A stretch of 64,000 nt of DNA from Mobula hypostoma (taxonomy: Eukaryota): positions 101,310,001-101,374,000 of the forward strand of contig NC_086097.1 in assembly GCF_963921235.1 (NCBI RefSeq), given 5' to 3'. The notes beneath the pieces were generated by a model. It was not told the origin of the DNA, did not search any database, and saw only the letters and a program-made list of their open reading frames with translations. Below are positions 1 through 64,000 of the stretch, piece by piece (positions within the stretch are counted from its first letter, which is position 1; every line of letters begins with the position of its first letter). The position numbers and the translations under genes were made by a program.

Positions 1-3000
1 ATATCCCGGGGGAGATGCGTGACTGGGATGTGATGCCCAGGGGAGATGTGTGACTGGGATGTGATGTCCCAGGGGAGATGTTTGACTGGGATGTGATGTC
101 CCAGGGGAGATGTGTGACTGGGATGTGATTCCCCAGGGGAGATGCGTGACTGAGATGTGATGGCCCAGGGGAGACGTGTGACTGGGATGTCATTCCCAGG
201 GGAGATGTCTAATTGGGATGTGATTTCCCGGGAGAGGTGGGTGACTGAGATGCGATATCCCAGGGGAGATGGGTGAGTGGAATGTGATACCCCAGGGGAG
301 ATGGGTGACTGGTATGTGATATCCCAGGGGAGATGTGTGACCGGAATGTGATGTCTGGGAGGTAATGTGTGTCTGGGATGTGATGTCCCGGGGGAGATGG
401 GTGACTGGAATGTGATTCTCCAGGGGAGATGTGTGACTGGGATGTGATGTCCCAGGGGAGATGGGTGATTGGGATGTGATAACCCAGAGGAGATGGGTGA
501 CTGGGATGTGATGTTCCTGGGGAGAAGGGTAACTGGGATGTGATATCCCAGGGGAGATGGGTTATTGGGATGTGATAACTCAGGGGAGATGGGTGAGGGG
601 GATGTGATGTCCCAGGGGAGATGGGTGACTGGGATGTGATGTCCCAGGGGAGATGGGTGATTGGGATGTGATAACCCAGAGGAGATGGGTGACTGGGATG
701 TGATGTCCCTGGGGAGATGGCTGACTGGGATGTTATGTCCCAGGGGAGATGCGTGACTGGGATGTGATGTCCCAGGGGAGATATGTGACTGGGATGTGAC
801 TCCCCGGGGGGAGAAGTGTGACTGGGATGTGATATCCCGGGGGAGATGGGTGACTGGGATGTGATTTTCCAGGGGAGATGCGTGACTGGGATGTGATGTC
901 CCAGGGGAGATGCGTGACTGGGATGTGACTCCCAGGGGGGAGAAGTGTGACTGGGATGTGATGTCCCAGGGGAAATGTGTGACTGGGATGTGATTCCCCA
1001 GGGGAGATGCGTGACTGAGATGTGATGGCCCAGGGGAGATGTGTGACTGGGATGTCATTCCCAGGGGAGATGTCTAATTGGGATGTGATTTCCCGGGGTA
1101 GGTGCATGACTGAGATGCGATGTCCCAGGGGAGATCTTTGACTTGGATGTGATGTCCCAGGGGAGATGTGTGACTGGGATGTGATTCCTCTGGGGAGATA
1201 TGTGACGGAATGCGATGTCCCAGGGGAGATGTTTGACTGGGATGTGATATCCCGAGGGAGATGGATAACTGGGATGTGATTCCCCAGCGGAGATGTGTTA
1301 CTGGGATGTGATGTCCCATGGGAGAAGGGTGAGTGGGATGTGATGTCCCCGGGGAGATGTGTGACTAGGATGTGATTCCCCAGGGGAAATGTGCGACTGG
1401 GATGTGATGTCCCGGGGGAGATGGGTGACTGGGATGTGATGTTCCAGTGGAGATGCGTGACTGGGATGTGATTCCCCAGGGGAGATGGCTGACTGGGATG
1501 TGATGTTCCAGCGGAGATGTGTGACTGGAATGTGATGTCCCGGAGGTGATGTGTAAGTGGGATGTGATGTCCCGGGGCAGATGGGTGACTGAGATGTGAT
1601 GCCCTGTGGAGATCTTTGACTTGGATGTGATGTCCCCGGGGAAATGTGTGACTGGGATGTGATTCCTCTGGGGAGATATGTGACGGAATGCGATGTCCCA
1701 GGGGAGATGTGTGACTGGGATGTGATGTCCCAGGGGAGATGGGTGACTGGGATGTGATGTCCCTGGGGAGAAGGGTAACTGGGATGTGATATCCCAGGGG
1801 AGATGTGTGACTAGGATGTGATTCCCCAGGGGAAATATGTGGCTGGGATGTGACACCCCGGGGGGAGATGCGTGACTGGGATGTGATTCCCCAGGGGAGA
1901 CAGGTGACTGGGATGTGATGTTCCAGGGGAGATGTGTGACTGGAATGTGATGTCCCGGAGGTGATGTGTGACTGGGATGTGATGTCCCGGGCAGATGGGT
2001 GACTGGAATATGATTCCCCAGGGGAGATGTGAGACTTGGATGTGATGTGCCGGGGGAGATGTGTGACTGGGATGTGACCTTCCAGGTGTGGTGTGTGCTG
2101 GAATGTGATGTACCAGGGGAGATGTCTGACTGGGATGTGATTCCCCAGGGGAGATGGGTGACTGGGATGTGATACCGCAGTGGAGATGGGTGAATGGGAT
2201 GTGATGTCCCAGAGGAGATGGGTGACGAGGATGTGATGTCCCGGAGGAGATGGGTGACTGGGATTTGATGCCCCAAGAGAGATGTGTGACTGGGATGTGA
2301 CGTTCCATTTGTGGTGTGTGCTGGGATGTGATGTTCCAGGGGAGATGTGTGACTGGAATGTGATGTCCTGGAGGTGAAGTGTGACTGGGATGTGATGTCC
2401 CAGGGGAGATGTGTGACTGGGATGAGATTTCCCAGGGGAGATGGGTGACTGGGATGTGATTCCCCAGGGGTGATGTGTGACTGGGATGTGATTTCCCAGG
2501 GGAGGAGTGTGATGGGGATGTGATTCCCCAGGGGCGATGGGTGACTGGGATGTGACATTCCAATTGTAGTGTGTGCTCGGATGTTATGTGCCAGAGGAGA
2601 TGAGTGACTGGGAAGTGATGCCCCAGGGCAGATGTGTGACTGGGATGTGATGTCCCAGGGGAGACGTGTGACTAGGATGTGATGTCCCAGAGGAGATGGG
2701 TGACTAGGATGTGATGTCCAGGGGGAGATGGGTGACTGGGATGTCATATTCCAGGGGAGATGCGTGACTGGGATGTGATTCCTCAGCGGAGATGGGTGAC
2801 TGGGATGTGATGTTCCAAGGGAGATGTGTGACTGGGATGTGACGTTCCATTTGTGGTGTGTGCTGGGATGTGATGTTCCAGGAGAGATGTGTGACTGGAA
2901 TGTGATGTCCTGGAGGTGAAGTGTGACTGGGATGTGATGTCCCAGGGGAGATGTGTGACTGGGATGTGATTTCCCAGGGGAGATGGGTGACTGGGATGTG

Positions 3001-6000
3001 ATTCCCCAAGGGAGATGTGTGACTGGGATGTGATGCCCCGGGGCAGATGGATGACTGGGATGTGATTTCCCAGGGGAGGAGTGTGATGGGGATGTGATTC
3101 CCCAGGGCCGATGGGTGATTGGGATGTGACGTTCCAATTGTGGTGTGTGCTGGGATGTGATGTGCCAGAGGAGATGGGTGACTGGGATGTGATGCCCCAG
3201 GGCAGATGTGTGACTGGGATGTGATGTGCCAGAGGAGATGGGTGACTGGGATGTGATGCCCCAGGGGAGATGTGTGACTGGGATGTGATGTCCCAGGGGA
3301 GATGTGTGACTGGGATGTGATTCCCCAGGGGAGATGGGTGACTGGGATGTGTTGTTCCAGGGGAGATGTGTGATTGGAATGTGATGTCCCGGAGGTGAAG
3401 TGTGACTGGGATGTGATGTCCCGGGGGAGATGGGTGACTGGGATGTGATTCCCCAGGGGAGATGTGTGACTGGGATGTGATGTCCCAGGGCAGATGGATG
3501 ACTGGGATGTGATTTCCCAGGGGAGGAATGTGATGAGGATATGATTCCCCTGGGGCGATGGGTGACTGGAATGTGATGTTCCAGGTGTGGTGTGTGCTGG
3601 GATATGATGTCCCAGAGGAGATGGGTGACTGGGATGTGATGTCCCTGGGGAGATGGCTGACTGGGATGTTATGTCCCAGGGGAGATGTGTGACTGGGATG
3701 TGATGTCCCAGGGGAGATGTGTGACTGGGATGTGATGTCCCTGGGGAGATGGCTGACTGGGATGTTATGTCCCAGGGGAGATGTGCGACTGGGATGTGAT
3801 GTCCCGGGGGAGATGGGTAACTGGGATGTCATATTCCAGGGGAGATGTGTGACTGGGATGTGATTCCCAGGGGAGATGTGTGACTGGGATGTGATTCCCA
3901 GGCGAAATGTGTGACTGGGATGTGATGTCCCAGGGGAGATGTTTGACTGGGATGTGATTACCCAGCGGAGATGTGTTACTGGGATGTGATGTCCCATGGG
4001 AGAAGGGTAAGTGGGATGTGATGTCCCCGGGGAGATGTGTGACTAGGATGTGATTCCCCAGGGGAAATGTGCGACTGGGATGTGATGTCCCGGGGGAGAT
4101 GGGTGACTGGGATGTGATGTCCCGGGGAGATGGATGACTGGGATGTGATTCCCAAGGGGATGTGATTCCCCAGGTGCGATGGGTGACTGGGAGGTGACCT
4201 TCCAGGTGTGGTGTGTGCTGGGATGTGATGTACCAGGGGAGGAGTGTGATGTGGATGTGATTCCCCAGGGGCGATGGGTGACTGGGATGTGACCTTCCAG
4301 CTGTGGTGTGTGCTGGGATGTGATGTACCAGGGGAGATGTCTGACTGGGATGTGATTCCCCAGGGGAGATGGGTGACTGGGATGTGATACCGCAGTGGAG
4401 ATGGGTGACTAGGATGTGATGTCCCGGAGGAGATAGGTGATTGGGATGTGATGCCCCAGGGAAGATGGGTGACTGGGATGTGATGTCCCAGAGGAGATGG
4501 GTGACTAGGATGTGATGTCCCAGAGGAGATGGGTGACTGGGATGTGATGCCCCACGGGAGATGTGTGACTGGGATGTGATGTCCCAGGGGAAATGTGTGA
4601 CTGGGATGTGATTCCCCAGGGGAGATGCGTGACTGAGATGTGATGGCCCAGGGGAGATGTGTGACTGGGATGTCATTCCCAGGGGAGATGTCTAATTGGG
4701 ATGTGATTTCCCGGGGTAGGTGCATGACTGAGATGCGATGTCCCAGGGGAGATCTTTGACTTGGATGTGATGTCCCAGGGGAGATGTGTGACTGGGATGT
4801 GATTCCTCTGGGGAGATATGTGACGGAATGCGATGTCCCAGGGGAGATGTTTGACTGGGATGTGATATCCCGGGGGAGATGGATAACTGGGATGTGATTC
4901 CCCAGCGGAGATGTGTGACTGGGATGTGATGTCCCATGGGAGAAGGGTGAGTGGGATGTGATCTCCCCGGGGAGATGTGTTACTGGGATGTGATTCCCCA
5001 GGGGAAATGTGCGACTGGGATGTGATGTCCTGGGGGAGATGGGTGACTGGGATGTGATGTTCCAGGTGAGATGTGTGACTGGGATGTGATTCCCCAGGGG
5101 AGATGGCTGACTGGGATGTGATGTTCCAGCGGAGATGTGTGACTGGAATGTGATGTCCCGGAGGTGATGTGTAAGTGGGATGTGATGTCCCAGGGCAGAT
5201 GGGTGACTGAGATGTGATGCCCTGTGGAGATCTTTGACTTGGATGTGATGTCCCCAGGGAAATGTGTGACTGGGATGTGATTCCTCTGGGGAGATATGTG
5301 ACGGAATGCGATGTCCCAAGGGAGATGTGTGACTGGGATGTGATGTCCCAGGGGAGATGGGTGACTGGGATGTGATGTCCCTGGGGAGAAGGGTAACTGG
5401 GATGTGATATCCCAGGGGAGATGTGTGACTAGGATGTGATTCCCCAGGGGAAATATGTGGCTGGGATGTGACACCCCGGGGGGAGATGCGTGACTGGGAT
5501 GTGATTCCCCATGTGAGATGGGTGACTGGGATGTGATGTTCCAGGGGAGATGTGTGACTGAAATGTGATGTCCCGGATGTGATGTGTGACGGGGATGTGA
5601 TGTCCCGGGCAGATGGGTGACTGGAATATGATTCCCCAGGGGAGATGTGAGACTTGGATGTGATGTGCCGGGGGAGATGTGTGACTGGGATGTGACCTTC
5701 CAGGTGTGGTGTGTGCTGGAATGTGATGTACCAGGGGAGATGTGTGACTGGGATGTGATTCCCCAGGGGAGATGGGTGACTGGGATGTGATACCGCAGTG
5801 GAGATGGGTGAATGGGATGTGATGTCCCAGAGGAGATGGGTGACGAGGATGTGATGTCCCGGAGGAGATGGGTGACTGGGATTTGATGCCCCAAGAGAGA
5901 TGTGTGACTGGGATGTGACGTTCCATTTGTGGTGTGTGCTGGGATGTGATGTTCCAGGGGAGATGTGTGACTGGAATGTGATGTCCTGGAGGGGAAGTGT

Positions 6001-9000
6001 GACTGGGATGTGATGTCCCAGGGGAGATGTGTGACTGGGATGTGATTTCCCAGGGGAGATGGGTGACTGGGATGTGATTCCCCAGGGGAGATGTGTGACT
6101 GGGATGTGATTCCACAGGGGAGGTGTGTGATGGGGATGTGATTCCCCAGGGGAGATGGGTGACTGGGATGTGACATTCCAATTGTAGTGTGTGCTCGGAT
6201 GTTATGTGCCAGAGGAGATGAGTGACTGGGAAGTGATGCCCCAGGGCAGATGTGTGACTGGGATGTGATGTCCCAGGGGAGATGGCTGACTGGGATGTGA
6301 TGCCCCAGGGGAGACGTGTGACTAGGATGTGATGTCCCAGAGGAGATGGGTGACTAGGATGTGATGTCCAGGGGGAGATGGGTGACTGGGATGTCATATT
6401 CCAGGGGAGATGCGTGACTGGGATGTGATTCCTCAGCGGAGATGGGTGACTGGGATGTGATGTTCCAAGGGAGATGTGTGACTGGGATGTGACGTTCCAT
6501 TTGTGGTGTGTGCTGGGATGTGATGTTCCAGGAGAGATGTGTGACTGGAATGTGATGTCCTGGAGGTGAAGTGTGACTGGGATGTGATGTCCCAGGGGAG
6601 ATGTGTGACTGGGATGTGATTTCCCAGGGGAGATGGGTGACTGGGATGTGATTTCCCAGGGGAGATGTGTGACTGGGATGTGATTCCCAGAGGAGATGGA
6701 TGACTGGGATGTGATTCCACAGGGGAGGTGTGTGATGGGGATGTGATTCCCCAGGGCCGATGGGTGATTGGGATGTGACGTTCCAATTGTGGTGTGTGCT
6801 GGGATGTGATGTGCCAGAGGAGATGGGTGACTGGGATGTGATTCCCCAGGGGAGATGTGTGACTGGGATGTGATGTCCCAGAGGAGATGGGTGACTGGGA
6901 TGTGATGCCCCGAGAGCAATGTGTGACTGAGACGTGATGTCCCACGGATGTGTGACTGGGATGTGATTCCCCATGTGAGATGGGTGACTGGGATGAGATG
7001 TTCCAGGGGAGATGTGTGACTGTAATGTGATGTCCCGGAGGTGAAGTGTGACTGGGATGTGATGTCCCGGGGGAGATGGGTGACTGGGATGTGATTCCCC
7101 AGGGGAGATGTGTGACTGGGATGTGATGTCCCAGGGGAGATGGATGACTGGGATGTGATTTCCCAGGGGAGGAATGTGATGAGGATATGATTCCCCTGGG
7201 GCGATGGGTGACTGGAATGTGATGTTCCAGGTGTGGTGTGTGCTGGGATATGATGTCCCAGAGGAGATGGGTGACTGGGATGTGATGTCCCTGGGGAGAT
7301 GGCTGACTGGGATGTTATGTCCCAGGGGAGATGGGTGACTGGGATGTGATGTCCCAGGGGAGATGTGTGACTGGGATGTGATGTCCCGGGGGAGATGTGT
7401 GACTGGGATGTGATGTCCCAGGGGAGATGTGTGACTGGGATGTGATGTCCCGGGGGAGATGGGTGACTGGGATGTCATATTCCAGAGGAGATGCGTGACT
7501 GGGATGTGATTCCCAGGGGAGATGTGTGACTGGGATGTGATGTCCCAGGGGAGATGTGTGACTGGGATGTGATGTCCCAGGGGAGATGTTTGACTGGGAT
7601 GTGATTCCCCAGCGGAGATGTGTGACTGGGATGTGATGTCCCATGGGAGAAGGGTGAGTGGGATGTGATGTCCCCGGGGAGATGTGTTACTGGGATGTGA
7701 TTCCCCAGGGGAAATGTGCAACTGGGATGTGATGTCCCGGGGGAGATGGGTGACTGGGATGTGATGTCCCGGGGAGATGGATGACTGGGATGTGATTCCC
7801 AAGGGGATGTGATTCCCCAGGTGCGATGGGTGACTGGGAGGTGACCTTCCAGGTGTGGTGTGTGCTGGGATGTGATGTACCAGGGGAGGAGTGTGATGTG
7901 GATGTGATTCCCCAGGGGAGATGGGTGACTGGGATGTGACCTTCCAGCTGTGGTGTGTGACTGGGATGTGATGTACCAGGGGAGATGTGTGACTGGGATG
8001 TGATTCCCCAGGGGAGATGGGTGACTGGGATGTGATACCGCAGTGGAGATGGGTGACTAGGATGTGATGTCCCGGAGGAGATAGGTGATTGGGATGTGAT
8101 GCCCCAGGGGAGATGGGTGACTGGGATGTGATGTCCCAGAGGAGATGGGTGACTAGGATGTGATGTCCCGGAGGAGATGGGTGACTGGGATGTGATGTCC
8201 CAGGGGAGATGGGTGACTGGGATGTGATGTCCCAGGGGAGATGTGTGACTGGGATGTGATGTTCCAGGGGAGATGGGTGACTGGGATGTGATGTCCCGGA
8301 GGTGAAGTGTGACTGGGATGTGATGTCCCAGGGGAGATGTGTGACTGGGATGTGATTTCCCAGGGGAGATGGGTGACTGGGATGTGATGTCCCAGGGGAG
8401 ATGTGTGACTGGAATGTGATGTCCCGGAGGTGATGTGTGATTGGGATGTGATGTCCCAGGGGAGATGTTTGACTGGGATGTGATATCCCAGGGGAGATGG
8501 GTGATTGGGATGTGATAACCCAGGGGAGATAGGTGATTGGGATGTGATGTCCCAGTGGAGAAGCGTAACTGGGATGTGATTCCCCAGAGGAGATGTGTGA
8601 CTGGAATGTGATGTCCCGGAGGTGATGTGTGACTGGGATGTGATGTCCCAGGGGAGATGTGTGACTGGGATGTCATTCCCAGGGGAGATGTCTAATTGGG
8701 ATGTGATTTCCCGGGAGAGGTGGGTGACTGAGATGCGATATCCCAGGGGAGATGGGTGAGTGGAATGTGATACCCCAGGGGAGATGGGTGACTGGTATGT
8801 GATATCCCAGGGGAGATGTGTGACCGGAATGTGATGTCTGGGAGGTAATGTGTGTCTGGGATGTGATGTCCCGGGGGAGATGGGTGACTGGAATGTGATT
8901 CTCCAGGGCAGATGTGTGACTGGGATGTGATGTGCCAGAGGAGATGGGTGACTGGGATGTGATGCCCCAGGGGAGATGTGTGACTGGGATGTGATGTCCC

Positions 9001-12000
9001 AGGGGAGATGTGTGACTGGGATGTGATTCCCCAGGGGAGATGCGTGACTGAGATGTGATGGCCCAGGGGAGACGTGTGACTGGGATGTCATTCCCAGGGG
9101 AGATGTCTAATTGGGATGTGATTTCCCGGGAGAGGTGGGTGACTGAGATGCGATATCCCAGGGGAGATGGGTGAGTGGAATGTGATACCCCAGGGGAGAT
9201 GGGTGACTGGGATGTGATATCCCAGGGGAGATGTGTGACCGGAATGTGATGTCTGGGAGGTAATGTGTGTCTGGGATGTGATGTCCCGGGGGAGATGGGT
9301 GACTGGAATGTGATTCTCCAGGGGAGATGTGTGACTGGGATGTGATGTCCCAGGGGAGATGGGTGATTGGGATGTGATAACCCAGAGGAGATGGGTGACT
9401 GGGATGTGATGTTCCTGGGGAGAAGGGTAACTGGGATGTGATATCCCAGGGGAGATGGGTGAGTGGGATGTGATAACCCAGGGGAGATGGGTGACTGGGA
9501 TGTGATGTCCCAGGGGAGATGGGTGACTGGGATGTGATGTCCCAGGGGAGATGGGTGATTGGGATGTGATAACCCAGAGGAGATGGGTGACTGGGATGTG
9601 ATGTCCCTGGGGAGATGGGTGACTGGGATGTGATGTCCCAGGGGAGATGCGTGACTGGGATGTGATGTCCCAGGGGAGATGCGTGACTGGGATGTGACTC
9701 CCAGGGGAGATGTGTGACTGGGATGTGATGTCCCAGGGGAGATGTGTGACTGGGATGTGATTTTCCAGGGGAGATGCGTGACTGGGATGTGATGTCCCAG
9801 GGGAGATGCGTGACTGGGATGTGATTCACAGGGGGGAGATGTGTGACTGGGATGTGATGTCCCAGGGGAAATGTGTGACTGGGATGTGATTCCCCATGGG
9901 AGATGCGTGACTGAGATGTGATGGCCCAGGGGAGATGTGTGACTGGGATGTCATTCCCAGGGGAGATGTCTAATTGGGATGTGATTTCCCGGGGTAGGTG
10001 CATGACTGAGATGCGATGTCCCAGGGGAGATCTTTGACTTGGATGTGATGTCCCAGGGGAGATGTGTGACTGGGATGTGATTCCTCTGGGGAGATATGTG
10101 ACTGGGATGTGATGTCCCAGGGGAGATGTTTGACTGGGATGTGATATCCCGGGGGAGATGGATAACTGGGATGTGATTCCCCAGCGGAGATGTGTGACTG
10201 GGATGTGATGTCCCATGGGAGAAGGGTGAATGGGATGTGATCTCCCCGGGGAGATGTGTTACTGGGATGTGATTATCCAGGGGAAATGTGCAACTGGGAT
10301 GTGATGTTCCAGGGGAGATGCGTGACTGGGATGTGATGTTCCAGGGGAGATGCGTGACTGGGATGTGATTCCCCAGGGGAGATGGCTGACTGGGATGTGA
10401 TGTTGCAGCGGAGATGTGTGACTGGAATGTGATGTCCCGGAGGTGATGTGTAAGTGGGATGTGATGTCCCGGGGCAGATGGGTGACTGAGATGTGATGCC
10501 CTGTGGAGATCTTTGACTTGGATGTGATGTCCCCAGGGAAATGTGTGACTGGGATGTGATTCCTCTGGGGAGATATGTGACGGAATGCGATGTCCCAAGG
10601 GAGATGTGTGACTGGGATGTGTTGTCCCAGGGGAGATGGGTGACTGGGATGTGATGTCCCTGGGGAGAAGGGTAACTGGGATGTGATATCCCAGGGGAGA
10701 TGTGTGACTAGGATGTGATTCCCCAGGGGAAATATGTGGCTGGGATGTGACACCCCGGGGGGAGATGCGTGACTGGGATGTGATTTCCCAGGGGATATGT
10801 GTGACTGGGATGTGATTCTCCAGGGGAGAAGAATGATTGGGATGCGATGTCCCAGGGGAGATGGGTGACTGGAATGTGATGTCCCGGAGGTGATGTGTGA
10901 CTGGGATGTGATGTCCCGGAGCAGATGGTTGACTGGGATGTGATGCCCCAGGGGAGATCTGTGACCGGGATGTGATGTCCCAGGGCACACGTGTGACTGG
11001 GATGTGATTTCCCAGGGGAGATGTGTGACTGGGATGTCATTCCCAGGGGAGATGTCTAATTAGGATGTGATTTGCCAGGGGAGGTGGGTGACTGAGATGC
11101 GATGTCCCAGGGGAGATGTGTGATTGGGATGTGATGTCCCAGGGGAGATGTTTGACTGGGATGTGATATCCCAGGGGAGATGGGTGAGTGGGATGTGATA
11201 CCCCAGGGGAGATGGGTGACTGGGATGTGATGTCCCAGGGGAGATGGATGACTGGGATGTGATTCCACAGGGGAGGTGTGTGATGGGGATGTGATTCCTC
11301 AGGGGCGATGGGTGACTGGGATGTGAGTCCCCAGGGGAGATGGGAGACTGGGATGTGATGTCGCTGGGGAGATCTGTGACTGGGATCTGATGTCCCGTGA
11401 GAGATGGGTGACTGAGATGTGATGGCCCAGGCGAGATGTGTGACTGGGATGTGATGTCCCAGGGGAGATGTTTGACTGGGATGTGATATCCCGGGGGAGA
11501 TGGATAACTGGGATGTGATTCCCCAGCGGAGATGTGTGACTGGGATGTGATGTCCCATGGGAGAAGGGTGAGTGGGATGTGATGTCCCCGGGGAGATGTG
11601 TGACTGGGATGTGATTCCCCAGGGGAGATGTGTGACTGGGATGTGATGTCCCAGGGGAGATGTTTGACTGGGATGTGATATTCCAGGGGATATGGGTGAT
11701 TGGGATGTGATTCCCCAGGGGAGATGTGCGACTGGGATGTGATGTCCCGGGGGAGATGGGTGACTGGGATGTCATATACCAGAGGAGATGCGTGACTGGG
11801 ATGTGATTCCCCAGGGGAGATGGGTGACTGGGATGTGATGTTCCAGGGGAGATGGTGACTGAGATGTGATTTCCCTGGGGAGATGTGTGACTGGGATGTG
11901 ATTCCCCAGGGGAGATGTGCGACTGGGATGTGATGTCCCGGGGGAGATGGGTGACTGGGATGTCATATTCCAGAGGAGATGCGTGACTGGGATGTGATTC

Positions 12001-15000
12001 CCCAGGGGAGATGGGTGACTGGGATGTGATGTTCCAGGGGAGATGGTGACTGAGATGTGATTTCTCTGGGGAGATGTGTGACTGGGATGTGATTCCCCAG
12101 GGGAGATGTGTGACTGGGATGTGATATCCCAGGGGAGATGTTTGACTGGGATGTGATATCCCAGGGGAGATGGGTGAGTGGGATGTGATACCCCAGGGGA
12201 GATGGGTGACTGGGATGTGATGTCCCAGGGGAGATGAGTGACTGGGATTTGATTCCCCAGGGGAGATGTGCGACTGGGATGTGATGTCTCGGAGGTGATG
12301 TGTGACGGGGATGTGATGTTCCAGGGGAGATGGTGACTGAGATGTGATTTCCCTGGAGAGATGTGTGACTGGGATGTGATTCCCTAGGGGAGATGTGTGA
12401 CTGGGATGTGATTCCCCAGGGGAGATGGGTGACTGGGATGTGATACCGCAGTGGAGATGGGTGACTGGGATGTGGTGTCCCACAGGCGATGGGAGACTAG
12501 GATGTGATGTCCCGGAGGAGCTAGGTGATTGGGATGTGATGCGCCAGGGGAGACGTGTGACTGGGATGTGATGTCCCAGAGGAGATGGGTGACTAGGATG
12601 TGATGTCCCGGAGGAGATGGGTGACTGGGATGTGATGTCCCCAGGGGAGATGGGAGACTGGGATGTGATTCCCAAGGGCATGTGTGTGATGGGGATGTGA
12701 TTTCCCTGGAGAGATGTGTAACTGGGATGTGATGTCCCAGGGGAGATGGGTGACTGGGATGTGATGTCCCAGGGGAGATGGGAGACTGGGATGTGAGTCC
12801 CCAGGGGAGATGGGAGACTGGGATGTGATGTCGCTGGGGAGATCTCTGACTGGGATCTGATGTCCCGGGAGAGATGGGTGACTGAGGTGTGATGGCCCAG
12901 GCGAGATGTTTGACTGGGATGTGATATCCCGGGGGAGATGGATGACTGGGATGTGATGTCCCGGGGGAGATGGGTGACTGGGATGTGATGTTCCAGGGGA
13001 GATGCGTGACTGGGATGTGATTCCCCAGGGGAGATGTGCGACTGGGATGTGATGTCCCGGGGGAGATGGGTGACTGGGATGTCATATTCCAGAGGAGATG
13101 CGTGACTGGGATGTGATTCCCCAGGGGAGATGGGTGACTGGGATGTGATGTTCCAGGGGAGATGTGTGACTGGAATGTGATGTCCCGGAGGTGATGTGTG
13201 ACTGGGATGTGATGTCCCGGGGGAGATGGGTGACTGGAATGTGATTCCCCAGGGGAGATGTGTGACTGGGATGTGATGTCCCAGGGGAGATGTTTGACTG
13301 GGATGTGATATCCCAGGGGAGATGGGTGATTGGGATGTGATTCCCCAGGGGAGATGTGCGACTGGGATGTGATGTCCCGGGGGAGATGGGTGACTGGGAT
13401 GTCATGTTCCAGAGGAGATGCGTGACTGGGATGTGATTCCCCAGGGGAGATGGGTGACTGGGATGTGATGTTCCAGGGGAGATGTGTGACTGGAATGTGA
13501 TGTCCCAGAGGTGATGTGTGACTGCGATGTGATGTCCCGGGGGAGATGGGTGACTGGAATGTGATTCCCCAGGGGAGATGTTTGACTGGGATGTGATATT
13601 CCAGGGGATATGGGTGATTGGGATGTGATTCCCCAGGGGAGATGTGCGACTGGGATGTGATGTCCCGGGGGAGATGGGTGACTGGGATGTCATATACCAG
13701 AGGAGATGCGTGACTGGGATGTGATTCCCCAGGGGAGATGGGTGACTGGGATGTGATGTTCCAGGGGAGATGGTGACTGAGATGTGATTTCCCTGGGGAG
13801 ATGTGCGACTGGGATGTGATGTCCCGGGGGAGATGGGTGACTGGGATGTCATATACCAGAGGAGATGCGTGACTGGGATGTGATTCCCCAGGGGAGATGG
13901 GTGACTGGGATGTGATGTTCCAGGGGAGATGGTGACTGAGATGTGATTTCCCTGGGGAGATGTGTGACTGGGATGTGATTCCCCAGGGGAGATGTTTGAC
14001 TGGGATGTGATGTCCCAGGGGAGATGGGTGACTGGGATGTGATGTCCCAGGGGAGATGGGAGACTGGGATGTGAGTCCCCAGGGGAGATGGGAGACTGGG
14101 ATGTGATGTCGCTGGGGAGATCTCTGACTGGGATCTGATGTCCCGGGGCAGAAGGGTGACTGAGATGTGATGCCCTGTGGAGATCTTTGACTTGGATGTG
14201 ATGTCCCCGGGGAAATGTGTGACTGGGATGTGATTCCTCTGGGGAGATATGTGACGGAATGCGATGTCCCAGGGGAGATGTTTGACTGGGATGTGATATC
14301 CCGAGGGAGATGGATGACTGGGATGTGATTCCCCAGGGGAGATGTGTGACTGGGATGTGATGTCCCAGGGGAGATGGGTGACTGGGATGTGATGTCCCAG
14401 GGGAGATGTGTGACTGGGATGTGATTCCCCAGGGGAGATGTGCGACTGGGATGTGATGTCCCGGGGGAGATGGGTGACTGGGATGTGATGTTCCAGTGGA
14501 GATGCGTGACTGGGATGTGATTCCCCAGGGGAGATGGTGACTGGGATGTGATGTCCCAGGGGAGATGGGTGACTGGGATGTGATGTCCCAGGGGAGATGT
14601 GTGACTGGGATGTGATGTCCCCAGGGGAGATGGGAGACTGGGATGTGATGTCGCTGGGGAGATCTCTGACTGGGATCTGATGTCCCGGGGCAGATGGGTG
14701 ACTGAGATGTGATGCCCTGTGGAGATCTTTGACTTGGATGTGATGTCCCCGGGGAAATGTGTGACTGGGATGTGATTCCTCTGGGGAGATATGTGACGGA
14801 ATGTGATGTCCCAGGGGAGATGTTTGACTGGGATGTGATATCCCGGGGGAGATGGGTGACTGGGATGTGATTCCCCAGCGGAGATGTGTGACTGGGATGT
14901 GATGTCCCATGGGAGAAGGGTGAGTGGGATGTGATGTCCCCGGGGAGATGTGTGACTGGGATGTGATTCCCCAGGGGAGATGTGCGACTGGGATGTGATG

Positions 15001-18000
15001 TCCCGGGGGAGATGGGTGACTGGGATGTGATGTTCCAGAGGAGATGCGTGACTGGGATGTGATTCCCCAGGGGAGATGGGTGACTGGGATGTGATGTTGC
15101 AGGGGAGATGTGTGACTGGAATGTGATGTCCCGGAGGTGATGTGTAAGTGGGATGTGATGTCCCGGGGCAGAAGGGTGACTGAGATGTGATGCCCTGTGG
15201 AGATCTTTGACTTGGATGTGATGTCCCCAGGGAAATGTGTGACTGGGATGTGATTCCTCTGGGGAGATATGTGACGGAATGCGATGTCTCAAGGGAGATG
15301 TGTGACTGGGATGTGATGTCCCAGGGGAGATATGTGACTGGGATGTGATGTCCCCGGGGAGAAGTGTGACTGGGATGTGATATCCCGGGGGAGATGTGTG
15401 ACTGGGATGTGATTTCCCAGGGGAGATGGGTGACTGGGATGTGAAACCCCGGGGGAGATGCGTGACTGGGATGTGATTTCCCAGGGGAGATGTGTGACTG
15501 GGATGTGATTCTCCAGGGGAGATGGGTGACTGGGATGTGATGTCCCAGGGGAGATGGGTGACTGGGATGTGATGTCCCAGGGGAGATGTGTGACTGGAAT
15601 GTGATGTCCCGGAGGTGATGTGTGACTGGGATGTGATGTCCCGGAGCAGATGTGTGACTGGGATGTGATGCCCCAGGGGAGATCTGTGACCGGGATGTGA
15701 TGTCCCAGGGGAGATGTGTGACTGGGATGTGATTCCCAGGGGAGATGTGTGACTGGGATGTGATATCCCGGGGGAGATGGGTGACTGGGATGTGATGTCC
15801 CAGGGGAGATGTGTGACTGGGATGTGATGTCCCAGGGGAGATGTGTGACTGGGATGTGATATCCCGGGGGAGATGGGTGACTGGGATGTGATATCCCAGG
15901 GGAGATGGGTGACTGGTATGTGATGTCCCAGGGGAGATGGGTGACTGGGATTTGATTCCCCAGGGGAGATGTGTGATAGGGATGTGATGTCCCGGGTGAG
16001 ATGTGTGACTGGGATGTGGTGTCCCAGGGGAGATGGGGACTGACATGTTATTTCCCAGGGGAGATGTGTGACTGGGATGTGATTCCCAGGGGAGATGGAT
16101 GACTGGGATGTGATTCCACAGGGGAGGTGTGTGATGGGGATGTGATTCCTCAGGGGAGATGGGTGACTGGGATGTGATTCCCCAGGGGAGATGTGTGACT
16201 GGGATGTGATGTCGCTGGGGAGATCTGTGACTGGGATCTGATGTCCCGTGAGAGATGGGTGACTGAGATGTGATGGCCCAGGTGAGATGTGTGACTGGGA
16301 TGTGATGTCCCAGGGGAGATGTTTGACTGGGATGTGATTCCCCAGGGGAGATGTGTGACTGGGATGTGATGTCCCAGGGGAGATGGGTGACTGGGATGTG
16401 ATGTCCCAGGGGAGATGTGTGACTGGGATGTGATTCCCCAGGGGAGATGGGTGACTGGGATGTGATTCCCCAGGGGAGATGTGCGACTGGGATGTGATGT
16501 CCCGGGGGAGATGGGTGACTGGGATGTCATATTCCAGAGGAGATGCTTGACTGGGATGTGATTCCCCAGGGGAGATGGGTGAATGGGATGTGATGTTCCA
16601 GGGAAGATGGTGACTGAGGTGTGATTCCCCAGGGGAGATGTGCGACTGGGATGTGATGTCCCGGGGGAGATGGGTGACTGGGATGTGATGTCCCGGGGGA
16701 GATGGGTGACTGGGATGTGATATTCCAGGGGAGATGTGTGACTGGAATGTGATGTCCCGGAGGTGATGTGTGACTGGGATGTGATGTCCCGGGGGAGATG
16801 GGTGACTGGAATGTGATTCCCCAGGGGAGATGTGTGACTGGGATGTGATGTCCCAGGGGAGATGTTTGACTGGGATGTGATATCCCAGGGGAGATGGGTG
16901 ATTGGGATGTGATTCCCCAGGGGAGATGTGCGACTGGGATGTGATGTCCCGGGGGAGATGGGTGACTGGGATGTCATGTTCCAGAGGAGATGCGTGACTG
17001 GGATGTGATTCCCCAGGGGAGATGGGTGACTGGGATGTGATGTTCCAGGGGAGATGTGTGACTGGAATGTGATGTCCCAGGGGAGATGTGTGACTGGGAT
17101 GTGATGTCCCGGGGGAGATGGGTGACTGGAATGTGATTCCCCAGGGGAGCTGTGTGACTGAGATGTGATTTCCGGGATGTGATCCCAGGGAGATGGGTGA
17201 CTGGGATGTGATTTCCCTGGGGAGCTGTGCGACTGGGATGTGATGTCCCGAGGGAGATGGGTGACTGGGATGTCATATACCAGAGGAGATGCGTGACTGG
17301 GATGTGATTCCCCAGGGGAGATGGGTGACTGGGATGTGATATTCCAGGTGAGATGGTGACTGAGATATAATTTCCCTGGGAAGATGTGTGACTGGGATGT
17401 GATTCCCCAGGGGAGATGTGAGACTGGGATGTTATGTCCCGGGGGAGATGGGTGACTGGGATGTCATATTCCAGAGGAGATGCTTGACTGGGATGTGATT
17501 CCCCAGGGGAGATGGGTGACTGGGATGTGATGTTCCAGGTGAGATGGTGACTGAGATGTGATTTCCCTGGGGAGATGTGCGACTGGGATGTGATGTCCCA
17601 GGGGAGATGGGTGACTGGGATGTCATATACCAGAGGAATTGCGTGACTGGGATGTGATTCCCCAGGGGAGATGGGTGAATGGGATGTGATGTTCCAGGGA
17701 AGATGGTGACTGAGGTGTGATTTCTCTGTGGAGATGTGTGACTGGGATGTGATTCCCCAGGGGAGATGTGCGACTGGGATGTGATGTCCCGGGGGAGATG
17801 GGTGACTGGGATGTCACATTCCAGAGGAGATGCGTGACTGGGATGTGATTCCCCAGGGGAGATGGGTAACTGGGATGTGATGTTCCAGGGGAGATGGGTG
17901 ACTGGGATGTGATATTCCAGGGGAGATGTGTGACTGGAATGTGATGTCCCGGAGGTGATGTGTGACTGGGATGTGATGTCCCGGGGGAGATGGGTGACTG

Positions 18001-21000
18001 GAATGTGATTTCCCAGGGGAGATGTGTGACTGGGATGTGATGTCCCAGGGGAGATGTTTGACTGGGATGTGATATCCCAGGGGAGATGGGTGATTGGGAT
18101 GTGATTCCCCAGGGGAGATGTGCGACTGGGATGTGATGTCCCGGGGGAGATGGGTGACTGGGATGTCATGTTCCAGAGGAGATGCGTGACTGGGATGTGA
18201 TTCCCCAGGGGAGATGGGTGACTGGGATGTGATGTTCCAGGGGAGATGTGTGACTGGAATGTGATGTCCCAGAGGTGATGTGTCACTGCGATGTGATGTC
18301 CCGGGGGAGATGGGTGACTGGAATGTGATTCCCCAGGGGAGATGTGTGACTGAGATGTGATTTCCCTGGGGAGATGTGCGACTGGGATGTGATGTCCCGG
18401 GGGAGATGGGTGACTGGGATGTCATATACCAGAGGAGATGCGTGACTGGGATGTGAATCCCCAGGGGAGATGGGTGACTGGGATGTGATGTTCCAGGGGA
18501 GATGGTGACTGAGATATAATTTCCCTGGGGAGATGTGTGACTGGGATGTGATTCCCCAGGGGAGATGTGAGACTGGGATGTGATGTCCCGGGGGAGATGG
18601 GTGACTGGGATGTCATATTCCAGAGGAGATGCTTGACTGGGATGTGATTCCCCAGGGGAGATGGGTGACTTGGATGTGATGTTCCAGGGGAGATGGTGAC
18701 TGAGATGTGATTGCCTGGGGAGATGTGCGACTGGGATGTGATGTCCCGGGGGAGATGGGTGACTGGGATGTGATTCCCCAGGGGAGATGGGTGAATGGGA
18801 TGTGATGTTCCAGGGGAGATGGTGACTGAGATGTGATATCTCTGGGGAGATGTGTGACTGGGATGTGATTCCCCAGGGGAGATGTGCGACTGGGATGTGA
18901 TGTCCCGGGGGAGATGGGTGACTGGGATGTCATATACCAGAGGAGAAGCGTGACTGGGATGTGATTCCCCAGGGGAGATGGGTGACTGGGATGTGATGTT
19001 CCAGGGGAGATGGTGACTGAGATGTGATTTCCCTGGGGAGATGTGTGACTGGGATGTGATTCCCCAGGGGAGATGTGCGACTGGGATGTGATGTCCCGGG
19101 GGAGATGGGTGACTGGGATGTCATATTCCAGAGGAGATGCTTGACTGGGATGTGATTCCCCAGGGGAGATGGGTGACTGGGATGTGATGTTCCAGGTGAG
19201 ATGGTGACTGAGATGTGATTTCCCTGGGGAGATGTGCGACTGGGATGTGATGTCCCAGGGGAGATGGGTGACTGGGATGTCATATACCAGAGGAATTGCG
19301 TGACTGGGATGTGATTCCCCAGGGGAGATGGGTGAATGGGATGTGATGTTCCAGGGGAGATGGGTGACTGGTATGTGATGTCCCAGGGGAGATGAGTGAC
19401 TGGGATGTGATGTCCCAGGGGAGATGAGTGACTGGGATTTGATTCTCCAGGGGAGATGTGCGACTGGGATGTGATGGCCGGGGAGAGATGGGTGATTGGA
19501 ATGTGATATTCTGGGGAGATGCGTGACTGGGATGTGATTCCCCATGTGAGATGGGTGACTGGGATGTGATGTTCCAGGGGAGATGTGTGACTGAAATGTG
19601 ATGTCCCGGAGGTGATGTGTGACGGGGATGTGATGTTCCAGGGGAGATGGTGACTGAGATGTGATTTCCCTGGAGAGATGTGTGACTGGGATGTGATTCC
19701 CTAGGGGACATGTGTGACTGGGATGTGATGTCCCGGGGGAGATGGATGACTGGGATGTGATTCCCAAGGGCATGTGTGTGATGGGGATGTGATTTCCCTG
19801 GAGAGATGTGTGACTGGGATGTGATTCCCCAGGGGAGATGGGTGACTGGGATGTGATACCGCAGTGGAGATGGGTGACTGGGATGTGGTGTCCCAGAGGC
19901 GATGGGAGACTAGGATGTGATGTCCCGGAGGAGCTAGGTGATTGGGATGTGATGCCCCAGGGGAGACGTGTGACTGGGATGTGATGTCCCAGAGGAGATG
20001 GGTGACTGGGATGTGATGACCCAGGGGAGATGGGTGACTGGGATGTGATGTCCCAGGGGAGATGGGAGACTGGGATGTGAGTTCCCAGGGGAGATGGGAG
20101 ACTGGGATGTGAGTCCCCAGGGGAGATGGGAGACTGGGATGTGATGTCGCTGGGGAGATCTCTGACTGGGATCTGATGTCCCGGGACAGATGGGTGACTG
20201 AGGTGTGATGGCCCAGGTGAGATGTTTGGCTGGGATGTGATATCCCGGGGGAGATGGATGACTGGGATGTGATCTCCCAGGAGAGATGGGTGACTGGGAT
20301 GTGATGTTCCAGGGGAGATGTGTGACTGGGATGTTATTCCCCAGGGGAGATTGGTGACTGGGATGTGATATCCCAGGGGAGATGGGTGATTGGGATGTGA
20401 TTCCCCAGGGGAGATGTGCGACTGGGATGTGATGTCCCGGGGGAGATGGGTGACTGGGATGTCATATACCAGAGGAGATGCGTGACTGGGATGTGATTCC
20501 CCAGGGGAGATGGGTGACTGGGATGTGATGTTCCAGGGGAGGTGGTGACTGAGATGTGATTTCCCTGGGGAGATGTGCGACTGGGATGTGATGTCCCGGG
20601 GGAAATGGGTGATTGGGATGTCATATACCAGAGGAGATGCGTGACTGGGATGTGATTCCCCAGGGGAGATGGATGACTGGGATGTGATTCCACAGGGGTG
20701 ATGGGTGACTGGGATGTGACGTTCCAGGTGTGGTGTGTGCTGGGATGTGATGTCCCAGGAGAGATGGGTGACTGGAATGTGAGTCCCCAGGTGAGATGGG
20801 AGACTGGGATGTGATGTCGTTGGGGAGATCTCTGACTGGGATCTGATATCCCGGGGGAGATGGATAACTGGGATGTAATTCCCCAGCGGAGATGTGTTAC
20901 TGGGATGTGATGTCCCATGGGAGAATGGTGAGTGGGATGTGATGTTCCAGGGCAGATGTGTGACTGGGATGTGATTCCCCAGGGGAGATGGCTGACTGGG

Positions 21001-24000
21001 ATGTGATGTTGCAGGGGAGATGTGTGACTGGAATGAGATGTCCCGGAGGTGATGTGTGAGTGGGATGTGATGTCCCGGGGGAGATGGGTGACTGGGATGT
21101 GAAGTCCCTGTGGAGATCCCTGACTTGGATGTGATGTCCCCGGGTAGATGTGTGACTGGGATTTGATTCCCTGGTGAGATATGTGACGGAATGCGATGTC
21201 CCAGGGGAGATTTGTGACTGGGATATGACGTCCCAGGGGAAATGTGTGACTTGGATGTGATGTCCTGGGGGAGATGGATGACTGCGATGTGATTCCCCTG
21301 CGGAGATGTGTGACTGGGATGTTATGTCCAATGGGAGAACAGTGACTGGGATGTGATGTCCCCGGGGAGAGGTGTGACTAGGATGTGATCCCCCAGGGGA
21401 AATGTGCGACTGGGATGTGATGTCCCGGGGGAGATGGGTGACTGGGATGTGATGTTCCAGGGGAGATGTGTGACTGGAATGTGATGTCCCGGAGGTGATG
21501 TATGAGTGGGATGTGATGTCCCGGGGGAGATGGGTGACTGGGATGTGATATCCCTGTGGAGATCTCTGACTTGGATGTGATGTCCCCGGGCAGATATGTG
21601 ACTGGGATTTGATTCCCTGGGGAGATATGTGACGGAATTCGACCTCCCAGGGGAGATGTGTGACTTGGATGTGATGTCCTGGGGGAGATGGATGACTGGG
21701 ATGTGATTCCCCTGCGGAGATGTGTGACTGGGATGTGATGTCCAATGGGAGAAGGGTGACTGGGATGTGATGTCCCCGGGGAGATGTGTGACTAGGATGT
21801 GATACCCCCAGGGGAAATATGCGACTGGGATGTGATGTCCCGGGGGAGATGGGTGACTGGGATGTGATGTTCCAGGGGAGATGTGTGACTGGAATGTGAT
21901 GTCCCGGAGGTGATGTGTGAGTGGGATGTGATGTCGCGGGAGAGGTGTGTGACTGGGATGTGATGTCCCAGGGGAGAAGAGTGACTGGGATGCGATGTCC
22001 CGAGGGGAGATGGGTGACTGGGATGTGATACCCCAGGGGAGATGGGAGACTGGGATGTGATGTGACTGGGTAGATCTCTGACTGGGATGTGATGTCCCAG
22101 GGGAGATGGGTGACTGGGATGTGATATCTCAGGGAGATGTGTGTCTGGGATGTGATGTCCCAAAGAGATGGCTGACTGGGATGTGATTTTCCAGGGGAGA
22201 TGTGTGACTGGGATGCGATTTCCCAGCGGAGATGTGTGACTGGGATGTGATGTTCTAGGAGAGGTGTGTGACTGGGATGTGATGTCCCAGGGGAGATGGC
22301 TGACTGGTATGTGATGTCCCTGGGGAGATGGCTGACTGGGCTGTGATGTCCCAGGGGAGATGGGTGACGGGGATGTGATTCCCCAGGGGAGATGGGTGAC
22401 TGAGATGTGATGGCCCAGGGGAGATGTGTGACTGGGATGTGATTCCCCAGGGGAGATGGGTGACTGGGATGTGATGTTCCAGGGGAGATGTGTGACGGGG
22501 ATGTGATTCCCCAGGGGAGATGGGTGACTGAGATGTGATGGCCCAGGGGAGATGTGTGACTGGGATGTCATTCCCAGGGGAGATGTGTAATTGGGATGTG
22601 ATTTCCCGGGGGAGGTGGGTGACTGAGATACGATGTCCCAGGGGAGATGGGTGAGTGGGATGTGATACCCCAGGGGAGATGGGTGACTGGTATGTGATGT
22701 CCCAGGGGAGATGAGTGACTGGGATTTGATTCGCCAGGGGAGATGTGCGACTGGGATGTGATGGCCGGGGAGAGATGGGTGATTGGGATGTGGTGTTCCA
22801 GGGGAAATGCATGAATGGGATGTGATTCCCCAAGGGAGATGTCTGACTGGGACATGATGTCCCAGACATGATGTGTGACTGGGATGTGATATCCCAGGGG
22901 AGATGGGTGACTGAGATGTGATTTCCCTGGGGAGATGTGTGACTGGGATGTGATGTCCCAGGGGAGATGGGTGACTGGGATGTGATGCCCCAGGGGAGAT
23001 GTGTGACTGAGACGTGATGTCCCACGGAGATGTGTGACTGGGATGTGATTCCCCATGTGAGATGGGTGACTGGGATGTGATGTTCCAGGGGAGATGTGTG
23101 ATTGGAATGTGATGTCCCGGAGGTGAAGTGTGACTGGGATGTGATATCCCGGGGGAGATGGGTGACTGAGATGTGATTTCCCTGGGGAGATGTGTGACTG
23201 GGATGCGATGTCCCAGGGGAGATGTGTGATTGGGATGTGATGTCAAAGGGAAGATGTTTGACTGGGATGTGATATCCCATGGGAGATGGGTGAGTGGGAT
23301 GTGATACCCCAGGGGAGATGGATGACTGGGATGTGATTCCACAGGGGTGATGGGTGACTGGGATGTGACGTTCCAGGTGTGGTGTGTGCTGGGATGTGAT
23401 GTCCCAGGAGAGATGGGTGACTGGAATGTGAGTCCCCAGGTGAGATGGGAGACTGGGATGTGATGTCGTTGGGGAGATCTCTGACTGGGATCTGATATCC
23501 CGGGGGAGATGGATAACTGGGATGTAATTCCCCAGCGGAGATGTGTTACTGGGATGTGATGTCCCATGGGAGAATGGTGAGTGGGATGTGATGTCCCCGG
23601 GGAGATGTGTTACTGGGATGTGATTCCCCAGGGGAAATGTGCGACTGGGATGTGATGTTCCAGGGGAGATGCGTGACTGGGATGTGATTCCCCAGGGGAG
23701 ATGGCTGACTGGGATGTGATGTTGCAGGGGAGATGTGTGACTGGAATGTGATGTCCCGGAGGTGATGTGTAAGTGGGATGTGATGTCCCGGGGGAGATGG
23801 GTGACTGGGATGTGAAGTCCCTGTGGAGATCCCTGACTTGGATGTGATGTCCCCGGGTAGATGTGTGACTGGGATTTGATTCCCTGGTGAGATATGTGAC
23901 GGAATGCGATGTCCCAGGGGAGATTTGTGACTGGGATATGACGTCCCAGGGGAGATGTGTGACTTGGATGTGATGTCCTGGGGGAGATGGATGACTGCGA

Positions 24001-27000
24001 TGTGATTCCCCTGCGGAGATGTGTGACTGGGATGTTATGTCCAATGGGAGAAGGGTGACTGGGATGTGATGTCCCCGGGGAGAGGTGTGACTAGGATGTG
24101 ATCCCCCAGGGGAAATGTGCGACTGGGATGTGATGTCCCGGGGGAGATGGGTGACTGGGATGTGATGTTCCAGGGGAGATGTGTGACTGGAATGTGATGT
24201 CCCGGAGGTGATGTATGAGTGGGATGTGATGTCCAGGGGGAGATGGGTGACTGGGATGTGATATCCCTGTGGAGATCTCTGACTTGGATGTGATGTCCCC
24301 GGGCAGATATGTGACTGGGATTTGATTCCCTGGGGAGATATGTGACGGAATGCGACCTCCCAGGGGAGATGTGTGACTTGGATGTGATGTCCTGGGGGAG
24401 ATGGATGACTGGGATGTGATTCCCCTGCGGAGATGTGTGACTGGGATGTGATGTCCAATGGGAGAAGGGTGACTGGGATGTGATGTCCCCGGGGAGATGT
24501 GTGACTAGGATGTGATACCCCCAGGGGAAATATGCGACTGGGATGTGATGTCCCGGGGGAGATGGGTGACTGGGATGTGATGTTCCAGGGGAGATGTGTG
24601 ACTGGAATGTGATGTCCCGGAGGTGATGTGTGAGTGGGATGTGATGTCCCGGGAGAGGTGTGTGACTGGGATGTGATGTCCCAGGGGAGAAGAGTGACTG
24701 GGATGCGATGTCCCGAGGGGAGATGGGTGACTGGGATGCGATGTCCCGAGGGGAGATGGGTGACTGGGATGTGCTACCCCAGGGGAGATGGGAGACTGGG
24801 ATGTGATGTGACTGGGTAGATCTCTGACTGGGATGTGATGTCCCAGGGAGATGTGTGTCTGGGATGTGATGTCCCAAAGAGATGGCTGACTGGGATGTGA
24901 TTTTCCAGGGGAGATGTGTGACTGGGATGCGATTTCCCAGCGGAGATGTGTGACTGGGATGTGATGTCCAATGGGAGAAGGGTGACTGGTATGTGATGTC
25001 CCAGGGGAGATGGGTGAGTGGGATGTGATACCCCAGGGGAGATGGATGACTGGTATGTGATGTCCCAGGGGAGATGAGTGACTGGGATTTGATTCGCCAG
25101 GGGAGATGTGCGACTGGGATGTGATGGCCGGGGAGAGATGGGTGATTGGGATGTGGTGTTCCAGGGGAAATGCATGACTGGGATGTGATTCCCCAGGGGA
25201 GATGTCTGACTGGGACATGATGTCCCAGAGGTGATGTGTGACTGGGATGTGATATCCCGGGGGAGATGGGTGACTGAGATGTGATTTCCCTGGGGAGATG
25301 TGTGACTGGGATGTGATGTCCCGGAGGAGATGGGTGACTGGGATGTGATGCCCCAGGGGAGATGTGTGACTGAGATGTGATGTCCCAGGGGAGATGTGTG
25401 ACTGGGATGTGATTCCCCAGGGGAGATGGGTGACTGGTATGTGATATCCCATGGTAGATGAGTGACTGGGATTTGATTCCCCAGGGGAGATGTGCGACTG
25501 GAATGTGATGGCCGGTGGAGAGATGGGTGATTGGGATGTGATGTTCCAGGGGAAATGCATGAATGGGATGTGATTCCCCAAGGGAGATGTCTGACTGGGA
25601 CATGATGTCCCAGACATGATGTGTGACTGGGATGTGATATCCCGGGGGAGATGGGTGACTGAGATGTGATTTCCCTGGGGAGATGTGTGACTGGGATGTG
25701 ATGTCCCAGAGGAGATGGGTGACTGGGATCTGATGCCCCAGGGGAGATGTGTGACTGAGATATGATGTCCCAGGGGAGATGTGTGACTGGGATGTGATTC
25801 CCCAGGGGAGATGGGTGACTGGGATGTGATGTTCCAGGGGAGATGTGTGATTGGAATGTGATGTCCCGGAGGTGAAGTGTGGCTGGGATGTGATGTCCCG
25901 GGGGAGATGGATGACTGGGATGTGAATTCCCGGGGATGGTGGGTGACTGAGATGCGATGTCCCAGGGGAGATGTGTGATTGGGATGTGATGTCAAAGGGA
26001 AGATGTTTGACTGGGATGTGATATCCCATGGGAGATGGGTGAGTGGGATGTGATACCCCAGGGGAGATGGATGACTGGGATGTGATTCCACAGGGGTGAT
26101 GGGTGACTGGGATGTGACGTTCCAGGTGTGGTGTGTGCTGGGATGCGATGTCCCAGGAGAGATGGGTGACTGGAATGTGAGTCCCCAGGTGAGATGGGAG
26201 ACTGGGATGTGATGTCGCTGGGGAGATCTCTGACTGGGATCTGATATCCCGGGGGAGATGGATAACTGGGATGTAATTCCCCAGCGGAGATGTGTTACTG
26301 GGATGTGATGTCCCATGGGAGAATGGTGAGTGGGATGTGATGTCCCCGGGGAGATGTGTTACTGGGATGTGATTCCCCAGGGGAAATGTGTGACTGGGAT
26401 GTGATGTTCCAGGGCAGATGCGTGACTGGGATGTGATTCCCCAGGGGAGATGGCTGACTGGGATGTGATGTTGCAGGGGAGATGTGTGACTGGAATGAGA
26501 TGTCCCGGAGGTGATGTGTGAGTGGGATGTGATGTCCCGGGGGAGATGGGTGACTGGGATGTGAAGTCCCTGTGGAGATCCCTGACTTGGATGTGATGTC
26601 CCCGGGTAGATGTGTGACTGGGATTTGATTCCCTGGTGAGATATGTGACGGAATGCGATGTCCCAGGGGAGATTTGTGACTGGGATATGACGTCCCAGGG
26701 GAGATGTGTGACTTGGATGTGATGTCCTGGGGGAGATGGATGACTGCGATGTGATTCCCCTGCGGAGATGTGTGACTGGGATGTTATGTCCAATGGGAGA
26801 AGGGTGACTGGGATGTGATGTCCCCGGGGAGAGGTGTGACTAGGATGTGATCCCCCAGGGGAAATGTGCGACTGGGATGTGATGTCCCGGGGGAGATGGG
26901 TGACTGGGATGTGATGTTCCAGGGGAGATGTGTGACTGGAATGTGATGTCCCGGAGGTGATGTATGAGTGGGATGTGATGTCCCGGGGGAGATGGGTGAC

Positions 27001-30000
27001 TGGGATGTGATATCCCTGTGGAGATCTCTGACTTGGATGTGATGTCCCCGGGCAGATATGTGACTGGGATTTGATTCCCTGGGGAGATATGTGACGGAAT
27101 GCGACCTCCCAGGGGAGATGTGTGACTTGGATGTGATGTCCTGGGGGAGATGGATGACTGGGATGTGATTCCCCTGCGGAGATGTGTGACTGGGATGTGA
27201 TGTCCAATGGGAGAAGGGTGACTGGGATGTGATGTTCCAGGGGAGATGTGTGACTGGAATGTGATGTCCCGGAGGTGATGTGTGAGTGGGATGTGATGTC
27301 CCGGGAGAGGTGTGTGACTGGGATGTGATGTCCCAGGGGAGAAGAGTGACTGGGATGCGATGTCCCGAGGGGAGATGGGTGACTGGGATGTGATACCCCA
27401 GGGGAGATGGGAGACTGGGATGTGATGTGACTGGGTAGATCTCTGACTGGGATGTGATGTCCCAGGGGAGATGGGTGACTGGGATGTGATATCTCAGGGA
27501 GATGTGTGTCTGGGATGTGATGTCCCAAAGAGATGGCTGACTGGGATGTGATTTTCCAGGGGAGATGTGTGACTGGGATGCGATTTCCCAGCGGAGATGT
27601 GTGACTGGGATGTGATGTCCCAGGGGAGATGGGTGACTGGTATGTGATGTCCCTGTGGAGATGGCTGACTGGGATGTTATGTCCCAGGGGAGATGTGAGA
27701 CTGGGCTGTGATGTCCCAGGGGAGATGGGTGACGGGGATGTGATTCCCCAGGGGAGATGGGTGACTGAGATGTGATGGCCCAGGGGAGATGTGTGACTGG
27801 GATGTCATTCCCAGGGGAGATGTGTAATTGGGATGTGATTTCCCGGGGGAGGTGGGTGACTGAGATACGATGTCCCAGGGGAGATGGGTGAGTGGGATGT
27901 GATACCCCAGGGGAGATGGGTGACTGGTATGTGATGTCCCAGGGGAGATGAGTGACTGGGATTTGATTCCCCAGGGGTGATGTGCGACTGGGATGTGATA
28001 TCCCGGGGGAGATGTGTGACTGGGATGTGATGTTCCAGGGGAGATGGTGACTGAGATGTGATTTCCCTGGGGAGATGTGTGACTGGGATGTGATGTCCCA
28101 GAGGAGATGGGTGACTAGGATGTGATGTCCCGGGGGAGATGGGTGACTGGGATGTCATGTACCTGAGGAGATGGCTGACTGGTATGTTATGTCCCAGGGG
28201 AGATGTGTAACTGGGATGTGATGTCCGAGGGGAGATGGGTGACGGGGATGTGATTCCCCAGGGGAGATGGGTGACTGCAATGTGATGGCCCAGGGGAGAT
28301 GTGTGACTGGGATGTCACTCCCAAGGGAGATGTGTAATTGGGATGTGATTTCCCGGGGGAGGTGGGTGACTGAGATGCGATGTCCCAGGGGAGATGTGTG
28401 ATTGGGATGTGATGTCCCAGGGGAGATGTTTGACTGGGATTTGATTCCCCAGGGGAGATGTGCGACTGGGATGTGATGGCCGGGGACAGATGGGTGATTG
28501 GGATGTGATGTTCCAGGGGAGATGGTGACTGAGATGTGATTTCCCTGGGGAGATGTGTGACTGGGATGTGATGTCCCAGAGGAGATGGGTGAATAGGATG
28601 TGATGTCCCGGAGGAGATGGGTGACTGGGATGTGATGTCCCAGGGGAGATGTGTGACTGGGATGTGATGTCCCGGGGGAGATGGGAGACTGGGATGTGAT
28701 TCCCCAGGGGAGATGAGTGACTGGGATGTGATGTCCCATGGCAGATGGATGACTGGGATGTGATTTCCCAGGGGAGGAGTGTGATGGGGATGTGAGTCCC
28801 CAGGAGCGATGGGTGACTCGAATGTGACATTCCAGGTGTGGTGTATGCTGGGATGTGATGTCCCAGAGGAGATGGGTGACTGGGATGTCATGTCCCTGGG
28901 GAGATGGCTGACTGGTATGTTATGTCCCAGGGGAAATGAGTGACTGGGATGTGATCTCCCAGGGGAGATATGTAATTGGGATGTGATTTCCCGGGGAAGG
29001 TGGGTGACTGAGTTGCGATGTACCAGGGGAGATGTGTGACTGGGATGTGATGTCCCAGGGGAGATGTTTGACTGGGATGTGATATCCCGGGGGAGATGGG
29101 TAACTGGGATGTGATACCCCAGGGGAGATGGGTGACTGGTATGTGATGTCCCAGGGGAGATGGGTGACTGGGATGTGATTCCCCAGGGGAGAAGAGTGAC
29201 TGCGATGTGATGGCCCAGGGGAGATGTGTGATTGGGATGTCATTCCCAGGGGAGATGTGTAATTGGGATGTGATTTCCCGGGGAAGGTGGGTGACTGAGA
29301 TTCGATGTCCCAGGGGAGATGTGTGATTGGGATGTGATGTCCCAGGGAAGATATTTGACTGGGATGTGATATCCCATGCGAGATGGGTGAGTGGGATGTG
29401 GTACCCCAGGGGAGATGGGTGACTGGTATGTGATGTCCCAGGGGAGATGGGTGACTGGGATGTGATTCCCCAGGGGAGATGTGCGACTGGGATGTGATGT
29501 CCCGGGAGAGCTGGGTGATTGGGATGTGATGTTCCAGGGGAAATGCATGACTGGGATGTGATTCCCCAGGGGAGATGTCTGACTGGGACATGATGTCCCG
29601 GAGGTGATGTATGACTGCGATGTGATGTCCCGGAGGTGATGTGTGACTGGGATGTGATGTCCTGGGGGAGATGAGTGACTGGAATATAGTGTCCCAGGGG
29701 AGATGGGGACTGACATGTGATTTCCCAGGGGAGATGAGTGACTGGGATGTGATTCCCAGGGGAGATGTGTGACTGCGATGTGATGTCCCGGGGGAGATGG
29801 ATGACTGGGATGTGATTCCACAGGGGTGATGGGTGACTGGGATGTGACATTCCAGATGTGGTGTGTGCTGGGATGTGATGTCCCAGGGGAGATGGGTGAC
29901 TGGGATGTGAGTCCCCAGGTGAGATGGGAGACTGGGATGTGAAGTCCCTGGGAAGATCTCTGACTGGGATGTGATGCCCCGAGAGCGATGTGTGACTGAG

Positions 30001-33000
30001 ACGTGATGTCCCACGGAGATGCGTGACTGGGATGTGATTACCCAGGGGAGATGGGTGACTGGGATGTGATGTTCCAGGGGAGATGGTGACTGAGATGTGA
30101 TTTCCCTGGGGAGATGTGCGACTGGGATGTGATGTCCCGGGGGAGATGGGTGACTGGGATGTCATATACCAGAGGAGATGCGTGACTGGGATGTGATTCC
30201 CCAGGGGAGATGGGTGAATGGGATGTGATGTTCCAGGGGAGATGGTGACTGAGATGTGATTTCTCTGGGGAGATGTGTGACTGGGATGTGATTCCAAAGG
30301 GGAGATGTGCGATTGGGATCTGATGTCCCGGGGGTGATGGGTGACTGGAATGTCATATTCCAGAGGAGATGCGTGACTGGGATGTGATTCCCCAGGGGAG
30401 AAGGGTGACTGCGATGTGATGGCCCAGGGGAGATGTGTGATTGGGATGTCATTCCCAGGGGAGATGTGTAATTGGGATGTGATTTCCCGGGGAAGGTGGG
30501 TGACTGAGATGCGATGTCCCAGGGGAGATGTGTGATTGGGATGTGATGTCCCAGGGAAGATATTTGACTGGGATGTGATATCCCATGCGAGATGGGTGAG
30601 TGGGATGTGATACCCCAGGGGAGATGGGTGACTGGTATGTGATGTCCCAGGGGAGATGGGTGACTGGGATTAGATTCCCCAGGGGAGATGTGCGACTGGG
30701 ATGTGATGGCCCGGGAGAGATGGGTGATTGGGATGTGATGTTCCAGGGGAAATGCATGACTGGGATGTGATTCCCCAGGGGAGATGTCTGACTGGGACAT
30801 GATGTCCCGAAGGTGATGTGTGACTGGGATGTGATGTCCCGGAGGTGATGTGTGACTGGGATGTGATGTCCTGGGGGAGATGAGTGACTGGAATATAGTG
30901 TCCCAGGGGAGATGGGGACTGACATGTGATTTCCCAGGGGAGATGAGTGACTGGGATGTGATTTCCAGGGGAGATGTGTGACTGGGATGTGATGTCCTGG
31001 GGGAGATGGATGACTGGGATGTATTTCCACAGGGGTGATGGGTGACTGGGATGTGACGTTCCAGGTGTGGTGTGTGCTGGGATGTGATGTCCCAGGGGAG
31101 ATGGGTGACTGGGATGTGAGTCCCCAGGTGGGATGGGCGACTGGGATGTGATGTCGCTGGGGAGATCTCTGACTGGGATCTGATGTCCCGGGAGAGATTG
31201 GTGACTGAGATGTGATGGCCCATGCGAGATGCGTGACTGGGATGTGATGTCCCGGGGAGATGTTTGACTGGGATGTGATATCCCGGGGTAGATGGATGAC
31301 TGGGATGTGATTCCCCTGCGGAGATGTGTGACTGGGATGTGATGTCCAATGGGAGAAGGGTGACTGGGATGTGATGTCCCCGGGGAGATGTGTGACTATG
31401 ATGCGATTCCCCAGGGGAAATGTGCGACTGGGATGTGATGTCCCGGGGGAGATCTGTGACTGGAATGAGATGTCCCGGAGGTAATGTGTGAGTGGGATGT
31501 GATGTCCCGGGGGAGATGGGTGACTGGGATGTGATGTCCCTGTGGCGATCTCTGACTTGGATGTGATGTCCCCGGGGAGATGTGTGACAGGGATTTGATT
31601 CCCTGGGGAGATATGTGACGGAATGCGATGTCCCAGGGGAGATTTGTGACTGGGATGCGACGTCCCAGGGGAGATGTGTGACTTGGATGTGATGTCCAAT
31701 GGGAGAAGGGTGACTGGGATGTGATGTCCCTGGGGAGATGTGTGACTGGGATGCGATTTCCCAGGGGAGATGTGTGACTGGGATGTGATGTTCCAGGAGG
31801 TGTGTGACTGGGATGTGATGTCCAATGGGAGAAGGGTGACTGGGATGTGATGTCCCTGGGGAGATATGTGACGGAATGCGATGTCCCAGGGGAGATTTGT
31901 GACTGGGATGCGACGTCCCAGGGGAGATGTGTGACTTGGATGTGATGTCCAATGGGAGAAGGGTGACTGGGATGTGATGTCCCTGGGGAGATGTGTGACT
32001 GGGATGCGATTTCCCAGGGGAGATGTGTGACTGGGATGTGATGTTCCAGGAGGTGTGTGACTGGGATGTGATGTCCAATGGGAGAAGGGTGACTGGGATG
32101 TGATGTCCCTGGGGAGATGTGTGACTGGGATGCGATTTCCCAGGGGAGATGTGTGACTGGGATGTGATGTTCCAGGAGGTGTGTGACTGGGATGTGATGT
32201 CCCAGGGGAGATGGGTGACTGGTATGTGATGTCCCTGGAGAGATGGCTGACTGGGATGTTATGTCCCAGGGGAGATGTGAGACTGGACTGTGATGTCCCA
32301 GGGGAGATGGGTGACGGGGATGTGATTCCCCAGGGGAGATGGGTGATGGGGATGTAATTCCCCAGGGGAGATGTGTGACTGGGATGTCATTCCCAGGGGA
32401 GATGTGTAATTGGGATGTGATTTCCCGGGAGAGGTGGGTGACTGAGATGCGATGTCCCAGGGGAGATGTGTGATTGGGATGTGATGTCCCAGGGGAGATG
32501 TTTGACTGGGATGTGATATCCCAGGGGAGATGGGTGAGTGGGATGTGATACCCCAGGGGAGATGGGTGACTGGTATGTGATGTCCCAGGGGAGATGAGTG
32601 ACTGGGATTTGATTCGCCAGGGGAGATGTGCGATTGGGATGTGATGGCCGGGGAGAGATGGGTGATTGGGATGTGGTGTTCCAGGGGAAATGCATGACTG
32701 GGATGTGATTCCCCAGGGGAGATGTCTGACTGGGATATGATGTCCCAGAGGTGATGTGTGACTGGGATGTGATGTCCCGGGGGAGATGTGTGACTGGGAT
32801 GTGATGTTCCAGGGGAGATGGTGACTGAGATGTGATTTCCCTGGGGAGATGTGTGACTGGGATGTGATGTCCCGGAGGAGATGGGTGACTGGGATCTGAT
32901 GCGCCAGGGGAGATGTGTGACTGAGATATGATGTCCCGGGGGAGATGGGAGACTGGGATGTGATTCCCCAGGGGAGATGAGTGACTGGGATGTGATTTCC

Positions 33001-36000
33001 CAGGGGAGGAGTGTGATGGGGATGTGATTCCCCAGGGGCGATGGGTGACTCGAATGTGACGTTCCAGGTGTGGTGTATGCTGGGATGTGATGTCCCAGAG
33101 GAGATGGGTGACTGGGATGTCATGTCCCTGGGGAGATGGCTGACTGGTATGTTATGTCCCAGGGGAGATGTGTGACTGGGATGTGATGTCCCAGGGGAGA
33201 TGGGTGACGGGGATGTGATTCCCCAGGGGAGATGGGTGACTGCGATGTGATGGCCCAGGGGAGATATGTGAGTGGGATGTCATTCCCAGGGGAGATGTGT
33301 AATTGGGATGTGATTTCCCGGGGAAGGTGGGTGTCTGAGATGCGATGTCCCAGGGGCGATGTGTGATTGGGATGTGATGTCCCAGGGAAGATATTTGACT
33401 GGGATGTGATATCCCATGGGAGATGGGTAAGTGGGATCTGATACCCCAGGGGAGATGGGTGACTGGTATGTGATGTCCCGAAGGTGATGTGTGACTGGGA
33501 TGTGATGTCCCCGAGGTGATGTGTGACTGGGATGTGATGTCCTGGGGGAGATGAGTGACTGGAATATAGTGTCCCAGGGGAGATGGGGACTGACATGTGA
33601 TTTCCCAGGGGAGATGAGTGACTGGGATGTGATTTCCCTGGGGAGATGTGTGACTGGGATGTGATGTCCCGAGGGAGATGGATGACTGGGATGTAATTCC
33701 ACAGGGGTGATGGGTGACTGGGATGTGACGTTCCAGGTGTGGTGTGTGCTGGGATGTGATGTCCCAGGGGAGATGGGTGACTGGGATGTGAGACCCCAGG
33801 TGAGATGGGCGACTGGGATGTGATGTCGCTGGGGAGATCTCTGACTGGGATCTGATGTCCCAGGAGAGATTGGTGACTGAGATGTGATGGCCCAGGCGAG
33901 ATGCGTGACCGGGATGTGATGTCCCGGGGAGATGTTTGACTGGGATGTGATATCCCGTGGGAGATGGATGACTGGGATGTGATATCCCGTGGGAGATGGA
34001 TGACTGGGATGTGATTCCCCTGCGGAGATGTGTGACTGGGATGTGATGTCCAACGGGAGAAGGGTGACAGGGATGTGATGTCCCCGGGGAGATGTGTGAC
34101 TAGGATGTGATTCCCCAGGGGAAATGTGCGACTGGGATGTGATGTCCCGGGGGAGATCTGTGACTGGAATGAGATGTCCCGGAGGTGATGTGTGAGTGGG
34201 ATGTGATGTCCCGGGGGAGATGGGTGACTGGGATATGATGTCCCTGTGGAGATCTCTGACTTGGTTGTGATGTCCCCGGGGAGATGTGTGACTGGGATTT
34301 GATTCCCTGGGGAGATATGTGACGGAATGCGATGTCCCAGGGGAGATTTGTGACTGGGATGCGACGTCCCAGGGGAGATGTGTGACTTGGATGTGATGTC
34401 CTGTGGGAGATGGATGACTGGGATGTGATTCCCCTGCGGAGATGTGTGACTGGGATGTGATGTCCAATGGGAGAAGGGTGACTGGGATGTGATGTCCCCG
34501 GGGAGGTGTGTGACTGGGATGCGATTTCCCAGGGGAGATGTGTGACTGGGATGTGATGTTCCAGGAGAGGTGTGTGACTGGGATGTGATGTCCCAGGGGA
34601 GATGGGTGACTGGTATGTGATGTCCCTGGGGAGATGGCTGACTGGGATGTTATGTCCCAGGGGAGATGTGAGACTGGGCTGTGATGTCCCAGGGGAGATG
34701 GGTGACGGGGATGTGATTCCCCAGGGGAGATGGGTGACGGGGATGTAATTCCCCAGGGGAGATGTGTGACTGGGATGTCATTCCCAGGGGCGATGTGTAA
34801 TTGGGATGTGATTTCCCGGGGGAGGTGGGTGACTGAGATGCGATGTCCCAGGGGAGATGTGCGACTGGGATGTGATGGCCGGGGAGAGATGGGTGATTGG
34901 GATGTGATGTTCCAGGGGAAATGCATGACTGGGATCTGATTCCCCAGGCGAGATGTCTGACTGGGACATGATGTCCCAGAGGTGATGTGTGACTGGGATG
35001 TGATATCCCGGGGGAGATGTGTGACTGGGATGTGATGTTCCAGGGGAGATGGTGACTGAGATGTGATTTCCCTGGGGAGATGTGTGACTGGGATGTGATG
35101 TCCCAGAGGAGATGGGTGACTAGGATGTGATGTCCCGGAGGAGATGGGTGACTGGGATGTGATGCGCCAGGGGAGATGTGTGACTGAGATATGATGTCCT
35201 GGGGGAGATGGGAGACGGGGATGTGATTCCCCAGGGGAGATGGGTGACGGGGATGTGATTCCCCAGGGGAGATGTGTGACTGGGATGTCATTCCCAGGGG
35301 AGATGTGTAATTGGGATGTGATTTCCCGGGGGAGGTGGGTGACTGAGATGCGATGTCCCAGGGGAGATGGGTGAGTGGGATGTGATGTCCCAGGGGAGAT
35401 GGGTGACTGGTATGTGATGTCCCTGGGGAGATGGCTGACTGGGATGTTATGTCCCAGGGGAGATATGAGACTGGGCTGTGATGTCCCAGGGGAGATGGGT
35501 GACTGGGATGTGATGTCCCCGGGGAGATGTGTGACTTGGATGTGATGTCCTGTGGGAGATGGATGACTGGGATGTGATTCCCCTGCGGAGATGTGTGACT
35601 GGGATGTGATGTCCAATGGGAGAAGGGTGACTGGGATGTGATGTCCCCGGGGAGGTGTGTGACTGGGATGCGATTTCCCAGGGGAGATGTGTGACTGGGA
35701 TGTGATGTTCCAGGAGAGGTGTGTGACTGGGATGTGATGTCCCAGGGGAGATGGGTGACTGGTATGTGATGTCCCTGGGGAGATGGCTGACTGGGATGTT
35801 ATGTCCCAGGGGAGATATGAGACTGGGCTGTGATGTCCCAGGGGAGATGGGTGACGGGGATGTGATTCCCCAGGGGAGATGTGTGACTGAGATATGATGT
35901 CCCGGGGGAGATGGGAGACGGGGATGTGATTCCCCAGGGGAGATGGGTGACGGGGATGTGATTCCCCAGGGGAGATGTGTGACTGGGATGTCATTCCCAG

Positions 36001-39000
36001 GGGAGATGTGTAATTGGGATGTGATTTCCCAGGGGAGGTGGGTGACTGAGATGCGATGTCCCAGGGGAGATGTGTGATTGGGACGTGATGTCCCAGGGGA
36101 GATGTTTGACTGGAATGTGATATCCCAGGGGAGATGGGTGAGTGGGATGTGATACCCCAGGGGAGATGTGTGACTGGGATGTGATTCCCCAGGGGAGATG
36201 TGTGACTGGGATGTCATTCCCAGGGGAGATGTGTAATTGGGATGTGATTTCCCGGGGCAGGTGGGTGACTGAGATGCGATGTCCCAGGGGAGATGTGTGA
36301 TTGGGACGTGATGTCCCAGGGGAGATGTTTGACTGGAATGTGATATCCCGTGGCAGATGGATGACTGGGATGTGATTTCCCAGGGGAGGAGTGTGATGGG
36401 GATGTGATTCCCCAGGGGCGATGGGTGACTCGAATGTGACGTTCCAGGTGTGGTGTATGCTGGGATGTGATGTCCCAGAGGAGATGGGTGACTGGGATGT
36501 CATGTCCCTGGGGAGATGGCTGACTGGTATGTTATGTCCCAGGGGAGATGTGTGACTGGGATGTGATGTCCCAGGGGAGATGGGTGATGGGGATGTGATT
36601 CCCCAGGGGAGATGGGTGACTGCGATGTGATGGCCCAGGGGAGATGTGTGGCTGGGATGTCATTCCCAGGGGAGATGTGTAATTGGGATGTGATTTCCCG
36701 GGGAAGGTGGGTGACTGAGATGCGATGTCCCAGGGGCGATGTGTGATTGGGATGTGATGTCCCAGGGAAGATGTTTGACTGGGATGTGATATCCCATGGG
36801 AGATGGGTGAGTGGGTTGTAATACCCCAGGGGAGATGGGTGACTGGGATTAGATTCCCCAGGGGAGATGTGCGACTAGGATGTGATGGCCCGGGAGAGAT
36901 GGGTGATTGGGATGTGATGTTCCAGGGGAAATGCATGACTGGGATGCGATTCCCCAGGGGAGATGTCTGACTGGGACATGATGTCCCGGAGGTGATGTGT
37001 GACTGGGATGTGATGTCCCGGAGGTAATGTATGACTGGGATGTGATGTCCTGGGGGAGATGAGTAATTGGGATGTGATTTCCCGGGGGAGGTGGGTGACG
37101 GGGATGTGATTCCCCAGGGGAGATGTGTGACTGGGATGTCATTCCCAGGGGAGATGTGTAATTGGGATGTGATTTCCCGGGGGAGGTGGGTGACTGAGAT
37201 GCGATGTCCCAGGGGAGATGTGTGATTGGGATGTGATGTCCCAGGGGAGATGTTTGACTGGGATGTGATATCCCAGGGGAGATGGGTGAGTGGGATGTGA
37301 TACCCCAGGGGAGATGAGTGACTGGGATGTGATATCCCGGAGGAGATGGGTGACTGGGATGTGATGTTCCAGGGGAGATGGTGACTGAGATGTGATTTAC
37401 CTGGGGAGATGTGTGACTGGGATGTGATGTCCCAGAGGAGATGGGTGACTAGGATGTGATGTCCCGGAGGAGATGGGTGACTGGGATGTGATTCCCCTGG
37501 GGAGATGTGTGACTGGGATGTGATGTCCCAGAGGAGATGGGTGAATAGGATGTGATGTCCCGGAGGAGATGGGTGACTGGGATGTGATGCACCAGGGGAG
37601 ATGTGTGACTGAGATATGATGTCCCGGGGGAGATGGGAGACTGGGATGTGATTCCCCAGGGGCGATGGGTGACTCGAATGTGACGTTCCAGGTGTGGTGT
37701 ATGCTGGGATGTGATGTCCCAGAGGAGATGGGTGACTGGGATGTCATGTCCCTGGGGAGATGTATGACTGGGATGTGATGTCCCGGGGGAGATGAGTAAT
37801 TGGGATGTGATTTCCCGGGGGAGGTGGGTGACGGGGATGTGATTCCCCAGGGGAGATGTGTGACTGGGATGTCATTCCCAGGGGAGATGTGTAATTGGGA
37901 TGTGATTTCCCGGGGGAGGTGGGTGACTGAGATGCGATGTCCCAGGGGAGATGTGTGATTGGGATGTGATGTCCCAGGGGAGATGTTTGACTGGGATGTG
38001 ATGTCCCAGGGGAGATGGGTGACGGGGATGTGATTCCCCAGGGGAGATGGGTGACTGCGATGTGATGGCCCAGGGGAGATATGTGACTGGGATGTCATTC
38101 CCAGGGGAGATGTGTAATTGGGATGTGATTTCCCGGGGAAGGTGGGTGACTGAGATGCGATGTCCCAGGGGCGATGTGTGATTGGGATGTGATGTCCCAG
38201 GGAAGATGTTTGACTGGGATGTGATATCCCATGGGAGATGGGTGAGTGGGTTGTGATACCCCAGGGGAGATGGGTGACTGGTATGTGATGTCCCAGGGGA
38301 GATGGGTGACTGGGATTAGATTCCCCAGGGGAGATGTGTGACTGGGATGTGATGTCCCAGGGGAGATGGGTGACGGGGATGTGATTCCCCAGGGGAGATG
38401 GGTGACTGCGATGTGATGGCCCAGGGGAGATGTGTGACTGGGATGTCATTCCCAGGGGAGATGTGTAATTGGGATGTGATTTCCCGGGGAAGGTGGGTGA
38501 CTGAGATGCGATGTCCCAGGGGCGATGTGTGATTGGGATGTGATGTCCCAGGGAAGATGTTTGACTGGGATGTGATATCCCATGGGAGATGGGTGAGTGG
38601 GTTATGATACCCCAGGGGAGATGGGTGACTGGTATGTGATGTCCCAGGGGAGATGGATGACTGGGATTAGATTCCCCAGGGGAGATGTGCGACTGGGATT
38701 AGATGGCCCGGGAGAGATGGGTGATTGGGATGTGATGTTCCAGGGGAAATGCATTACTGGGATGCGATTCCCCAGGGGAGATGTCTGACTGGGACATGAT
38801 GTCCCGGAGGTGATGTGTGACTGGGATGTGATGTCCCGGAGGTGATGTATGACTGGGATGTGATGTCCCGGGGGAGATGAGTAATTGGGATGTGATTTCC
38901 CAGGGGAGGTGGGTGACGGGGATGTGATTCCCCGGGGAGATGTGTGACTGGGATGTCATTCCCAGGGGAGATGTGTAATTGGGATGTGATTTCCCGGGGG

Positions 39001-42000
39001 AGGTGGGTGACTGAGATGCGATGTCCCAGGGGAGATGTGTGATTGGGATGTGATGTCCCAGGGGAGATGTTTGACTGGGATGTGATGTCCCAGGGGAGAT
39101 GGGTGACGGGGATGTGATTCCCCAGGGGAGATGGGTGACTGCGATGTGATGGCCCAGGGGAGATATGTGACTGGGATGTCATTCCCAGGGGAGATGTGTA
39201 ATTGGGATGTGATTTCCCGGGGAAGGTGGGTGACTGAGATGCGATGTCCCAGGGGCGATGTGTGATTGGGATGTGATGTCCCAGGGAAGATGTTTGACTG
39301 GGATGTCATATCCCATGGGAGATGGGTGAGTGGGTTGTGATACCCCAGGGGAGATGGGTGACTGGTATGTGATGTCCCAGGGGAGATGGGTGACTGGGAT
39401 TAGATTCCCCAGGGGAGATGTGCGACTGGGATGTGATGGCCCGGGAGAGATGGGTGATTGGGATGTGATGTTCCAGGGGAAATGCATGACTGGGATGCGA
39501 TTCCCCAGGGGAGATGTCTGACTGGGACATGATGTCCCGGAGGTGATGTGTGACTGGGAGGTGATGTGTGACTGGGATGTGATGTCCCGGAGGTGATGTA
39601 TGACTGGGATGTGATGTCCTGGGGGAGATGAGTAATTGGGATGTGATTTCCCGGGGGAGGTGGGTGACGGGGATGTGATTCCCCAGGGGAGATGTGTGAC
39701 TGGGATGTCATTCCCAGGGGAGATGTGTAATTGGGATGTGATTTCCCGGGGGAGGTGGGTGACTGAGATGCGATGTCCCAGGGGAGATGTGTGATTGGGA
39801 TGTGATGTCCCAGAGGAGATGGGTGACTGCGATGTCATGTCCCTGGGGAGATGGCTGACTGGTATGTTATGTCCCAGGGGAGATGTGTGACTGGGATGTG
39901 ATGTCCCAGGGGAGATGGGTGATGGGGATGTGATTCCCCAGGGGAGATGGGTGACTGCGATGTGATGGCCCAGGGTAGATATGTGAGTGGGATGTCATTC
40001 CCAGGGGAGATGTGTAATTGGTATGTGATTTCCCGGGGAAGGTGGGTGACTGTGATGCGACGTCCCAGGGGAGATGTGTGACTTGGATGTGATGTCCTGT
40101 GGGAGATGGATGACTGGGATGTGATTCCCCTGCGGAGATGTGTGACTGGGATGTGATGTTCAAATGGAGAAGGGTGACTGGGATGTGATGTCCCCGGGGA
40201 GATGTGTGACTGGGATGCGATTTCCCAGGGGAGATGTGTGACTGGGATGTGATGTTCCAGGAGAGGTGTGTGACTGGGATGTGATGTCCCAGGGGAGATG
40301 GGTGACTGGTATGTAATGTCACTGGGGAGATGGCTGACTGGGATGCTATGTCCCAGGGGAGATGTGAGACTGGGCTGTGATGTCCCAGGGGAGATGGGTG
40401 ACGGGGATGTGATTCCCCAGGGGAGATGGGTGACGGGGATGTGATTCCCCAGGGGAGATGTGTGACTGGGATGTCATTCCCAGGGGAGATGTGTAATTGG
40501 GATGTGATTTCCCAGGGGAGGTGGGTGACTGAGATGCGATGTCCCAGGGGAGATGTGTGATTGGGATGTGATGTCCCAGGGGAGATGCTTGACTGGGAGG
40601 TGATATCCCAGGGGAGATGGGTGAGTGGGCTGTGATACCCCAGGGGAGATGTGTGACTGGTATGTGATGTCCCAGAGGAGATGGGTGACTGGGATGTCAT
40701 GTCCCTGGGGAGATGGCTGACTGGTATGTTATGTCCCAGGGGAGATGTGTGACTGGGATGTGATGTCCCAGTGGAGATGGGTGACGGGGATGTGATTCCC
40801 CAGGGGAGATGGGTGACTGCGATGTGATGGCCCAGGGGAGATATGTGACTGGGATGTCATTCCCAGGGGAGATGTGTAATTGGGATGTGATTTCCCGGGG
40901 AAGGTGGGTGACTGAGATGCGATGTCCCAGGGGCGATGTGTGATTGGGGTGTGATGTCCCAGGGAAGATGGGTGAGTGGGATGTGATACCCCAGGGGAGA
41001 TGGGTGACTGGTATGTGATGTCCCGGAGGTGATGTGTGACTGGGATGTGATGTCCCGGAGGTGATGTGTGACTGGGATGTGATGTCCTGGGGGAGATGAG
41101 TGACTGGAATATAGTGTCCCAGGGGAGATGGGGACTGACATGTGATTTCCCAGGGGAGATGAGTGACTGGGATGTGATTTCCAGGGGAGATGTGTGACTG
41201 GGATGTGATGTCCCGGGGGAGATGGATGACTGGGATGTAATTCCACAGGGGTGATGGGTGACTGGGATGTGACGTTCCAGGTGTGGTGTGTGCTGGGATG
41301 TGATGTCCCAGGGGAGATGGGTGACTGGGATGTGAGTCCCCAGGTGAGATGGGCGACTGGGATGTGGTGTCGCTGGGGAGATCTCTGACTGGGATCTGAT
41401 GTCCCGGGAGAGATTGGTGACTGAGATGTGATGGCCCAGGCGAGATGCGTGACTGGGATGTGATGTCCCGGGGAGATGTTTGACTGGGATGTGATATCCC
41501 AGGGTAGATGGATGACTGGGATGTGATTCCCCTGCGGAGATGTGTGACTGAGATGTGATGTCCAATGGGAGAAGGGTGACTGGGATGTGATGTCCCCGGG
41601 GAGATGTGTGACTAGGATGTGATTCCCCAGGGGAAATGTGCGACTGGGATGTGATGTCCCGGGGGAGATCTGTGACTGGAATGAGATGTCCCGAAGGTGA
41701 TGTGTGAGTGGGATGTGATGTCCCGGGGAAGATGGGTGACTGGGATGTGATGTCCCTGTGGAGATCTCTGACTTGGATGTGATGTCCCTGGGGAGATGTG
41801 TGACTGGGATTTGATTCCCTGGGGAGATATGTGAGGGAATGCGATGTCCCAGGGGAGATTTGTGACTGGGATGCGCCGTCCCAGGGGAGATGTGTGACTT
41901 GGATGTGATGTCCTGTGGGAGATGGATGACTGGGATGTGACTCCCCTGCGGAGATGTGTGACTGGGATGTGATGTCCAATGGGAGAAGGGTGACTGGGAT

Positions 42001-45000
42001 GTGATGTCCCCGGGGAGATGTGTGACTGGGATGCGATTACCCAGGGAAGATGTGTGACTGGGATGTGATGTTCCAGGAGAGGTGTGTGACTGGGATGTGA
42101 TGTCCCAGGGGAGATGGGTGACTGGTATGTGATGTCCCTGGGGAGATGGCTGACTGGGATGTTATGTCCCAGGGGAGATGTGAGACTGGGCTGTGATGTC
42201 CCAGGGGAGATGGGTGACGGGGATGTGATTCCCCAGGGGAGATGGGTGACGGGGATGTGATTCCCCAGGGGAGATGTGTGACTGGGATGTCATTCCCAAG
42301 GGAGATGTGTATTTGGGATGTGATTTCCCGGGGGAGGTGGGTGACTGAGATGCGATGTCCCAGGGGAGATGTGTGATTGGGATATGATGTCCCAGGGGAG
42401 ATGTTTGACTGGGATGTGTTATCCCAGGGGAGATGGGTGAGTGGGATGTGATACCCCAGGGGAGATGGGTGACTGGTATGTGATGTCCCAGGGGAGATGA
42501 GTGACTGGGATTTGACTCCCCAGGGGAGATGTGCGACTGGGATGTGATGGCCGGGGAGAGATGGGTGATTGGGATGTGATGTTCCAGGGGAAATGCATGA
42601 CTGGGATGTGATTCCCCAGGGGAGATGTCTGACTGGGACATGATGTCCCAGAGGTGATGTGTGACTGGGATGTGATATCCCGGGGGAGATGTGTGACTGG
42701 GATGTGATGTTCCAGGGGAGATGGTGACTGAGATGTGATTTCCCTGGGGAGCTGTGTGACTGGGATGTGATGTCCCAGCGGAGATGGGTGACTAGGATGT
42801 GATGTCCCGGAGGAGATGGGTGACTGGGATGTGATGCGCCAGGGGAGATGTGTGACTGAGATATGATGTCCCGGGGGAGATGGGAGACTGGGATGTGATT
42901 CCCCAGGGGAGATGAGTGACTGGGATGTGATGTCCCAGGGCAGATGGATGACTGGGATGTGATTTCCCAGGGGAGGAGTGTGATGGGGATATGATTCCCC
43001 AGGGGCGATGGGTGACTCGAATGTGACGTTCCAGGTGTGGTGTATGCTGGGATGTGATGTCCCAGAGGTGATGGGTGACTGGGATGTCATGTGCCTGGGG
43101 AGATGGCTGACTGGTATGTTATGTCCCAGGGGAGATGTGTGACTGGGATTTGATTCCCCAGGGGAGATGTGCGACTGGGATGTGATGGCCGGGGAGAGAT
43201 GGGTGATTGGGATGTGATGTTCCAGGGGAAATGCATGACAGGGATGTGATTCCCCAGGGGAGATGTGTGACTGGGACATGATGTCCCAGAGGTGATGTGT
43301 GACTGGGATGTGATGTCCTGGGGGAGATGAGTGACTGGAATATAGTGTCCCAGGGGAGATGGGGACTGACATGTGATTTCCCAGGGGAGATGAGTGACTG
43401 GGATGTGATTCCCAGGGGAGATGTGTGACTGGGATGTGATGTCCCGGGGGAGATGGATGACTGGGATGTGATTCCTCAGGGGCAATGGGTGACTGGGATG
43501 TGACGTTCCAGGTGTGGTGTGTGCTGGGATGTGATGTCCCAGGGGAGATGGGTGACTGGCATGTGAGTCCCCAGGGGAGATGGGAGACTGGGATGTGATG
43601 TCGCTGGGGAGATCTCTGACTGGGATCTGATGTCCCGGGAAAGATTGGTGACTGAGATGTGACGGCCCAGGTGAGATGCGTGACTGGGATGTGATGTCCC
43701 GGGGAGATGTTTGACTGGGATGTGATTCCCCTGCGGAGATGTGTGACTGGGATGTGATGTCCCCGGGGAGATGTGTGACTAGGATGTGATTCCCCAGGGG
43801 AAATGTGCGACTGGAATGAGATGTCCCGGAGGTGATGTGTGAGTTGATGTGATGTCCCGGGGGAGATGGGTGACTGGGATGTGATGTCCCTGTGGAGATC
43901 TCTGACTTGGATGTGATGTCCCCGGGGAGATGTGTGACTGGGATTTGATTCCCTGGGGAGATATGTGACAGATTGCGATGTCCCAGGGGAGATTTGTGAC
44001 TGGGATGCGACGTCCCAGGGGAGATGTGTGACTTGGATGTGGTGTCCTGTGGGAGATGGATGACTGGGATGTGATTCCCCAGCGGAGATGTGTGACTGGG
44101 ATGTGATGTCCCATGGGAGAAGGGTGACTGGGATGTGATGTCCCCAGGGAGATGTGTGACTAGGATGTGATTCCCCAGGGTTGATATGTGACTGGGATGT
44201 GACTCCCCGGGGGGGAAATGTGTGCCTGGGATGTCATGTCCCAGCGGAGATGTGTGACTGGGATGTGATGTCCCAGGGAAAATGTGTGACTGGGATGTGA
44301 TGTCCCAGGGGAGAAGGGTGACTGGGATGCAATGTCCCAGGGGAGAAGAGTGACTGGGATGCGATGTCCCCAGGGGAGATGGGTGACTGGGATGTGATTC
44401 CCCAGGGGAGATGGGAGACTGGGATGCGATGTGACGGGGTAGATCTCTGACCGGGATGTGATGTCCCAGGGGAGTTGGGTGACTGGGATGTGATATCTCA
44501 GGGAGATGTGTGTCTGGGATGTGATGTCCCAGGGGAGATGGCTGACTGGGATGTGATTTTCCAGGGGAGATGTGTGACTGGGATGCGATTTCCCAGGGGA
44601 GATGTGTGACTGGGATGTGATGTTCCAGGAGAGGTGTGTGATTGGGATGTGATGTCCCGGGGGAGATGTGTGACTGGGATGTGATGTCCCTGGGGAGATG
44701 TGTGACTGGGATGTGATGTTCCAGGAGAGGTGTGTGACTGGGATGTGATGTCCCGGGGGAGATGTGTGACTGGGATGTGATGTCCCTGGGGAGTTGGCTG
44801 ACTGGGATGTGATATCCCAGGGGAGATGGGTGATTGGGATGTGATAACCCAGGGGAGATGGGTGACTGGGATGTAATGTCCCGGGGGAGATGGGTGACTG
44901 GGATGTCATATTCCAGGGGAGATGCGTGACTGGGATATGATTCCCCAGGGGAGATGGGTGACTGGGATGTGATGTTCCAGGGGAGATGTGTGACTGGGAT

Positions 45001-45010
45001 GTAATGCCCG
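1..45010. repeat. 32-bp-unit satellite array, ~1400 copies, G-rich on + strand; continues beyond the left edge
   Basis: Consensus GTGACTGGGATGTGATGTCCCAGGGGAGATG(T/G) repeats head-to-tail, with point variants and occasional 31/33-bp units. Minus-strand ORFs show the 32-aa period (HHIPVTHLPWDITSQSHISPGTSHPSHTSPLG) expected from three 32-bp units. The array ends abruptly near 45010. Confidence 0.98.
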
Positions 45011-45034
45011 GCGGCGGGGGTGGGGGGGGCGCGG

Positions 45035-45240
45035 TGTGGTGTCTAAAACATGGTGCCAGAGGAGGTGGGGGTGGAAGCAGATACAACAGCCAAGTTTGAA
45101 ACGCATTTTGACTGGCATATCGACTGGCAGTGACATCAACTGGCACATCAACTGGCAAGGATATCGACTGGCAGGGGCATCGACTGGCACATCGACTGGC
45201 AGGAACATCGACTGGTAGGGGATGGAGGGATACAGTCCAT
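45035..45240 (+). mobile_element. Degenerate CR1-type LINE 3' end remnant abutting the 32-bp satellite
   Basis: GTGCCAGAGGAGGTG..GTGGAAGCAGATACAACAGCCAAGTTTGAAACGCATTTTGAC..GGGATGGAGGGATACAG resembles the CR1 ORF2 C-terminus (LPEEVVEADT..FKRHLD) and the start of the 3' UTR. It is similar to the CR1 pieces at 47503-47564 and ~49380-49450. Confidence 0.55.
45110..45217 (+). repeat. Small minisatellite: 8 copies of RACTGGYA with 4- or 8-nt spacers ending in ATC (12/16-bp period)
   Basis: Read directly: gactggca-tatc, gactggca-gtgacatc, aactggca-catc, aactggca-aggatatc, gactggca-ggggcatc, gactggca-catc, gactggca-ggaacatc, gactggta. Confidence 0.85.
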
Positions 45241-46250
45241 TCACTCAGTATCACGATTGTCCCGCTGGTCTACTGTAAGTTTGGGTAACTTCTTTAACCG
45301 CAGGGTCACGCTGTAAAGTTCCTGCAGCGCATTGTACAGGGAAATTAACCTTTCTCTGATTTGCAAAAGGGTTCATTTCAGTTTTGCTGATTAGGGGATG
45401 TGATAAACGCTGAAAGGAAAGGCACTTTCCAGTAACCACACTGAGCTGGCCAAGGCCAAGAGATTATTCACTCAGTTTCATTACTTCGATGGGCTCCATT
45501 TATATATTGATTTCTAATATAATTTAATTTAGCATTTCACTTAAATCAATTGACTCATTGCTCCTGCCCGTCCCACAGCTCACCAACACTCAATGTAATT
45601 AACTGAATGGTTGTGTTCACTGCACTGTGCACCACGGAATGAATTGCTTTTAGATAGATTAAACAGGCCATCAAAATTCATCAGTTCTGAGTTGTGACAT
45701 TGCAGGAAACGTGGATCCTGCGTATCAGAGTACAGTGCCAGGGTGCTGGCTCCAGCTACTCTCTGAACCCACAACCTCAACACCACTCCCAAGGTGATTG
45801 AAACATTCCGGAGATCTCTGTCCTCCCCCCCCCCCACCCCAGCCACTTGTGGGGTCTCTGACCCCTTCTCTCAGCCACTCCCAGAATCTCTCCCCTCCCC
45901 AGCACCCTGCACCCTGCCAACTCCTGTGATGTTTGACCCCACTCAGTCACTCCTGAAATAAGGCAGTCTGACAACTAAACGGAGACCCACTTCCTTCTGA
46001 TCCTGAAGCAGACTTCAGCAAATTACTGCAGCCTATTCCACAACTTGACCTGCTGTGTCCGCAACAATTCTAATTTATTGATGTTCTGCAGTGAAGGCCA
46101 ATCCTTTCACACAGATGACAGAACACAATGACACTGTAGGTCAAGATGGACAAGGATTACTGAGATTAACAGGGCACAGGACATTGATCTAAAGCTGTTG
46201 CCTCAGCAAGATACCCAATGGCCTCTGAATCATAAACTGCATGACACTAC

Positions 46251-46519
46251 AGATTTACTTGGATTCAAGGGCCTCCAGAGGTTGGGCAGGTGAAGTCTTT
46301 ATTCCTTGGAATATGTTACTTGATGGGTCACCTCACAGAAGTGCATAAAATCGTGAGGGAGGGGCAGTGGGAGAGTGAATTCACACCATCGTTTCCTCAG
46401 GGTGGGGAACCAAACACGAGAGAGCAAGTATTTAAGATGAGAGGTTGAAGATTTAAGAGAGACCTGAGGGCAATTTTATCACGCAGAGAGTGGTGTGTAT
46501 ATGAAATCAGCTGTCAGAG
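46251..46519 (+). mobile_element. Old CR1 LINE 3' fragment, piece 1 of an element split by later insertions
   Basis: Decayed DNA matches CR1 ORF2 C-terminal motifs (ERLGRL.LYSLE, DL.EV.KI.RG, FK.RG.RFKRDLRG, TQRVV.IWN.LPE). It breaks at CTGTCAGAG (46519) and resumes as GAAGTGGTAGAGGC at ~47504. Confidence 0.7.
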
Positions 46520-47502
46520 TCAGGGAGTCATAGAAAAGTACAGCACAGAAACAGGCCCTTCAGCCCATCTATCTGTGCCAAACCATTTTAACTGCCTTCT
46601 CCCATCAACCTGCACCAAGACCATAGCCCTCCAAACCCCTACCATCCATGTACTTATCCAAACTTCTCTTAAAACGTTGAAATCGAGTTTGTATGTGCTG
46701 GCAGCTCGTTTCACACTCTCATGACCCTCTGAGTGAAGAAGATTCCCCCATGTTCCCCTTGAACTTTTCACCTTTCATCCTTAACCCATGACCTCTAGTT
46801 GTAGTCTAATCCAAGCTCAGTGATAAAAGCCAACTTGCACTTACCCTGTCTATACCCCTCATTCCTCCAAGAGGACCACAACCTTGTTGTGGTTTGGAGG
46901 TCTATGTGTGCCTCAGTGACCTGGAGAGCTACGGTGGCTGGAGTCAGGGTTTTATGATCTGGCTCTTGGTAGGGCCATCCATACCAAACAGGTCAAAGGG
47001 CAGAGGCCTGACTAAGAGCGGTTCAGCTTAGTTTGGGGGTTCAGCTCAGGGCTAACAACCCTGTTATGGAAACAAAACTGTTATGGAAACAGCAATGAAA
47101 AATCCTTCTACACCTGTGTGTGATGGTATTCCTGAGTCTCCACCCAGAACTGGCATGACTGACGGTAGTGAAAACCAAGCTACTGACACAATGAAGGAAG
47201 GCCTGGATACCACCAGAGATGGAGGATCTTCATGCTGCCCCAAATGCCAGAGGTGTTACAGGCAGGAGAGTAGATACCCCTCATAATTTTGTACACCTCT
47301 ATCAAATCTACCCTCAATTTTCTACGTTCCAAGGAACAAAGTCCTAACCTATTCAATGTATCCTCATAACTCAGGTCCTCCAGACCCGGCAACATCCTTG
47401 TAAATTTTCTCTGTACTCCTTCAGCCTTATTTATAGTTTCCTGTAGGTAGGTGATCACAGTTGCACACAATACTCCAAATTAAGCCTCACAAATGTCCTA
47501 TA
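46516..47502 (-). mobile_element. 5'-truncated CR1 LINE inserted antisense into the older CR1, itself interrupted at 46863-47273
   Basis: ORF 47180..47470 gives EGVQRKFTRMLPGLEDLSYEDTLNRLGLCSLERRKLRVDLIEVYKIMRGI, a typical CR1 ORF2 C-terminus. The 3' UTR ends GAAGGGCCTGTTTCTGTGCTGTAC..CTATGACT (minus strand) at ~46516-46565. Confidence 0.88.
46863..47273 (+). mobile_element. ~411-bp non-autonomous retroelement, probably RTE-derived (bipartite SINE-like), with an 11-bp target-site duplication
   Basis: Flanked by an exact direct repeat ATACCCCTCAT (46852-46862 and 47274-47284) that duplicates host CR1 sequence. The 5' part resembles RTE/BovB-type 5' UTRs (CCACAACCTTGT..GGTAGGGCCATCC..CAGGTCAAAGGG). 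The 3' part resembles an RTE ORF end (AGATGGAGGATCTTCATGCTGCCC, RWR.F..AL-like). The insertion is seen directly; the family call is from memory. Confidence 0.75.
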
Positions 47503-47564
47503 GGAAGTGGTAGAGGCGAGTAAAGTAGCAACATTTAAATAACTTTCGGTTAAGTGCATGGATA
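47503..47564 (+). mobile_element. Old CR1 LINE, piece 2
   Basis: GAAGTGGTAGAGGCGAGTAAAGTAGCAACATTTAAA..TGCATGGATA reads EVVEA...ATFK......MD and directly continues piece 1. Confidence 0.65.
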
Positions 47565-48347
47565 TCAGAATCAGGTTTATCATGTGACTTGAAATTTGTT
47601 AACTTAGCAGCAGCAGTTCAATGCAATACATAATATAGAAGAGAAAAAAAAATAAATAAAATAGAAATCGTAATAAGTAAATCAATTACACTATACATAT
47701 ATTGAATAGATTAAAAATCATGCAAAAAACAGAAATACTGTTCATTAAAAAAAAGTGAGGTAGTGTCAAAGGGTTCAATGTCTATTCAGGAATCGGATGG
47801 CAGAGAGGAAGAAGCTGTTCCTGAATCGCTGAGTGTGTGCCTTCAGGCTTCTGTACCTCCTACCTGATGGTAGCAGTGAGAAAAGGGCATGCCCTGGGTG
47901 CTGGAAGACCTTAATAATGGTTGCTGCCTTTCTGAGACTCCGCTCCTTGAAGATGTCCTGGGTACTTTGTAGGCCAGTTTCTAAGATGGTGCTGATTAAA
48001 TTTACAATCCTCTGCAGCTTCTTTCGATACTGTGCAGTAGCCCTCCCATACCAGACAGTGATGCAGCCTGTCAGAATGCTCTCCACGGTAATCTATAGAA
48101 GTTTTTGAGTGTATTTGTTGACATACCAAATCCCTTCAAACTCCTAATGAAGTATAGCCGCTGTCTTGCCTTCTTTATGATTACATTGATATGTTGGGAC
48201 CAGGTGAGATCCTCAGAGATCTTGATACCCAGAAACTTGAAACTGCTCACTCTCTCCACTTCTGATCCCTCTATGAGGATTGGTGTGTGTTCCTTCGTCT
48301 TACCCTTCCTGAAGTCCACAACCAGCTCTTTCATCTTACTGACATTT
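47565..48347 (-). mobile_element. 5'-truncated Rex1/Babar-like LINE (RT C-terminus, DUF1891-type region, 3' UTR), frameshifted
   Basis: ORF 48071..48373 (LNVSKMKELVVDFRK..ERVSSFKFLGIKISEDLTWSQH..KKARQRLYFIRSLK) and ORF 47775..48086 (ESILTGCITVWYG..HPGHALFSLLPSGRRYRSLKAHTQRFRNSFF.SAIRFLN) are joined by a frameshift near 48085. The minus-strand tail ends ATAAACCTGATTCTGA at ~47565. Confidence 0.88.
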
Positions 48348-48450
48348 AAAGGATATGGGCCAAACATGGGCAAATGGAACTAGACTGGTGAGGTGGCCAG
48401 CATGGACCATTTAGGGACAAAGGGCCTGTTTCTGTGCCATACTATTCTAT
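48345..48450 (+). mobile_element. Old CR1 LINE, piece 3 (3' UTR)
   Basis: GGATATGGGCCAAA..GGCAAATGGAACTAG..AGCATGGAC..AAGGGCCTGTTTCTGTGC..CTAT is the same 3' UTR end seen on the minus-strand CR1 at ~46530-46570. Confidence 0.7.
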
Positions 48451-48683
48451 TCATTTGATAATGCATGAACCAGGCAGTGTTTGTTTTTGTTAGAATTGTG
48501 AGAGTGAGAAAGCCAGGATAAAATTCAACTAGAGCACTTGACTTCTCTCGAAGAGATACATCAAATACAGATTATCACTCAGGATACTCAGCCATGATTT
48601 TAACTGTCAAGTTCCAGTTGTGTAAAATCTGAAAGAATGGTAGATTTGTTCGAGTACTTACTGTTTCTGAATCTGACTCTAAA

Positions 48684-48865
48684 AGATTCATTCTGAAGGG
48701 GAAGACAGAGGTTGTGTGGGAAGGAATAGAGTGAGCCCACGCCTGTGGTGAAATGTTGGGCAGGGAGAGTTAACAGATTCATTCTGAAGGGGAAGACAGA
48801 GGTTGTGTGGGAAGGAATAGAGTGAGCCCACGCCTGTGGTGAAATGTTGGGCAGGGAGAGTTAAC
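48684..48865. repeat. Exact 91-bp tandem duplication
   Basis: AGATTCATTCTGAAGGGG..GGGAGAGTTAAC occurs at 48684-48774 and 48775-48865 with no difference I can see, followed by AGA microhomology. Confidence 0.95.
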
Positions 48866-49530
48866 AGAGTGGAAGTATTTAGATTTTACAAGGTTGTTTG
48901 ACAAGGTGCCACATGTGCATATATTAAGAGCTCATTGTATTGGAGGAAGTCTGTCAGCACGGATTGAAAATGTGGATTAACCCAGGGAACAAGCAGACAC
49001 TCTAATTGGTAGGCAGGTAAAGAAGGCACATGATATTTTTGTTTTTATTAGTTTTCAAGAGTCAGGAAGTTATGTTGCAGTTCTATAGAACAATGGTCAG
49101 GCCGCGTCTGGAGTCTTGTTCTTAGTTCCTGTTCCCCCAATCTGGGAAGGATGTGGAGGTTCTGAAGGGGATGCAGAAGAGGTTTAGCAGGGAACTGTCT
49201 GGATTAGAGAGCGTGCACTCTAATGAGAGGCTAGACAATCTAGGGTTGTTTTCTCTGGAGTGGTAATCTGATAGAAGTGCATGCAATTGTGAGAGGCATA
49301 GACGGAATAAAGAGTCGGTGTCTTTTTCCCAGGGTAGAAATGTCTAATTCCAGAGATGCCTGGCATGTGCCACTGGGGTGGTACTGGAGATGTTTAAGGG
49401 GCTCTTAGACAAGAACATAAATATGCAGGAAATGAAGGAAAATGGACCGTGTGCAGGCAGAGGGATTTTGTGTCATTAGCCTAATTAGTTTGGAACAAGA
49501 CAGTGGGTTGGAGTGCTGTACTGTTCTGAG
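48866..49530 (+). mobile_element. Heavily deleted CR1 LINE ORF2/3' UTR remnant
   Basis: TATTTAGATTTTACAAGGTTGTTTGACAAGGTGCCACAT reads YLDF...FDKVPH (CR1 RT motif). This is followed by VMLQFYRTMVRP.LE, QKRF.R...GLE, ERLDNLGLFSLE, LFPRVEMSN.R, and a 3' end GTGCTGTACTGTTCT. Confidence 0.8.
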
Positions 49531-49689
49531 GGAAATCTGAGGTGTCACAGGAAGCAAGGTGAATGGGAAGGAAAGAGTTGGAGTTTGTAGGGGGATTCAT
49601 AGGTACCAGGAAAGAGTGGCAGGGTGAAACAGACCTCTGTATCAGCCCTAAGCGGCCTTTCCACTCTAAACCCACAGCGCCCTGCTTCA

Positions 49690-49962
49690 GTTTATTTTGT
49701 TGATTTACTGAGATACAGTGTGGAATTGGCCCTTCTGATCCCTCGAGCTGTGCTACCCAGCAACCCCCCAATTTAACCCTAGCCTAATCACGGGACAAGT
49801 TACAATGACCAATTAACCTGCCAACAGGTACATCTTTGGACTGTGGGAGGAAACTCACGTGGTCACGAGGAAAACGTACAAACTCCTTAAGGCAGTGACA
49901 GGAATTGAACCTGGTTTGCCTGTACTGTAAAGCGTTGTGCTAACCTCTATGCTACTGTACCT
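49690..49962 (-). mobile_element. tRNA-derived V-SINE (HE1-like) with a CR1-type tail
   Basis: The minus-strand head has an A-box-like TAGCATAGAGGTT (49954-49942) and a B box GGTTCAATTCC (49911-49901). The central domain is V-like (+ strand CTTTGGACTGTGGGAGGAAAC..CACG..AACGTACAAACTCC). The tail GAAGGGCCAATTCCACACTGTATCTC is followed by an A-rich end. Confidence 0.8.
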
Positions 49963-49971
49963 TGGATTTCA

Positions 49972-51308
<1,337 letters not shown>

Positions 51309-51937
51309 TTAGTCTCAGATTCAGCCAAGGTTGCAGAGTGGTGTGGAGTATGTCACGTAAACTGAGAGCCATTGACTCAATCTCCATACCACCTGTAAAT
51401 TACTGTAATTTACAATGACCTATTGTTGGGAGCAAAGTTATAACCAAAGACTTAGTGGGAGACTAAAAAACTCAAAAGGAGAATGAACTTGATTTTGAGA
51501 AAGAATTTGTGTGTTCAGAGAATGTAGGTACAACCCAGAAGATAATCAAATGTGAAGTGTGGAAAGTAGATAGTGAAGTGTTGCACTGATAAGATAAAAA
51601 AAGAGGGTGGGGTGGCTGGGATACAGAAGGTAGATTGAGTGGAGGAAGCAGGAAGGAGAGGGGGAGCGGAGGAGGAGAGAGGGTTATCAGAGTGGGAGAA
51701 ACTCATTCTCTATGCATTGTGCTGACTTGTGGTTGGCTTCAGATTCCAGCAGCAGCAGATTTTTTTTTCTATCTCCCTAACATCTTGGGCAGTTGGTTTG
51801 AGTACTTTGATATTCAACATTATTCCTTTGATTTTGTGTGACCAAGCCCTGAGAGTTTGGTACCATGCAGTGGGTAGCTTTGATCTCAGGGTAACAGACC
51901 AGCTCTTTAGTAACTGTGCTCTCTTTTCCTGGCTCTG

Positions 51938-54900
51938 ATGTTGGGGACATCGCCCCAGAATCCAGCTACTGCTTCGTGTTCAGTGCTGGGACATCACCCC
52001 GGAATCGAGCTCCTGCCTCATGGTCAGTGTTAGGATATCACTCTGAAATCAGCTCCTGTCTCATGGTCAGTGTTAGGACATCACACGAGAATCCAGCTCC
52101 TGCCTCATGGTCAGTGATACGGACATCACCCCAGAATCTAGCTCCTGCCTCGTGGTCAGTGATAGGGACATCACCCCAGAATCCAGCTCCTGTCTAATGG
52201 TCAGTGCTAGGACATCACCCCAGAATCCAGCTCCTGTCTTGTGGTCAGTGTCGGGACAGCACCCCAGAATCCAGCTCCTGTCTTGTGGTAAGTGTTGAGA
52301 CATCACACCAGAATCCAGATCCTGCCTCATGTTCAGTGTTGGGGACATCACCCCAGAATCCAACTCCTGCCTCATGGTCAGTGCTGGGACATCACCCCAG
52401 AATCCAGATCCTGTCTCATGGTCAGTGCTGGGACATCACCCCAGAATCCAACTCCTGTCTCATGGTCAGTGCTAGGACATGACCCCAGAATCCAGCTCCT
52501 GTCTCATGGTCAATGTTGGGGACATCACTCTGGAATCGAGCACCTGTCTCATGGCCAGTGCTAGGACCTCACCCCAGAATCCAGCTCCTGTCTTGTGGTC
52601 AGTGTTGGGACATCACCCCGAAATCCAGGTCCTGTCTCATGGTCAGTGCTGGGACAATACCCCAGAATCCAGCTCCTACCTCATGCTCAGTATTGGGACA
52701 TCACCCCAGAATCCAGCTCCTGCCTCATGGTCAGTGCTGGGATATCACCCCAGAATCCGGCTCCTGCCTCATGGTCAGTGATAGGGACATCACCCTAGAA
52801 TCCAGCTCCTGCCTCATGGTTAGTGCTAGGACATCACCCCAGAATCCAGCTCCTGTTTCATGGTCAATGTTGGGGACATCACTCTGGAATCCAGCTCCTG
52901 TCTCGTGGTCAGTGATAGGGACATCACCCCAGAATCCAGCTCCTCTCTCATGGTTAGTGCTAGGACATCACTCCGGAATACAGCTCCTGTCTCATGGTCA
53001 GTGTTGAGACATCACCCCAGAATTCAGCTCCTGTCTCATGGTTACTGCTGGGACATCACTCCGGAATCAGTTCCAGCCTCAAGATCAGTGCTGGGACATC
53101 ACCCCAGAATCCAGCTCCTGTCTCATGGTTACTGCTGGGACATCACTCCGGAATCAGTTCCAGCCTCAAGATCAGTGCTGGGACATCACCCCAGAATCCA
53201 GCTCCTGTCTCATGGTCAGTGCTAGGACATCACCCCAGAATCCAGCTCCTGCCTCGAGGTCAGTGTTGGAACATCACCCCAGAATCCAGCTCCTGTCTCA
53301 TGGTCGGTGCTGGGACATCACTCAGGAATCCAGCTCCTACCTCATGGTCAGTGATAGGGACATCACCCCAGAATCCAGCTCCTGTCTCATGGTCGGTGAT
53401 AGGGACATCACCCCAGAATCCAGCTCCTGTCTCATGGTCGGTGCTGGGACATCACCCAGGAATCCAGCTCCTGTCTCATGGTCGGTGCTGGGACATCACT
53501 CAGGAATCCAGCTCCTACCTCATGGTCAGTGATAGGGAAATCACCCCAGAATCCAGCTCCTGTCTCATGGTCAGTGCTGGGACATCACCCCAGAATCCAG
53601 CTCCTGTCTCATGGTTACTCCTGGGACATCACTCCGGAATCAGTTCCAGCCTCGAGATCAGTGCTGGGACATCACCCCAGAATCCAGCTCCAGCCTCATA
53701 GTCAGTGCTGGGACATCACCCCAGAATCCAGCTCCAGCCTCATGGTCAGTATTGGGGACATCACCCCAGAATCCAGCTCCTGCCTCGTGGTCAGTGTTGG
53801 GGACATCACCCCAGGATCCAGCTCCTGCCTCATGGTCAGTGCTGGGACATCACACCAGAATCCAGCTCCTGTCTCATGGTCAGTGATAGGGACATCACCC
53901 CAGAATCCAGCTCCTGTCTCCTGGTCAGTGCTAGGACATCACCCCAAATCCCAGCTCCTGCCTCGTAGTCAGTGCTGGGACATCACCCCAGAATCCAGCT
54001 CCTGCCTCATGGTCAGTGCTGGGACATCACCCCAGAATCCAGCTCCTGTCACATGGTCAGTGCTAGGACATCACCCCAAAAACCAGCTCCTGCCTCGTGG
54101 TCAGTGATAGGGACATCGCCCTAGAATCCAGCTCCTGTCTCATGGTCAATGTTGGGGACATCACTCCGGAATCCAGCTCCTGTCTCGTGGTCAGTGCTGG
54201 GACATCACTCAGGAATCCAGCTCTACCTCGTGGTCAGTGACAGGGACATCACCCCAGAATCCAGCTCCTGTCTCATGCTCGGTGCTGGGACATCACCCTG
54301 GAATCCAGCTCCTGCCTCGTGGTCAGTGATAGGGACATCACCCCAGAATCCAGCTCCTGTCTCATGATCAGTGCTAGGACAGCACCCTGGAATCCAGCTC
54401 TTGCCTCGTTGTCAGTGCTGGGACATCACCCGAGAATCCAGCTCCTGGTCAGTGCTAGGACATCACCCCAGAATCCAGCTCCTGCCTCATGATCAGTGCT
54501 AGGACATCACCCCAGAATCCAGCTCCTGCCTCATGGCCAGTGTTGAGACATCACTCCAGAATCCAGCTCCTGTCTCATGGTCAGTGTTGGGACATCACTC
54601 CAGAATCCAGCTCCTGCCTCATGGTCAGTGCTGGGTCATCACCCCGGATCCAGCTCCTGTCTCATGGTCAATGTTGGGGACATCACTCTGGAATCCAGCT
54701 CCTATGTCATGGTCAGTTCTGGGACATCACTCAGGAATCCAGCTCCTACCTCATGGGCAGTGATAGGGACATCAACCAAGAATCCAGCTCCTGTCTCATG
54801 GTCAGTGCTGGGACATCACCCCAGAATCCAGCTCCTGTCTCCTGGTCAGGCTAGGACATCACCCCAAAAACCAGCTCCTGCCTCGTGGTCAGTGATAGGG

Positions 54901-57900
54901 ACATCACCTTAGAATCCAGCTCCTATCTCAAGGTTAGTGCTAGGACATAACCCAAGAATCCAACTCCTGTCTCATGGTCAATGTTAGGGACATCACTCAG
55001 GAATCCAGCTCCTAACTCGTGGTCAGTGATAGGGACATCACACCAGAATCCTGCTCCTGTCTCATGCTCAGTGTTCAGACATCACCCCCAAATCCAGCTC
55101 CTGTCTCATGATCAGTGTTCAGACAACACCCCGAAATCCAGCTCCTGTCTCATGGTCATTGCTGGGACAATACCCCAGAATCCAGCTCCTGTCTCATGGT
55201 TACTGCTGGGACATCACTCCGGAATCAGTTCCAGCCTCGAGATCAGTGCTGGGACCTCACGCCAGAATCCAGCTCCTGTCTCATACTCAGTGCTGGGACA
55301 TCAACCCAGAATCAAGCTCCTGCCTCATGGTCAGTGCTCGGACATCACCCCAGCATCCAGCTCCTGCCTCGTAGTCGGTTCTGGGACATCACCCCAGAAT
55401 CCAGCTCCTGCCTCATGCTCAGTGCTGGGACATCACCCCAGAATCCAGCTCCTGCCTCATAGTCAGTGCTAGGACATCACCCCAGAATCCAGCTCCTGTC
55501 TCATGGTCAATGTTGAGACATCACCCCAAAATCCAGCTCCTGTCTCATGGTCAGTGCTGGGACATCACCCCAGAATTCAGCTCCTGTCTCATGGTCAGTG
55601 CTGGGACATCACCCCAGAATTCAGCTCCTGTCTCAAGGTTAGTGCTAGGACATCACCCCGGAATCAGTTCCCTCCTCGAGATCAGTGCTGGGACATCACC
55701 CCAGAATCCAGCTCCTGTCACATGGTCAGTGCTGGGACATCACCCCAGAATCCAGCTCCAGCCTCATGGTCAGTATTGGGGACATCACCCCAGAATCCAG
55801 CTCCTGCCTCGTGGTCAGTGCTAGGACATCACCCCAGAATCCAGCTCCTGCCTCATGGTCAGTGCTGGGACATCACACCAGAATCCAGCTCCTGCCTCAT
55901 GGTTGGTGAAAGGGCATCACCCCTGAATCCAGATACAGTCTCATGGTCAGTGCTCGGACATCACCCCAGAATCCAACTCCTGTCTCATGGTCAGTGCTAG
56001 GACATGACCCCAGAATCCAGCTCCTGTCTCATGGTCAATGTTGGGGACATCAATCTGGAATCGAGCACCTGTCTCATGGCCAGTGCTAGGACATCACCCC
56101 AGAATCCAGCTCCTGTCTAATGGTCAGTGCTAGGACATCACCCCAGAATCCAGCTCCTGTCTTGTGGTCAGTGTCGGGACAGCACCCCAGAATCCAGCTC
56201 CTGTCTTGTGGTAAGTGTTGAGACATCACACCAGAATCCAGATCCTGCCTCATGGTCAGTGTTGGGGACATCACCCCAGAATCCAACTCCTGCCTCATGG
56301 TCAGTGCTGGGACATCACCCCAGAATCCAGATCCTGTCTCATGGTCAGTGCTGGGACATCACCCCAGAATCCAACTCCTGTCTCATGGTCAGTGCTAGGA
56401 CATGACCCCAGAATCCAGCTCCTGTCTCATGGTCAATGTTGGGGACATCACTCTGGAATCGAGCACCTGTCTCATGGCCAGTGCTAGGACCTCACCCCAG
56501 AATCCAGCTCCTGTCTTGTGGTCAGTGTTGGGACATCACCCCGAAATCCAGGTCCTGTCTCATGGTCAGTGCTGGGACAATACCCCAGAATCCAGCTCCT
56601 ACCTCATGCTCAGTATTGGGACATCACCCCAGAATCCAGCTCCTGCCTCATGGTCAGTGCTGGGATATCACCCCAGAATCCGGCTCCTGCCTCATGGTCA
56701 GTGATAGGGACATCACCCTAGAATCCAGCTCCTGCCTCATGGTTAGTGCTAGGACATCACCCCAGAATCCAGCTCCTGTTTCATGGTCAATGTTGGGGAC
56801 ATCACTCTGGAATCCAGCTCCTGTCTCGTGGTCAGTGATAGGGACATCACCCCAGAATCCAGCTCCTCTCTCATGGTTAGTGCTAGGACATCACTCCGGA
56901 ATACAGCTCCTGTCTCATGGTCAGTGTTGAGACATCACCCCAGAATTCAGCTCCTGTCTCATGGTTACTGCTGGGACATCACTCCGGAATCAGTTCCAGC
57001 CTCAAGATCAGTGCTGGGACATCACCCCAGAATCCAGCTCCTGTCTCATGGTTACTGCTGGGACATCACTCCGGAATCAGTTCCAGCCTCAAGATCAGTG
57101 CTGGGACATCACCCCAGAATCCAGCTCCTGTCTCATGGTCAGTGCTAGGACATCACCCCAGAATCCAGCTCCTGCCTCGAGGTCAGTGTTGGAACATCAC
57201 CCCAGAATCCAGCTCCTGTCTCATGGTCGGTGCTGGGACATCACTCAGGAATCCAGCTCCTACCTCATGGTCAGTGATAGGGACATCACCCCAGAATCCA
57301 GCTCCTGTCTCATGGTCGGTGATAGGGACATCACCCCAGAATCCAGCTCCTGTCTCATGGTCGGTGCTGGGACATCACCCAGGAATCCAGCTCCTGTCTC
57401 ATGGTCGGTGCTGGGACATCACTCAGGAATCCAGCTCCTACCTCATGGTCAGTGATAGGGAAATCACCCCAGAATCCAGCTCCTGTCTCATGGTCAGTGC
57501 TGGGACATCACCCCAGAATCCAGCTCCTGTCTCATGGTTACTCCTGGGACATCACTCCGGAATCAGTTCCAGCCTCGAGATCAGTGCTGGGACATCACCC
57601 CAGAATCCAGCTCCAGCCTCATAGTCAGTGCTGGGACATCACCCCAGAATCCAGCTCCAGCCTCATGGTCAGTATTGGGGACATCACCCAAGAATCCAGC
57701 TCCTGCCTCGTGGTCAGTGTTGGGGACATCACCCCAGGATCCAGCTCCTGCCTCATGGTCAGTGCTGGGACATCACACCAGAATCCAGCTCCTGTCTCAT
57801 GGTCAGTGATAGGGACATCACCCCAGAATCCAGCTCCTGTCTCCTGGTCAGTGCTGGGACATCACACCAGAATCCAGCTCCTGTCTCATGGTCAGTGATA

Positions 57901-60900
57901 GGGACATCACACCAGAATCCAGCTCCTGCCTCATGGTTGGTGTGAGGGCATCACCCCTGAATCCAGATACAGTCTCATGGTCAGTGCTCGGACATCACCC
58001 CAGAATCCAACTCCTGTCTCATGGTCAGTGCTAGGACATGACCCCAGAATCCAGCTCCTGTCTCATGGTCAATGTTGGGGACATCACTCTGGAATCGAGC
58101 ACCTGTCTCATGGCCAGTGCTAGGACATCACCCCAGAATCCAGCTCCTGTCTAATGGTCAGTGCTAGGACATCACCCCAGAATCCAGCTCCTGTCTTGTG
58201 GTCAGTGTCGGGACATCACCCCAGAATCCAGCTCCTCCCTCGTGGTCAGTGTTGGGGACATCACCCCAGGATCCAGCTCCTGCCTCATGGTCAGTGCTGG
58301 GACATCACACCAGAATCCAGCTCCTGTCTCATGGTCAGTGATAGGGACATCACCCCAGAATCCAGCTCCTGTCTCCTGGTCAGTGCTAGGACATCACCCC
58401 AAATCCCAGCTCCTGCCTCGTAGTCAGTGCTGGGACATCACCCCAGAATCCAGCTCCTGCCTCATGGTCAGTGCTGGGACATCACCCCAGAATCCAGCTC
58501 CTGTCACATGGTCAGTGCTAGGACATCACCCCAAAAACCAGCTCCTGCCTCGTAGTCAGTGATAGGGACATCGCCCTAGAATCCAGCTCCTGTCTCATGG
58601 TCAATGTTGGGGACATCACTCCGGAATCCAGCCCCTGTCTCGTGGTCAGTGCTGGGACATCACTCAGGAATCCAGCTCTACCTCGTGGTCAGTGACAGGG
58701 ACATCACCCCAGAATCCAGCTCCTGTCTCATGCTCGGTGCTGGGACATCACCCTGGAATCCAGCTCCTGCCTCGTGGTCAGTGATAGGGACATCACCCCA
58801 GAATCCAGCTCCTGTCTCATGATCAGTGCTAGGACAGCACCCTGGAATCCAGCTCTTGCCTCGTTGTCAGTGCTGGGACATCACCCGAGAATCCAGCTCC
58901 TGGTCAGTGCTAGGACATCACCCCAGAATCCAGCTCCTGCCTCATGATCAGTGCTAGGACATCACCCCAGAATCCAGCTCCTGCCTCATGGCCAGTGTTG
59001 AGACATCACTCCAGAATCCAGCTCCTGTCTCATGGTCAGTGTTGGGACATCACTCCAGAATCCAGCTCCTGTCTCATGGTCAGTGTTGGGACATCACCCC
59101 AGAATCCAGCTCCTGCCTCATGGTCAGTGCTGGGTCATCACCCCGGATCCAGCTCCTGTCTCATGGTCAATGTTGGGGACATCACTCTGGAATCCAGCTC
59201 CTATGTCATGGTCAGTTCTGGGACATCACTCAGGAATCCAGCTCCTACCTCATGGGCAGTGATAGGGACATCACCCTAGAATCCAGCTCCTGTCTCATGG
59301 TCAGTGCTGGGACATCACCCCAGAATCCAGCTCCTGTCTCATGGTCGGTGCTGGGACATCACCCCAGAATCCAGCTCCTGTCTCATGGTCAGTGTTGAGA
59401 CATCACCCCAAAATCCAGCTCCTGTCTCATGGTCAGTGCTGGGACATCACCCCAGAATTCAGCTCCTGTCTCAAGGTTAGTGCGAGGACATCACCCCGGA
59501 ATCAGTTACCTCCTCGAGATCAGTGCTGGGACATCACCCCAGCATCCAGCTCCTGTCACATGGTCAGTGCTGGGACATCACCCCAGAATCCAGCTCCTGT
59601 CTCATGGTCAGTGCTGGGACATCACCCCAGAATCCAGCTCCTGTCTCATGGTCAATGTTAGGGACATCACCCGAGAATCAGCTCCTGCCTCATGGTCGGT
59701 GATAGGCACATCACCCCAGAATCCAGCTCCTGTCTCATGGTCTGTGTTAGGACATCACCCCGAAATCCAGCTCCTGTCTCATCGTCAGTGCTGGGTCATC
59801 ACCCCAGAATCCAGCTCCTGCCTCATGGTCAGTGATAGGGACATCACCCCAGAATCCTGCTCCTGTCTCATGGTCAGTGTTGGGATATCACCCCAGAATC
59901 CAGCTCCTGCCTCATGGTCACTGCTGGGACATCACCCGAGAATCCAGCTCCTGTCTCATGATCAGTGTTAGGACATGACCCCAGAAACCAGTTCCTGCCT
60001 CATGGTCAGTGATAGGGACATCACCCCAGAATCCAGCTCCTGCCTCACGGTCAGTGATATGGACATCACCCCAGAATCCAGCTCCTGTCTCATGGTCGGA
60101 GATAGGGACATCACCCCAGAATCCAGCTCCTGCCTCGTGATTGGTGCTGCAACATCACCCCAGAATCCAGCTCCTGCCTCATGGACGGTAATAGTGACAT
60201 TACCCCAGAATCCAGCTCCTGCCTCGTAGTCAGTGCTAGGATATCACCCCAGAATCCAGCTCCTGTCTCATGGTCAGTGTTGGGGACATCACCCCAGAAT
60301 CCAGCTCCTGCCTCATGGTCAGTGCTGGGATATCACCCCAGAATCCAGCTCCTGTCTCATGGTCAGTGGTGGGACATCACCCCAGAATCCAGCTCCTGTC
60401 TCGTGGTCAGTGCTGGGACATCACCCCAGAATCCAGCTCCTGCCTCGTGGTCAGTGCTGGGACATCACCCCAGAATCCAGCTCCTACCTCGTGATCAGTG
60501 CTGGGACATCACCCCAGAATCCAGCTCCTGCCTCGTGGTCAGTGCTGGGACATCACGCCAGAATCCAGCTCCTGCCTCGTGGTCAGTGATAGGGACATCA
60601 CCCCAAAATCCAGCTCCTGCCTCGTGGTCAGTGTTGGGACATCACCCCAGAATCCAGCTCCTGCCTCGTGGTCTGTGCTGGGACATCACCCCGGATTCCA
60701 GTTCCTGCCTCATGGTCAGTGTTGGGACATCACCCCAGCATCCAGCTCCTGCCTTGTGGTCAGTGCTGGGACATCACCCCAGAATCCAGCTCCTGTCTCA
60801 TGGTCAGTGATGGGGACATCACCCAGAATCCAGCTCCAACCTCATGGTCAGTGCTGGGACATCACTCTGGAATCCAGCTCCTGTCTCGTGGTCACTGCTG

Positions 60901-63900
60901 GGACATCACCCCAGAATCCAGCTCCTGTCTCGAGGTCAGTGTTGGGACATCACCCCAGAATCCAGCTCCTGTCTCGTGGTCAGTGCTGGGACATCACCCC
61001 AGAATCCAGCTCCTGCCTCATGGTCAGCGTTGAGACATCACCCCAGAATCCAGCTCCTGCCTCATGGTCAGTGCTGGGACATCATCCCAGAATCCAGCTC
61101 CTGTCTCAAGGTCAATGGTGGGACATCACCCCAGAATCCAGCTCCTGTCTCGAGGTCAGTGGTGGGACATCACCCCACACTCCAGCTCCTGCCTCGTGGT
61201 CAGTGCTGGGACATCACCCTAGAATCCAGCTCCTACCTCATGGTCAGTGCTGGGACATCACCCCAGATTCCAGCTCCTGCCTCGTGGTCAGTGCTGTGAC
61301 ATCAACCCAGAATCCAGCTCCTGCCTCATGGTCAGTGGTGGGATATCACCCCAGAATCCAGCTCCTGCCTCGTAGTCAGTGATAGGGACATCACCCCAGA
61401 ATCCAGCTCCTGCCTCGTGGTCAGTGATAGGGACATCACCCCAGAATCCAGCTCCTGCCTCGTGGTCAGTGTTGGGACATCACCCCAGAATCCAGCTCCT
61501 GCCTCATGGTCAGTGCTGGGACATCACCCCAGAATCCAGCTCCTGCCTCATGGTCAGTGCTGGGACATCACCCCAGAATCCAGCTCCTGTCTCGAGGTCA
61601 GTGGTGGGACATCACCCCAGAATCCAGCTCCTGTCTCATGGTCAGTGTTGGGATATCACCCCAGAATCCAGCTCCTGCCTCATGGTCACTGCTGGGACAT
61701 CACCCGAGAATCCAGCTCCTGTCTCATGATCAGTGTTAGGACATGACCCCAGAAACCAGTTCCTGCCTCATGGTCAGTGATAGGGACATCACCCCAGAAT
61801 CCAGCTCCTGCCTCACGGTCAGTGATATGGACATCACCCCAGAATCCAGCTCCTGTCTCATGGTCGGTGATAGGGACATCACCCCAGAATCCAGCTCCTG
61901 CCTCGTGATTGGTGCTGCAACATCACCCCAGAATCCAGCTCCTGCCTCATGGACGGTAATAGTGACATTACCCCAGAATCCAGCTCCTGCCTCGTAGTCA
62001 GTGCTAGGATATCACCCCAGAATCCAGCTCCTGTCTCATGGTCAGTGTTGGGGACATCACCCCAGAATCCAGCTCCTGCCTCATGGTCAGTGCTGGGATA
62101 TCACCCCAGAATCCAGCTCCTGTCTCATGGTCAGTGGTGGGACATCACCCCAGAATCCAGCTCCTGTCTCGTGGTCAGTGCTGGGACATCACCCCAGAAT
62201 CCAGCTCCTGCCTCGTGGTCAGTGCTGGGACATCACCCCAGAATCCAGCTCCTACCTCGTGATCAGTGCTGGGACATCACCCCAGAATCCAGCTCCTGCC
62301 TCGTGGTCAGTGCTGGGACATCACGCCAGAATCCAGCTCCTGCCTCGTGGTCAGTGATAGGGACATCACCCCAAAATCCAGCTCCTGCCTCGTGGTCAGT
62401 GTTGGGACATCACCCCAGAATCCAGCTCCTGCCTCGTGGTCTGTGCTGGGACATCACCCCGGATTCCAGTTCCTGCCTCATGGTCAGTGTTGGGACATCA
62501 CCCCAGCATCCAGCTCCTGCCTTGTGGTCAGTGCTGGGACATCACCCCAGAATCCAGCTCCTGTCTCATGGTCAGTGATGGGGACATCACCCAGAATCCA
62601 GCTCCAACCTCATGGTCAGTGCTGGGACATCACTCTGGAATCCAGCTCCTGTCTCGTGGTCACTGCTGGGACATCACCCCAGAATCCAGCTCCTGTCTCG
62701 AGGTCAGTGTTGGGACATCACCCCAGAATCCAGCTCCTGTCTCGTGGTCAGTGCTGGGACATCACCCCAGAATCCAGCTCCTGCCTCGTGGTCAGTGCTG
62801 CGACATCACCCCAGAATCCAGCTCCTGCCTCATGGTCAGCGTTGAGACATCACCCCAGAATCCAGCTCCTGCCTCATGGTCAGTGCTGGGACATCATCCC
62901 AGAATCCAGCTCCTGTCTCAAGGTCAATGGTGGGACATCACCCCAGAATCCAGCTCCTGTCTCGAGGTCAGTGGTGGGACATCACCCCACACTCCAGCTC
63001 CTGCCTCGTGGTCAGTGCTGGGACATCACCCTAGAATCCAGCTCCTACCTCATGGTCAGTGCTGGGACATCACCCCAGATTCCAGCTCCTGCCTCGTGGT
63101 CAGTGCTGTGACATCAACCCAGAATCCAGCTCCTGCCTCATGGTCAGTGGTGGGATATCACCCCAGAATCCAGCTCCTGCCTCGTAGTCAGTGATAGGGA
63201 CATCACCCCAGAATCCAGCTCCTGCCTCGTGGTCAGTGATAGGGACATCACCCCAGAATCCAGCTCCTGCCTCGTGGTCAGTGTTGGGACATCACCCCAG
63301 AATCCAGCTCCTGCCTCATGGTCAGTGCTGGGACATCACCCCAGAATCCAGCTCCTGCCTCATGGTCAGTGCTGGGACATCACCCCAGAATCCAGCTCCT
63401 GTCTCGAGGTCAGTGGTGGGACATCACCCCAGAATCCAGCTCCTGTCTCATGGTCAGTTATAGGGACATCACCACAGAATCCAGCTCCTGCCTCGTGATC
63501 AGTGCTAGGGACATCACCCCAGAATCCAGCTCCTGCCTCATGGTCAGTGCTGCGACATCACCCCAGAATCCAGCTCCTGCCTCATGGTCAGTGTTGAGAC
63601 ATCACCACAGAATCCAGCTCCTGCCTCATGGTCAGTGCTGGGATATCACCCCAGAATCCAGCTCCTGTCTCGAGGTCAGTGGTGGGACATCACCCCGGAA
63701 TGCAGCTCCTGCCTCGTGGTCAGTGCTGGGACATCACCCCAGAATCCAGCTCCTGCCTTGTGGTCAGTGTTGAGACATCACCCCAGAATCCAGCTCCTGT
63801 CTCATGGTCAGTGTTCAGACATCACCCCCAAATCCAGCTCCTGTCTCATGGTCAGTGTTGAGACATCACCCCGAAATCCAGCTCCTGTCTCATCGTCAGT

Positions 63901-64000
63901 GCTGGGACATCACCCCACAATGCAGCTCCTGCCTCATGGTCAGTGCTACTACATCACCCTAGAATCCAGCTCCTGCCTCATGGTCAGTGATAGGGACATC
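51938..64000. repeat. 44-bp-unit satellite array, ~270 copies, C-rich on + strand; continues beyond the right edge
   Basis: Consensus GGTCAGTGCTGGGACATCACCCCAGAATCCAGCTCCTGTCTCAT, with frequent 45-bp variants (GATAGGGAC, GTTGGGGAC). Plus-strand ORFs show a 44-aa period (MVSAGTSPQNPAPVSWSVLGHHPRIQLLSHGQCWDITPESSSCL). The first few units are more diverged. Confidence 0.98.

What the first reader, a model, noticed from the sequence alone, without database searches (positions are those of the whole stretch)
1..64000. A conserved PLEKHD1 exon isolated between two giant satellite arrays (satellite-filled introns)
Seen: a single intact 90-bp exon with consensus splice sites lies in a 7-kb island, with >=45 kb of satellite downstream and >=12 kb upstream in gene orientation. 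By eye I found neither the preceding exon (..KYFNIHPK) nor the following one (GNILLAA..QWLEMLQESGK) in the island. Inference: the downstream intron is >50 kb, the upstream intron is >13.8 kb, and both are mostly satellite that must be transcribed. Established parallel: satellite-filled giant introns of Drosophila Y fertility genes (kl-3, kl-5). This arrangement is unusual for an ordinary vertebrate gene.
Basis: partly seen in the sequence, partly recalled or inferred. Interest (0 to 1): 0.75.

Follow-up and report, generated by a model that had tools for sequence, protein, structure and literature searches.

The report
Ray gene swollen by intronic minisatellites
In a devil ray, an intact PLEKHD1 gene has one 90-base exon stranded between two different repeat blocks of 46,000 and 50,000 bases; a neighbouring gene carries a similar block, so these are likely tolerated passengers of a repeat-rich zone near a probable centromere, not a special fertility-gene device.

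Summary
Observation confirmed. Window 50065-50154 (-) is exon 3 of an intact 13-exon PLEKHD1 (502 aa, identical to the Mobula hypostoma protein). Exons 2 and 4 lie 74.4 and 64.2 kb away. These introns are 73% and 78% tandem array: a 46.0-kb 44-mer and a 50.4-kb 32-mer, gap-free and locus-specific. Contigs from three studies join exons 2-3-4, but whether those animals carry the arrays is unknown. Arrays fill 62% of all intron bases of the gene.

The Drosophila Y-loop parallel fails on size, repeat type and chromosome. The trait is regional: a beta-spectrin gene 2.2 Mb away holds a 58-kb array, and arrays occur in 18 of 63 grid samples at 94-108.6 Mb against 0 of 37 elsewhere on the chromosome. 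A centromere-type 167-bp satellite lies 3.2 Mb away and a chromosome-fusion junction maps to 105.7-110.0 Mb.

Best reading: passive, tolerated minisatellite expansion (like human CACNA1C intron 3, but larger). One oddity: both flanking arrays share a 17-19-base motif in inverted orientation; RNA pairing was not exceptional. The scan noted this kind of array before in other genes of this genome (EPS15, selectin, BICRA). Interest 0.35.

The parts
1..45009 (.). 32-bp GC-rich minisatellite array in PLEKHD1 intron 3; whole array 50.4 kb (G000:C1:101304614-101355009, about 1,570 units); G-rich on +, so C-rich in the transcript
   Evidence: monomers about 9% from consensus, internal duplications up to 1.7 kb at 98-99.9%; only weak 73-76% matches elsewhere among the candidates scored
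45010..51943 (.). 6.9-kb non-array island; 38% of it matches interspersed repeats in the sampled background (e.g. 46405-48349, 49007-49356, 49690-49979)
45111..45220 (.). small degenerate 16/28/44-bp tandem repeat beside the edge of the 32-mer array
50060..50064 (-). 5' splice donor GTAAG of exon 3, start of the 64,216-bp intron 3
   Evidence: contigs switch to exon 4 here
50065..50154 (-). PLEKHD1 exon 3, 90 bp, phase 0/0, aa 82-111 inside the PH domain
   Evidence: covered exactly, 0 mismatches, by contigs of runs X1, X2, X10
50155..50174 (-). 3' splice acceptor (pyrimidine tract + CAG) of exon 3, end of the 74,436-bp intron 2
   Evidence: contigs switch to exon 2 here
51944..64000 (.). 44-bp GC-rich minisatellite array in intron 2; whole array 46.0 kb (G000:C1:101361944-101407947, 1,042 units); a further 8.6-kb 26-mer array lies farther into the same intron
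   Evidence: monomers about 8.5% from consensus, adjacent duplications of 2.8 and 4.2 kb at 99.9%; no match outside the locus among the candidates scored

Best explanation
PLEKHD1 here is an intact, ordinary gene whose introns 2 and 3 grew to 74 and 64 kb because short local units were copied head to tail into 46- and 50-kb minisatellite arrays, likely as tolerated passengers of a repeat-rich zone near a probable centromere and chromosome-fusion site. Shown: the gene structure, array sizes, locus-specific units, nested kilobase duplications inside the arrays, similar arrays in most large introns and in a neighbouring gene, and exon 2-3-4 joins in sequencing contigs. Inferred: (1) growth by repeated unequal exchange or template switching; (2) the chromosomal zone favours array growth or retention; (3) RNA polymerase II reads through the arrays and exon 3 is picked out by exon definition, helped by strong splice sites, 1.8 and 5.1 kb of non-array buffer and the absence of poly(A) signals in the arrays; (4) the arrays have no selected function.
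For: Intact ORF: 13 exons, all GT-AG, 502 aa, identical to P0244. Arrays occur in 7 of 12 introns and make up 157,194 of 251,568 intron bases, 62%, with different units. Without arrays, introns 2 and 3 would be 19.8 and 13.8 kb. Diverged monomers (221 distinct of 605, 134 of 508) with near-identical kilobase blocks are the pattern expected from stepwise duplication. A beta-spectrin gene (Pfam spectrin and CH exons) contains a 58,373-bp 39-mer array; 40% of its 230-kb region is array. Grid samples: 18 of 63 at 94-108.6 Mb carry an array against 0 of 37 elsewhere on C1, Fisher p about 1e-4 (the boundary was chosen after seeing the data). A 167-bp, 36% GC satellite lies at about 104.6 Mb, 98-99% identical to blocks on C2, C55, C64 (contig tip) and C81. 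PSEN1 (105.7 Mb) and NEUROD6-A (110.0 Mb) sit on contigs of different length in 9 of 10 non-mobulid elasmobranchs with clear records and on the same contig in both Mobula species. M. hypostoma chromosome 1 = skate LE4 + LE9. Stingray chromosome 4 has more tandem repeats at its putative centromere. No AATAAA or ATTAAA occurs on the sense strand of the five large arrays, against about 11 per 10 kb in the other intron sequence.
Against: The zone is patchy: 0 of 19 samples at 101.86-104.25 Mb carry an array, so there is no smooth gradient from the satellite to PLEKHD1. An earlier scan note (e1-9190534, not tested here) reports a large intronic array at about 71 Mb of the same contig, outside the zone, and other notes report them on other contigs; position is therefore an enrichment, not a requirement. 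Neutrality is not tested: there are no population or expression data. The spliced contigs come from coded organisms whose introns were not seen, and run X14 had no contig on the exon. The two arrays share an inverted 17-19-base motif, which fully independent origins do not predict. Centromere function of the 167-mer is untested.
Confidence: 0.7

Rival explanations
1. The arrays act as cis-regulatory elements (enhancer-like VNTRs) that tune PLEKHD1 expression, as the 30-mer array in human CACNA1C intron 3 does.
For: The CACNA1C arrays of 3,000 to 30,000+ bp drive reporter expression (10.1101/311795, abstract and passages). The units here are of the same class (32 and 44 bp, intronic, early introns).
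Against: No functional data. Unrelated units fill many introns of this gene and of neighbours, which fits a regional mutational process better than gene-specific regulation.
Confidence: 0.1
2. The assembled arrays are inflated or mis-assembled, and the true introns are much shorter.
For: The 44-mer array holds adjacent duplications of 4.2 and 2.8 kb at 99.9% identity (longest exact run 3,302 bp), and 40% of its positions lie in duplicated 512-mers.
Against: No gaps in 264 kb. The monomers are heterogeneous, and only 0.6% of positions of the 32-mer array lie in duplicated 512-mers, so most of its 50 kb is unique at that scale. Removing every near-perfect duplicate would still leave tens of kilobases.
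Confidence: 0.08
3. The two arrays come from one seed placed in opposite orientation on either side of exon 3, and their transcripts pair across the exon to loop it for inclusion, skipping or back-splicing.
For: The units share a 12-base exact word in reverse complement, the longest of 378 pairs among 28 array families; 14 of 5,000 shuffles reach it. With one 2-base gap the match is 17 of 19 bases; 13 of 3,000 shuffles reach that score. Genome-wide the motif occurs 178 + 143 times, of which 177 + 142 are in these two arrays. Exon 3 is phase 0/0.
Against: I noticed the motif after the fact; about one such pair is expected by chance among 378, and 3 of 378 reach the same gapped score. The motif is a hairpin that can fold on itself. 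Net binding energy ranks 17 of 36 array pairs of this gene, and 30 of 300 periodic shuffles do as well; the trimer duplex had p = 0.056. All three contigs seen include exon 3 linearly.
Confidence: 0.06
4. The gene works like Drosophila kl-3/kl-5: satellite-filled giant introns impose slow, stage-specific transcription with dedicated RNA-binding proteins.
For: Introns mostly made of tandem repeats lie inside a functional gene; the repeats must be transcribed to join exons 2-3-4 in this genome (inference).
Against: kl-3 spans at least 4.3 Mb and is over 99% simple satellite, Y-linked and made over about 90 h in spermatocytes (PMC6508621 passages). This gene spans 253 kb with 62% array. Genes with 50-100 kb introns did not behave like the gigantic genes (PMC11207136 passages). 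Nothing in the 15 of 48 PLEKHD1 papers listed points to such a programme (titles and abstract starts only).
Confidence: 0.04

Closest known systems
Giant intronic minisatellite VNTR of human CACNA1C intron 3 (30-mer; Song, Lowe and Kingsley, 10.1101/311795; abstract and passages read)
   Same: Single-locus array of about 30-45-bp units with variable and invariant positions, inside an intron of an intact gene, tens of kilobases long.
   Different: Here two different arrays of 46 and 50 kb (above the 3-30+ kb reported) flank one 90-bp exon, and further arrays fill other introns; length polymorphism and enhancer activity are not tested.
Drosophila Y-linked gigantic genes kl-3 and kl-5 (PMC6508621, PMC11207136; passages read)
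   Same: Exons separated by introns made mostly of tandem repeat that has to be transcribed and spliced out.
   Different: About 17-fold smaller gene (253 kb against at least 4.3 Mb), complex 26-44-bp units rather than AATAT/AAGAC, 62% rather than over 99% repeat, not on a Y; no sign of a dedicated expression programme.
Tandem-repeat-rich chromosome ends and centromeric regions of elasmobranchs (PMC10620051 passages; 10.1101/2025.06.08.657570 passages and section 5)
   Same: Local excess of simple tandem repeats among protein-coding genes at chromosome ends and in a roughly 10-Mb central, putatively centromeric region.
   Different: The passages read describe regional content, not single genes with 50-kb intronic arrays; here the zone is tied to a gene, a candidate centromeric satellite and a mapped fusion interval.
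Minisatellite-rich introns of bird dot chromosomes (10.1101/2025.10.14.682431; passages read)
   Same: Degenerate minisatellites enriched in introns of genes in gene-dense chromatin.
   Different: Dot-chromosome genes have short introns, with 10-30-bp units; here the arrays lengthen introns to 64-74 kb on a 256-Mb chromosome.

Membership tests
PLEKHD1 orthologue | Full PH plus coiled-coil ORF with all exons in order on one strand | tested here: met
   13 exons, GT-AG, 502 aa, identical to P0244
PLEKHD1 orthologue | Exon used in spliced transcripts | tested here: met
   Exon 2-3 and 3-4 joins in contigs of X1, X2, X10 (3 of 4 runs laid, three studies). The organisms are coded and RNA status is a guess, so it is not shown for the array-bearing genome itself.
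Intronic minisatellite (VNTR class) | Head-to-tail units of about 10-60 bp | tested here: met
   32 and 44 bp
Intronic minisatellite (VNTR class) | Single-locus array inside an intron | tested here: met
   the shared motif occurs only twice outside the two arrays. The DNA searches score only the best candidates.
Intronic minisatellite (VNTR class) | Variable copy number between alleles or individuals | not testable with these tools
   One assembly only; no raw long reads offered
Drosophila Y-loop gigantic genes | Megabase introns, gene span of several Mb | tested here: not met
   Introns 74 and 64 kb, gene 253 kb against at least 4.3 Mb
Drosophila Y-loop gigantic genes | Simple satellite making up over 99% of the locus | tested here: not met
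   26-44-bp units, 62% of intron bases
Drosophila Y-loop gigantic genes | Y linkage | tested here: not met
   On the 256-Mb contig C1, whose gene content matches the autosome described as LE4 + LE9
Drosophila Y-loop gigantic genes | Spermatocyte-specific loops with dedicated RNA-binding proteins | not testable with these tools
   No tissue-resolved RNA or cytology
Centromeric satellite (for the 167-bp block at 104.6 Mb, outside the window) | AT-rich, nucleosome-sized, homogeneous monomer shared between chromosomes | tested here: met
   167 bp, 36% GC, 96-97% unit match; 98-99% on C2, C55, C64, C81, with 38 of 471 candidates scored
Centromeric satellite (for the 167-bp block at 104.6 Mb, outside the window) | CENP-A binding or primary constriction | not testable with these tools
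   Needs ChIP/CUT&Tag or FISH

The most novel reading that the evidence does not exclude
The 32-mer and 44-mer arrays descend from one short hairpin seed copied in inverted orientation on both sides of exon 3, and about a thousand complementary copies on each side let the nascent RNA zip up across the exon. This would be a satellite-built counterpart of inverted Alu pairs, controlling inclusion, skipping or circularisation of a frame-preserving PH-domain exon in a vertebrate pericentromeric gene.
Probability: 0.06. Interest if true: 0.7.

Novelty: new member of a known kind. Interest (0 to 1): 0.35.

Why it matters
It is an extreme but ordinary-looking case: a conserved vertebrate gene stays intact with 62% of its intron length turned into tandem arrays, and a 90-base exon remains usable between blocks of 46 and 50 kb. 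That makes it a handy natural test of exon definition and of polymerase read-through across long GC-rich repeats in a vertebrate, between human VNTRs and the Drosophila Y genes in size. The surroundings add a candidate centromeric satellite for a devil ray and a fusion junction narrowed to about 4 Mb, which help to ask whether old chromosome ends and centromeres breed such arrays. It does not establish a new mechanism.

Tried and rejected
Orphan exon or pseudo-exon: rejected, all 13 exons are in order and the ORF is intact. Retrocopy in G000: only one match. Pfam and PDB searches with the 30-aa exon alone were uninformative. No RNA holder is on record in the run search, and runs X14-X16 held next to none of the words; X14 gave no contig; neither is evidence on expression. 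Origin of the arrays from a transposon piece (a lead from earlier notes): 3 of 4 array edges had no hit in 1.7 Mb of sampled DNA, and the fourth had an interspersed repeat ending about 110 bp short of the edge in most hits; not supported, weakly tested. Strand bias against splice donors: GTRAG is absent from the sense strand of the 32- and 38-mers but more frequent on the sense strand of the 44-, 26- and 28-mers, so there is no consistent bias. Exceptional RNA pairing between the two arrays: not found. Telomeric repeats as a fusion scar: one 12-base hit (99.9 Mb) in the samples printed; the sampling is sparse, so no conclusion. Homeobox, forkhead, GPCR and Ras searches gave no marker between 106 and 150 Mb; the bHLH search gave the one at 110.0 Mb. 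Literature: ten searches listed no paper on PLEKHD1 intron structure or on 50-kb intronic arrays in rays; the library lacks most subscription journals, and no supplements were read (the synteny tables of the mobulid preprint could refine the junction).
Full report
Observation. The window is a 32-bp tandem array (1-45009), a 6.9-kb island and a 44-bp array (51944-64000). In the island, 50065-50154 on the minus strand reads open for 30 residues, between a pyrimidine-rich CAG acceptor and a GTAAGT donor. A homologue search returned 51 proteins, nearly all named PLEKHD1, led by rays and sharks; the exon peptide is 23-30 of 30 identical in all 51. It occurs once in the genome G000.

Gene structure. 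A sawfish PLEKHD1 query gave 13 matches, all on G000:C1, minus strand, in protein order. With 200 kb of neighbouring DNA, the 13 exons resolve with GT-AG ends into a 1,509-bp ORF without internal stop, identical to the 502-aa Mobula hypostoma isoform X1 record P0244. An alternative last exon matching isoform X2 is also present. The window's exon is exon 3. Intron 2 is 74,436 bp (73% array) and intron 3 is 64,216 bp (78%); the gene spans 253,077 bp with no N in the 264 kb read. The exon lies 1,789 bp from the 44-mer and 5,055 bp from the 32-mer.

Splicing. Contigs from runs X1, X2 and X10 (three studies, three coded organisms) cover exactly 50064-50156 without a mismatch, whereas a contig of X8 runs on through both flanks. 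Their loose ends read as the start of exon 4 and the end of exon 2 (3 of 4 runs laid, X14 had no contig). So the exon is spliced 2-3-4 in these animals. Whether they carry the arrays is unknown, and the RNA label of the runs is a guess.

The arrays. The 32-mer array is 50.4 kb and the 44-mer 46.0 kb. The gene also holds a 26-mer (8.6 kb, intron 2), 35-mer (3.3 kb, intron 5), GA-rich repeat (1.8 kb, intron 6), 34-mer (2.2 kb, intron 7), 28-mer (3.1 kb, intron 9), 38-mer (15.4 kb, intron 11), and another 28-mer (22.5 kb) with 43-mers (intron 12). In total 157,194 of 251,568 intron bases (62%) are array, in 7 of 12 introns. Both large units are locus-specific among the candidates scored. Monomers differ from consensus by about 9%, while blocks of 1-4 kb recur at 98-99.9% identity. 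I read this as stepwise growth by unequal exchange or template switching (inference from established minisatellite biology). The 99.9% adjacent duplications in the 44-mer could in part be assembly errors; the 32-mer array is almost wholly unique at 512 bp, so its size is hard to explain that way. The five large arrays have no AATAAA or ATTAAA on the sense strand, against about 11 per 10 kb in other intron sequence, but they nearly lack them on the other strand too, and donor-like words show no consistent strand bias. This fits tolerance, not selection.

Is it special to this gene? No. Of 100 ten-kb samples laid on a grid along C1, 18 of 63 at 94-108.6 Mb carry an array of 300 bp or more, against 0 of 37 elsewhere (Fisher p about 1e-4; the boundary was drawn after seeing the data and sampling was denser inside). 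Each array has its own unit. A beta-spectrin gene at 99.0-99.2 Mb (spectrin and CH exons) contains one 58,373-bp 39-mer array between its exons, and 40% of 230 kb there is array. Earlier notes of this scan, which I did not re-test, report 11-43-kb arrays in EPS15, a selectin, BICRA, LRRC56 and others, one at about 71 Mb of C1, outside this zone. The zone is thus enriched, but not the only place.

Chromosomal setting. At about 104.57-104.64 Mb lies a 167-bp, 36% GC satellite with 96-97% unit match, flanked by a 49-mer array. The same unit is 98-99% identical on C2, C55, the tip of C64 and C81 (38 of 471 candidates scored). This is the profile of a centromeric satellite (established knowledge; function untested). 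A preprint states that M. hypostoma chromosome 1 comprises skate chromosomes 4 and 9 (10.64898/2026.10.27.761883; passages and sections 18 and 23 read). An exon at 105.7 Mb is PSEN1, which shares its contig length with PLEKHD1 in 5 of 5 non-mobulid species with both records. A gene at 110.0 Mb is NEUROD6-A. PSEN1 and NEUROD6-A lie on contigs of different length in 9 of 10 non-mobulid elasmobranchs with unambiguous records (Narcine is the exception; one Chiloscyllium record shared by two species was left out) and on the same contig in both Mobula species. Contig length is only a proxy for chromosome, and one moved gene is not excluded, but RALBP1 at 165.5 Mb and RUNX1T1 at 185 Mb (their human positions on 18p and 8q are recalled) fit a second ancestral chromosome. 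So PLEKHD1 likely sits 3.2 Mb from a centromere and 4-9 Mb from a fusion junction, near the end of an ancestral chromosome. Elasmobranch chromosome ends and a stingray centromeric region are reported to be rich in tandem repeats (PMC10620051 passages; 10.1101/2025.06.08.657570 passages and section 5). Against a simple gradient, 0 of 19 samples at 101.86-104.25 Mb carry an array. RBM25 (99.8 Mb) and PSEN1, neighbours in human by my recall, are 5.9 Mb apart here, so a local rearrangement may have split the zone (untested).

An oddity. The 32-mer and 44-mer share CTGGGACATCAC in reverse complement, extending to 17 of 19 bases with one gap. It is the longest exact match among 378 pairs of 28 array families; 14 of 5,000 and 13 of 3,000 shuffles reach it, and only 2 of 321 genome-wide copies lie outside the two arrays. 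I noticed it after the fact, and about one such pair is expected by chance in 378. A shared local seed is plausible: a 28-mer and the 43-mer of this gene score equally high, and the end of the intron-12 28-mer array resembles the 43-mer. Predicted pairing of the two transcripts is unremarkable: rank 17 of 36 pairs, with 30 of 300 shuffles as strong. I keep RNA pairing across exon 3 as the novel case at 6%.

Comparison. It works like a large intronic minisatellite such as the human CACNA1C 30-mer (3,000 to 30,000+ bp; 10.1101/311795, abstract and passages), and meets the testable features of that class; length variation is untestable here. It is not a member of the Drosophila Y-loop class: kl-3 spans at least 4.3 Mb and is over 99% simple satellite (PMC6508621 passages), and genes with 50-100-kb introns served as controls that did not share the behaviour of the gigantic genes (PMC11207136 passages). 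Minisatellite-rich introns are also described on bird dot chromosomes (10.1101/2025.10.14.682431 passages). Ten literature searches listed nothing on this gene's introns; no supplements were read.

Verdict. Real, intact and large, but a new member of a known kind and common in this genome: passive minisatellite expansion in a repeat-prone chromosomal zone (0.7), enhancer-like role (0.1), assembly inflation (0.08), inverted RNA pairing (0.06), Y-loop-like programme (0.04). Interest 0.35.

Noticed in passing
G000:C1 about 104.57-104.64 Mb (L179, L131, L180, L181): 167-bp AT-rich satellite, almost CpG-free, 98-99% identical to blocks on C2 (159.6 Mb), C55 (10.65 Mb), the first 32 kb of C64 and C81 (31.4 Mb): candidate centromeric repeat; flanked by a 49-mer array of about 60 kb (L141, L176-L178).
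   Followed up: partly
G000:C1:99076373-99134745 (L036 and L162-L167): 58.4-kb 39-mer array inside a beta-spectrin gene (SPTBN5-like by my recall), with several other arrays in the same gene.
   Followed up: partly
G000:C1 105.7-110.0 Mb (L150, L196): Interval holding the fusion junction between two ancestral chromosomes, from PSEN1 and NEUROD6-A linkage in other elasmobranchs; Narcine also has the two genes on one contig.
   Followed up: partly
G000:C1 99.8 Mb (L113) and 105.7 Mb (L150): RBM25 and PSEN1, adjacent in human by recall, are 5.9 Mb apart on either side of the 167-bp satellite, suggesting a local inversion.
   Followed up: no
G000:C1:101243299-101258756 (L022-L023): 15.4-kb 38-mer array in PLEKHD1 intron 11, extremely G-rich on the template strand with dense G-quadruplex motifs.
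   Followed up: no
G000:C1:101190356-101190451 (L017): Alternative last exon of PLEKHD1 (isoform X2) inside the 55-kb last intron.
   Followed up: no
G000:C1:101198815-101232435 (L017-L021): The 28-mer and 43-mer arrays of intron 12 look related; the end of the 28-mer array grades into a 43-mer-like variant.
   Followed up: partly
window 48680-48868: Near-perfect (98%) 91-bp tandem duplication in the island.
   Followed up: no
L117 (G000:C1 100.6 Mb): 47-mer array with 99% unit match over 8 kb, much more homogeneous than its neighbours, so probably very young.
   Followed up: no
G000:C58:74476215-74476523 and C1:182549857-182553666: Weak (73-76%) tandem matches to the 32-mer at two other loci.
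   Followed up: no
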